This document shows positions 1-64,000 of a DNA stretch of 64,000 bases, one piece after another (position 1 is the stretch's first letter; every line of letters begins with the position of its first letter). The position numbers and the translations under genes were made by a program. Source of the stretch: Chiloscyllium plagiosum. Lineage: Eukaryota. The notes below the pieces were generated by a model. That model saw only the letters and a list, made by a program, of their open reading frames with translations, ran no database searches and was not told where the DNA came from. The stretch covers positions 5,485,282 through 5,549,281 of the forward strand of contig NC_057753.1 in assembly GCF_004010195.1 (NCBI RefSeq), in the 5' to 3' direction.

Positions 1-305
1 TCTAGTCGGTACATCCACATACTGAATCAGAAAATTGTCTTGTACACACTTAAGAAATTCCTCTCTATCTAAACCTTTAACACTATGGCAGTCCCAGTCG
101 ATGTTTGGAAAGTTAAAATCCCCTACCATAACCACCCTATTATTCTTACAGATAGCTGAGATCTCCTTACAAGTTTGTTTCTCAATTTCCCTCTGACTAT
201 TGGGGAGTCTATAATACAATCCGAATAAGGTGATCATCCCTTTCTTATTTCTCAGTTCCACCCAAATAGCTTCCCTGGATGTGTTTCTGGGAATATCCTC
301 CCTTA
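1..305 (-). mobile_element. CR1/HER1 LINE endonuclease fragment, 5'-truncated
   Basis: Minus strand encodes LYYRLPNSQRE...VVMVGDFNFPNIDW (APE domain). Confidence 0.85.
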
Positions 306-610
306 GCAAATAATACTGAAGAAGGGATGGTTATCAAGTGAAGGGACTGTAAATGGAGGAGAAATAATACTGAGGAAGGGGTGTTGAAAAAGTGAAGGGA
401 TGATTAAATGCAGGAGAAATGATGACTGGGAGGAGGATATTTAAGAAGTACGGGGATGTGTAAATGGAGGAGAAATGATGACTGAGCAGGGAATGATTTG
501 GAAGTGAGGTGCCTGTGAGTGGGGGAAGAAATGATGTCAGTGCATCAAATGTTGCTGAAGAGAGGGATTTACAAATGCAATTTAAATGATGATTGGGCAG
601 AGATGTATTC
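306..610 (+). repeat. 3' end of the same minisatellite, abutting a CR1 insertion
   Basis: aataatactgaagaagggatg..., aataatactgaggaaggggtg... Confidence 0.75.
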
Positions 611-1082
611 AATGTAGCATTGAATTTCAGAGGCATTGAGCTTATTAAACCTGTGATAGTTCCTCGGAAGAAGATTCCTATTGATTGTCCCTCCCTTGCT
701 CTTTCCATAGAATCTCTGCTCAATGTTTCACCCCAGTGGGTATTGCCCTAATTTCCCTCTGAACTGCGATTGTAACTTCTCATTGTGCCATAATGTTTTC
801 CCCCATGTTAACATTCACCTTGAGTCATTGCTTTTTTAAAATATATCACTCTCTCATTTTCTATTCTGCCCAGAAATCTTGGGATTTTGTTCCACTTCCA
901 TCAAATCTGTGATGAAGAATATATGCTGAAACTGGAGCCGGCTTGAGATAAATGCATGTTTCACAGCAAGTGTTCTGGATTTATAATGAGCCACTGGAGA
1001 AGAGAGAGGAAGCATATTTGGTTGTGGCCTTCAGAAAGTAATTGGACGAGTGACTGAAGAGAAGAAGAATTGCTGAAATTGA

Positions 1083-1403
1083 ATCATAGAATCCCTACAG
1101 TGTGGAAACAGATCCTTCGGCTCAGCAAGTCCACACCAACCCTCCAAAAAGTATACCACTCAGACCCATTCCCCTGTTACTCTACATTTACCACTGACTA
1201 GTGCACCTAACTTGCACATCCCTGAACACTATGGGCAATTTAGCATGGCCAATTCGCCTAACCTGCAGATTTTTGGATTGTGTGAGGAAACTGGAGCACC
1301 CGGAGGAAACCCATGCAGACACGGAGAGAATGTGCAAACTTAACAAAGACAGTCACCCGAAGCTGGAATTAAACCTGGGTCCACTGAGCCACCATGCTGC
1401 CCC
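1083..1403 (-). mobile_element. HE1-type shark SINE, diverged
   Basis: Reverse complement of the HE1 consensus: ggagcacccggaggaaaccca, gggcaatttagcatggccaattc, tail ccctacagtgtggaaacag. Confidence 0.85.
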
Positions 1404-4400
1404 ATTGGGCAAAGGTCAGAATAGGACTAGCCGAGTTGCTGCGTCAGAGAGTTGACACAGACTTAATGGGCCACACAGCCACATTCTGGGTTGTAACTAC
1501 GCTTTAATTCATAATTTTAACTGACCAAGGAAAGCTGTGAGGAACTGTGAGGAGGCACATATATAGACTTATTCAATGAGACAGTAGCTGATCTATAATC
1601 AGTCTTCATGTTTTTTCTTTGGCAGTCAATCTCAGTTTTGCAGTTCAGTTCTCAGGATCAAATGTGACACCACATTGAGAAAAAACGGACTTAAATTTAG
1701 AATATTGACAGATGGGGCAAGGGAGCTGTCCTCATGGAATGGAGATTGCAGAGCGATCTGTAAATTATGGCTTATATATATATAAACAGAAGTTGCTGGA
1801 AAAGTTCGGCAGGTGTGTGACGATAAATCAGAGTTAAATTTTCAGGTCTGGTGAACCTTCCTCAGAACAAGATAAATTTTAGCTTAGTTAGAGAGGGAGG
1901 CAAGCAGAAGGAGATGCTGACAGATGTAGAGAAGATACCTTCACAACTGCTCATTAAATCTCCTTAGTAGGTTTTTTTCTCAAAGTTAACATTTACAGTT
2001 ATGTAAACAATTCTTATAAAAAGTTACTGATGAAGCTTGCTGATAATTCTCAGTCACTTGGACATTTTATCCATGGACCTTCCATTATTCCTCATGAAGA
2101 CTGGAAAATAAGAGTTCAGGGAAAATTTCAATTCTTCAAATGTTACCTTCCTTCCGATACAGAAATCCCCTCTGCACAGCAGTGGAGATATGTACAATGC
2201 AAATAATGGGCTGTTAGAAATCAATGCCTATTAAACTTATGGGTTCTTAATAAATGTATTGAATCTTATACAATTAGTTACTTTTCCTGTCATATTCTTG
2301 GACAACAGCTTCCGCAGCAACTTTCTGGTTATTAGATACAGGTTAGGCCTGTTCCCTTTACCCAAAATGTTTCGAACTCTGAGAACTGGATCTCATTGCC
2401 CTTATATAAACTAACTGTAAAGGTTAAAGCAGGCTGTTGAGAAGATGAGGGAAAGATTTTGAATTGATGCAAACTGGCTGCAGCCCAACCCTCACGCTCT
2501 GCCTCACAGCAGTTAGCTGTTCCACGGAGCCCACAGCTGCTGAGGCTAACACATTCTCTGCATGATCTATCTATCTGTTCTCAGTGATTGATAAACTGTT
2601 CTTACCCTTCACGGGCTCCATGCATTTCCTATCTGTTTAGCTCATGCAATGTATGTAAACTGTTACATCTCAATAATTACTTTAAATGGCTTAGGTATTC
2701 AGCTCTCTATTTTGGGTAGTGTCCACCTCCCGGACGTAAATCGTATTATTTGTGCTAGGAGTGGACGAAATTACAGGCTTGAAAATTTAGATTCTCATGT
2801 AAACATAAGTGGAAGGATGTCTGTTGTGTGAGGGCTTCTGGTGCAATGAGGGAAGATCTGCTGTTATGACCTTTTACATAAGAGGGGAGGGAATGCTGGT
2901 GTCCAGAGGCATTCATTAGTTGAGAACTAGGTCAGTAGTTGGTGAACTTTACATTTTGCTTTAATTGCACGGAGGCAGTCACTTAAACTGACACTGCAGA
3001 GATAAAAGTAATTAAATATATAGCTAGACTAGTTAAACCGCTGGATGTAATGATAGGTAATCGTTGAATTATACTTCTGAATGTAGTTGAATCGAGAATA
3101 ATAAATGTGGTGGAAATGGGGGGTAAATATGTGGGAGCTGGTGGACACCTGTGTGACCCATGGGCAGCAACTGTCTCATTCTGATTGCTTCAATTATTCA
3201 TGCTTTTCATCACTAATCTCTGAAGTACTGTGAAAACTGTTTCGTCCCTGGACCTGTTGTGTTGAAGGATACACTGAAAGGAATGTGGAACATTTTTGTA
3301 AAATCACTTTCTGAAAGTCATCTGTCTTCAGCTAAGTGCCTGAACTGACGTGAAATTGTATGTGTGAGTTTATGGTCGCCAGGAATTGGTATTTGATGTT
3401 GCTTTGGACTTCAGTTGGGTGCATTCCCTGACGTAAAAGGACACCTAGTGTCACCTTTTCCACCTTTGCAAGAAACCCTCTTGTGGATTTGATGTGAGAG
3501 CTGAGAAATTGAAACAGCTAGACTTGTTGAAAGGCTTTTAGAAGACATATTGAACAAACTACATTTTAAGAGATTTCAAAGGTTGAACTGCTTATACCTA
3601 GTGACACTTGTCTGTTCTAGTAGTCCTGATCTTGTGCAGGGCTGTTAGACTGAAGGACAACTGGAGTATTTAATGTCTTATCATTTATTCTCTGAGAATT
3701 AGCACCTGTTTAAGCACAAATGCTTTTTGTCCAAAGTTAATCTTTGAAGGAAATTTGTGCTTATTTTTTCTTTAACTGATGTGTGTGAGAGGACCTTTGT
3801 GATTGGTGCTATTGAGAAGACTAAATATTCCAAACTGTTGGTTCCTTTGCATCTTTTTGAATAAGGCTCATGATGATAAATTAATAATTTCATTGATGAA
3901 ATAGATATATGCTTCACATATATTTTAATTTTGAATCGAATACAGATAAAGTATACATTGAGATAGTTGTTAACTGGATTTTTTTGTCATCCATGCGATA
4001 TTAGCTTATTTGGCTGCATCAGCATTTATTGCCCACACCTAGTGGCCTTTATTATCCTCTGCAGTGCATTTGATGTAGATCTATCCTCATGCAGTTAGGG
4101 AAGGACTTCCCAGCAATTTGACTCAGGATCCATAGGTTGCAGTGCAGATGTAAGCCATTCAACTATCAAGTCTTCAATTACTTCATGGCTGATCTGATAA
4201 TCCTTAACTCTTCTTTCCTACCTTTTCCTTGTAACCATTGATTCCCTAGCTGAATTTTAATCTGTCCATCCCAATCTTATATATACTTAATGGCTCAGCT
4301 TTGACAGGGCTTCCACAGATACACTCTCTCTGAGAGAAGAAATTGTTCTGAGTGTATGAATAAATGTGCAACACCCAGTGAGATATGACTTCTGTTCCAA

Positions 4401-4555
4401 ACTCTCTTCAAGATGAAATAATGTTTCTATACCTACCCTGTCAAACCACATAAGAATCTTGTATGTTGTGAACAAAGTCACATCTTATTCTCTTGAATTC
4501 CAAAGCACACATGCCCAAACTGCACAACCTCTCCTCAATCCAATCCCTCTGCTAA

Positions 4556-4900
4556 GGCGGCATGGTGGCTCAGTGGTTAGCACTGCTGCCTCACAGCACC
4601 AGGGACCCGGGTTCCATCCTTGGGTGACTGCCTGTGTGCATTTTGCACGTTCTGTCCGTGTCTGTGTGGGTTTTCTCTGGGTGCTCCAGTTTCTTCCCAC
4701 AATCCAAAGATGTGCAGTTTAGGGGAATTGGCCAAGCTAAATTGCCCATACTGTTCAGGGTTCGTAGGTTAGGTGCATTAATCAGATGGCATGCAGATTA
4801 ATAGATCAGGTAGGGGAATGAGTCTGGGTGGGATATGCTTTGGAGGGATTGTGAGGACTTGTTGGACTGAAGGGCCTGTTTCCACACTATAGGGATTCTA
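4556..4900 (+). mobile_element. HE1-type SINE
   Basis: tRNA-like head ggtggctcagtggttagcactgctgcctcacagc; tail gaagggcctgtttccacact. Confidence 0.88.
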
Positions 4901-6584
4901 AAAAAGAGATCAACCTTGTGAGCCTTCTCTGAACTGTCTCAATAACAGTAAATCTTTCCTTAGATAAGGGGCCTGTAACTGCTTGCAGTATTCCAACTAT
5001 GTGCATACAAACATAGAACCATGGTCATAGAAGCCAGAGTAGGCTATTCAACCCTTCAGCTCTGTTCTTTCAACATTGTCATGCTTAATCATCCAACTCA
5101 TCACCCTGTTGACCTCTTTATTCCCAAAATCTATATCTAAGTCCTTCAAAATATTCAATGCCTGACCTCAACCGCATCATGTAGCACAGAATTCCATTCT
5201 CTCGATAAAATCATTTTTCCTCATCTCAATCCTAAATAGCCTACATCGTATCTTTAGTCTGTAAAGCCAGGATCTGGATTCCCCAGTCATCAGGAGTATC
5301 CAACCTGCGTAATCTAGTCTTGTTAGGACTTTATATTTTCTATGAGAGCCCTCTTATTTTTTAAAAATCCAGTCAATACAGTCTTAATGTGTTTCCATTT
5401 ACCTTCCCCATTACCACAGAACTTGGATGCTACGTTTTGTGATTCACAGATGAGATCTCCCAAGTCCTCTCTTCTGCAGCTTTCTGCTGTCTTTTTCCAT
5501 TTAAATCATATTCAGACACTCCATTCTACTTGCATATACTCATATTTTCCTGCGTTATATTTTATTTGCCAGGCGTTTGCATATTAATTGAATTTGGTGT
5601 ATCATCCTCACTCATTGTCTTCCTCGAAAGAGACTTGGGAAAGTTTCAAATCAAGTATGGTGAGTAGCTTGGAGGGGATGTCACATTCCTGAGTCATCCT
5701 ACTGATAACATTATTGCACCTGGATTGCAAGATAATCATTCTGTGTTTTGTTTTCTGTCTCATTATCAATTCCACAGGAATTACTTCACGTAGGTTATGT
5801 GACACAGATATATACATACATCATTCACAGAACATTGTGTGTTATGATACCAGACCAGAACTGTCAAATTAAAGTTAAGATCTAGGTGGGTACCAGTAGG
5901 ATTGTTTTGAAACGCAAACAGGATGTGAGATCCAGGTACTTAATGCTGCACGATTCTATGATGTTGATTAGACAATAAATATTACTGGACAATGTAATAT
6001 ATGTAATATCGGTAATAAACCAATACTTACATACATGTAGATTCACATGTACAACTTGTGTTCTAATACACAGAATCAAACTGACTTATTTAGGGGTAAT
6101 AGGCCCGCTGTTTGAGCTCACCACCGAGCAAATGAAGTCAGCAGTGTTGTAGAGAAAGAGACAGTAGTGTGGTGGTAATGTTACTGGACAATTAATCTAG
6201 GTCCCAGAATCATGTGCTGGGGTTATGGTTTCAAATGGATGGCGAATTGGAATTCACTTTTTAAGATTCAGGAATAAAACAACTGGAATAATCATAAAAG
6301 CCATGTAATCTTTATCAATTACAGTGAAAACACATCTGGTTTACCATTTGGTTCATACTCTTTCATTCTGGAAATCTATCATTCTTACTTGATTTGACCT
6401 ACAGCCATGTGGTTCATCTTGAATTAACCTCTGAAATGGCAGAGCAGACCAATAGATTTAAGGGCACGATTGGATAATCCTCGATTTCACTTTCCTGCCT
6501 TTTCTCTCTTATCCATCATTTCATATTGGTTAAAAAATTATATTAACCTGGAACATACTTAGTGACCCACCCTTGACTGCTACC

Positions 6585-7490
6585 ATTCATAATTCCCCAG
6601 ATTCTGAAGCTGTCCATGTTCAAATGCAACTGGACCTGCACATTATTGAGGTTTGGGCTGAGAACAGGCATCTGAGCCATACAAATGCTAGTCAATTATT
6701 GTATCTAACATGAGAAAATGAAACCACAGCCTTTTGACATTCAATTACACCAACATTTCTCATTATCAACATCCTGAGGTTTACCATGGTCCAGAAGCTG
6801 AACTGGACTAGCCACATAAAAATTAAGGCTGCAAGAGCAGATTAGACACTAGGAACACTGCAGGGAGTAAATCACCTCCTGACTCTCCAAACCGTTTCCT
6901 TCATCTACAAGGCACAAATCAGGGATGTCATGGAATGCTCCCCTCATGCATGGGTGAGGGTAGGTCCAGCAATTGGAGCTTGCAACTATCGAGGACAAAG
7001 CAGGCTTTTGATTGGCGCCACATTCACAAATATCCACTTCCTCTACCACTGTTTGTGGGCGGCACGGTGGTTAGCACTGCTGCCTCACAACGCCAGAGAC
7101 CCGGGTTCAATTCTCGCCTCAGGCGACTGACTGTGTGGAGTTTGCACGTTCTCCCCGTGTCTGCGTGGGTTTCCTCCGGGTGCTCCGGTTTCCTCCCACA
7201 GTCCAAAGATGTGCAGGGTCAGGTGAATTGGCGAAGCTAAATTGCCCGTAGTGTTCGGTAAGGGGTAAATGTAGGGGTATGGGTGGGTTTCGCTTCGGCG
7301 GGTCGGTGTGGACTTGTTGGGCCGAAGGGCCTGTTTCCGCACTGTAATCTAATCTAATCTAAAACTGTTGCTCGACAGCAGCAATGTGCACTATCTACAG
7401 GATGCCTGCAGAAATTAATCAAGGCTCTTTGGACTGCACCCTTCAAACCCACGATGACTATCAAATGGAAGGTCAAGGGCTGCAGATATG
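6585..7490 (+). mobile_element. Old CR1/L2-group LINE, RT C-terminal remnant (split by HE1)
   Basis: Encodes ...HLLTLQTVSFIYKAQIRDVMECSPHAW..., typical of the IYKAQVRSxMEY motif. Paralogous pieces at 31030-31360 and 55430-55703. Confidence 0.7.
7057..7362 (+). mobile_element. Young HE1 SINE with (TAATC)n tail, inserted in an older LINE
   Basis: Near-identical to 47527-47841; actgtt on both sides as a probable TSD. Confidence 0.92.
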
Positions 7491-8391
7491 GCAGTAGATT
7501 TGCTGACATAAGTAGTTACAAGCAGCAATCTCTTATCTGTATGCGAGTTTGGATTGTGCCTTTGCAAGAGAAAAAAACCGTTGAATTGTGCGTTGCAGTA
7601 ATATTAACCAAAATGATAAGTGAGCTAGAAGTATAAAATTGTGACAACCAGGTTCATTTACTTCAGAAACTGAAAAACAAGTGACCTAACTGTGGTGTTT
7701 AAAGCAATTGAAGGACAAATGCGGCAGCTCCAAAAAAGTAATGTCTTCTGTTCGGGTAACCGAAAGCAAGGGAACACAATAGTGATGTAGAGCTGAAACC
7801 ATTCAGAGATGATGTCTTCAAGCATTTCGCATCTCAAAAAAAAAATACTGGAATTATGCAGCTGTCTCCCGAGTAAAGCTATTCAGGTTGGGGTGAATTG
7901 AAAATTAAGATAATATGTTTTGTTGCCTAATGTTGTTAAGGGATAAGAATGTAAAATTGTTGGATGCAGTTGGGATAAAGATCTGCCATATTGTAGAAAT
8001 CGTGGAACCTGCTGGAGGGACTGAATTACCCTTTAACTTATCTACTCATTTGTTTGACAGGATCAATGTAGTAGATGCACAGAGGCACCTTTTGCAATAG
8101 TGAGACTTTCCAAACCTGACGTTTATGGAAGAGTGATACACAGGATGGTTGAATGAGGACAACCACTTGCCCTTCATTGTTACATGACTCGATTGTGTGA
8201 CAAGAGGCAATGACAGGTCCAATTTTTACCACAATGCTCATAGTATAATTTTTAATGCAGGCTAAAAATTGAAGAACTGATTCTAATTCACATGGATCAA
8301 TATTCAGCAAGCTTGCATTCATTATTTTTGAAATGCAAAGAGAACTCTGACTCTTTATGTAATGCAGTACTATGGCTTAAAATTATTCTTG

Positions 8392-9296
8392 TCATGACTT
8401 CACACATTTGCAGATGGAATGCATGGGATATTTCACTAGCGTCTTTAACTGATCCCTGAATTTACTTTGAGTAACTCCATAAATAAATGTATTTGTGCAG
8501 CAATTCAACAGCTGAAGCATATTTGCACTTTCAATGAGAATAAATTTGGGGTCACTGAAACCTTGGACTTCATAATCATTTGTAATTCGCTCAAGTAAGA
8601 AGTATATGACATGTGTCAACCACAAAAGAATGAAGCTGCCAGAGATGGTGAAAAGTAAGATAATGGACTTTCTCCGGCTTTCCATTTCTCGATCATTATG
8701 ATTCTCTTCATTGTTATGGACTCGGAGTCTTCTACGGACTCTACTGGCCTCTAGAATGTGTCTTACAGTCAGTGCATTAAGCAAAATAATCAGAAGGAAT
8801 GGGAGACATGGCGTTAAAAGACGATCAATCCAATGAAAAGCTGTACAGGCAGGAGAACTATAGCAGATATTTTTAAGTTTGCAGTACCAAGGCACATTAT
8901 CTATTATATAGATGGGTTCATGAAAAAAATACCATGGAATATTGCCTGCACATCCAAGTGCACAGACCAACCCTATGACGATGGCAGCTGTTTTTTCAGT
9001 GCAATATTTTGTTTTCAGCTTCTGGCAACAAATAGCCACAAATCTATCGAAGGTGAAAGTGACTGTCAACCAGACAGAGCTGAATCTGGCTGTATAAATT
9101 AATGCAATACTGACACTGCATATTGGAGTGATTGAAAGGAAACTACCTGGAAAATAAATACCAGGAATTCTGTTTAATATCACAGCGGTGATAATGACCA
9201 GCAGATCTGTGACTGCCATGGATACTAGGTATCGAGTAATACACTTGGATAGACCACATCTTCCTCGTTCCAGGATCAATATTGTCACTAAATTAA
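8392..9296 (-). CDS. Orphan class A GPCR, GPR139/GPR142-like (shark-expanded family), copy 1, exon 2 (end of TM1 to C-terminus); intact
   Basis: 7TM ORF with YLVSMAVTDLL (TM2), TFDRFVAIC (DRY equivalent), PCLPFLLI (TM5), RRKSIILLFTISGSF..LW (TM6) and NCCTNTFIYG (NPxxY equivalent). Pyrimidine-rich acceptor ctctattgcag|TTAAT at 9297/9296 is in phase 1, matching exon 1. Confidence 0.93.
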
Positions 9297-9619
9297 CTGC
9301 AATAGAGAGGGAGAACGACAGCCAGTTACAAGTACACGCCACTGTGTGTTATACATTCAGCAGTGGGACATAGATATTATGAAACAATGAAAACCAATAT
9401 AATCATTCATGACATAGATAAGATGGATGGAAGCCCTTAGATTGGTGAAACAAAAGATTAGTCAGACAGTATCAAAGTTCTTTGAATAAATTTTGAAGAT
9501 TCAAACGCATTACTAAATGCCAATCATGATATGATGAATAAAACAGATGAATAGGAAACACGTATAGATTGAACAGATGACATGCAACTGGGTCTAAGAC
9601 CAAATACAGCAAATTATAT

Positions 9620-12330
9620 TAGTGAAAAATAGACTAGTCCATTCAGCCCCTTGAACCTGCTCTACCATCCAATAAAATCATGGCTGCTCTATGGTCCACC
9701 TCCATATACCTGCCTTTGGCCCATATCTCCTTATACTTTCGCTAAACACAAAAAGACTTGAGATTTCAAATTAGCAACTGGCTCAGCACCTACAGCCATT
9801 TGTGCAAGAGCGTTTCAAACATCTACTACTCTTCGTGTGTAGAAGTGGCCCCTAACATATTTCTGGAAATACGTAGTCCTGGCATTAATTCTCATAGTAT
9901 ACCTCATAGTTATAGAAATTTCAACCAGTGGAAATAGTTTCTCATTATCTACCCTGTCACGTTCTGCTAATATCTTGAAGAATTTATTCATTACACTTAA
10001 TCTTCTAAATAATAGAGAAAAACAATCCTAATTCACATCATCTCCCCATAACCTAACCCCTGAAATACAAATATCATTCTTGTGAAACTAAATCATGCTC
10101 TCTTCAAAACCAATATATTCTTTCTGTGATGTTGTGCCCAAATCCTCTCCATGAGAGTTCTAACCAGGAGTTTGTATAACTTCAGCATCTTCTCTCCATG
10201 CACTCCGTTCCTCGAGATATAAAAATCAGTATCTCATTAGCTTTCTTGATTATTTTCTGCACATGCTCATTTAATTTGTAAGATGTTTCAAGTTTTAAGC
10301 TCAAATATCTTTGGACATCCACTGCATTCAACTTCATGCTATTTGGAAAGTACCCTGATCTATCCTTTTTTGGTCAAAAATGGGTAACTTGCAGTAGCTT
10401 ATATTGAACTCGAGCTGCTGCAGTTTTGCCCATTCACTTAGTCAATCAATGTACTCTGTGGTGTTATGCTGTTAACTACAGTGTCTACAATGCCATCGAA
10501 TATTGCATCATCAGTAAATTTGGATAAATGACTTTCCTTGCCATTTTCCAAGTCGTTAATGTATAATACAAAAAATTGAGGCCCCGACAATTTATGTACC
10601 TACACGTTATTTCTATCACCCACTGAACGAATTCCCTAACCATGTCAATCATTTGCCCTCAACTCCACAACTACTGTCCTTAGTTAAAAAAAAAACTTTT
10701 ATGTGGTACTTTATTAAATAACTTCTGCATATCCCTGTGACAACATGCACAGGCATTCTGTGTCCATTATCTTGGCCACCTTTTCAAAACCTTCAACGAG
10801 GTTTGTCATGCATGATTTAAGTGACTAGACTCCTTTCTGGCTCTCCCTTATAAATCAAAGCATTTCAAGACTTTCAGTTATTCCCTCCTTGAGTATAGAA
10901 TCCAACAATTTCCCAGCATTGACTTCATGCTAACTCGCCTGTAATTCCCAGGTTTCCTTTAGGTATTTTACCCATTAGCAGATGTTCCCAGTTTATTGTG
11001 GCCAGTTCTGTCTCATCTTGGTAATGTCGGTCTTACTTCAACCTAACACTCTGGTAGCTGATTTATGCCTTTCCCTTTCAAATTCAACCTTGAACTCGAT
11101 CAGGTTTTGATCACAATTTGATAAATGCTCACGCATGATTTGGTTTCTAATTAAGTCGGGCTCAATACTCATTGCTTGTAGCCCTCTTTCTTTATCCAGG
11201 ACATACTCCTCGGACAGACTCCAAAACATTATCTTTCTGACAGGTGCTTGTGAGCCTCTACCAATTTTGATTGCAGTTAAATCTCACATTAATAAGACAT
11301 TGGTTTTGCTGCACTCTTGCCCTAATTTCTGCATTTATACCATCGAATATTTCAGAGCTGCTATCAGGTCGACTGTATGCAATATCTATTAGACTTTTGG
11401 ATCCTTTACTGTTCCTCAGTTTCAGTCATACGGTGTCAACATTGCATGCTTTCCTCTCATTGCATCCTTCCTCATCATTGAAGTAGTTTTGTTTCTAATC
11501 AGTAAGGCTGCTCCACCTCCTCTGCCATTTCCCCAATCCATCCCACCAGCCTTGTAACCTGACATATTTCATTCCCAATACCGCCAATCTGTAGCCATGT
11601 CTCAGTAATGCCTACTCTATTACAATCACCAATTTGAATTTGTGCCTGCAGCTCATTGAATGTTTCCTTACCCTACACTCCAAACTGTCCTCAGCTCCAG
11701 TGATTTAACCGCCTAATTATTATTTCTCATTTCTGGTTGATTCAGTACGCTTCCTGCAATTTTATTATTATCTGTTCTGACTGACGTAGGATTCCTGGCT
11801 GTTTCTTTGTACTTTGTCATAACTTGGTTTTTGAAACTGTTTTGACTTTATCCACGCATTACAATCACTAACATTCTTAACTGTATGTTTGTTGGATATG
11901 ACTTAGAGAATAATTCAGAAATTATAACCCTTGAGATCCTATTCTTCGATTTTCTTGTGATTCCGGATATTCTCCAATCAGGGCCTCTTCCAATCTTTTG
12001 CCGACGTTGTTGATCCCAATATGGACCATAATGTCTGCTTCATCCTCCTTCTACTCCCATGTCTTTTCAAGGTGGTTCGAGATGTCCCTTGCTTTGGTAC
12101 CAGGCAGGCAAAACACCATGCAGAACTCTCGACCCTGCTTCGAAAGGATGCTATCTGTACCCTTCATTTTGAAGAAACTTACTAGTGCCATCTTTAGTTT
12201 TGCTCCTACCCCACGCTTGAGTGGCCTCCTGACCATAGCGCAGTGGTCACTTTGTTCATCATTCCTTTGGTCCTTTTCCTCATTCACATAGGGAGTAGGA
12301 ATCTCTTCCTTGTTGGAGACCAAATAAAAC
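9620..12330 (-). mobile_element. Old, long CR1 remnant in the GPCR intron (esterase-type ORF1, EN, RT, 3' end); predates the duplication
   Basis: GTDSIL...VFCLPGTKARDIS (ORF1 SGNH-like) and REHLSNCDQNLIEF (end of EN). Paralogs at ~35920-38950 and ~56720-59170. Confidence 0.75.
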
Positions 12331-15197
12331 ACGATTCAAAATAAATATCAAGTGTGTATTGATCGAGTTAAAACAGAATTGTGAGACTTGACTTGCTATG
12401 ACCTCCGAATATACTTTTCTATTGAAACGAGCTGCTTTGGATTGAGAAATTCACTAGAAACCTGAATGATTGAGATCCCAGAACCAGTAACCAGTAACCA
12501 GTCCAAGGAACTTTGATAAAATAATATTGACTAAATAGCAGGAGATCTATCAGCCTTTCTTTGATTGGTCCAATTCAAAGATAAATATCTATCCCTGTCA
12601 GCTAATTTTATTCCTATCTACAAATACATTGGCTTTAGCTATATAGGGTTGAAATATAAATGTCAAGGCAAAATTACTAGAAATCTACAGGACATTGGAA
12701 AGGCCACACATCGAGTACTGTGTACATTTTTTTTCTGAGGAATGATATGTTTACTCTGGCTGTATTGTAACAATGATTTGTCACATTTGCTCCAGGAATG
12801 AATAGGCGAGATCGATGTTCACTAGAATTTATACGATTGAGAAGATTTCTTATAATAAGATCTAAATATTGTTTAGCTGCTTGACAGTGCAGGTGGTGAT
12901 CTTTTTTCTCTGGGAGCCAAACCCAAACCTTAGGATCACAGTCTCAGAATAAGAGTCATTACTTTAGGACTGTGGTAAGGGCGAGTTTACTCTCGTAAAA
13001 GTATGTGAACTCTTGGAATTGACGACCATGGACAGCTGTGGAATACCAGTCGTAAGTATACTTACAGTAGAGGTTGGTAGATTAAAAACAAAATAATGCA
13101 TCTGCTGGAAATTTAAATCATGTACAGTGTATGCTGGAGAAACTCAGCACAGCAGGGTCTCTGGAGAGAGAAACAGAATTAACATTTCAAGTCCAGTATG
13201 ACTTACCTTCAGTAAAGTTCTCAAAGCTGTTAATTCTCTCTCAAAGATTCTGCTTGTAGTGCAATGTTTCTCCAGCATTTTCTGTGTTTGTGTGACCTAA
13301 TGAATGCAGGTCTCAATGAATTGAAACGGGGTCCAAAGGTGAAATGACCAACTTCCCCTCTTCAGTCGGTACTGGTGCATTCTGACTGAGTTATTGGTTT
13401 ATGTTTCCCAGGGGAAATCACGAGTCTCTTAATTCAGTTTCCCGTCAATGCTCCCTCAAGCCCATCGAGTAAGATCTGAAAGAGTTGATGTACAACATTA
13501 CAACCAAAAATTCTGCCAAAGGAAGTGAGATCATTTGAACGAAAAAGAAGGGTGCGTTAAAGAGCGTTCAGTATTATCAAGAAATGTTTGTGTAGTGCCC
13601 AAACCTGTCCATGTATAGTTACCTTCCAGATTAGAATTACAGACAACCCAACATTTGAAAGTCTGCAGTTGTTCAAGAAGGCAGATCCCCATTTTCTGCC
13701 GGGCAATTATGAATGGGCAATAAATTCTGGTCTGGTGGGGATGCTGTAATCCCATAAACGAATACGTATAATGAATAAAATCGGATTTACAAATGGATTA
13801 TAGAATTAAACCGGCTGATGTTGAGGAAAGGAATGAGCTGAAATTTAATGGCGAATCCAATGGCTAGGCTGAATGTTTCATTCTGCCAGTGAGATTGCGG
13901 AAAAGAGTGAAAGTGGAAAATATCAAGGAGGAATAGTTTTTCCAAGAAGAAAAAGTCGTGGGATGAAGGGCGTTTGCAGCAGAGAACCTGGGAGATTCTC
14001 CACTAGTAAGAATTGTGAGAGATAATTCACTCAGATAAGAAACGGCAGTAAGAGACACACTGACGAGATGTACCAACCTTTGGAAAATGGAAGTCATTGT
14101 TTCCTTTTAATTAGCAAGAATGACCAATAACGCTTTAAGGTAAAACTTAACTTCCGTCAGTCCAGTTCTTAAATGCAATCACATCTCATTCCTTACTTCC
14201 ATTGACCAGTTGTGAACTTAAAAAAAATCCACAAACTAATTGTTGGTCAAACCATTCGTTAAGTTCAGCCAGGAGTGACTCAACTTTGGAATCAAGACAG
14301 CTCATTGGATTCTTTCCAAAATCCAGTAGAGAATCAATAACACGGGAAAAGGGCAATGGCATTCAAGTCGTACAACTATTACTGTTGATGGATATGCCTT
14401 TTCTCCTCTGCTATTCACCAAGCAGGATAATGCACAATTCGAAGAGAGCAAGAAGCAACATCTTCCATTCGACTTCTTCCCTTCAGACTACATGAAGCCT
14501 GTGTATTTTCCTGGTGAAATAATGAGAAGAATTTCTGAATTTTTCGTCGAGTAGTAGCCCAGCAGGAGTGCTCTGTTTCTTGCATGGGGCAAATAACACT
14601 GAATCCATTCAAATGAATGACAAACATTCGAGACCTGGAGTCTGCAATGCCATTTGATGAATTCGTAGCTGGTGTGCATTTCACCTCTGTTCACTTCCTT
14701 CAATGTCTTCAAGTCGTTATCTATCAAAATTCTTTCAAAATGTAGTCATGATTTTAGTCAACCACTGTTTGGGGAGGGCAACGATTCCAGTTGCACAAAT
14801 AACCCTGTCTGAAGTAATGCTTCTTGACAACCTTGCAATAGTTAAGTCTAATTTTAATATCTTCCACTTTTCTCTGAACTCCCTCAATATAGGGAAAAAC
14901 AAATTTGTGTATAAAGCCTTTTACAACTTAAGCTTCCGAGCTACATTGAACTCGTTATACAACATATTCTTAGAATTCTCTAAAGGCTGGTGCCATTCTA
15001 GTGAATCTGTGCTGCTCCCCCTCCAACAGTTCAACCACTCTTCGAAAGTCAATAAATGCTTTGTTGAGGTTGGGAGCTCAGTTCTGAACACCTCGATTTG
15101 TCCACAATTGAACCAGAACATTAAATTTCTATATCCATTCAGAAAATAAAAACTTAATAATTCAATAGTTAATGAACAATTTGCAACGGTACTTTAC

Positions 15198-15267
15198 CTG
15201 GGACGGCAATAATTGCAAGTGAAGTGTAGTAAATGGCATAGACGGGGCCTCTGGGTGGTGAATGCAT
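15198..15267 (-). CDS. GPCR copy 1, coding exon 1 (MHSPPRGPVYAIYYTSLAIIAVP + G)
   Basis: ATG at 15267, 70 nt, donor CCAG|gtaaagt. Splicing to 9296 gives ...IAVP-V-NLVTILIL, a continuous TM1, and a 975-nt CDS (324 aa plus stop). Homologous exon at 40768-40837. Confidence 0.9.
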
Positions 15268-15439
15268 TTTCTCCGAGATATTTGAGATGTATCTTTAGGA
15301 GTTATATTTGCTCTGTTTGTCATTCAAAGGAACTATTCTTGTAGCTGATTTTTAACCATCAGAGACATAATTAAAATCTTCACTATTGAGTTACAAGCCT
15401 TGGGAGATGATATATCACATGACGTTGTCACCTACGTTA

Positions 15440-15495
15440 GTTGCAATCACTAAACTAACGGATGAGGTGACATCATCAGCACTCAGTCATCCAAC
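15440..15495 (-). promoter_or_regulatory. Conserved proximal element ~170-230 bp upstream of the GPCR ATG, with bZIP-like sites; paralog 41014-41067
   Basis: TTGCAAT (C/EBP-like), TGACATCA (CRE/AP-1-like) and TGCTGA/TGACTGAG on the minus strand. Nearly identical between copies. Confidence 0.4.
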
Positions 15496-16889
15496 TTGTT
15501 CATACACCAGTGTGTTCCCAAGTAACAGCAGGGTTGTCTTATGTCAGTACTGTTTTCAACGATATGCGATACTTAGTTCATTCACCCTGAGTTAGCCTTT
15601 AGCTTGGGGATTGCTTAACTTGGATGGCTGGTTTGTAATACAGAATGATAGAACAGCATATGTTCAGTTCCCATACTAGCTATTCAAATGTCCCTTTCAG
15701 AATCTAGTTCCTCATCTGAGGAATTGTACACGCCAGGTTAAGCGACCACCAGATACCTCTCGGGAATGAGAGAAGAACGAAATGTCTTTTTGGGGCAGTA
15801 GTTTCCATTATGTATTTCACACCACACACAAACGAAACTGGGTTAAAATTTGATGATGTGAATTAATATGAAGTAAATCATCTTCGATTATAACACATCA
15901 TCGAAAGTTTCTGCCCTTTGCACCCGAGTGTTGATCACCACTTCACTTCGAGCTCAAGAAGGACAATTTAGGGGGAGGGTGATAGAGCACGAACACAATT
16001 TCAGCTGGGCATGGTCCTCCAGAGTCACACTGAGAGGGACAAACGCAACTGTGGACTTCTTCAACTCTCTTCACGGACAGCAAAGTAAGACTTGTAAGAC
16101 ACGGAAGATAAACTCTTTCACAACTGGGTTTAGAGCCATCATGAATAATGGGGAATGCTGGAAACGTGCTGGGAAATAAGAGTTTGAGGTCAAACTGGAA
16201 CCTTCTCCTGACTGAAAGTGAAAAGGCAAGTTTAAGTTTCCAGTCTGAAAATGGCTGCTGCAATTATCCAACAACGTTTTAAGGAATTTATGTAGGATGT
16301 TCTGAAGCTAGGACTTTGAGGCAGTTGTTTATTTTAATGCCAGTGAATCATCTGAAAACATAATTGATTCAAATCTCCAACAAAATAGGAGGAATTCAGA
16401 GGACATTGTGGTTGACATTTGATCTTGGCAAAAGAAAGGATACAGTAGCTAAGTGCTTCCGTAACTGGATTACTTTTGGAGATACTGCACTGATAGCTTG
16501 CAGGTATAAGTTCCAAAGCCACCACTGAAGCTGGGAAACTCACATTTGGTTGTTTTAGTAAATCTGACGAGAATAAAATCCTGATATAAGTGGATATGAA
16601 ACTGTTGGGTTGTTGTAAAATTTCGTCTAGTTCACTGCCATCTTCCAGCAAATGAAACTGGATTTCCCAACCTGCTCCAGAATAGGGAGAGGATATTCGT
16701 CTACTCCTGTGTGAAAACAAATTTTCTGATAATGCACAAAATGGCTTTGAAAGATCGAGGAATTCATTTCAAGTTATTACAAGATGTTTCCCATTAAATG
16801 CGAGAATTACATTGGATTTCGATATCCAAACCCCTTCACACACGCTCAGAAACTTGAAATTATGACATGTTTGTTTAAATTTTTTATTA

Positions 16890-17985
16890 TTATTGAATTT
16901 AACTAAATTGAATTTATTGTCATGTGTTGGTAAAAACAAGGTCTGCAGATGCTGACCAGAGTCTAGATTAGAGTGGTGCTGGAAAAGCACAGCAGGTCAG
17001 GCAGCATCCAAGGAGCAGGAAAATTGACTTTTCGGGCAAAAGCCCTTCATCAGGAATAGACGTGTACTGAGGCACAGTGCGAGCAATAAAGGCAGATCAC
17101 ACAGTTAAGTAACATAGATAAGTAAATAACAAGTAAAAACACAGGCACATGTGAATCCATTCAGTATTCTAACAACAGGAGGGTAGAAACCTTTATGAAA
17201 CCGGCTGGTGCGTGTGGTCAGGCTTCTGTACCATCTCCCCGATGGTAGAGGTTGTCGAAAAACATTGCCATGGATCTTTAAGAATGCTGGCCGCCTTTCC
17301 TTAACAGCAGGCCTGTTGGCCTTTGTGATTGTCCGGGTCGAATTCACCACTCTCTGTAACCATCTCTGATCATGAATGGTACAGTTGCCATACATCCAGA
17401 CAGAATTCTCTCGACAGCGCACATATAAAAGTTGGCAAGGGTATTCGCTGTCATGCCAAATTTCCTCAGCTGCTTGGGGAGGAAGTGACGTGTTGGGCCT
17501 TTGCAAGCAGTGAATCCACATGAAGAGTCCAAGAACGCTTGTTGTGAATGATCACTCCCAGGAGCTTGACACTCTCCACTCGTTCCACCTCTGTGCTGTT
17601 AATGCGTAGGGGGGCATGAGTAACATCCCGTCGAAAGTCAATAATGAGTTCTTTGGTTTTGCCGACATTGAGAACTAGGTTGTTCTCAGTGCATCATTTT
17701 TCCAGGTCTTCCACTTCCCGTCTGTAGTCTGTTTTATCACTATCTGAGATTCTACTGAATATGGTGGTGTCACCAGCGAACATGTAAATGGCATTAGTCT
17801 GGTATTTGGCGATGCAGTCATGGATATACAGTGAGTACAGTAGGGGCTGAGTACGCACTGCTGGGGGGCTCCAGTGTTGAGTGTTAGTGAGGATGAAATA
17901 TTGCTCCAGTCTTCACTAATTGTGGCCTGTGGGTCAGGAAACTAAGGATCCAGTTGCAGAGAGTGGAGCTTAGTCTGAGATCACT
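16890..17985 (-). mobile_element. Rex1/Babar-type LINE 3' fragment, with a Penelope-type repeat inserted at ~16927-17059
   Basis: LRKFGMTANTLANFYMCAVERILSGC, VWMYGNC..DQRWLQRVV, LPSGRWYRSL.TRTSRF; AT-rich short-repeat tail. Seen only in module 1. Confidence 0.8.
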
Positions 17986-19532
17986 GCGTTTACCTTTTAT
18001 TAGTTTACTATTATTTTACTACTTTACTATTAATAGTTTGCTATTATTTTACCTTCCAACCTACTATGTAAGGAAACCACAAGATTATAAAATGCAAAAA
18101 AAAGGACTTATCAGACAGAGCTCTGAACATATTGTGCTAATCTCAGTTTGATTGAACGGAGTTCAGTTCAAAAGCCATGGATCATCGTGTATGGAATCTT
18201 TTCCTTTTGAGCAGTTTTCTTAATTTGATGATATGACATCAACATTGTTTTATTAAACTGAGCACAGAAATTCACCACGGTCTCTAAGTGGCTTGATAAC
18301 CTACAACCACGTTCGTCTCGGAAGACAAAGGTCATAGATGCATGAGGGCACTATCACCTGCAAGTTATCTTCCAAGCCACTCACCATCCTGACTTGAAAA
18401 TATATTGCTGTTCCTTCAGTGGCACTGTGGATGTCCATACAGCAAATGAATTGCAGCGGTTCAAGAAGACAGCGGAGCACCTCAAAGGTGACTAAGAATG
18501 ATCAACAAATGGGACTAAACCAGCGACAGCTCCATGAATGAACAAAAAAAAACCATTAATTTGACCTCACAAATTATACAGTACTCTATTATTCTTTCTC
18601 TCAGGCGCTGTGCCTGGATATCTAATTTCTCTCCGAGGGATGCAATAATATCTTTGTATTCAGTTCATCACCTGACGCCCAGTATGACCTCCAAGAATCT
18701 GCTTCTAATGCAGATCTTTAATTTTTATGTTTGTGTCCTTACTGTTGAGCAATATTCAGTAAAACTCCTGTAACTTTTAGTATTTTCGTGCCTGGCTTTC
18801 CTGTGCCTACATTCTCAACCTCAAAACTCTCGAAGATTCTTCTTGATGCAGCCTCAAAATGTCTGTTGGTCAGTGCATATGTGCTCATTATAGAGTCATA
18901 GAGCTGTACAGTAGGGAAACAAACCCTTCTGTCCAACTTGTCCATACTGATCAGATATCCTGAATTAATTTAATCCCAAATGCGAGCATTTGACCCATAT
19001 CCCTCTAAACTCTTCCTATTTATAAACACATTTAGATGCCTTTTCAACGTTGTAATTGTACTAGCCACCGCCCCTTCCTCTAGCAACTCATTCCATACAC
19101 TCATCACCGTCTGCACGAAAAGGGTATCCCTTAGGTTCCTTTTAAATCTTTCCCCTCTCATTTTAAACCTATGTCTTCCAGTTTCATACGCTACTATGCC
19201 AGCGGAAAGACTTTGTTGTTCACCCTATCTACAGCCCTCATGATTTTATAAATTTTGATAGCTAACCCCCCCCAGCCTCCAACGCTCTAGGGGAAACAGC
19301 ACCAGCCTATTCAGCCTCTTACTTTGACTCAAACCTTCCAACCTTGGCAACTTTGGCAACATACTTGTAAATCTTTTCTGCACCCTTTCAAGTTTCACAA
19401 CACCTTTCCTATGGCAGACAGTGGAGATTTGAATGCAGCATTCCAAAAGTGACAAAATCAGTGTCCTGGACAGTCACAGCACGACCTCCCAACTTCTATA
19501 CTGAATGCACTGACTAATAAAGGCAAGCATAC

Positions 19533-20593
19533 TTATGGAACGGGTTTTATGGAGATAATAAGTTTTCAGGAGACCGCAGAGTTCAAGGGACGTGGTAATT
19601 TATTAATGCATGTAATAGTACAATGCAAGGAGAGGCCAAATACCTACGCCGAATCTGACTTCGATGTGAGTGTAGAATTGTCCCCTTAATCTTCTGCTCA
19701 GATCAGAAGAAAAGCCAATGACACTGTCATTCTAAATACAAGTGAGTTGTCATTTTGTACATTTTTCCTGTCACTTTAACATGGCAGCAGATACTTCCTC
19801 CCCATGCATACTATTGGTTACTTAGTGCTGACTTGTTCAACTATGATTGGATTTCCAGTACATCACTCTATATTAGTGCTTACTTGTTGCGGTGATCTGA
19901 TTGGGCCATTTTGATACATGGGAAATTAAACTCGCCATGGACACTTGTGACCTTTCATCTCGCAGCTATGATGTCTGTGTCTGCTGTTTTGTACGAGACT
20001 GTAACAGTCTTCTTTGAGATGTCCCACCATTCCAACTCTCTTAGCTGCTCTCCTTGATAAGAGATATGGAGGCCCTCTCTATTACTCACAATCTAAATTT
20101 TAAAACCTTTCTTTCTAAAGTTTTGTTTCGTAATTATTATGTATGTGTGTGTGTTAAATCTATAATTTATTAGGAATCGATACGGATGATTAGAAAATCT
20201 GAAGATAACTAACTGATTAGTGTGAAATGTTCTTATGTATATGATAGCAAATAATATTGTACATTCCATCTTATTTAATCAGTTATTGTTCGAGTGCTGA
20301 GAACACACACCTTTCGTTTCGTAATTATTATGTATGTGTGTGTGTTAAATCTATAATTTATTAGGAATCGATACGGATGATTAGAAAATCTGAAGATAAC
20401 TAACTGATTAGTTTGTACATTCCATCTTATTATGATAGCAAATAATATTGTACATTCCATCTTATTTAATCAGTTATTGTTCGAGTGCTGAGAACACACA
20501 CCTTTCCCACACTCTCTAATTAAACACGTAATGCAAAGCTTATTGGTGCTTTCATCGATATGCTTTGCTGTACTTTGATAAACATCCCTAATA
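19533..20593 (-). mobile_element. Solo LTR (degenerate ends, internal 191-bp duplication)
   Basis: Paralog of 45850-46719; interrupts the CR1 at the same base. Confidence 0.6.
20125..20506. repeat. 191-bp tandem duplication
   Basis: 20125-20315 repeats at 20316-20506, identical except for an ~18-nt patch. Confidence 0.92.
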
Positions 20594-21334
20594 TTTGAAA
20601 AGTCTTCTTCACGATCCTGTCTACCTGAGCCTCTACTTTCAAGGAAATATGATCCTGCAGTCCAAGATCTCTTTGTTCAGCAACACACCGTCAGAACTTT
20701 AAGTGAATAAGTCCTGCCCTGAATTGCCTTTCCAAAATGCAGCACCTCATGCTTATCTCAATTAAACTTCATCGGCCAACCAGCCCATCTGATTAATGTC
20801 CCTTTGTACTCTGAGGTAACCTTCTGGACTTTTCACTGCACCACCAGTCTTGGCGTCATCTGTGAATGTAGTACCCATACCTCATACATCCACATTCAAA
20901 TCATTTATGAAAATGACAAAAACAATGGATCCAATAACAATCCTTGTGATACATTACTGGTCACAGGTCTTCAGTCTGAAAAGCAATCCTTTCCCTCCAC
21001 CGTCTGCCAACTACCTTCTAGCCAGTTCCACATCCAAATGGCTAATTTTCCACGTATTCCATATGATTGAACCTCGCTCACCACCCTACCATGTAGAACA
21101 TTGTCCAATTCCTTAGTGAAGTTCATATAACACACGTACGCTGCTTTTCAATGTAACCCGCTTTGGGATTCTCGTCATAAGGCATAATATGGGTAGAATT
21201 AGCATAATCTGTTTTACTATGAGGAGGTGATGAGGAGGAGGTATTATCACCAGACCATTAATACAGAGATCCAGGTAATGTTCTGAGGCACAAGGTCAAA
21301 TCAGGTCACTGCAGATGGAGATCAGCCAGCTGGA

Positions 21335-21852
21335 CTTCATAGAAAATGAGTTCTCTGATTGCGGCTGTTAATCTGGTACAATCAGAGTGCCCTGGCTGAC
21401 AGATAAAAAGAGTGAGTGTTGACTTTAGAGCCCGGGTGTCTCTGGATAAGGCGCTCATGGTGTCCACCAATATCCTTGAGCTGTTCAGGGAGAGGTGGGC
21501 ACCGCAGGGAGTGGAGTGCATTTTTCCCCGTCCAATTCTATTTTGATTTAATCCCTGCCCTCCCCTTCACTGTTTGATCGCACAGCATTGCCCTTTGATG
21601 TGAAGGGCACTGCTTGTCACTGTACACTTGGGTGTTTCTTTTCTTCCTGGTGGTGGAAACTGAATAAAGATTCGTGCACCATGTGTCTTTCAACGTGTCT
21701 CACACCGACACAAGGAGAAAAAGAAGAGAGTGTCAGAGATCCTTAAACTCCAGTACCTGACTCTATGTGATAGTGTCAATGTCGATGACTCTTCATTTGT
21801 AAATAAAGGCTGACTTGTTGACGAGACCTTAGCCTCAGTCAAGCTATTGCAG
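21335..21852 (+). mobile_element. Short LTR-like repeat nested in a SINE; paralog ~47850-48049
   Basis: ctgattg..caatcag, GATAAAAA, AAATAAAG, ends ...tattgca/tatttca. It interrupts a SINE (21240-21320 + 21855-22110). Confidence 0.5.
21416..21728 (+). mobile_element. Tx1/L1-clade LINE 3' end
   Basis: FRARVSLDKALMVSTNILELFRERWAPQGVECI (Tx1-like ORF2 C-terminus), 3' UTR hairpin tgccctt..aagggca, AATAAA and A-rich tail. Absent from the paralog at ~47910. Confidence 0.7.
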
Positions 21853-22944
21853 TAGAATTTAAAGATGATAAAAATCTATGATTAATAGTCTAATGATGTC
21901 CATCAAAACCATTGTTCAATGTCAGAAAATCCCATCAGGTTCAGTAATGTGCTTTAAGGAAGGAAATCTTTACCTGGTCTGGTTTCCATGTAACTCCAGA
22001 CGTTCAGAAATATTGCTGACTCCCAACTGCTCTCTGGGTAATTAGGATTGAGGAATAAATATTAATCTGGCCAGTGACTTCAACGTCATGCAAAACGGTT
22101 TAATAGAAAAAAAAGTAGAGGCTGAAATTATATGAAGATGCTGCCCTGTATTGTACACTATCTTAAATCCAGTACTGATAGCCCACAGTGACAATAGACA
22201 AGTAAATATTATTGCATTATTCTCGTCATTTTCTCCAGGATGATGATCAATGATGATTTACATTTCAGAGGAAACAGTGGAATTATATGACCACAGTTGC
22301 TTGAGATCACTGGAGGATGTTTGCTTGAATTCCCCAAAAATTATGTACTTAACATACTCCAATAACTTATTCAATGTATGAGTCAGATTGGTTGGTGTTG
22401 CCCATCCTGTGGGACAAGGTTCTTATTCTGAAGAAGAACCAGTGGATTGGAAGCAACAAGTGTTTATTTCTTCACAGATGCTGCCAGATCTGTTGAGTTT
22501 CTCCACGGCTGGATGTTTTTTTTAATTTCAGATCTCCAGCATCCAATATATTTTGTTATTATTTGTGTGAACTCACATGCAGTGTTTGTAAGCGCAGTTG
22601 TTAGTTTTGAAACAGCAGTAGTCCATTTACCCATCAAATACCTGAAGGTTCCCTCCTTGACAACCCTTTCAGCCAGCGAGCTCCAGATACCTGCCACCTT
22701 CTGGATGCATTGCTTTTCCTCAAAATCTCTCTCATACTCCTGCATTGTAACTTGTATCTGTATTTCCTGGTTACTCAAACTTTGACTCGGGGGGTGACTT
22801 TGTCGATACCTAACTCCTCTCGTAACCTTGTGCAACGCGATAATTTGCCAACCCCTGTCCCCTCACTTCTCTGCCTTAAGGAAAACAACGTCCAGCCGAT
22901 CTAGCCTCTCTTCATTGCTCCAACCTGGGTAACATCCTGGTAAA

Positions 22945-23135
22945 TTTCAGCATCTGCGGAGAGAAATCAGAGTTAGCGTTTCAGGTCCAGTGACCCTTCT
23001 GCAGTTCTGAGGAAGGCTTAATGGACCCGAAACATTAACTCTGATTTCTCTCCACAGGTGCTGTCAGACTTTCCGAGCCTTTCCTGCAATTTTTGTTTCT
23101 GTTTCTGTTTCTGATTTCCAGTATGCAATTCTTTC
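22945..23135. mobile_element. Older palindromic Penelope-derived element (second family); paralog 50150-50345
   Basis: Back-to-back cores: CTGAGGAaggcttaatggacccGAAAC (+) and its inverted counterpart. Confidence 0.65.
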
Positions 23136-23499
23136 AGTTTTTATCCTGGTACATCTCCTCTGCAGCAAGTGTAGTCACATTCTTCCTCTCATACAGAGAT
23201 CAGAACAGCAGACAGTACTGCAAGATGGCCAAATTAACGTTACCCAAAGGTACCTCTTATAGGGCAAAACATATCTAGATGATTATGGTAAAATGTTAAA
23301 GGGAGACGCACTGAGAATAGTTCACGTGTCGGTGCAACATTGAGGGCCGAAGGGCCTGTTTTGTGCTGTATTGTTCTACGTGCTGTGTTATGAAAAGAGC
23401 CCTGCCAACCAGTGAAGTGCCTGGGGAAGACAATGAGATTGACTTGCCATGCAGAGGCAAGCATCTCTGAAAATTTAGTTTGCAAGGGAACGGAGAGAA

Positions 23500-23750
23500 A
23501 GAAAAAACATGTGATTGGATGTGAGGAGCCGGATTAGGAAGAAGGGTCGAATAGCCTCCTTCCACGCTGGACCAATTGTGTCTGACACCTGGCTCCCAGT
23601 CGGTCATCCAGCTCGGCCAGTTCGTCTCCTATTGGCTGGATACTTTGTCAGTTATCGTAACATCTTTGACCAAAATGAGCGTATGCTTGGCAGGCATAAA
23701 CCGGTGATAGACTTGTGCGAGTATGCTGGGAATGCTCGAGAGGAATTTTA
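23500..23750. promoter_or_regulatory. Candidate promoter (locally CpG-rich, CCAAT boxes); paralog at ~50620-50850
   Basis: accaatt and ctattggctgg here; taattggctg and ccattggctcgg in the paralog. CpG density is high against a CpG-depleted background, and it lies upstream of the minisatellite and ZNF. Confidence 0.4.
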
Positions 23751-25240
23751 ACCGAGAAATATGTGGCTGGAGGAGTAAAAATAATGGATCCGAAAAGTAT
23801 AACTGGAGGAGTAGTAAAACTTAAGAATGGATGTGTGAATACACGTGTAATAATACTTACAAAGGGATGTGCAACTGCAAGAATAATAATTCTAAGGGAA
23901 GGAACGTGAATGTATGAACAATAATAATGAGAGAGGTTTGTATTAGTGGAGGTTATTTATATTGATGAAGAGATGTGAAAACCTAAAAATCCTTATCAAG
24001 AAGGCATGTGTAAAAGGTGGAGTAATAATATTGAGGATGGGTTGTGTAAACGGAGGAGAATTAATACAGAAAAAAGGATGTATAAGTGAAAGTAAAACTA
24101 CTGTGAAAGGATTGTCCATGTGGAGGTGGAATAATAGTGTCAGAAAGGATTTGTAAATGCAGGTGTAATAATATTGAAGAGGGAATGTGTAGATGTGTAC
24201 ACATATTGATGAGGAAGGGATGCACAAATGGGGAAGTAATATTACTGAGGAAAGGAGTATAAATGGAGAAATCATTCTGTGGTAGGGTTGTGTAAATTGA
24301 GAAGTAATAATATTGAGGAAAGGAATACGTAAATACAGATGTAATAATACTTAGGAGGGGGTGTGCAACAATAGGAATAATAATATTGGGGAAGGGAATT
24401 TGAATGGAGGTATATTAATACTGAAGAAGAGATGTGTAAATGGAGCAGTAATAATGCAGGGAGTGTTTGTGGAAAAGAGGTGAATTTTTACTGAAGAAGG
24501 ATGTGTAAGTAGATAAATCATTCTGAGGAAGCGACACACAAATTGAAGAGTAACTTGATTGAGGAATGGATGTGTCAATGGAAAATAAAATAATACTGAA
24601 TACGTATTGTGTGAATAGATAAATAATTCTGAAGAGAGGATGTGTAAATGAGGAGCACTAAGACTGAGGAAGGAGTTTTAATAATAATGAGGAATGTTTG
24701 TGCAAATGGAGAACTATTTCACAGTAAGGGATGTGTGACTGAAGCAATAATACTGCGGAAGAAGTGAGTGAAAAATGAGTGGAGGTGTAATTTCAGGGAT
24801 TTAATGCTCAGGAAGGGATGTGCAAACGGGTCTATAATACTGAGGAGGGGAATGTGACTAAATAGAGGAGACATTCATACTGAGGCTTGGATGGTTAAAA
24901 AGTGAGGCGACTGTAAATGGAGGAGAAGTAATTGTGACGAAGAAGTGTTTAAAAAGTGAAGGAATGTTTAAATGGAGGAGAAAGGATGACTGAGAGGAAT
25001 TTTAAGAAGTAAGGGGATGGTAAATGGAGAGATGATGGTAGAGCAGGAAAATGGTTAGGAAGTGACGGGACTTGTAATTGGTGGTGAAATAATGACTGAG
25101 CAGGGAATGTTGTGTAAGTGAGGGTAGCTGTAAATTGGGGAGGGGGGGAGAGTAAATGGTGGTGTACCGAATATCCAGGAAGTGAGGAATCTATAAATAC
25201 AGGGTAAATGATGATTGAGCAGGAATGTCTTCGATGTAGC
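23750..25240 (+). repeat. Degenerate purine-rich minisatellite, unit ~33-36 bp (AATAATACTGAGGAAGGGATGTGTAAATGGAG)
   Basis: Dozens of imperfect repeats with strong strand asymmetry (C-poor). Confidence 0.85.
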
Positions 25241-26699
25241 ATTGAATCACAGAGGCATTCAGCTTATTGAGTCTGCAATGACTCCTCAGAAGAAGATTCC
25301 TATTGATTGTCCCTCTTTTGCTATTTACTTAGAACCTCTGCTAACTTCTTCACCCCTGCAGATATTGGCATGACTTCCCTTTGAACTACAAATGTAACTG
25401 CTCATTGCGCCTTCCCGTTTTTCCTCATGTTAGCATTCACGCTTTTGTTATGTCGGCAACCAGAAGTGTTTCTCCTTCTTCGTTCTTCTCAGAAGCCTTT
25501 TAATGTTGTATAGATTCCATCAAATATGAAATGAACAACATGTGCAGTAAGTGGAGGCGGCTCGAGATAAATACATGTTTGCAAGCGTTCTGGATTTAAA
25601 ACGAGCCACTGAAGAAGATAGAGGAGGTGCATTTGGTTGTGTCTTTCATAAAGTAATTGAACGATTGTGTGAAGAGAAGAAGAATTGCCAAAATTGGGAA
25701 ACGGTCAGAGTGGGACTCGCCAGATTGCTATGTAAGAGAGCTGACACAGACTTAACACGCCAAGTAACTATATTCTGGCTTGTAATCATACATTGATTCA
25801 TAATTTTAACTGACCAAGAAACGCTGCTAGTAACATGAGGAGGCCCATATATAACCCTATTCAATGAGACAATTGTTGGTCTGTAACTCTGTCTCCATAT
25901 GCTTCCCTTTGTCTTGTAAAAGCTTTGGTAATCAATCTCAGTTTTGCAATTACGTTCCCAATATTAAATGGGGCACCATATTGAGCACCTTTGACTTAAC
26001 CTTAGCGTGTTGATAGATGGGGAAAGGGATGTGCCCCCATGGAGTGTTGATTTCAAGGAAAATGTAAATTATGGCTTCAATGTTTGTTGGAATTAATGAG
26101 TCATATTGTCAAAAAACAGAAAACAGATCGACCATACACTGAGACAAGTTTCAGTTTAGCCAGAGGGAGAGGAGAAGGTGAGAAATGCTGAGAGGCATGG
26201 ATAAAATACGTTCACAGGTGCTGATTAAATCTCTTTAGTAGTTTGTTTGACAAAGGTTAAGATTTACAATTCTGAATACAGTCAGGTTATTTCAGATTAA
26301 TGTTGTGTCAAGAAAATGATTAGAACGATTTATCAAACGTCTTTTTATCTCATCTTATATAAATGTGCTCAATTGGTATGGAAAGTGTTAAAGCAATATT
26401 AGCTTGTAGGCAGATTGTACGGGATGCCCACATGCTGCTTTGGGAGAACAAGGTAGGGAAAAATGACCTTTAGAAATTACAACAGTCTGCTCGAACTTCT
26501 ACCCTTTACAATGATCATTGTTATAATCTAATTTTACAGTGTACTAGTACACATGATTTGTTGACAGGAAACACATATCAACCCCCAGGCACAGATCTGA
26601 CAGAACGGCATGATCAATCAGGAGCTAAATATTATCGACCTAACTTGTGAAAGTTGAATGTGAAAGGATAATGTTTTTCTATTATATCTGTGACAACAA

Positions 26700-27730
26700 A
26701 GGTAGTGACGTCGTGCATGCACACACTGAGTGGGAGTGTTCCTGTAAACCGACTGTGGAAAAAGCTTTAACCAGTTACACAGCCTGAAACATCTCAGCAT
26801 TCACAACTCAGATAGACCATGCACACTTCTTGTGTGTGGTTGGGGATTTAATTGTCGAATCTGGAAAGACTCGGGGTGGGGGGGGGGGGGGGGGGGGTGT
26901 ACTATGGAGAAGTCATGGAAGTGTGGGGACTGTGGAAAAGGATTAGTTGCCCAGCCTGGCTGGAAACTCATCAGTGCAATCACAGTGGAGAGAGACCATT
27001 GACCTGTTCTGTGTGTGGGGAGAGATTCACTCAGTCAGCTCACCTAACACTGCATTAGTGAGTTCATATTCAGGAGAGAGCATTAAACTGCTCTGTATGT
27101 AGGATGAGTTTCAGGTGTGGACTTGTTGGGCCGAAGGGCCTGTTTCCACACTGTAATCTAATCTAATCTAAAATCTAATCTAATTAGTGAGTTCATATTC
27201 AGGAGAGAGCATTAAACTGCTCTGTATGTAGGATGAGTTTCATGGTGCTAGTCAATCTGCAGTCACACCAGCTTGTTCACACTGAGGAGAAACCGTTCAG
27301 CTGCCCATGCTGTGGAAAGACCTCCAGGTAGTCATCCACTCTCAATGCACACGAATGATTTTACTCTGGGAAGTGGCCGTTTAGTTGCCCGGACTGTGGG
27401 TCGGATTCACTCGGTCATCCCTCTGTTGATGCGCCAGCGAATTCGCACTGAGGAGTGGCCATCTGCTGCACCTACTGTGGGGGGACCTACAGATATTTAG
27501 ACAATTTTATTTCACACTTGCATATTCAACTGTGGAGTAGCCATTCATCTGTTATGAGCGTAGGAAGAGATTCACTCTGTCATCCAACCCGATGAGATGC
27601 TAAAGAACTCACACCAGAGAGAGAATGTTTGCCTGCGCTGAATGTAGTAAGAGATTCATCTGACTGCTGACCTGATGACAAACCAGCTGTTTCACACTGA
27701 AGAGTGACCATTCACCTTCTCTGTGTAATT
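26700..27730 (+). pseudogene. Decayed tandem C2H2 zinc-finger gene
   Basis: Fragments [67 protein letters not shown]. Many stops and frameshifts, a poly-G run and a SINE-tail insertion. Confidence 0.88.
27114..27182 (+). mobile_element. 5'-truncated HE1/HER1 3' tail flanked by a 60-bp direct repeat
   Basis: ggtgtggacttgttgggccgaagggcctgtttccacactg(taatc)n between identical 27054-27113 and 27183-27242. Confidence 0.9.
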
Positions 27731-28616
27731 GAGGCAAAGTTTAATAATCTTGCCAGGGATGCAGTGTCCTTTTAAAAGCAGCTGTTCATAACATTTTCCC
27801 TTACTTCAAGAACTTTGATTAAAAATTATATTTCTAACAAAATTATGAACTTTTTCTTTAATTCAAGATTGACCTTTGTTATGAATTTGAAAATTCAGTG
27901 ACTGAAAAGTTCGAGTGATTATCAAATCTAATAAAAAGGTTACTGATGAACCTTGCTTATAATTCTTATTGACTTGGATATTCCATCTACGGACTTTCCA
28001 TGATTCTTCATGAAGAATGGAAAATAGGAATTCAGGGAGAATTTCGCCTCTTCAAGTATTACCCTCCATCTGATACAGAAATGCTCTCAGCACGGCAATG
28101 GAGATATGTGCAATGCAAGTAATGAGCTGTTAGAAATCAGTGCTTGTTAAACTTATGTTATCTTAATAAATGTATTGAATCTTTTGAAATTAGTTTAGTT
28201 TTCTGTCGTATTCTGGGGAGAAAAGCTTCTACAGCAACTTCCTGGTTATCGAACACAGGCAAAGGCAGTTAACGTTGCCAAGGGTATTTCTAACTCTGAG
28301 ACAACTGGATCGGATTGTCATATGTAAACTGACTGTAAAGGTTAAAGCAGGGTTGTGAGGGTATAGAAAGAGGATTTTGAATTGATGCAGACTGGCTTCA
28401 GGCCAACTCTCATACTTGCTCAGAGCAGTTAACTCTTCAGCGGAGATATCAGCTACTGAGACCAACATGTTCTATGCATAATCTATCGAACTATATTTCC
28501 TTGGGAATTGGTAAATCATTCTTATCCCTCACGGACTGCATACTTTTCCTGCCGGTGTAGCTATGCATTGTATTTTACATGTCAATTGTTACTTTAATTA
28601 GTGTAGGAATTCAGTT

Positions 28617-28779
28617 GATGCTGGGAAAGCAAAGGAAATCAGGCAGCATCGAGGAGCAGGAATTCCTGATGAAGGGCTTTTGCCCGAAATTAAGACTGTC
28701 CTGCTCCTCGGACGCTGTGCTTTTCCAACACCACACTCTTGACTCTAATCTCTAGCATCTGCAATCCTCAGGTTCTCCT
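28617..28779 (+). mobile_element. Penelope-derived partial palindrome with a hammerhead core
   Basis: CTGATGAagggcttttgcccGAAA at 28666-28689; 13-bp TSD taggaattcagtt (28604-28616, 28780-28792). Confidence 0.75.
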
Positions 28780-29364
28780 TAGGAATTCAGTTCCCTATTT
28801 TGAGTCGTCTGTGCCTACTGGACCTAAATTGTATTAATGGTGTTAGGAAAGATCGAAATTATTGGCTTGCAAGTTTAGATTCTTAGGTAAACATGAGTAG
28901 AATGATATCCAATGCTGTGTAAAGGATTATCAAGCAACGAGAGAGGAGTTGCTGTTATGACCTTTGACGTAAGATGGGAGGGAATGCTGGTGTCCAGAGG
29001 CATTCATTTGTTGAACAAGTAGGCAAATTGTTGGCGAACTTCACATTTTGTTTTCTCTGCATGGAGACAGTCATTTAAACTGATACAGCAGAGATACGAG
29101 TATTGCATTAATTTTATAGCTTGATTAGTTAAAATGCTGGATGTAACGATAGATGATCGTTATACTTCTAAAGTTAGTGGAATCAAGCGTCATAAATATG
29201 GCAGAAAAGTTGATGTGATTTGTGGGAGCTGGTGGACACCTGTCTGATCAATGGTTACCACGTGTGCAGTACCTGTCTCGTTCTGATTGCTTCTATTATT
29301 AATGTTTTTCAACACTAATTGTTGAAGCTTTTTGAAATTCATCCTGAGATAATTGGGGCGTCAC

Positions 29365-29955
29365 ACTATGGTTTTTCAGGACATTGGTTTGGCCACGTTT
29401 GGAATAATGTGCCCAGTTCTAGTCTCCCTTCTATAGGAAGGATGTTGTGAAACGTGAAAGGTTTCAGAAAAGATTTACAAGGATTGTTACCAGGGTTGGA
29501 GCTTTCCATCTAAAGTGAGAGGCTGACTAGGCTGGGGATATTTTCCCTGGAGCATCAGACGCTGAGCGGTGATGTTACAGAGGTTTATAAAATCATTAGG
29601 GCCATTTATATGGGAAATAGATAGAACCTTTTCCCGGATTTGGGGAGTCCAAAGCTGGAGGACACAAGTTTAACATGGTAAGGCAACACTTTAAAAGGGA
29701 CCGAAGGGGCAACGTTTTCATGCAGGGAGTAGTGCGTATATGGAATGAGCTGCCAGAGGAAGTGGTGGAGGCTGGAACAACCACAATTTTTTTAAGAAAA
29801 GCATCTGCATAGGTATATGATCAGGAAATGTTTAGAGTGGCATGGGTCAGCTGCAGGCAAAAGGAACTAGAATATATAGGATATCTAATCGGTGTGGATG
29901 AGTTGGTCTGAAGGGTGCGTTTATATGCTTTACATCTAAATGTCTCGATTACTCT
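29365..29955 (+). mobile_element. CR1 3' fragment specific to module 2
   Basis: ERFQKRFTR.LPG, WNELPEEVVEAGT. Confidence 0.85.
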
Positions 29956-31825
29956 ATGTTTTATTGAAGAACACATTGAATGGACAGTTGGGAATTTTTG
30001 TAAAATCACTTTCTCAAAGTCATGTATCTTCGGTTAAGTGCCTGAACTGACCTGGAATGACATCTATTTGGTTTTGGCCTCCAGGAAACTGTATTTGATG
30101 CTGCTTTGGAATTCAGTTGGATGCAGTTCCTGATGTAAAAAGACCCCATTGTAGCCTTTACCACCTTTCCAAGAAACCTTCTTGTGGACTTGATGTAAGA
30201 GCTTAGAAATTGAAACACCTATAACCGTTGATAGACTGTTAGAAGACATATGTAACAAATGATATTTTAAGAGATTTCAAAGGACAATTGCTTATGTCTA
30301 GTGACACCTGTCTCTTTAAGTATCCGTGATCTTGTAGAGGGATGGAAGACTGAAAGAAATCTGGAACATTTAATATCTTATCACTTTATTCTCTTGGAAT
30401 TAGCAACTGAGTTTGGTCCAACTGCTTTTTGTCCAAGTTAATTCTGAAGGAAATTTCCTTCTTTTTTCTTTCACTGTTGTGTGTGAAAAAACCTTTGTGT
30501 TGGGGCTATTTAGAACACAAACTTTGTCAATTTGAATTTTTCAAACTGTTTGTTGCTTTACATCTCTTTGAGTTCGGCTCGACTAATGGTGTATTTGAAA
30601 TAGGTATATGCTTGATGCATATTTCAATTCTGAAACTAATGCCGATAAAGTATACAATGGACTATTTGATATTTAAGTATTTTTCTCATTCGTGCGATGT
30701 GAGCTTGTTTGGCTGGGTCACCATTTATTGCCTTTCCCTATTGGCCATCTCGATCCTGTGTGGTGAATTTGATGTCGGTACATTTACATGCTGTCAGGGA
30801 TGTAAATTTGACTCAGTGCCCATAAGTTATAGTGGAGATGTAAGCCATTCTAACTTGCAAGTTTTCAATGAGTTCATGGAGGATTTGATAATCCTCAACT
30901 CCATTTTCCTATCTTTTCCATACAACCCTTGATTCTCTCAGTGAATGTTAATCTGTCTATATCAGCCTGAAACAGAATGAATGACCCAGGTTTGACAGGG
31001 CCTCCATAGGTATACTACTCTCCAAAAATAGATTAGACGCTGGGAATACTGTGGTGAGTAAATCAGCTTTTTACTCCCCTAAAACATCTGCATCATGTAA
31101 AGGCGTAAGTCAGGTGTGTGATGGAATATTCCCTTCCTGCCGGGATGAGACAACTCCAAAAATTGGAGCTTGCAACAAGCTAGGACAAAGCAGGCTGCTG
31201 ATTGGCACCACATTCACAAATATCTACTCTCTCCAGTACTGTTGATCAGGAGCAGTAGTGTGCACTATCTACAGTATGCCCGCTGAGATTCACCAATGCT
31301 GTTTGAACAGCACCTTCTAAACCCACGATGACTACCTATAGAAGGTCAAGGGTTGCACATATGATAATAGATTTACCGACATAAGTAGTTACAAGCAGCG
31401 ACTTGTTATCTGTAGTAACTGTATACGAGTTTAGGTTGAGCCTTTGCAAGAAAAGAAAAACCGTTATAGGTGCGATGCAGTGAACATTAACCAGGAAGAC
31501 CACTGAGGTAGAAATATAAAATTGTGAGAAACAGTTCTATTTACTTCAGAAACTTAAAAAAAGCGATCTAATTGTGTTGGCTAAAGCAATTGAACAAAAA
31601 CTACGGCAGCTCCAAAAAAGTGATTTCATCTGTTGGGGCAGCCGAAAGAAAAGTAACACAACAGTAAAGTAGAGGAAAAATCTTTCAGAGATGATGTCAT
31701 AAAGCATTCAATCACACAAAGAATGCCAAGGTTACGCAGCCGTCTTCTGAGTAAAGCTATTCAGGTTGGGTTGAATTGAAAAGTAATTTGATGTATTTGG
31801 TTACCTAATGTTATTGAAGGGTAAG

Positions 31826-34260
31826 AACAAAGAACAAAGAAAAAAGAAAATTACAGCACAGGAGCAGGCCCTTCAGCCCTCCAGACTTACGTCAATCCAC
31901 ATTCTCCATCTAAACCTGTCACCTATTTTCTAAGGGTCTGTATCTCTTTGCTCCCTGTCCATTCATGTATCCGTCTAGATGCATCTTAAATGACGCTATC
32001 GTGCCCGCCTCTACCATTTCCACTGGGACGTGTTCTATGCACCCACCACCCTCTGCATAAAGAACTCCCCTAAGCTTTTCCACTCTCACTTTGAACTCAT
32101 CACTCCTACTAATTGAATTCCTCACTCTCGGAAAAAAGCTATCCACCCTTGTCTATACCTCCTATGATTTTGCAGACCTCAATCAGGACACTGTCAACCT
32201 CCGTCTTTCTAATGAAAATAATACTAATTTACTCAACCTTTATTCATAGCTCGCGCCCTCCATACCAGGCACATCCTGGTGAACCTTCTCTGCACCCTCT
32301 CCAAAGCTTTCACATTCTTTTGGTATTGTGGCGACCAGAACTGTATCAAGTATTCCAAATGTGGCTGAAGGTCTCATGTCCGAAATGTTGACTTTCCTGC
32401 TCCTCAGATGCAGCCTGACTGCCTGTGCTTTCCCAGCACCATACTCTTTGATTCTGATCTCCTTTGACTGCATCTGCAGTCCTCACCTTTTCCTCCTCTT
32501 ATAGAACTCTAACATGACCTGTCAACACTTGTATTCAACAACGCGTCCGATGAAGGAAACATGCTGTTTGACTTCTTGACCACGCTATTGACCTGCATTA
32601 CCACCTTCAAGGAACAATGGACCTGAACATCCAGATCACTCGGTATAACAATTTTCCCCATGACTTTTCCATTTACTGCATAGTTCGTTCTTAAGAATTC
32701 GATCTTCCATAATGTATCACCTCCCATTTGCCCGGATTGACCTCCATCTGCCATTTCTCTGCCCAACTCTCTAATCTATCTATATTCTGCTGTATTCTGG
32801 CAGTTCCCCATCATTATCTGCTACTCCATCAATCTTAGTGTCATCTGCAAACTTGTTAATCAAACCACCTATACATTCTTCCAAATCATTTATGTATATC
32901 ACAAACAACAGTGGTCCCAGCACATATCTTTGTGGAACACTTTGAGAAACTCCTTTCCACTACTACTGTCTGTCTCCTGTTGCCCAGCCAGCTATTTATC
33001 CATCCAGGTAGTACATCCTGGACCACATACAACTTCACCATCTCCTTCAGCCTATCAGGTGGGACCTTATCAAATGCCTTACTGAAGTGCATGTATATGA
33101 CATTACAACCCTTCTTTCATCAATCAACTTCATGACTTCCTCAAAGAATTATATTAAGTTGTAAGGCATGACCTTCCCTGCGCAAAATAATGTTGCCTAT
33201 CACTGATACGTCCATTTTCTTCACAATGGAAATACATCCTATCCCTCAGTATCTTCTGGAGCAGCTTCCCTACCACTGACGTCAGGCTCACCGGTCTATA
33301 ATTACCTGGATTATCCCTGCTACCCTTCTTAAACACGGATTCAGCATTGGCAATTCTCCAGTGCTCTGGGACCTCACCCGAGTTCAAGGATGCTGCAAAG
33401 ATATCTGTTAAGGCCCCAATTATTTCCTCTCTCATTTCCCCCAGTAAGCTGGGATTGATCCCATCTGGACCTGGGGACTTGTCCAGCTTAATGCCTTAAG
33501 AATACCCAACACTTCCTCCCTCCTTATGCCGACTTGACCTCGAGTAATCAAACATCTATCCCTAACCTTACCATCCGTCATGTCCCTCTCCTTGATGAAT
33601 ATCGATGCAAATTACTCATTAAGAATCTTACCCATTTCTTCTGACTCCACGCATAATTTTTCTCCTTTGTCATTGAGTGGTCCAACCCTTTCTCTTGTTA
33701 CTCTCTTCCTCCTTATATATGGATAAAAGGCTTCGGATTTTCCTTAACCCTGTTTGCTAAAGATGTGTCGTGACCCCTTTTAGCCCTCTTAAGTTCTCAT
33801 TTCAAATTGGTCTTACATTCCCGATATTCTTCTAAAGCTTCGTATGTCTTCAGTCACCGAGACCTTATGTATAATTCCTATTTTCTTTTAGCTAGTCTCA
33901 CAATTTCACCTGTTATCCATGTTCCCTAATCTTTCCATTTCTATCCCTCATTTTCACAGGAACACATCTCTCATGCACTCTAATCAAACACTTTTTGAAA
34001 GTCTCCTACACATCAAATGTGAATTTACCTTGAAACAGCTGGTCCCAATCTACATTCCCCAGCTGAATTTTGATATAGTCAGCCATTCCCCAATTTAGCA
34101 CTCTTTCTTTAGGACCACTCTCATCTTTGTCGATGAGTATTCTGAAACTTACGGAATTGTGAGCACTATTCCCAAAGTATTCCCCTCCTGAAACTTCAAC
34201 CACCATACCGGGCTGATTTCCCAACACCAAGTCCAGGATGGCCCCTTCCCGAGTTGGACT
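31826..34260 (-). mobile_element. CR1/HER1 LINE, 5'-truncated (end of EN, RT, tail)
   Basis: PTREGAILDLVLGN, PGNYRPVSLTSVVGKLL, FSKAFDKVP; (TTCTTTG)n tail; TSD taagaa, with the empty site at ~7945. Confidence 0.92.
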
Positions 34261-34708
34261 AAGAATGTAAAATTGGTGGAAGCCGTTGGGATAAAGATCT
34301 GCCATATTATAGAAATCTAGGAGCATGCTGGAAAGACTAAAATGTCTCTTTTAACATATATATTCATTTGTGTGACAGGATCAATGTAACAGATGCACAG
34401 AGACTCCTCTTGCACTACAGGGACTTTCCAAATCTGATCTTTATTGAGGAGTGATACATAGGATAGTTGAATGAGTACAACCACTTTCCCTTCATTTATG
34501 CATTCGATTTATGATTCGATTAAGTGACACGAAGCATTGACAAATCTGATCTTTACCACAACGTGCATCGTATTATTTTTAATCCAGGCAAATAATTCGA
34601 CAAATGACTCTAATTTATATTAATCAATATTCAGCGAGGTGGCATTCATTATTATTGAAATGTGAAAGACAACTTTGGCTCTTCATGTAAAGCAGTGTTA
34701 TAGCTTGG

Positions 34709-35612
34709 TTATTCTTGCCCTGACTTTACAAATTTGCAAATTGAATGCACAGGATATTGCACCAAAGTCTTTAACTGATCCCTGAATTTACTTTGAGTAA
34801 CTGCATAAATAAATGTATTTGTGCAACAACTCAACAGCTGAAGCATATTTGCATTTTCTATGAGAATAAATCTGGGGTCATCAAAGCCTTGGACTTTATA
34901 ATCATTTGTAAGTCGCTCATATAAGAACTGTATCACATGTGTTAACCACAAAATAATGAAGCTGCCTGAGATGGAAAAGAGTAAGACAATGGACTTTCTC
35001 CTGCTTTCCATTTCTGGATCATTATGTTTGTCCTCGTTGCTTTGGATCCGGAGTCTTCTACGGCTCTACTGGTCACTAGAACAGTCAATGCATTAAACAT
35101 AATAATCAAAAGGAATGGGAGACAAGGCGTTAAAAGACGATCAATCCAATCAAAAGCTGTCCAGGCAGGAGAAGTATAACGATTAGCTTTTAGTCTGCAG
35201 TACCAAGGCACATTGTATAATATGTAGATTGGTTCATGTAAAAAGTACCATGGGATATTGACTACACATCCCAGGGCACAGACCAACCCTATGATGACGG
35301 CAGCTGCTTTTTCAGTACAATATTTTGTTTTCAGCTTCTGACAACAAATAGCCACAAATCTGTCGAAGGTGAAAGTTACTGTCAACCAGACAGAACTGAA
35401 TCTGGCTGCATAAATTAATGCAATACTGGCACTGCATATTGGAGTGATGGAAAGAAAACTACCTGGAAAATAAATACCAGGAATTCTGTTTAATATCACA
35501 GCGGTGATAATGACCAGCAGATCTGTGACTGCCATGGACACGAGATATCGAGTAATACACCTGGATAGACCACATCCTCCTTGTGTCAGGATCAATATCG
35601 TCACTAAATTAA
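34709..35612 (-). pseudogene. GPR139-like GPCR copy 2, exon 2, with one 1-nt frameshift near 35062 (pseudogene or assembly error)
   Basis: ORFs 34942-35637 and 34709-35011 together cover the receptor. Versus copy 1 there is an in-frame 9-nt deletion (ctaga-acagtc) and a 1-nt loss (cggctcta vs cggactcta) in ICL3. Acceptor ttacag|TTAAT at 35613/35612. Confidence 0.85.
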
Positions 35613-36668
35613 CTGTAAGAGAGAGGGCGAATGACATTCAATTAAAAGTACACACTGTGGTGTTTTGTAAGTTCAGCAGTGGTGCATACATTTTGAAGCA
35701 ATGAAACCCGATGTAATCATTCAAGACAACGATAAGATTGGTCGAAATCCTCAGATGAGTGCACCAAATTATATTGAATAAATTTTGAAGATTGAAACAC
35801 GTTAATAAATGTCAATCTTGAAATGATCAATTAAACAGATGAATAGAAAACACATACGGATTGAGCAGATTCTATGCAACTGATTCTTCGATCAAATGCA
35901 GCAAATTATATGATTAGAAAGAGACCAGGCTAGTTCTTTCAGCCCGTTGAGCCAGTTCTATCATTCAATAAAGTCATGGCTGATCTGTGGTGTAACGCCA
36001 TATACCTGCCTTTGTCCCATATCCCTTAATATTCTTGCTAAACAAAAAAGTCTCAGATTTCAAAGTAGCAACTGACCCAGCATTCAATGCCATGTGCGGA
36101 AGTGTGTTTCACACATCTAGTACTTTTTGTTTGTCGAACTGCTTCTTAACATATCTCTGGAACTGTCTGGCCTAGTGGAAATAGCTTATCATTTTCTACC
36201 TCATCTTTTGCTGTTAATATCTTGAAGAATTTATTCATCACACTTAACCATCTAAATTCTATAGAGATCATGCCTAATTTTTATAATCTCCCGTCATAAG
36301 TATAACCCCTGAAGCTCTAATATCATTCATGTGTAACTGCATGGTACTCCTATCTACCCCAGTATTCTTCCTGTGTTGTGGTGCCGAGATCGGCTCACAG
36401 TTCTTCATGTGAATGCTGGCCAGGATTTGTATAGCTGCAGGATCTGTCTCCTTGCACTCTTGTCACCTAGATATAAAGACCAGCATTGCGTTAGGTTTCT
36501 TCATTATTTTTGGCATATGTTCATGTAATTTGTAAAGTATATGCCCAGATCTCTTTGGACGTCCACTGCATTCAACTTCATGCTGTCTGGAAAGAACCCT
36601 GATCCATCCTATTTGGGTGCAAAATGGATAATCTCACAGTTGTTTATATTGATCTCCGGCTATTATAG

Positions 36669-36918
36669 AGAGAAAGTGAGGGCTGCAGATGCTGGAGATC
36701 AGAGCTGAAAATGTGTTGCTGGAAACGCGCAGCAGGTCAGGCAGCATCCAAGGAACAGGAGAATCGATGTTTCGGGCACAAGCCCTTCTTCAGGAATGAG
36801 CCAGGAGAATCGACGTTTCGGGTTCATTCCTGAAGAAGGGCTTGTGCCCGAAACGTCGATTCTCCAGTTCCTTGGATGCTGCCTGACCTGCTGCGCTTTT
36901 CCAGCAACACATTTTCGG
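36669..36918. mobile_element. Palindromic non-autonomous Penelope-derived element with two hammerhead cores
   Basis: Inverted arms, each with CTGAAGA-agggc/gccc-GAAAC; 15-bp TSD ctccggctattatag (36654-36668, 36919-36933). Confidence 0.8.
36824..36865 (+). ncRNA. Minimal type I hammerhead ribozyme motif
   Basis: CUGAAGA-A-GGGC(uugu)GCCC-GAAAC-GUC: intact core, stem II and loopless palindromic ACGU stem III. Confidence 0.65.
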
Positions 36919-37974
36919 CTCCGGCTATTATAGCTTTGCCCATTCACATAGTCGATCAATGTACCTTATGCAACAACTACACTGCCTGCAATGCTAACTT
37001 TATGTCATCAGCAATTTGGATTATTACTTGCTATGTCATTTGCCAAATCATTAATGAATTAAAAGAAAATTTTAGACCCTGCCAATTTAATTTCCGAGAT
37101 ATTATTATTTATTACTGTCGCCTACCACTGAACCGATTTCGCAGGCACGCCAGTAATTTGCCCTGAGTTCCGTTGGCTCCTGTCCCTAGTCAACAGCTTC
37201 TTATGTGGGACTTCATTAAATGTCTTTTGTCTGTCCCTTTAACAACATCCATAGATATTCCCTGTCCAGTACCTTGGTCACCTCTTCAAAAAATTCAGTT
37301 GGGCTTGCAATACACAATTTACCATTCTGGAATCCTTACTGGATTTCCCTTACTAACCAATAACTTTCAAGTTGTTTAGTTATCCCCTCCTTGCTTATAA
37401 AATCCAACAATTCCCCCACCATTGATGTCAGCAAACTCCTCTGTAATTGCCCGGCTTTCTTTAGTTATTTTATCCATTGGCAGAGTTTCCCAGTTTCTTG
37501 TGGACAGTCTCTGTTTCATCCGGTTAAAATCGGCATTATACAAATCGAAAACTCTGATAGCTAATTCATGCTTCTCCCTTTCAAATGCTACATTGAACTC
37601 GATCATGTGACGATCACGTACAATTTGGTGTCTAATTAAATCTGGCTGATTACCCATTGCAAAATCCAGTGCTGCTTGTATCCTTGCTGCATCCAGGACA
37701 TATTGTTGTAAGAAATTCACGAACACTCTCCAGAACGTCACTATCTTTCTGACATATGCTTGTTAGCTTCTACGAATCTACATTATAGTTATATCTCACA
37801 TTACACTATATTGGCTTTGTTGCACTCTTCCCCTAATTTCTGCATTTATATTATGTAACATTTCAGAGCTGCTCTCTGGGCGTCTGTATACAATGTTTGT
37901 TAATGTTTTAGATCCTTTACAGTTCCTCAGTTTCACACATACCATGTCCATTGCAGGCTTTCTTCTCATTGTAT

Positions 37975-38893
37975 CAAAGGAATGATTAGCATACTGACCA
38001 TTGCACTGTGGTCAGGAAGATATCCGAGCGCGGGGGGCGGGGGGGAGGGGTGGAGAGCAAAAATCAAGATGGATAGGAGGAGCATTATTAAAATGAAGGG
38101 TACACAATATCCTTTCTAGCAGGGACAAGAGTTCAGCATAGTGTTTTTCCTGTCTGGTGAGAAGGTAAGAGACACCTCGAACCAACTTGAAAAGACATTG
38201 GCGTAGAAGGCGGAAGAGCCAGACACTGTGGTCCATGTTGGGACCTATAACATAGGAAAGAGTAGGTGGAAGTTCTAGTTGGAGAACATCAGGAATGACG
38301 AACAAACGTAAAGAACAGGATCACAAGGCTATCTATCATTTCAGGATTATTACCCAAGCCATGTGTAACTGACATAGAGATAAGAAAATCAGCGAAGTAA
38401 ACGTGTGGATAAAGTTAAAACAGTTTCAAAATCAAGCTACGACAAAGAGTGAAAAAACAGCCAGGAATCTCACTTCAGTCAGCGCAGACAATAATAAAAT
38501 TGTAAGAAGTGCTTTGAATAAACCAGAAGTGAGAAATAATAAATAGGAGGATAAAAGACGGCTCGTTTTGTATAGGTTGGAGTGGGTGGCTCAAATGATA
38601 GTTCTATATGCAAATGCATAGAGGGTGAGGAATAAATTTGATGAGCTGCAGGCACAAATTCAAATTAGTGGTTATGACAGAGTCGCCATTACTGAGACAT
38701 GGCTACAGATATTGGGAATGAAATATGTCAGATTATAAGGCTTACAGCACAGACCGTGGAAACGGCAGAGAAATTGGAGTAGCATCACTAGAAACAAAAT
38801 TACTTCAATGATGAGGGAGGATCCCCCCCGCCCCCCGCGCTCGGATATCTTCCTGACCACAGTGCAATGGTCAGTATGCTAATCATTCCTTTG
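37975..38893. other. Inversion with a 72-bp inverted duplicated boundary
   Basis: 37975-38046 is the reverse complement of 38822-38893. The interior is antiparallel to ~11465-12215. Confidence 0.9.
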
Positions 38894-40767
38894 GTCCACT
38901 TCCTCATTCAAATAGGGAACAGGTATTTCATTCTTGTTGGACTACGGATAAAACACGACTCAAAACAAATATCACGTGAATGTTGCCTAGTTAAATAGAA
39001 TTGTGAGAGCCATGAATATACTTTTCGAAAGAAAAGAGCTGCTTTGGATTGAGAAAACCAGTATTTATTAATGAGATCCTACAACTAATAACCAGTCCAG
39101 GGAAGGTTGATACAATAATATTGACCAACCAGCAGGATCTATCAGCTTTTCTTCGATTGGCCCAAGTTAAGGATAAACATTCATCTCTATAAGCTAATTT
39201 TATTTATGTCTTCAAGTATTTTGGCTTTAGCTACAAAGAGTTGGAAGAGAAATGTCAAGAAAAAAACCCCACTGCAACTGTACAGGGCATTGCAAAGGCC
39301 ACATTGCGATTACTATGTGCATTTTTTCGGAGAATGAAATATTTTCAGTGGCTGAATTGCAATAAGGACTCAGCAGCCTGGCTGTAGTAATGAATAGCTG
39401 AGGTCGATGTTCACTGAAATTGAGATGATCAGAGGACCTTTGAGGATGATATCTAAATACTGTTTAGGTGCTTGACATCGCAGGTAGTGATTCTTTTTTA
39501 AAAATCTGGCAGCCAAACATAAACCACAGGATCACAGTGTCAAAATAAGAGAGATTCCTTTCTGACTGTGGTACAGACTATTTTTCTCTCATAAATGTAT
39601 GCAAAACTTTGGGATTGGTCACCCTAGACAGGAGTGCTGAGTATATATAAAGCTTTTGGTATATTAAAAGCAAAATAACATATCTGCTGGAACTTTAAAA
39701 CAAACACAGAGAATACTGGAGAAACTCAGCACGACCAGCAGAATCTGTGGAGCGAGAAGCAGAATTGATAATTCCAGTACAGAGCATTCTGCCGATAGCC
39801 TTGAGTTTGTTCATTTGTGACACCGAATGAATGCAGATCCCAATGAATGCAAAGGGTGTCCAAGAATGAAATGCTAAACTTCACCTCTTATTTCGGTATT
39901 AGTGCATTCAATACATACAGTTATTACTATTGCTGGATGTTCCTTTCCCCTTCTCCTATTCGCAAAGTAAGATTGTGTTCAATTCGACGACAACAAGAAA
40001 CACCATCTTGCATTCGACATCTTCTGTTCAAAGTGTCTGCAGCCTTTTCATTTTCCTGGTAAAATGCTGAGTAGACTTTCTGAATTTTCCATGGTAGCAG
40101 CCCGGCAGGAGGTCTCTGTTTCTTTCATGGAGCTAACATGATTGATTACATTAGAATAAGAATCAAACACTTGAGACCTGGAGTCTGCAATGTCATTTGA
40201 TTAATTCTTGGCTAGCTTGCATTTCACCTCTATTCACCTGCTTCAATTGTTTCAAGTCGTTACCTATCATAATTCTTTCAAAGTTTGTTCATGGTATTAG
40301 TGAACCACTTCTCATGGAAGGCAAAGATTCCAGATTTTCCCCAATCTTTGTCAGAAGCAATTCTCCTTGACAACCTCTCAATGGTTCAATCTAATTTTAA
40401 GACCTGCCTCTTTTCTCTGGTCTTCCTCAACATAGCGGAAAACAAATCCATCTATCAGCCCTGAATTCTTTAATAGCTTAAACGCTGCTCAACAATTCCC
40501 CACCAGGCACACAGAACTCATTATGCAACATATTCCAAGAATTCTCGGAGGCTGTTGCCATTCTGGTGAATCTGTGCTGCTCTCCCTCCAACCACCGAAT
40601 CTCTCTTTCTCCAAAGCCAATACATCGTTGTTGAGATAGGGAGCGCAAGTCTGAACTGCCTGATTGATCCACAATATAAACAGAACATTTTTTTTTCTGA
40701 ATGGAGATAGAAATTCAAAGATTTCTTAATTCGCACAGATAATGAATAATTTGCAATGGTATTTTAC

Positions 40768-40837
40768 CTGGGACGGCAATAACTGTCAGTGAAGTGTAGT
40801 AAATGGCATAGACGAGACCTCTGGCTGGTGAATGCAT
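40768..40837 (-). CDS. GPCR copy 2, coding exon 1 (MHSPARGLVYAIYYTSLTVIAVP + G)
   Basis: Intact ATG and CCAG|gtaaaat donor; same length as the copy 1 exon. Confidence 0.85.
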
Positions 40838-42261
40838 TTTCTCCGAGATATTTGAGATGTATTTTTAGGTTTTATATTTGTTCTGTTTGATATTGAACGG
40901 AACTATTCTTATAGCTGATTTTAACCCCCGAGACATAATTAAAAGCTTTACCATTGATCTGAGTCACAATCTGTGGGAGATAATTGATCAGGTGACTTTG
41001 TCAACTGTATTAAGTGCAATTACTAAACTAACAGATGAGGTGACATCGTCAGCACTCAGTCATCCAAATTGCTCACATACTAGCGAGTTCACAAGCAACG
41101 GCAAAGTTTGTACACTGCTAGGACTGTTTATTAAGAGATGAAACACTAAATACATAGATTCTGAGCTTACCTCAAACTTGGGATTGCTTAGCTCCGTTGG
41201 TTGGACAACTGGTTGCAGTGACCATGAAATTCCCACTTCATGAACCTTGCCGCTCACCTGCAGAATGGTAACCCTCAGGTTGAGCCCTGAGCAGTCATCT
41301 TTTATAATTGGCGTTTGAGGCTGTGGTTTCCTGTATGGATTTCAAAACCGCGCCCAAAACGAAACAGGGTTGAAGCTTAATACTCTGGTTAAATTTGAAA
41401 TAAATAATCTTTGATTTGAACGCATCAGTTGTAAGTTTCATCCTTTTCAAACCAAGTGTTGATCACGACTCCGCTTGGAGCTGTGAAGAACAATGTGGTC
41501 GGACGATCGTACAGCAGGAACACAATTTCAGCTTGGCATGGTCATACGGGGTCACACTGAGAGGGACAAACGCCACTGTGATCTTTCTCATCTCTGTTCA
41601 TCGACAGCAAAGTCCCTGTGAGAGTCAATCCTTAGGGGAATCAGAAAATTATCCAAGCTGCTCTCGCTCACTGTTCAGATGTTGTAAGACACGGAACACA
41701 ACTGGGTTTGGAGTCAGCATGAACAAAGGGAATATTGGAAAGTGCTGTCACATAAGAGTTTGAGGTCAATTTGAGATCTGTTCCTGACGGTAAGTGAAAC
41801 GCTAGGTTTAAGTTTCCGGTCTGAAATAGATTGCTGCAATTGTCCTACGAAGGTTTAACGTTTTTATGTGGTAATTTCTGAAACTTTCATTTTGAAGGAC
41901 TTGTTAATTTTCATTCCAATGAACCTTCGAAAAACAAAATTTTATTAAAACAGGAGAAATTCAGAAGACCTTGATAACTTCTCGTATAATTATGTGGCAG
42001 ACATTTGATTATGTCATATAAAAAAGCATGCTGTATCCAAGTGCTTCTGTAATTAGGTTAGTAATGGGGGAGCTGGGCTGATAACCACAGATGTGTGTTC
42101 CAAAGCAACCGCTGAAGCTGGGAAACTCAAATTTGGTTAATCCAGTAAACGTGGAACGAATAAAATGCTGGTAGAACTGACTACGAAACTGCCGGGTTTT
42201 TGTCGAAATCTGCCAAGATCACAGCCACCTTCCAGAAAATGAAATTGAATTTCATAATCTG

Positions 42262-45200
42262 ATCTGTGAAAGGTCAGTCCACGTGAACGAATGTGTGGTC
42301 GACTCCATTGTGAGTGCTGTTCCCTCTCCCAGCCTGTTTTCTCACGCGCAGATTGATAATGGGGAGGGACCTATTCATCTACACTGAGTTGGGAGGGGAT
42401 TCAGTCAGGGAGGTGTGACTATACAAATTTGGACGATCTACACGTGGGCCGGACTGGAACCAATGTCTGAGGCAGTGCTTTTGCTAACGCTGTTGGGGAG
42501 GATTTAAACTAATGTGGCAGGGGGATAGGAACCCAAATGAAGAGGTTAGTGGTGAGTAAGGAGATAGTAACTAAAGCCTGTAAGGGACCAGATAATGAGA
42601 TCAGCATGACTAAGAGGAAGAGTAGACATGGAGCAGATGATGATTTCAAAGGGACAGATGACCTGAGTTGTATTTGTTTTAATATGAGATGGGTCGTAGG
42701 TAAGGCAGTTGAACTTAGGAGATGAATTAGACCCTGGGAGTATGATGTTATTGCTACTGCTGAGACTTGGTTGAGGGAAGGGCATGATTGGCAACTACGT
42801 ATCCCAGGATGTAGATGTTTCAGGCGGGATAGAGAGAGAGAGAGGAAAAAGGGGGGTGGAGGAATTGCATTACTGGTCAGAGAGGATGTCACAGCTGTGT
42901 TGAAGGAGAGCACTACGGAAGACTCGAGCAGTGAGGCAATATGGGCAGAGCTCAGAAATAGGAAGGGTGCGGAAACAATGTTGGGCGTGTACTATTGACC
43001 GCTCAATAGCGAGCCTGTGACAGTGATACAAACATGTAAATAGATTATGGAAAGATGGAGGAACAACAGGATGGGAGATATTAACATTCCCAACATTGAC
43101 TAGGATTCATTAGTGTTAGAGGTCTAAATGGAACAGAATTTGTAAGGAGCATCCAGGAGAGTGTTATAGACTTGATGTTGGGGAATGAGCCCGGTCAGGG
43201 TGGTTTAAGTTTCAGTAGGGGAATGCTTAGGCTATAGTGATCACATTTCCGTACATTTTAGAATGCTCATGGACAAAAATGAAAGTGGTCCTAAAGGAAG
43301 TTTTCTAAATTGGGAAAGCCAACCACAGCAAAATTCGGCAAGAGCTGGGGAATGTAGATTGGGAGTAGCTTTTTGAAGGTAAATGCACATTTGAAATGTG
43401 GGAGTCCTTTAAAAAGAGGTTGATCAGAGTGCATGACAGACATGTCCCTGTGAAAATGAAGGATAGAAATGGCAAGATTAGGGAACCATGGATGACAGGT
43501 GAAATTGTAAGATTAGCAAAAAGGAAAAAGGAAGCATACATTTGGTCTAGGCGACTGAAAACAGACGAAGCTTTGGAAGAATATTGGGAAAGTAAGACCA
43601 ATCTTAAATAAGGAATTAAGAGGGATAAAATGAGTTCTGAAATATCTTTAGCAAACAGGGTTAAGGAAAATCCTAGAGTCTTTTATTTCTATATAAGGAG
43701 CACGAGGATAACTAGAGAAAGGTTGCCCACTCAAGGACAAATGAGTAAAGTCATGCGTGGAGTTAGAGAAAGTGGGTGAGATCCTTAATGAATACTTTGC
43801 ATTGGTATTCACCGAGGAGAAGCACATGACGGATGTTGAAGTTATGGATAGATGTTGGATTACTCTGGTGAAGCCGGCATAAGGAGGGAGGAAGTGTCAG
43901 GTACTCTAAAAGGTGTTAAAGTGGACAAGTCCCCAGGTCAAGATGGGATCTATCGCTGGTTACTGAGGGAAGCGAGAGAGGAAATAACTGAGACTGTAAC
44001 AGATATATTTGCAGCATCCTTGAATATGGGTGAGGACTGGAGCTTTGCTAGTGTTGTCCCCTTGTTTAAGAAGGGTAGTAGGGATACTCCAAGTAATTAT
44101 AGACTGGTGACCTGATGTCAGTTGTAGGGAAGCTGCTGGAGAAGATACTGAGGGATAGGATCTAATTACATTTGGAAGAAAATGGCCTTATCAGTGGTCA
44201 GCAACATGATTTTGTGCAGGGTAGGTCATGCCTTACCAACGTAATAGAATTATTTGAGGAAGTTACAAAGTTGATTGATGAGGGAAGAGCAGTAGATGCG
44301 ACATACTTCAGTAATGTGATTGATAAGATTCCCCATGGTCGGCTGATGGAGAAATTGAAGTCACATGGGGTCCAGACTGTACTAGCTAGATGAATAGAGA
44401 GCTGACTGATCATCAGGAGACAGAGAGTAGTAATGGAATGGAGTTTCTCAAAATGGAGAACTGTGACCAGTGGTGTTCCTCAGGGATCCGTGTTGGGACC
44501 ACCGTTATTTGTGATACACACAAACGATCTGGAGGAAGGTGTAGGTGGTCTGATTAGCGAGTGTGCAGATGACCCTAAGATATGTGGATCAGCAGATAGT
44601 GAAGGGGTCTGTCAGAGAATACAGCAGAATATAGATAGTTTGGAGAGTTAGGCAGAGAAATGGCAGATGGAGTTCATTCCGGGTAAATGCTAGGTGATGC
44701 ATTTTGGAAGATCCAATTCAAGATTGAATTTTCGGTAAATGGAAAAACCTTGGGGAAAATTGAAGTACAGTGAGATTTGGGTGTTCAGATCCATTGTATA
44801 CTGAAGGTGGCAACGCAGGTCGATGGAGAGGTCAAGAATGTATACCATATGTTTTTCTTCATCGGACGGGGTATTGAGTAAAAGAGTTGGCAGGTCATGT
44901 TAGTTACATAGGACTTTGGTTTTGTCACATTCGGAATACTGCATACAGTCCTCGTCGCCACATTATCAAAATTACGTGGATGCTTTGGAGAGGGTGCAGA
45001 GGAGGTTCACTACGATGTTGCCTGGCATGGAAGGTGCTATATTTGAAGAGAGGTTGTGTAGATTAGGACTATGTTCATTAGAAAGACGGAGGTGGAGGGG
45101 GACCTGATTGAGGTTTACAAAATCGTGAGAGGTGCAGACAGGGTGGATAGCAAGAAGCTTTTTCCTGGAGTGGGGGAATCAATTACTTGGGGTCACGAGC

Positions 45201-45480
45201 TCAAAGTGAGAGGGGAAAGTTTAAGGAAGATACGTGTGGAAAGTTCTTTACGCAGGGGGTGATGGGTGTCTGGAATGCGTTGCCAGCGGAGGAAGTGGAG
45301 GCGGGCACGATAGCATCATTTAAGAGGTACCTAGATAAATGCATGAATGGGCCAGGAGCAGAGGAAGGCAGACTCTTAGAAAGTAGGCTTAGATAGAGGA
45401 GTTGATTGATGCAGACTTGGAGGACCGAAGGGCCTGTTCCCGTGCTGTAATTTTCCTTGTTCTTTTTCTTTGTACTTTCT
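42262..45480 (+). mobile_element. CR1/HER1 LINE with near-complete but decayed ORF2
   Basis: AETWLREG..., KSPGQDGIY, SGVPQGSVLGP, LERVQRRFT; same tail as the 31826 element. Confidence 0.92.
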
Positions 45481-45849
45481 CTTCTCAACTTAAAACTGTG
45501 CCTTCCAAGTATTGACTCTGCTACCCAAATGAAAAGACTTGACTTTTCACCCTATCTATATGCCTCATGATTTTGGAAGCTTTCATAAGGTAACCCCTGA
45601 GCTTGTGATGCTCTAGGGAAAGCAACCATGCCTTATTCAGCCTCTTCCTATCGCTCAAAACTCTCCAATGTTGTCAACATCCTTGAAAATATTTTCGGCA
45701 CTCTTTTAAGTTCCACAACATCCTTCCCTAGCAGGCAGAAAAGAATTGAATGCGTTATTCCAAAAGTGGCCTAACCAATGTCCTTTACAGTCACAACGTC
45801 ACCTGCCAATGCCTATACTGAATGCACTGTCTAATATAGGCTCGCATAC

Positions 45850-46719
45850 TGTTGGGGCGATTCTGTGGAATTAATACATTTTCTGCAAACCAAAAAGTTC
45901 AAAGGACATGACAATTCTTTCATGCATCTACTGGTGCAGTGCAAGGAGTGGTCAAAGACTACCCCAAATGTGACCTCAACGTGATTATCCAATTGCCCAC
46001 TTAATCTTCAGCTCAGATCAGAAGAAAAGTCAATGATGTTCTAATCGTAAAAACAAATAAATTGATTTTTATGCACTTTTCTTGTAACATTCAAGTAATG
46101 GCACATCCACCCACTGCCTCACCCTTGTATACTAGTGGTTACTTAGTGCTGTGTTATTCAACTATGATTGGGTTTCCAGGACATCATTTACCTCTTGTTG
46201 CTGTGATCTATTTGGCCATTTTAGTTCGTGGGATATTGAAGTCTTCGTGGTCACTTGTGCCCTTTTATCACTCAATGAGGTATGCGTCTGCTATTTTGTA
46301 CAAGGCTATAACAGAGTCTTCTTTGAGATTTCTCGCCATTCCAACACTCTTAGGTACTCTCCTTGATAAGAGAGAGTGATGTCCCTCTCTATTCCTCGTA
46401 ATTCATTTTCAAGCCTTTCTTTCTAATGTTTTGCTAAGTGATGATTATATACGTGTCTGGTAAATATAAAACATACTATGAGACTATATCCATGATTTCT
46501 AAACAAATCTTGACAGAGATAACTAATTGGTATGAAGTGTTCTTATATTTAGAACAACAGAGAATGTTGCAAATTCAATCTTACTGAACAGTTCTTGTTT
46601 TAAGTGCTGAGAACACAGGCCATTTTCACACTCTGTAATCTCTGTTAAAAATGTCCTGCAACGCTTCTTGGTGTTTTCGTTGGCCATTTCCTGCTGTACT
46701 GTCGTTGGGAGCCCTAACA
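45850..46719 (-). mobile_element. Solo LTR, 870 bp
   Basis: TGTTGGGG...CCCTAACA inverted ends, 5-bp TSD catac/catat, minus-strand CCAAT and TATA-like motifs. Confidence 0.72.
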
Positions 46720-47526
46720 CATATGAAACCCCTTCTTCACTATCATGTCTACTTGCAACTTTACTTCTAAGAAACTATGAACCTGCAGTCCAAGGTCTCT
46801 TTGCTCAGCAACACTCCCCAAACACTTACAATTAAGTTTAAACGCTCTGCCATGATTTGCCTTTCAAAAATCCTGTACCTCATGTTTATGTGAATTTAAC
46901 TCCAGTGGTCACTCTTCGGCCCATCAGCCTATCTGAAGTACTCTAAAATAACCTTCTTCGCTATCCATTGCACCACCAATTTTGCTGTCATCTGCAAAGT
47001 TACTAACCATATCTCTTATGTTCACATTTTAATCATTTATGTAAATAGCAAAATGCAGTGGACCCAATATCGATCCTTGAGCCATACTGCTGGTCACAGG
47101 CCTCCAGTCACAAAAGCAAGTCTCGAGTAACCGCCCCCCCCCACCCGTTTCCTACCTTCGAGGCAGTTCTAATCCAAATGACTAGTTCTCCTAATATTCC
47201 ATGTGATCTATCTTTGCTGAACAGTCCACCATGTAGAACGATGTCGAATGCCTTACTGATGTCCATATGGATCACGTCCACCACTGCATATTCATCAATA
47301 TGTTCTTTCTCATTGTAATCCGTCTTGGAATTATCTTCACGAGTCAGACCACAAGTATGAGGGAAATGGGCATAATCTGTCGTGCAATGGGGAGGTGATG
47401 GCGCCGTAGTTTTATCAACAGCCGATTTTTCCAGAGATCCAGGTAACGTTCTGAGGCTCTGGTTCAAGCCCTACCATGGCAGATAGTACTTGTAACGAGA
47501 TCAGCAAACTGTGCCACCGTGCCGGT

Positions 47527-47841
47527 GGGCGGCACGGTGGCACAGTGGTTAGCACTGCTGCCTCGCAGCGCCAGAGACCCGGGTTCAATTCCCGCCTCAG
47601 GCGACTGACTGTGTGGAGTTTGCACGTTCTCCCCGTGTCTGCGTGGGTTTCCTCCGGGTGCTCCGGTTTCCTCCCACAGTCCAAAGATGTGCAGGTCAGG
47701 TGAATTGGCCATGCTAAATTGCCCGTAGTGTTAGGTAAGGGGTAAATGTATGGGTGGGTTGCGCTTCGGCGGGGCGGTGTGGACTTGTTGGGCCGAAGGG
47801 CCTGTTTCCACACTGTAAGTAATCTAATCTAATCTAATCTA
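47527..47841 (+). mobile_element. Young HE1 SINE
   Basis: Full head-to-tail consensus with (TAATC)n tail. Confidence 0.92.
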
Positions 47842-50800
47842 TATATAATAGGCAATGAGTTCTCTGATTGGGACTGCTAATCTGGTCTAATCAAGATCCG
47901 CTGGTATCCAGATAAAAAAGGGGATGATTGTAGGAGGCACTGAAACACGGGTGCATGACTCTATGCGGCATTACTCAATTCAATGACTGACCATATGTAA
48001 ATAAAGGCTGACTTGGTGATGAGGTCTCAGCCTTCCTGAAGTTATTTCAGTGTGATTTAAATTCAATACAAATCTGGAATTAAGAGTCGAATGATGACCA
48101 TGAAATCAATATTGATTGTCAGAAAATCCCATCTGGTTGACGAACATCCTTTGGGGAAGGACATCTTTATCAGGTCTGGTCGGCATGTGACTTCAGACCT
48201 ATAGCAATTTTTCTGACTCTCAACTGCCCTCTGGGTAATTAGGGATGGACAACAAATGCTGGCCTGACCAGTGATGTTCACGCCCTGTGAATTAGTTTTA
48301 ACTCAAAAAGGAAAATAGAGGCTGAAATTAAATAAATATGATGTCCTGTATTGTACAGTATTCTACTTCCAGGGCTGATTGACAACAGTGACAATAGGCA
48401 ACTCAATCTTAGTGCATTACTCTCATTACATTGTCTCCAAGATGCTGTGTTGCCCATGCTGCATTCGATTGGAAGCAGCAACTGTTTCTCTCTTCACCGA
48501 TGCTGCCAGATGTTCTGAGTTTCTCCAGCACTTTATGTTTTCCGATTTGCAGCAACCATTGTACTTTGTCTTGATTTGTGTGTCCTCAGGTGCTGTAATT
48601 GTTAGTGCAGTTGTCATTTTGCAACAAGAATAAGCCAATTAGTCCATCAAGCCTGCCTTGCCATTCATTATCGACAACCCAAATTCATTTTACCCAACCC
48701 GTCCCCATTACCTTGTGCACATTTTATAATCAATACTGAACCAATTTATAACAAAAACATGTTAAAAGACTAAGTTCTTTGTGCCAGAGAATTCCAAAGT
48801 TTCACAACTGTCTGACTCAAAAACGAAGACTTGGAATCCAAAACCTAACAGTCACCCCTTTGTTTTTAAATTGTGTCCTTGGTTCTAGACTCCCAAACCT
48901 TCTGAAACATCTTAACTGCATGTACACTGTCTACCCCTTTAAGTATTGTGTAAATTTCAATTAGATCGCCTCTCGTTCTTCTAAACTCTATGAAATACAT
49001 GTCCAGTTTGCCCAAACTTTCATAGGAGAGACCCGCTGTTCTGGGAAGAAGTCTGGTGAACCTTTGTTCCACTCCCTGTATGGTAATAATATCTTTCCTC
49101 AGAACAGGAGACCAAAACTGCACACTGTACCCCAGATATGTCCACGAGTATGTCATTGAGTATATTAGCTGTTTCGTGTGAGGTGTAACACAAATATTGT
49201 ATTCTCTGTGTAGACAATGTTTATCCTCTAATATTCCAATTGAACGATTTGAATGGTGCTGCTAGGGAATTCTTCACCAGGGATTTGGAAAAATGACCAT
49301 GACAGAACCAGGCTCGCTTTTGGCCCCACATAAAATGATTGCAAGTGATTGCATCTGAGATCAGAATATTTTTTAGCCTGAATTGTGCTGAATGATGACA
49401 GTACTAAACTACTTGCAACCCTTCTGCCAGTTCACTTACTAAAACCAAGGATTCCCTTTTTCTCACATCCTGTCTGCCCAGCTAATCGAATCATCCAGTC
49501 CTTGAATCATTTGTGCATTTTTTCATCATGTTCCCAGACTTCTGTAGTGAATGTTGAGATGTTTACTGCTGCACTAACGTTCCCTTTGTATAAAGACGTC
49601 GACAGAAATATTTCTCCTGGAGTTCGTCACATATTAAGTTCTCAATGGGACAGTGTCTCATTCAATGAGGGAGCTCGAGTATCAATTCGAGCCCCACACT
49701 CCCATTGTTTGCTGGACCAGCCTCCTGCCGCTCACTCTTCTCCCTGGGCCTTCCAACCTACCGCTCATTTTCAACAAATATTTTCTGTGACTTGCCATCT
49801 GATTTTCATCGACTATCCTGAACATCTGCTGATAGCGTTTATGCAGCACCTCTATCCTTTCAAACACCTTCCACTTTTCAGGTCTGCAGAATGGTTCTGC
49901 ACGAACAGTCATTGGACCCGAAACATTAGGTCTGTTTTCTCTGCCAGACATGTTGAGATTCGCCATTACTTCAATTTTTGTAAGATTTGCAGCATCCTCA
50001 GTTTTTTGTTTTACGTATGTGCATGTCAATCATATGCGCTGGGTGAATTGATCAATTTGGAAGCCCTGACGCAGTGACGAACTAAAAACCAATGCATTAG
50101 GTACATTAGCTATTGAACTTAAAGTGCGTATGTGCATTTCTATCACAGTGGATCTGGCAGTACCTGCGGAGAGAATTTGGATTTAATGTTTTGGTTCCAT
50201 TGACTGCTGCCCAGTTCTGAGGAAGGGTTACTAGACGTAAAACATTAATTCTGATTTCTCTCTACAAATGCTGCCAGACCTATTGAGATTTTCAGCAAAT
50301 TTTGCTTTTGTTCCTTATTTCTTTCACAGTTCTTTCAGTTTTTGTCCTGGTAATTCTCGTCGGTGATCCAGTGCTATCACATTCTTCCTCACCTGCAGAG
50401 GTTAGAACAGCACGCAGTACTCTAACAGAGGCTGAATTAACGTTTTCCAAAGTTCCATCATAACCTTGATGCCTCCAGGCAAAATATATCTCGCGTATTG
50501 TTACAAAAAGAGCCCTACTACCAATGCAGCACTTGGGACAGCCAATGAGTTTGACTTTCCATGCGGAGGCAACTACCTCTAAAAAGATCGGATGCAAGGG
50601 TATGGAGAAAAAAAAGCAAGTAATTGGCTGTGAGGACCCAGGATATGTTGAGAAGTCGAATGGCCTTCTCCCGCGCTGAAACAATTCTGTCTGATACATC
50701 GCTCCCAGATCCGCCTGCTCTCCTCCCATTGGCTCGGAACTGCTGTGATTCATCACCTGTACCTCCCACGGCCGAAGCGATCGCATGCTCAGAAGGCGCA

Positions 50801-50859
50801 GATCGTTGGTGAAGGCATGCACAGTATCCAGGGGGAATGTGCACCGATAAGGAATTCAA

Positions 50860-51615
50860 TGAAGAAAAAAAATGAAAAAAGAATGTGTAATGGGAGGAGT
50901 AATAATACTGAAGGAGGTATATGTAAATGGAGGAGTTATAATACTGAGAATAGAATGCATGAATGGTGGAGAATTTGTATGATGAAGGGATATGTAAACA
51001 GAAAAAAAATCATTCTTAGGCAGAGATGTGTAAAAAAGGGACTAATATTACCGAGAAACGAGTATGAAAGTTGAGGAGAATAAATACTGAAGAAGTGATA
51101 TGCAAATGGAAAAATACTTCTGAGGAAGGGCTATGCAAATGGAGAGCACCAATATTGAGAAAGTGATGCCTAAAAAAAGATGTAATATTACTGAAGAAAG
51201 GATGTCTAATTGGAGAAATATTACAGAGTAAGGAATGTGCAATCGGCGTAATAATACCGAGAAAGGGATTTGCAAATGGAGATATAACATTGAGCAGGAA
51301 GTGTGTGTAAATGAAGGAGAGCATTATAGCGAGGAATAGATGGTTAAAAAGTGAGGGGACTGTAAATAGAGACGAAAAAGTACTGAGGAAAAGATATTTT
51401 AAAAAGTGACGGGCTGCTTAAATGTAGGAGAAATGATAGCTGAGAGGAGGTCGTTTAAGAAGTAAATGGATGTGAAAGTAGAGATATGATGACTGAGCAG
51501 GGGATGATTAGAATGCGAAGTGGCTGTAATGAGGATTGTGCCCCAAATGTTCAGGAAGTGAGGGATCTATAATTGCAGGTTAAATGATAATTGAGCAAGA
51601 CATATCTTCAAAGTC
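50860..51615 (+). repeat. Same minisatellite, shorter array
   Basis: Same consensus and the same downstream flank. Confidence 0.8.
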
Positions 51616-51879
51616 GCATTGAATCTCAGAGGCAATCAGCTTATTGAGCTTGCAATGGCTTTTTTGAAAAAGATTGATTGTCCCTCCCTTTCCACAGAAC
51701 CTCAACTAAATGTTTCAGCCCTGCATTTCTCTCTGACCTGCAGTGTAACTGCTCACCGTGCCATAATATATTGCCTCAAGTTAGCATTCATCTTGGGTCA
51801 TTGCTTTTTATATATCGGCAAACGAAACAGTTTTTCCTTTTCTGTTCTGTTCAGAGACCTTGTGATGTTCGCAGGTGGA

Positions 51880-52415
51880 AATGTGCCACCACATTGGACC
51901 ATACATCTGCTCTAAATGTAGGAAAGGACTCACGGTGCAACCCGCCTGCAGTCGCACCGGCTTGTTCGCTCTGAGGAGAAACAATTCAACTGCACATGCT
52001 GTGGAAAGAGCTATAGGTAGTCATCCACTCTGACTGCATACCAGCGACTTAAAATTGGGAAGAGGCCATGCAGCTGACCGACTATGGGAAGGGATTCACT
52101 CAGTCATCCCACCTGCTGATAACCCAGCGAATTCACACTGAGGAAAGACCATTCTGCTGCACATTCTACGGGAACAGCTCTCGATGTTCAGGCAATCTTA
52201 TTTCACATTGGCGTGTTCACACAGTGGAGAAGCTATTCACCTGTTATGAGCATAGGAAGAGAGTAACTCTGTCATCTACCCGTTAAGACACCAGAGAATT
52301 CACACCGGAGCAGAACTGTTTGTCTGCTTCGAGGGTGGGAAGAGATTAATTTGGTCATCTCACCTGGCGACACACCAGCGATCTCACATTGGGAGACCAT
52401 TCATCTGCTCGATGT
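51880..52415 (+). pseudogene. Decayed C2H2 zinc-finger gene, 5' part deleted (paralog of 26700-27730)
   Basis: [27 protein letters not shown]..., [14 protein letters not shown]; aligns to ~27270-27730. Confidence 0.85.
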
Positions 52416-53022
52416 AATTCATCTGGCATTTAATAATCCTGAAAGGGATGCAGTACCTCTGTAATAGCGGCTGCGTATGATCTTTCCCCATAAGTCAGGA
52501 ACCTTCATCAAAACTTAAGTTTCCAACAAAGTTATGAACGTTTTGTTTAATTCCAAATTGACTATTGTTATGAACTCTGCAAGTGAGTATGTGAACGATC
52601 CCACTGATTAACATCTCTGATAAAAAAAAAACTAATGATCCTTGCTGACAATTCTTATTGACTTGCACATACCATCCTTACATCTTCCATTATTCGCCAT
52701 GAAGAAAGAAGAACAGGAATTCTAGAAGAATTTCGATTCGTCAAATGTTACCTTTCACCTGATACAGACAACCCCTGCAGAGCAATGGAGATATGTGCTG
52801 TCAGGAATCTGTGCGTGTTAAACGCATAGGATCTTAAGAAATGTGTAACATCTTATACAAATGGTCACTTTCTCTGCCATATTCTCGGGAGAAAAGGTTC
52901 CACAGCAGCTTTCTGGTTGTCGGACACAGTCAGGCCTTTTTATTTTGCCCAAAATATTTTTAACCCTGAAACAACTGGATCCCATTACCCATTTGTAAAC
53001 TAACTGTAAAAGTTAAAGCGGG

Positions 53023-54206
53023 TTGTTGAGAGAATAGGAGAATGATTTTGAATTGACCCAAACTGGATTCAGTCCAATCCCCACGCTCAGGCTCACACTA
53101 GTTAACTGGGTAAAAGCAAGGACTGCAGATGCTGGAAACCAGAGTCTAGATTAGATTGGTGCTGGAAAAGCACAGCAGGTCAAGCAGCATCCGAGGAGCA
53201 GGAAAATCGACATTTTGGGCAAAAGCCCTTCATCAGGAAGAGAGGCAGGGTGCCTGCAGAGTGGAGAGATAAATGAGAGGGGGGTGGAGGTGGGAGAAAC
53301 TGTTCAGCGGAGCCATCAGTGACTGAGACAAGTACGTTCTCTGCCTGATCTAATCGTGCCTCTTCGGGGTTGGTAAATCATTCTGTCCCTTCTGGGGCTG
53401 CATACTTTACCTGTCTGTTTATCTCATGCACTGCACTGCAATTGTTACATCTCAATGGCTTAGGAATTCAGCCCCTAGTTTGGACAGATTGTTCCTCTCG
53501 GACGTAACGTATTCTTGGTGCGAAGCGTAGTCGAAATTATTGGCTTGAAAATTTAGATTGTTTGGTAAACATGAGTAGAATGATATCCGATGCTGTGGGA
53601 GGGATTCTGGTGCAACAAGAAAGGAGATGCTGTTTTATATAAGAGGGGAGTGAATGCTGGTATCCTAGGTATTTAGTATTTGAGTTAGTAAGTACATAGT
53701 TGGCATACTTTCCATTTAGGTTTCTCTGCACAGAGGCAGTCAAATGATACAGCAGAGAGACAAGTGTTGCATTAAATTTATAGCATGACTAGTTTAACTG
53801 CTGAATGTAATGATAAATAATCGCTGAATTATGCTTTTAAACTTAGTTGATCAAACGTAGTAAGCATGGCAGAAAAGATGTTGTAACATGTGGGAGCTGG
53901 TGGACACCTGTCTGAATCATGGCAAACAAATGTGCAGAAAGTGTGTAATTCTGATATTATCTCTCCACTCTGCAGGCACCCTGCCTCTCTTCCTGATGAA
54001 GGGCTTTGGCCCAAAATGTCGATTTTCCTGCTCCTCGGATGCTGCTTGACCTGCTGTGCTTTTCCAGCACCAATCTAATCTAGACTCTGGTTTCCAGCAT
54101 CTGCAGTCCTTGCTTTTACCCAGTTAACTAGTGTGAGCCTGAGCGTGGGGATTGGACTGAATCCAGTTTGGGTCAATTCAAAATCATTCTCCTATTCTCT
54201 CAACAA
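53023..54206. repeat. 250-bp inverted repeat (53023-53272 / 53957-54206)
   Basis: One mismatch seen; it includes unique flank plus part of a Penelope-type repeat. Confidence 0.92.
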
Positions 54207-55712
54207 TTATTGATATTTTTCATCACTAATATCTGAGCTATTGTGAAAACTGGTTTAGCACTGGATAAGTGTAAAACCACTTTCTAGCAGTCATTTGTCT
54301 TCACCTAAATGCCTTAAATGACGGAAGTTACGGCCGCCAGTAATCAGCATTTGATGTTGTTTTGAACTTCCGTTGAGTTCATTCCCTGAGGTAAAAAGAC
54401 CTGCAGCGTAGCCTTCACCACCTTTACAGGGAACCCTTTTGTGGATTTGATGTGGGAGCTGAGAGTTGAAATAGCTATCCTCGTTGAAAGGCTTTCAGAA
54501 AGCATCTGGAAGAATTTACATTTTTAATGACACATGTCTATTACAATATCCGTGCTCTTGTACAGAGATGCTGGACTGAAAGAAATCTGGATCATATAAT
54601 ATCTTATCACTTTATTCTCTGAGAATTAGCAATTGTTTTGACCCAAGTGTTTTTTGTTCAAAGTTAATCTGTGAAAGTTTCCTTATTTTCTCATTCACTG
54701 ATGTGCATTAGAGAGCCTCTGTGGTTGGGAATGTTTAGGAGACTGAATTTGTTTCATTCAATATTTCAAAGCGTTTATTGCTTTATGTCGTTTTGCATAA
54801 GGCTCATTATAATAAAGAAATAGATATTTGCTTGATGCATCTTTTAATTCTGTACCTAACGGAGATAAAGTATACAATGGACTTTTTGGCAACTGTTTCA
54901 TTCATGCGATGTGGGTTTCGTTGGCTGATTCAGCATTTATTGCCTATCCCTAGTGGCTTTCTTGAACCTCTACAGTGCAACTCCGCAGATTACTTTACGT
55001 AGGTCATATGACACAGATTGAGACGTGCATCAACCACAGTCTGTTGTGTGCATGTTTCCAGACAAGACTGTCAAGATAAAGTTACTATCTAGCCAGGGAC
55101 CAGTCAGATTGCTTTGGAACACAGACAAAATGTGAGATCCAGGTACTGGAATAATAATTACGTCCATGTAATATTGTCAATTATTGTGAAAACCGATCGG
55201 ATTCATTATCTGGTTCATACCTTTTCACTATGAAAATCAATCATTCTTGCTTGATCTGGCTTACAGCAATATGGTGGATCTTTAGTGACCCATGTAAATG
55301 TCCTAGCAAGCCAATAAGTTTAAGGGCATGATTTGATAATCCTCAATTTCAGTTTCCTACATTTTCACTAGATCCCTTGATCAATTAAAATTATCTTAAC
55401 TTTGAACATACTTAATGACTCAACATTGATTGCCCTCATTCACAATTCCTCAGATTCTGAAGCTGTCCATGTACAAAGTGCAGCAAGACCTGCACAATAT
55501 TTAGGTTTGGCCCGACAACTGGAAAGCAACATTTGCACCATACAAATTCCAGGCTATTTTGGTCTCCAACAAAAGAAAATTTAACCATCACCTTTAGTCA
55601 TTCAATTAACTCAAATTCTCCCATTATCAATATCCTGAGGATTATAGTGGGCCAGAAATTGAACTGGACTAGTCACTCTGGCTGCAAGATCAGATTAGAC
55701 GCTCATATCAGA

Positions 55713-56395
55713 ATGGTATGACATTCGTCAACCACAAAAAGATGAAGCTGCCTGAGATTGTGAAGAATAAGATAATAAACTTTCTCTGGTTTTCCATTTC
55801 TGCATCATTATGCGTCTCTTCAGTGTTATGGACCCGGAGTCTTCTACAGGCTCTACTGGCTACTAGAATGCACCTTACAGTCAGCACTTTAAGCAGAATA
55901 ATCAGAAGGAATGGAATGCATGGAGTTAAAAGATGATATATCCAATCAAAATCTGTCCAGGCCAGATAAGTATAATGAATATTTTTAAGTGTGCAATACC
56001 AAGGCAGATTGTCTATTATGTAGCTGGGTTCATGTATAAAATACCATGGGATATTGGCTACACATCCCAGTGCACAGACCAATCCTATGACAAAGGCTGC
56101 TGTTTTCTCGATTTCAGCTTCTGGCAACAAATAGCTACAGATCCATCGAAGTTGAAATTGACTGTCAACCAGACAGAACTGAATCTGGCTGCATAAATTA
56201 ATGTAATACTGGCACTGCATATCAGAGTGATGGAAAGGGAACTATCTGGAAAATAAATACCAGGAATTCTGTTAAATCTCACAGCAGTAATAATGACTTG
56301 CATATCTGTCACTGCCATGGACACCAGGTATCGAGTAATTCATCTAGATCTACCGCATCCTTCTCATGCCAGGATCAATATCATCACTACATTAA
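55713..56395 (-). pseudogene. GPR139-like GPCR copy 3, exon 2 pseudogene
   Basis: After acceptor catacag|TTAAT it reads NVVMILILA*EGCGRSR*ITRYLVSMA (two stops). Frameshifting deletion in ICL2 near 56110, truncation after TM6, and no exon 1 upstream. Confidence 0.9.
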
Positions 56396-59172
56396 CTGTA
56401 TGAGAGAAGGAGAACGACATTCAGTTAGCAGTACACGCCGTAATGTGATGTATATTCAGCAGCAGTACATGTATTTTGAAGCAATGAAAACTGACACAAT
56501 CATTAAAGATATTAGTGAATCCTCAGGTAAGTAAAGACAAAGTTGGTATCAGACGGCACCAAAGTTAATTGCATACATTTTGAAGATTCAAACATATTAA
56601 CAAATGCCAGATGTTCCATGCTGAAGTAAATAGATGATAACAAACACATACGAATGTAACAGATTTCATGCATCTAATTCTGAGCTCAAATGCAACAAAT
56701 TATATGTTAATCGAGAAACAGACAAGATGATTCAGCTCCCTGAAAAAGCCATTGCTAATCTGTGGTATGACTCCATATATCTGCCTTTGGCCCACATCCC
56801 TTAATAGGTTTGCTCAACGAAAAAATCTCAGATTTCAAATTATCAACTGACAGCAGAATGCCCAACCGTTTTTGGAATAGTGTTGCAATCATCTACTAGT
56901 CTTCTTGTGTTGAGTGCTTCCTAATATATCTCCGGGACTGTCTGACCCTAATTCTCAAACTCTGTCTCATAGCTGGCGAAATGTCAACCATTGGAAATAG
57001 CTTCTCATTACCAACCCTGTCGTTTCCTGTTAATATATTGAAGTATTTATTGATCACACTTAACGTTCTACATTCTAGAGAAAGCACACATAATTTGTTA
57101 AATCTCCCCTCAGAACATAACCCCTGAAGTCGAAATGTCACTCATGTGGAACGATATTATACTCTCTTCGAGGTCAATATCTTCTGCCTGAAATGTGGTC
57201 CTCATATTTGTTAAGAGTACTCCATGTGTGTTCGAACCAGGGTTTTGTATAACTGCAACATCTGTCTCCTTGCACTCGTCCTCTCATATAAAGACCAGCT
57301 TTGTATTAGCTTTCTAGGATACATATGTGCACGTGTTCATATAATTTGCAAGATCGATGCAGTTTTGTGTCCAAATCTCTTTGGACAGCCGTTGCACGCA
57401 ACTTCATGCTATCTGGAAAGTCTCCTGACTTTTTTTGGTCAAAAATGGAAAACCTCATGGTTGCTGAGATTGAACTCCAACTGTGAAAGTTTTGCCCAAT
57501 CGCTTCGTCTATCAACATATCATATCATGTTATTGCTGTAATCGACACAATTCCAGCGAAATTTGCGTCATCAGCAAATTTGAATAAGTGAATTTATATG
57601 CCATTTTCCAAATCGTTAATGAACAGTGCGAATAATTGAGATGCTTTCTTTTTAAGTACCTACACATTATCGTTTATTTCTATCCCCCACCCCTGAATCG
57701 ATTTCCCAGGCATGTCAGTAATTTGCCCTCAGTTCCGCGGCCTACTGACTTTAGTGAACAGTGTCTTATGTGGGGACTGTATTGATGTCCATATAACAGT
57801 GTCCGTGAACATTCCTTGTCCATTACCTTGGTCATCTATTCAAAAAAGTTAATGAATCTTGTCATGCATAATTTACTTGCTTGGAAGCCTTGCTGGCTAT
57901 GCCCTTATTAACCGAAATATTTCAAGTTGTTCAGTCATCCCCTTTTTGTTTATGGAATCCAACAATTGCCCCAGCATCGATGTCACCCTAAATTGTCTGT
58001 AATTCCCCGGATTTCTGTAGTAATTTTCCTCATTAACAGATTTTCCGAGTTTACTGCGGGCTGTCATTGTCTCATCTGGTTAAAGCCGGCCTTAATCAAA
58101 CCTAAAACTCTGGTAGCTGGTTTATGATTTTCCCTTTCAAATGCGACATTGAACTCGACAATGTTATGGTCACTATTTAATAAATGTTCACGTACAGTTT
58201 GGTTTCTAATTAAATTTGGCTGATTAGTCATTGCAACATCCAACGCTGTTGTCCTGTTCCTACATCAAGGACAAATCGTTGTAAGAAATGATCGGAAACA
58301 CTGAAGAACGTCTCTACCTTTCGGACATGTGCTTGTCAGCCTCTACAAATACAGATTTCACATTTATACTAGACTGGCTTTCATACACTCTTCCCCTATT
58401 TTCTGCATTTATAACATTGTATGTTTCAGAGCTGCAATCAGAGCATCTGTATACAATACCTGTTACAGTTTAGAACCTTTAGTGTTCCTCAGCTTCACTC
58501 CTACAGTGTCTATATTTATTTTGTCCTCTTTTCGTATCCTCCCTTATCATTGAATTAGTTTTGTTACTAAACAGTAAGGTTACTCCAGGCGAAAGTGAGG
58601 ACTGCAGATCCTGGAGATCAGAGTCGAGAGTGTTGTGCTGGGAAAGCACAGCAGGTCAGGCAGCATCTGAAGAGCAGGAGAATCGACGTTTCGGGCATAA
58701 TCTCTTCCCCTCCTTTGCCGTTTCTCCTAACGGTCCTGTAAGCCTTACAAGCTGGCATATTTAGTTCCCAATACCGACCATCTGTAGCCATATCTCAGTA
58801 ATGGCTATTCTATTATAATCACCAATTTGAATTTGTGCCTGCAGCTCATTAAATTTATTCCTTACATCCATTTATCTGTATGTAGAACTCTTGTTGGGCC
58901 ATACACCCTAACCTGTCCTTCAGCACCAGTGACTTCTACGTCTAATTATTATTTCTCTCTTCTCATTTATTCAATACTCTTCTTGCAATTTTATTGTTAT
59001 CTGCCTGACCAAATTGATATCCCTGACTGTTTCCTTACTCTTTGTCATAACTTGATTTTGAAACTGTTTTGACTTCATCTATACGTTTACTTCGCTATTT
59101 TTCTGAACTCTATATTAGTTGCACATGGCCTGGGTAATAACCAGAGGTTGTAACCCTTGAGTTCCTGATCGT

Positions 59173-59730
59173 TGTGTGTTGTCCCAGTGAAAGTGGTATC
59201 CTTCTTTGTCTGTATGTATGGAAACTAGTGAGAGTGGATCGTGTTTTTTGATGGCTAGTTGGTGTTCATGTATTCTGGTGGCAAGTTTCCTGTTTGCTTG
59301 TACAATGTAGTGTTTTTTACAGTTGTTGCACGGCATTTTGTAAATAACATCAGTTTTGCTGGTAGTATCTAATGTATCCTTTAGGTTCATTAGTCGCTCT
59401 ACAAGTGTGTTGGTAGGTTTGTGAGACAACACACACATTCTAGGACAGGCGAAACAACGGCACACACGAGAAATCTTTCAGACATCGTATTCGAAGCAGA
59501 GCTCCATCAATAAGCACATCGACTTAGATCCCATCTACTTTCCCTTGAAAAACGATCTGGAAATGACATCACACACCTTAAGAAACCAAGACCTTTCCTT
59601 CAATAGAGAGGGGTGGGGTGTTCTGCCACCAGCGCTTCACTGGAGACTCTCACTGATAATGTGAAATCGTCATGGTGGCAAAACGTCTGAAAACAAAGTA
59701 TCAAGCTGAGCGAGCTAACTTACATACAGA
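59173..59730. mobile_element. Penelope-like element 3' end (GIY-YIG endonuclease + pLTR) with an inverted 5' part
   Basis: Minus 59173-59423 encodes KPTNTL..DVIYKMPCNNCKKHYI..NRKLATRIHEH..FHWDN. Plus 59422 onward continues DNTHILGQAKQRHTRE...SINKHIDLDPIY, then a degenerate hammerhead core at 59653-59684. Confidence 0.88.
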
Positions 59731-61560
59731 TGTATTGAATCATATCTAAACAGTATCTTTTCCTGCCAGTTCTTGGAAGAAAAGCTTCAACATCGGCTTT
59801 CTGATTGTCAGACACAAAAGTCAGACCTGTTCCCTTTGCCCTGGATATTTCTAATTTTGAGACAACTGCATCTCATTGCCCATATTTAACCTATCTGTAA
59901 AAGCTAAAGCAGGCTCTTGAGCGAATAGCAAAAGGATTTTGAATTGATGCAGACTGGCTTCAGTCCAACCCCCACACTCTGGCGAACACCAGTTTTCTGT
60001 TTAGTGGAGCTCACAGCCACAGAGACCAACACAGTCACTGCGTGATCTATCTGTTCATTTTCGGAATTGATAAAGCATTCTTACCTTTCACGGGCTGGTC
60101 ACGTTTCCTGTCTGTTTAGTTCATGCATTGTATGAAAACTATTACATCTCAATAATTACTTTAAATGGCTTAGGAATTCAGCTCCCTATTTTCGGTAGTG
60201 TGTACATCCCGGATCTAAATCGTATTATTGGTGCTAACAAAAGTCAAAGTTATAGGTTTGAAAATTTAGATTGTTAGGTAAACATGAGTCGGAGGATATC
60301 CGATGTTGTGTGAGGGATTCTAGTGCAATGGGGAGGAGGTGCTGTCAAGGCCTTTTACAAAATCGGGGAAGTGTTTGTGCCCCGAGGCATTCATTGGTTG
60401 ACAAAGATTGCCGCCTCGTTTTCTCGGCAGGGATGCAGTCACCTAAAATGATACTGCAGAGATACAAGTATTGCATTAAATTTACAGTTTAACAGCCAGA
60501 TGTAAGGAAAATTATAGTTCTTGACTTTATAATTATACTGAATCTTACTTTTAAATATAGCTGAATCAAGCATAATGAATTTGGCAGAAGCGATGATGTA
60601 ATTTGTTGAAGCTCCTGGACCCCTGCGTGACTCATGACGAACCACGTGTGCAATAACTGTCTCATTCTGATTGCTTCAATCATTAATGTTTTTCATCGCT
60701 AAAGCCTGAAGTATTATGAAAGCTGGTTCATCCGTGGACATGTTGTGTTGCAGGACACACAGAAATAGCAGTGGGATATTTTTGTAAAATTCACTTTCTG
60801 CATGTCATCTGTCTAAGTGCCTGAACTGACGTAAAATCATATGCCTGGGTTTATGGCCGCGACGAATCGGTATTTGAAGTTGTTTTGAACTCCAGTTGGG
60901 CGCATTTCCTGAGGCAAAAGGCCCCTAAGTGTCGCCTTTATCACCTTTCCAGGAAATTTTCTTCTGGATTTGATGTGAGAGCTGAGTAATTGAAGCAGCT
61001 ATCTTCGTCGAAAGGATTTTAGAAGACATCCTGAACAAATTACATTGTAAGAGATTTCAAACGGACAGCTGCTTCTTTCTCGTGATACCTATCTGTTTCA
61101 GTACCCGTGCTTTTGTACAGTGATATTAGACTGAAAGAGATCTGGACCAGTTAATACGCTACCACTTACTTCTCTTAGAATTATTAATTGTTCGCTCCCT
61201 AACGTTTTATGTCCAAAATTAATCCCTGAAGGAAATATTTATTTTTTTTCTCTTTCACTGATATGTGCGAGAGTTCCTTTGTAGTTGGTGCTATTTGGAA
61301 GACTAATTTCGTATAGTTCAATATTTCAAGTTGTTGGTTTGTTTACATATTTTTGAATAAGGCTCGCTAATAATAAATTAATAATTTTGTTTATGCAAGA
61401 GATGTACGCTAGATGCAACTTTTAATTGTAAATCTAATTCCGATAAAGCATACAATCGACTATTTGCTAACTGGGTAATTTGTTTTTTCATTCATGCGGT
61501 GTGAGCTTCTCTGGCTGGGTCAGCATTTATTGCCCATGCCTAGTGGCCTTCTTGAACCTC

Positions 61561-61765
61561 GTTAAAAATCACACACCACCAGGTTATCGTCCAGCAGGTT
61601 TATTTGAATGTGCTTTTGGAGCACTGCTCCTTCATTAGGTAGCTACTTGATGAACGAACAGCGCTCGAAAAGCTTGTACTTACAAATAAACCTGTTGGAT
61701 TATAAACTGGTGTTGTGTGATTTTTTTTAAACTTTGTCCACCCCAGTCCAACACTTGCACCTCTA
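61561..61765. mobile_element. Palindromic element of a third family with degenerate hammerhead cores
   Basis: aaaaatcacac..ccagg..aggtttatttg / caaataaacctg..ctggtgttgtgtgattttt arms; tgatgaa..gcgctcgaaa; 13-bp imperfect TSD cttcttgaa(c/a)ctc. Confidence 0.65.
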
Positions 61766-63127
61766 CTTCTTGAAACTCTGGAGTGCATTTGCTGCAGATA
61801 CACCTTATGCTGTTAGGGAACGAATTCCCAGGAAGTTGACTCAGGAACCATAATCTGTGGAGCAGAAGGAGTCCATTTAACTTGTCAAGTCTTCAATGAG
61901 TTCATGACTGATCTGAAATTCCTTAACTGCACTTTCTTATCTTTTCCTCCTAACCCTTGATTCCCTCACTGAATGTCAATCTGTCTATTCCAGCTTTATT
62001 TATACTAAATGAAGCAACTTTGACAGGGCTTCCAGAGATAAACTACTGTCCGAGGGAAGAAATTCTTCTGCATGTACGAATAAATGTACAACACCGAATG
62101 AGGTATATCTTCTTGTCTAAACTCCCCGACAAAATGACATAGCGTTTCTGATTCTACCCTGTCAAAGCACTTAAGAATCTCATATGTTTCAATAAATGCA
62201 CATCTTATTTTCCTAAATTGCAATGCGCACATACCCAAACTGCGCAATCTCTCTTCAAAACTGTCCATCCATATTCCTTGTCAATCTTGTGAACCTTTTC
62301 TTGATTACCTCGATGTCAGTACATCTTTTCTTAGGTAAGGGTCAGAAAACTGTCTGCAGTATTCCACCGATGGTCATAGAAGATAGAACCTCCGTAATAG
62401 AAGACAGAGGAGGCTATTCAGCCCTTCAACTCCTCTCTTTCAATGTGATCGTAGCTAATCATCCAATTCAGCATGTTTTTCCCTACTTTGACCACTTTTG
62501 TCCGAAGTCCTACTTGTACATCCTTCAAAATATTCAATGATTGGTCTCAACTGCTTTCTGTAGAACAGGATTCCACATGCTCCCCACTCTCTGGATGAAG
62601 AGACTTCTCCTCATCACAGTCCTAAATGGCCTACATTGCATCTTTAGCCTGTGAACTCAGGTTCTGACTATTCAGTCATCAGGAATATCCTGCCTGCATT
62701 TACATAGTCCTGTTGGAATTTTATAATTTTCGTGGGATCAGCCTCATTTTTAAACTCCGGTCAATAATCTTAACCTGTTTCCATTTACATTCCGCATTAC
62801 TCCAGAACTTGGGATTCTACTTGTTGAAATTCACAAGTAAGATCGCCTAAGCCCCTTGTTCTGTAGATTTCTGCTGTCCTTCTCTATTTAAATTGCAGTC
62901 AGACACTGTTTTCTTCGTTGCATAATTTCATACTTTCACATATTATGTTTTATTTGTGAGGTTTTTGTCTATTAATTCAGTTCTGTGTATCGTCCTCACT
63001 CCGTGCCTTCTTCTCAAGAAGCGTGATTTCATTCCAATTCAAGTTTGGTGAGGATCTTCCATCCCTGAGATATCCTACTGGTAACAATATTCCAATTCGA
63101 TTACATACTAAACACTTTTTGTTTCGA

Positions 63128-63423
63128 TTACCTACAGTGTGGAAACAGGCCCTTCGGCCCAACAAGTCCACACTGATCCTCCGAAGAGCAACTCACCTAG
63201 ACACATTCCCCTACATTCACCCCTGACTAATGCACCTAACACTGTGGGCAATTTAGCATGACCAATTCACCTAACCTACACACCTTTGGACTGTGGGAGG
63301 AAACCGGAGCACCCGGAGAAAACCCACGCAGACACGTGGAGAATGTACAAATTCCACACAGACAGTTGTCCAAGGCAGGAATTGAACCCAGGTCCCTGGC
63401 GTTGTGAGGCAGCAGTGCTAACC
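63128..63423 (-). mobile_element. HE1 SINE
   Basis: Reverse complement of the consensus. Confidence 0.88.
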
Positions 63424-63494
63424 AGTCTTTCCCCATACCCAATCTGACATAGATTATGTGGCACAAGTATATACATTCATTATTGAATATAGAA

Positions 63495-63745
63495 GGGTGG
63501 AAACAGGGCCTTCACTCCAACAAGCTCACACCGACCTTCTGAAGAGTAATCCACCCAGACTCATTCCCCTACATTGACCGCAGACTAATGCTCCTAGCCT
63601 ACACATCTCTGAATACAATGGCCAATTCACCTAACCTGCATGGGGAGAATGTGCAAACTCCACGCAGTCACGTGAGGTAGGAATCGAACCCGGGTCCCTG
63701 GCGCTGTGAGGCAACTGTGCTAACCACTGAGCCATCGTGCCACCC
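63495..63745 (-). mobile_element. HE1 SINE, internally deleted
   Basis: Head and tail present, middle missing. Confidence 0.8.
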
Positions 63746-64000
63746 CGGATGAGTGTCTCTATACATATCATTTTCTCGTCTTCTCCCTGTAAATCTGCAT
63801 ATTGTTATTTTCAACATGATCACCGAATTCCCTTTTGTGTCCATTGGATCTACCTCATTGTCACTAAATCACAGAACGTTATGTGTTATTATTCCATGTT
63901 AAATTAAGGTTATGATGTATCTAGGGACCAGTAGAATTGTTTTGGAACACAGACGAAATGTGAGATCCAGGTGCTTAATGCCACATGCTTCCATGATGTT

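Follow-up and report, generated by a model that had tools for sequence, protein, structure and literature searches.

The 64,000-nt stretch of the Chiloscyllium plagiosum genome analysed here (the window) carries three copies of a GPCR (G-protein-coupled receptor) gene, called g1, g2 and g3, of which g1 is intact and the other two are broken (Table 1). The g1 product is a class A (rhodopsin-like) GPCR with seven transmembrane segments (TMs). Its two coding exons, read from the ATG at 15267, join into an open frame of 324 amino acids; a profile search against PF00001 scores 79 bits, where the cut-off is 30.5, and the class A landmarks are found at N25, D54, D107-R108-F109, the cysteines C83 and C162, P189, W249 and Y296. 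A reading of the locus made from the sequence alone (hereafter the sequence-only reading) had singled out the motifs DRF, LWLT and NTFIY as non-canonical and had noted that the N terminus lacks a glycosylation sequon. These features are present in g1 as claimed, and the loss of P6.50 does distinguish it from human GPR139, but DRF is a frequent class A variant and the missing P7.50 is also a feature of human GPR139, which reads NFFLY. At near-invariant columns g1 deviates at five positions. The most striking is Cys174, at a site occupied by Trp in all 98 close homologs (defined as the proteins of 290–345 amino acids among the best 120 matches of the protein search described below).

Table 1 Features of the window, numbered from its first nucleotide
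Feature	Position	Strand	Description
g1 exon 1, coding part	15198..15267	-	70 nt, Met to mid-TM1, phase-1 GT donor
g1 intron	9297..15197	-	5901 nt, GT-AG, with pyrimidine tract and AG acceptor; predicted from sequence
g1 exon 2	8392..9296	-	end of TM1 to stop; PF00001 match, E 4e-22
Conserved non-coding block 5' of g1 exon 1	15268..15490	-	candidate 5' UTR or promoter, function inferred
g2 exon 1, coding part	40768..40837	-	70 nt; tblastn match E 2e-6, donor present
g2 exon 2	34709..35612	-	9-nt deletion and 1-nt frameshift at end of TM5/ICL3
g3 exon 2 remnant	55700..56395	-	three nonsense codons, a 13-nt frameshift and loss of the 3' end
Tandem unit 1	310..24876	.	about 24.5 kb; self-BLAST
Tandem unit 2	24877..51305	.	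about 26.4 kb; self-BLAST
Tandem unit 3, shortened	51306..59166	.	matches unit 1 310-11940 minus 6850-8588; exon-1 part absent
Downstream flank of probable fourth unit	59730..64000	.	self-BLAST; gene outside window

A short first coding exon, which supplies the start codon and half of TM1, had been proposed as a hidden micro-exon. The exon itself is real: the frame stays open across the junction, and a chance match is excluded by the second copy in g2 (64 of 70 nt identical to that of g1, with no gaps) together with an N-terminal pattern, Met-His-x20-Pro-x-Asn/Asp/Ile, which begins 84 of the best 120 of 2543 homologs. Without this exon the first in-frame Met of g1 is residue 50 and TM1 is lost. 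It is nevertheless an ordinary short first coding exon rather than a peculiar one, being annotated in those same 84 homologs, none of which carries a sequon before N1.50. Nor is the short, unglycosylated N terminus special to this array, as it is also found in amphibian, coelacanth, teleost and amphioxus members; on the available sequences it is ancestral to the whole clade. The partial protein models of amphioxus and bichir fail immediately before N1.50, which hints that the position of the intron is ancestral as well. In GPR139, the intron lies within the codon preceding N1.50. Conservation between g1 and g2 extends upstream of exon 1, where the candidate 5' UTR or promoter block is identical to its g2 counterpart at 53–61 of 70 nt per block, against 28–51 in the seven blocks immediately upstream.

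Duplication and decay of the array

Self-BLAST of the window reveals collinear blocks of 65–79% identity at offsets of 24–27 kb, and it is whole units, each with one minus-strand, two-exon GPCR gene, that were duplicated. Unit 3 breaks off within the intron. Beyond it, 59730–63124 matches 2254–5748 at an offset of about 57.5 kb and 63869–64000 matches 5825–5965, and exon 2 of the probable fourth unit, if kept, would lie just past the right end of the window at about 66–67 kb. A fifth unit on the left was considered and rejected, as 310–1081 is the own flank of unit 1. A search of Rfam gave no matches. Four of the 16 listed sequencing runs contain the stretch, all from one study and none recorded as RNA, an observation with no bearing on expression.

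The sequence-only reading described three stages of decay, namely an intact copy, a copy with one frameshift and a truncated copy. This holds for g1 and for the frameshift of g2, although the latter also carries an in-frame 9-nt deletion near 35081. The 1-nt deletion of g2 lies 18 nt further on, near 35063; taken as it stands in the assembly, where it is possibly an error, it gives a predicted product of 246 amino acids without TM6–7. For g3, on the other hand, ‘truncated’ is too mild a description. This copy has nonsense codons at the positions of g1 codons 34, 42 and 257, a 13-nt deletion and a loss of about 1.7 kb that includes TM7 and helix 8, while no match to exon 1 was found within the 64,000-nt window.

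The synonymous divergence between g1 and g2 is dS 0.25 with a dN/dS of 0.31, and the three pairs together span dS 0.25–0.39, the other two having dN/dS of 0.37 and 0.32. These values suggest that the copies are old and stood under constraint through most of their existence, g2 and g3 having been broken later. The tandem units, the pseudogenes and the constraint that preceded decay uphold the description of the locus as a birth-and-death array and, by itself, the array in the window is ordinary birth-and-death evolution. It may be decaying in Chiloscyllium plagiosum, where two of the three genes are pseudogenes and the third, g1, has Cys at a site that is otherwise invariantly Trp.

A chondrichthyan family and its relation to GPR139

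Of 4255 candidates for a match to the protein encoded by g1 exon 2, 2543 reach E ≤ 1e-5. Among the best 120, 119 come from 17 species of shark, skate and ray and are mostly labelled ‘probable GPR139’, with Chiloscyllium punctatum and whale shark at the top (86%), as fits a carpet-shark sequence. Copy numbers per genome, counted among the best 120 of the 2543 matches, are lower bounds: at least 26 close paralogs in Heterodontus, 20 of which lie on one 59-Mb sequence, at least 20 in Heptranchias, at least 13 in Hemitrygon and at least 12 in Rhinoraja. An exhaustive search gave 1505 clusters at 50% identity, and 116 of these reach E ≤ 1e-30; the 18 that were looked up include 15 from chondrichthyans (one a chimaera, Callorhinchus), one from coelacanth and one from salamander. 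Further out, the matches are orphan receptors from coelacanth, teleosts, bichirs, salamanders and amphioxus, mostly auto-named GPR139. The proposal of a lineage-specific repertoire is borne out in that the genes form a large repertoire and not a 1:1 ortholog, but the lineage is not a narrow one, as the family is chondrichthyan-wide.

These genes are already in databases, under automatic names only. The elasmobranch RefSeq/GenBank models called ‘probable G-protein coupled receptor 139’ (for example GCC38226.1 and XP_048475335.1, with 86% identity over exon 2) belong to the same family, with which they share the two-part N terminus, the motifs and the many copies per genome, differing in that they carry automatic labels alone; the Atlas labels, GPR139 and FMRFamide-receptor-like, are automatic too. 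The literature searched, outside which most subscription journals fell, yielded no published description of the family or its expansion. A paper on the whale shark reports that cartilaginous fishes have comparatively few GPCRs; ‘GPR139’ is absent from 24 of its supplements, which do include an orthogroup of 157 rhodopsin-type proteins from 12 taxa that was not found in the human-gene list (PMC8455134). This orthogroup could be the family of the window.

Human GPR139 is the best of 45 sequence matches in the PDB (E 1e-9) and ranks first in Foldseek (7vug), and the relatives in coelacanth, salamander and amphioxus have it as their best match too. The structural Z-scores of 26–28 are tied, so that amino-acid and peptide receptors are not separated by fold. 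By sequence and fold alike, no characterised receptor is closer than GPR139, and the family belongs to a broad GPR139/142-related group. The two share W6.48, N7.39, an aromatic residue at 3.33, NxxxY without P7.50 and two exons. The shark family differs in that H5x43 is replaced by Asp, R6.51 by His or Tyr and P6.50 is usually lost, and it has a longer ECL2 hairpin and a C3.25–ECL2 cysteine pair. It also differs in copy number: human GPR139 is a single gene, whereas the window has three copies and Heterodontus at least 26 clusters of close paralogs.

In trees whose rows were hand-picked from 328 proteins, with true GPR139 and GPR142 absent throughout, the family groups with orphans of other vertebrates. 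A 21-row tree rooted on amphioxus places the 12 chondrichthyan rows (90/90) as sister to amphibians plus sturgeon (100/99), and an AU test rejects coelacanth/silverside as the alternative sister (p = 0.003). In a 37-row tree with two long invertebrate outgroups, support for the same sister relationship is 91/81. In the 21-row tree the bony vertebrates fall into three lineages. A search with an amphioxus profile, aimed at true GPR139 and GPR142, returned 16 proteins, none of them from a vertebrate. With the salamander orphan as query, 25 matches were obtained, comprising 20 amphibian clusters (66–100%), one sturgeon protein (46%) and four elasmobranch proteins (32–33%). The 20 amphibian clusters carry one species name each, all different, and judging by this list the orphan is apparently single-copy in amphibians and sturgeon. 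The protein searches brought up no ortholog from amniotes.

The term ‘GPR139-like’, used in the sequence-only reading, is apt for distant cousins, but it does not extend to descent from GPR139 or GPR142, as the root of the family most likely lies in a non-mammalian GPR139-like clade. That the database label is to be taken literally, with these shark genes as co-orthologs of GPR139 or GPR142 of mammals, is highly improbable: GPR139 as the best solved-structure match, the proline-free NxxxY and the two-exon gene would all fit, but g1 is only about 26% identical to GPR139 (67 of 256 chain residues identical, by a visual count) where the human and zebrafish GPR139 orthologs are 70% identical (PMC7318219), it scores 41 bits against GPR139 and 134–140 bits against the salamander and coelacanth orphans (33–34% identity), and the TM3–ECL2 cysteines of the shark protein are missing from the aligned GPR139 chain.

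Rinne et al. (2019) described GPR210A/B and a third, unnamed subtype as non-mammalian orphans beside GPR139 and GPR142; the GPR210 sets given there consist of genes present in few copies in coelacanth, gar and teleosts, amphibians are not listed among them, and neither ‘shark’ nor ‘cartilaginous’ occurs in the main text (PMC6504862). A table in a 2017 review also contains an ‘Orphan 139-like’ entry (PMC5207463). The relatives of the shark family resemble GPR210 as non-mammalian orphans that also fall into three groups, and they have a short N terminus. The family of the window is most likely a chondrichthyan expansion of one GPR210-type lineage, a likeness drawn from the published description.

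Variation of the putative ligand pocket

The AF2 model of a 76% identical homolog, P0010, built from a 70-row alignment, is a full seven-TM bundle (pLDDT 88.5) in which TM1 starts at residue 8 and ECL2 forms a β-hairpin. We compared mean pairwise identity over 25 columns that we take, by generic class A numbering, to form the pocket, 28 that we take to face the G protein and the remaining TM columns, treating columns as independent. Among 20 deep paralogs, hand-picked as 14 chondrichthyan by name and six placed in the clade by a tree, identity is 0.23 in the pocket, 0.46 in the other TM columns and 0.72 at the G-protein face. The corresponding values for the amphibian orthologs (18 sequences, the remaining two of the 20 being partial and left out) are 0.98, 0.78 and 0.89, paralog and ortholog sets not being matched for divergence, with an overall identity of 0.43 versus 0.80. 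Pocket strings tell a similar story, 24 being distinct in 25 Heterodontus paralogs versus three in 18 amphibians. The near-identity of the pocket in amphibians, and its variation among deep paralogs, suggest that a single ligand site is preserved in the low-copy ortholog, whereas in the chondrichthyan subfamilies the pocket was altered and the output side retained. The 98 close homologs, with 0.72 in the pocket, 0.72 in the other TM columns (p = 0.38) and 0.88 at the G-protein face, give no sign of pocket-focused diversification among recent duplicates.

Within the subfamily of the window the core of the pocket is charged. Most members have N2.61, R3.36, D3.37, D5.42, R5.43, W6.48, E7.36 and N7.39, and among the close homologs R3.36 is found in 92 of 98, D5.42 in 89, E7.36 in all 98 and N7.39 in 91. 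Such a core would suit small zwitterionic ligands, either amino acids or short peptides. The residues of GPR139 that bind Trp and Phe are F3x33, H5x43, W6x48 and N7x38 (PMC5430874). By hand mapping, g1 has Y91, D181, W249 and N282 at these positions, two of which are identical, one conservative and one changed.

The earlier suggestion that the family behaves like a chemosensory or immune one holds at the level of sequence for the arrays, pseudogenes, copy number and pocket variation between deep paralogs, but not for pocket variation within the subfamily.

Possible roles of the receptor repertoire

On these sequences we consider it fairly probable that the window shows one local cluster out of a very large family of class A orphan GPCRs in chondrichthyans, a family that forms a many-input, one-output sensor repertoire. 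The ancestor would be a GPR139-like gene, which amphibians and sturgeon still have in strongly conserved form and apparently as one copy. From it the family would have grown by repeated unequal crossing-over of gene units of about 25 kb, such as those observed here. New copies would stay under purifying selection for a while, and many would then die by point lesions and deletions, as seen here in g3 and, on the assembled sequence, in g2. The paralogs appear to keep one intracellular face, so probably one G protein, for which Gq/11 is a candidate by analogy with GPR139, while the binding pocket would have been re-tooled between subfamilies.

Large lineage-specific expansions from a low-copy ancestor, in tandem clusters with pseudogenes, are also seen in the TAARs of teleosts and the TARLs of lampreys. 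Mammalian MRGPRs and formyl-peptide receptors (FPRs) are further large lineage-specific expansions of this kind. All four differ from the shark family in their ancestor.

A dedicated external chemosensory family, expressed in nose, taste buds, solitary chemosensory cells or skin and probably tuned to amino acids or peptides, would offset the tiny OR, TAAR and V1R repertoires of cartilaginous fishes, but we regard this only as a tentative option. Size, arrays, pseudogenes, the short N terminus and a variable pocket with a constant G-protein face all agree with it, as do the three of four Trp/Phe-binding positions of GPR139 that are kept or conservative in g1 (Y3.33, W6.48, N7.39). The catshark, moreover, has only 34 V2Rs and 4–9 genes in each other olfactory family, although V2Rs in microvillous neurons already account for its nose (PMC10116579). 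The 50 top genes of a catshark brain and olfactory library include no GPCR, which speaks against a chemosensory role but says little for a large family (PMC11979771).

An immune or nociceptive repertoire in leukocytes, mast-like cells or somatosensory neurons, which would respond to microbial or host peptides, seems rather unlikely. The ECL2 hairpin and the C3.25–ECL2 cysteine pair are typical of peptide receptors, and the shared genomic behaviour of MRGPRs and FPRs counts in favour of such a role, but the likeness is one of analogy and not homology, and among the relatives that have been characterised the nearest is a brain receptor. The niche would be open, as cartilaginous fishes lack MAS1 and its relatives according to the whale shark paper, in which the MAS1-containing orthogroup also lists MRGPRs (PMC8455134).

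It is similarly improbable that the expansion reflects mostly dosage or neutral drift, in which a duplication-prone region would supply one receptor for one ligand class and its copies would be mostly redundant and dying. The two dead copies of three, the odd substitutions of g1, the conserved pocket core inside the subfamily of the window and the copying of entire 25-kb units, repeats included, are what drift would produce; it does not sit well with a dN/dS of about 0.3, nor with the retention of deep subfamilies with very different pockets in sharks, rays and a chimaera.

If the receptors do form a many-input, one-output sensor repertoire, its use in surface chemosensation or in other sensory neurons is conceivable, as is an internal neural, endocrine or reproductive use, both without being favoured, and sensing by leukocytes or mast-cell-like cells appears somewhat doubtful.

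The array is notable chiefly as a view onto a large, uncharacterised repertoire. Whatever the tissue, a family with no fewer than 26 close paralogs in a single genome and more than 100 clusters at 50% identity, concealed by a misleading automatic name, contradicts the picture of cartilaginous fishes as ‘GPCR-poor’. The ancestral ligand can be approached cleanly through the near-invariant ortholog of amphibians. More speculatively, and with limited confidence, the family could be an unrecognised additional chemosensory GPCR family of cartilaginous fishes, in which many dozens of pocket-diversified receptors per genome arose from a single GPR139-like orphan, rivalling or exceeding the V2Rs. If true, this would account for the many chemicals that sharks detect despite the small number of their known olfactory receptors, and the family is a concrete candidate that is testable in existing shark RNA-seq.

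Inverted repeats and other repeats of the window

The inverted repeat (see table) is surrounded by DNA of the ~25-kb tandem units that is otherwise ~73%-diverged; either it arose very recently by inverted duplication, or it is an artefact of the assembly. Within its arms lies a ~135-nt dispersed element, MITE-like in character, and the hairpin is made of the same short element. One of the two LINE-like fragments contains a weak RVT_1 match (33157-33495; E 6e-6, below cut-off). For the purine-rich repeat, the GC skew is +0.39 over 24001-26000.

Repeat features of the window
Feature	Position	Description
Inverted repeat	53023-53272, 53957-54206	250-nt arms, 99.6% complementary, 684 nt between
Hairpin	36702-36921	101-nt arms, 95% complementary, 18-nt spacer
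Dispersed element, further copy	16929-17060	91%
LINE-like fragments (n=2)	32509-34233, 43169-44903	opposite orientation, 79% identical
SINE-like repeat	47536-47837, 63111-63424, 4556-4905, 1087-1382	~300 nt
Purine-rich degenerate repeat	~23400-24700 (unit 1), ~50500-51500 (unit 2)	strand-skewed
Tandem duplication	20121-20506	191 nt, copies 94% identical

Naming and extent of the receptor family

Several database homologs (P0012, P0080, P0190, P0166, P0144 and P0188) are members of the chondrichthyan GPR139-like receptor family under misleading automatic names. This one family includes proteins labelled GPR15-like, TRH receptor-like, vasopressin V2-like, capa receptor-like and tachykinin receptor-like. 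In Mustelus, one model of 1244 aa goes by the name sodium channel alpha-like yet carries a receptor segment, and is probably a fused gene model. Any count that relies on names will overlook copies.

The whale shark study (PMC8455134) has an orthogroup, OG0000365 (supplementary file 5), of 157 PF00001 proteins from only 12 of the taxa; it was not found in the human-gene list. OG0000365 may correspond to the receptor family.

The amphibian ortholog

The apparently single-copy amphibian ortholog (P0231, P0282-P0298), from the sister lineage that also includes sturgeon, is an orphan that is strongly conserved, with a nearly invariant pocket. In all 18 sequences compared, position 1.50 is Ser and position 2.50 is Asn, so the aspartate normally present at the sodium site is missing. 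This receptor is a good target in the search for the ancestral ligand.
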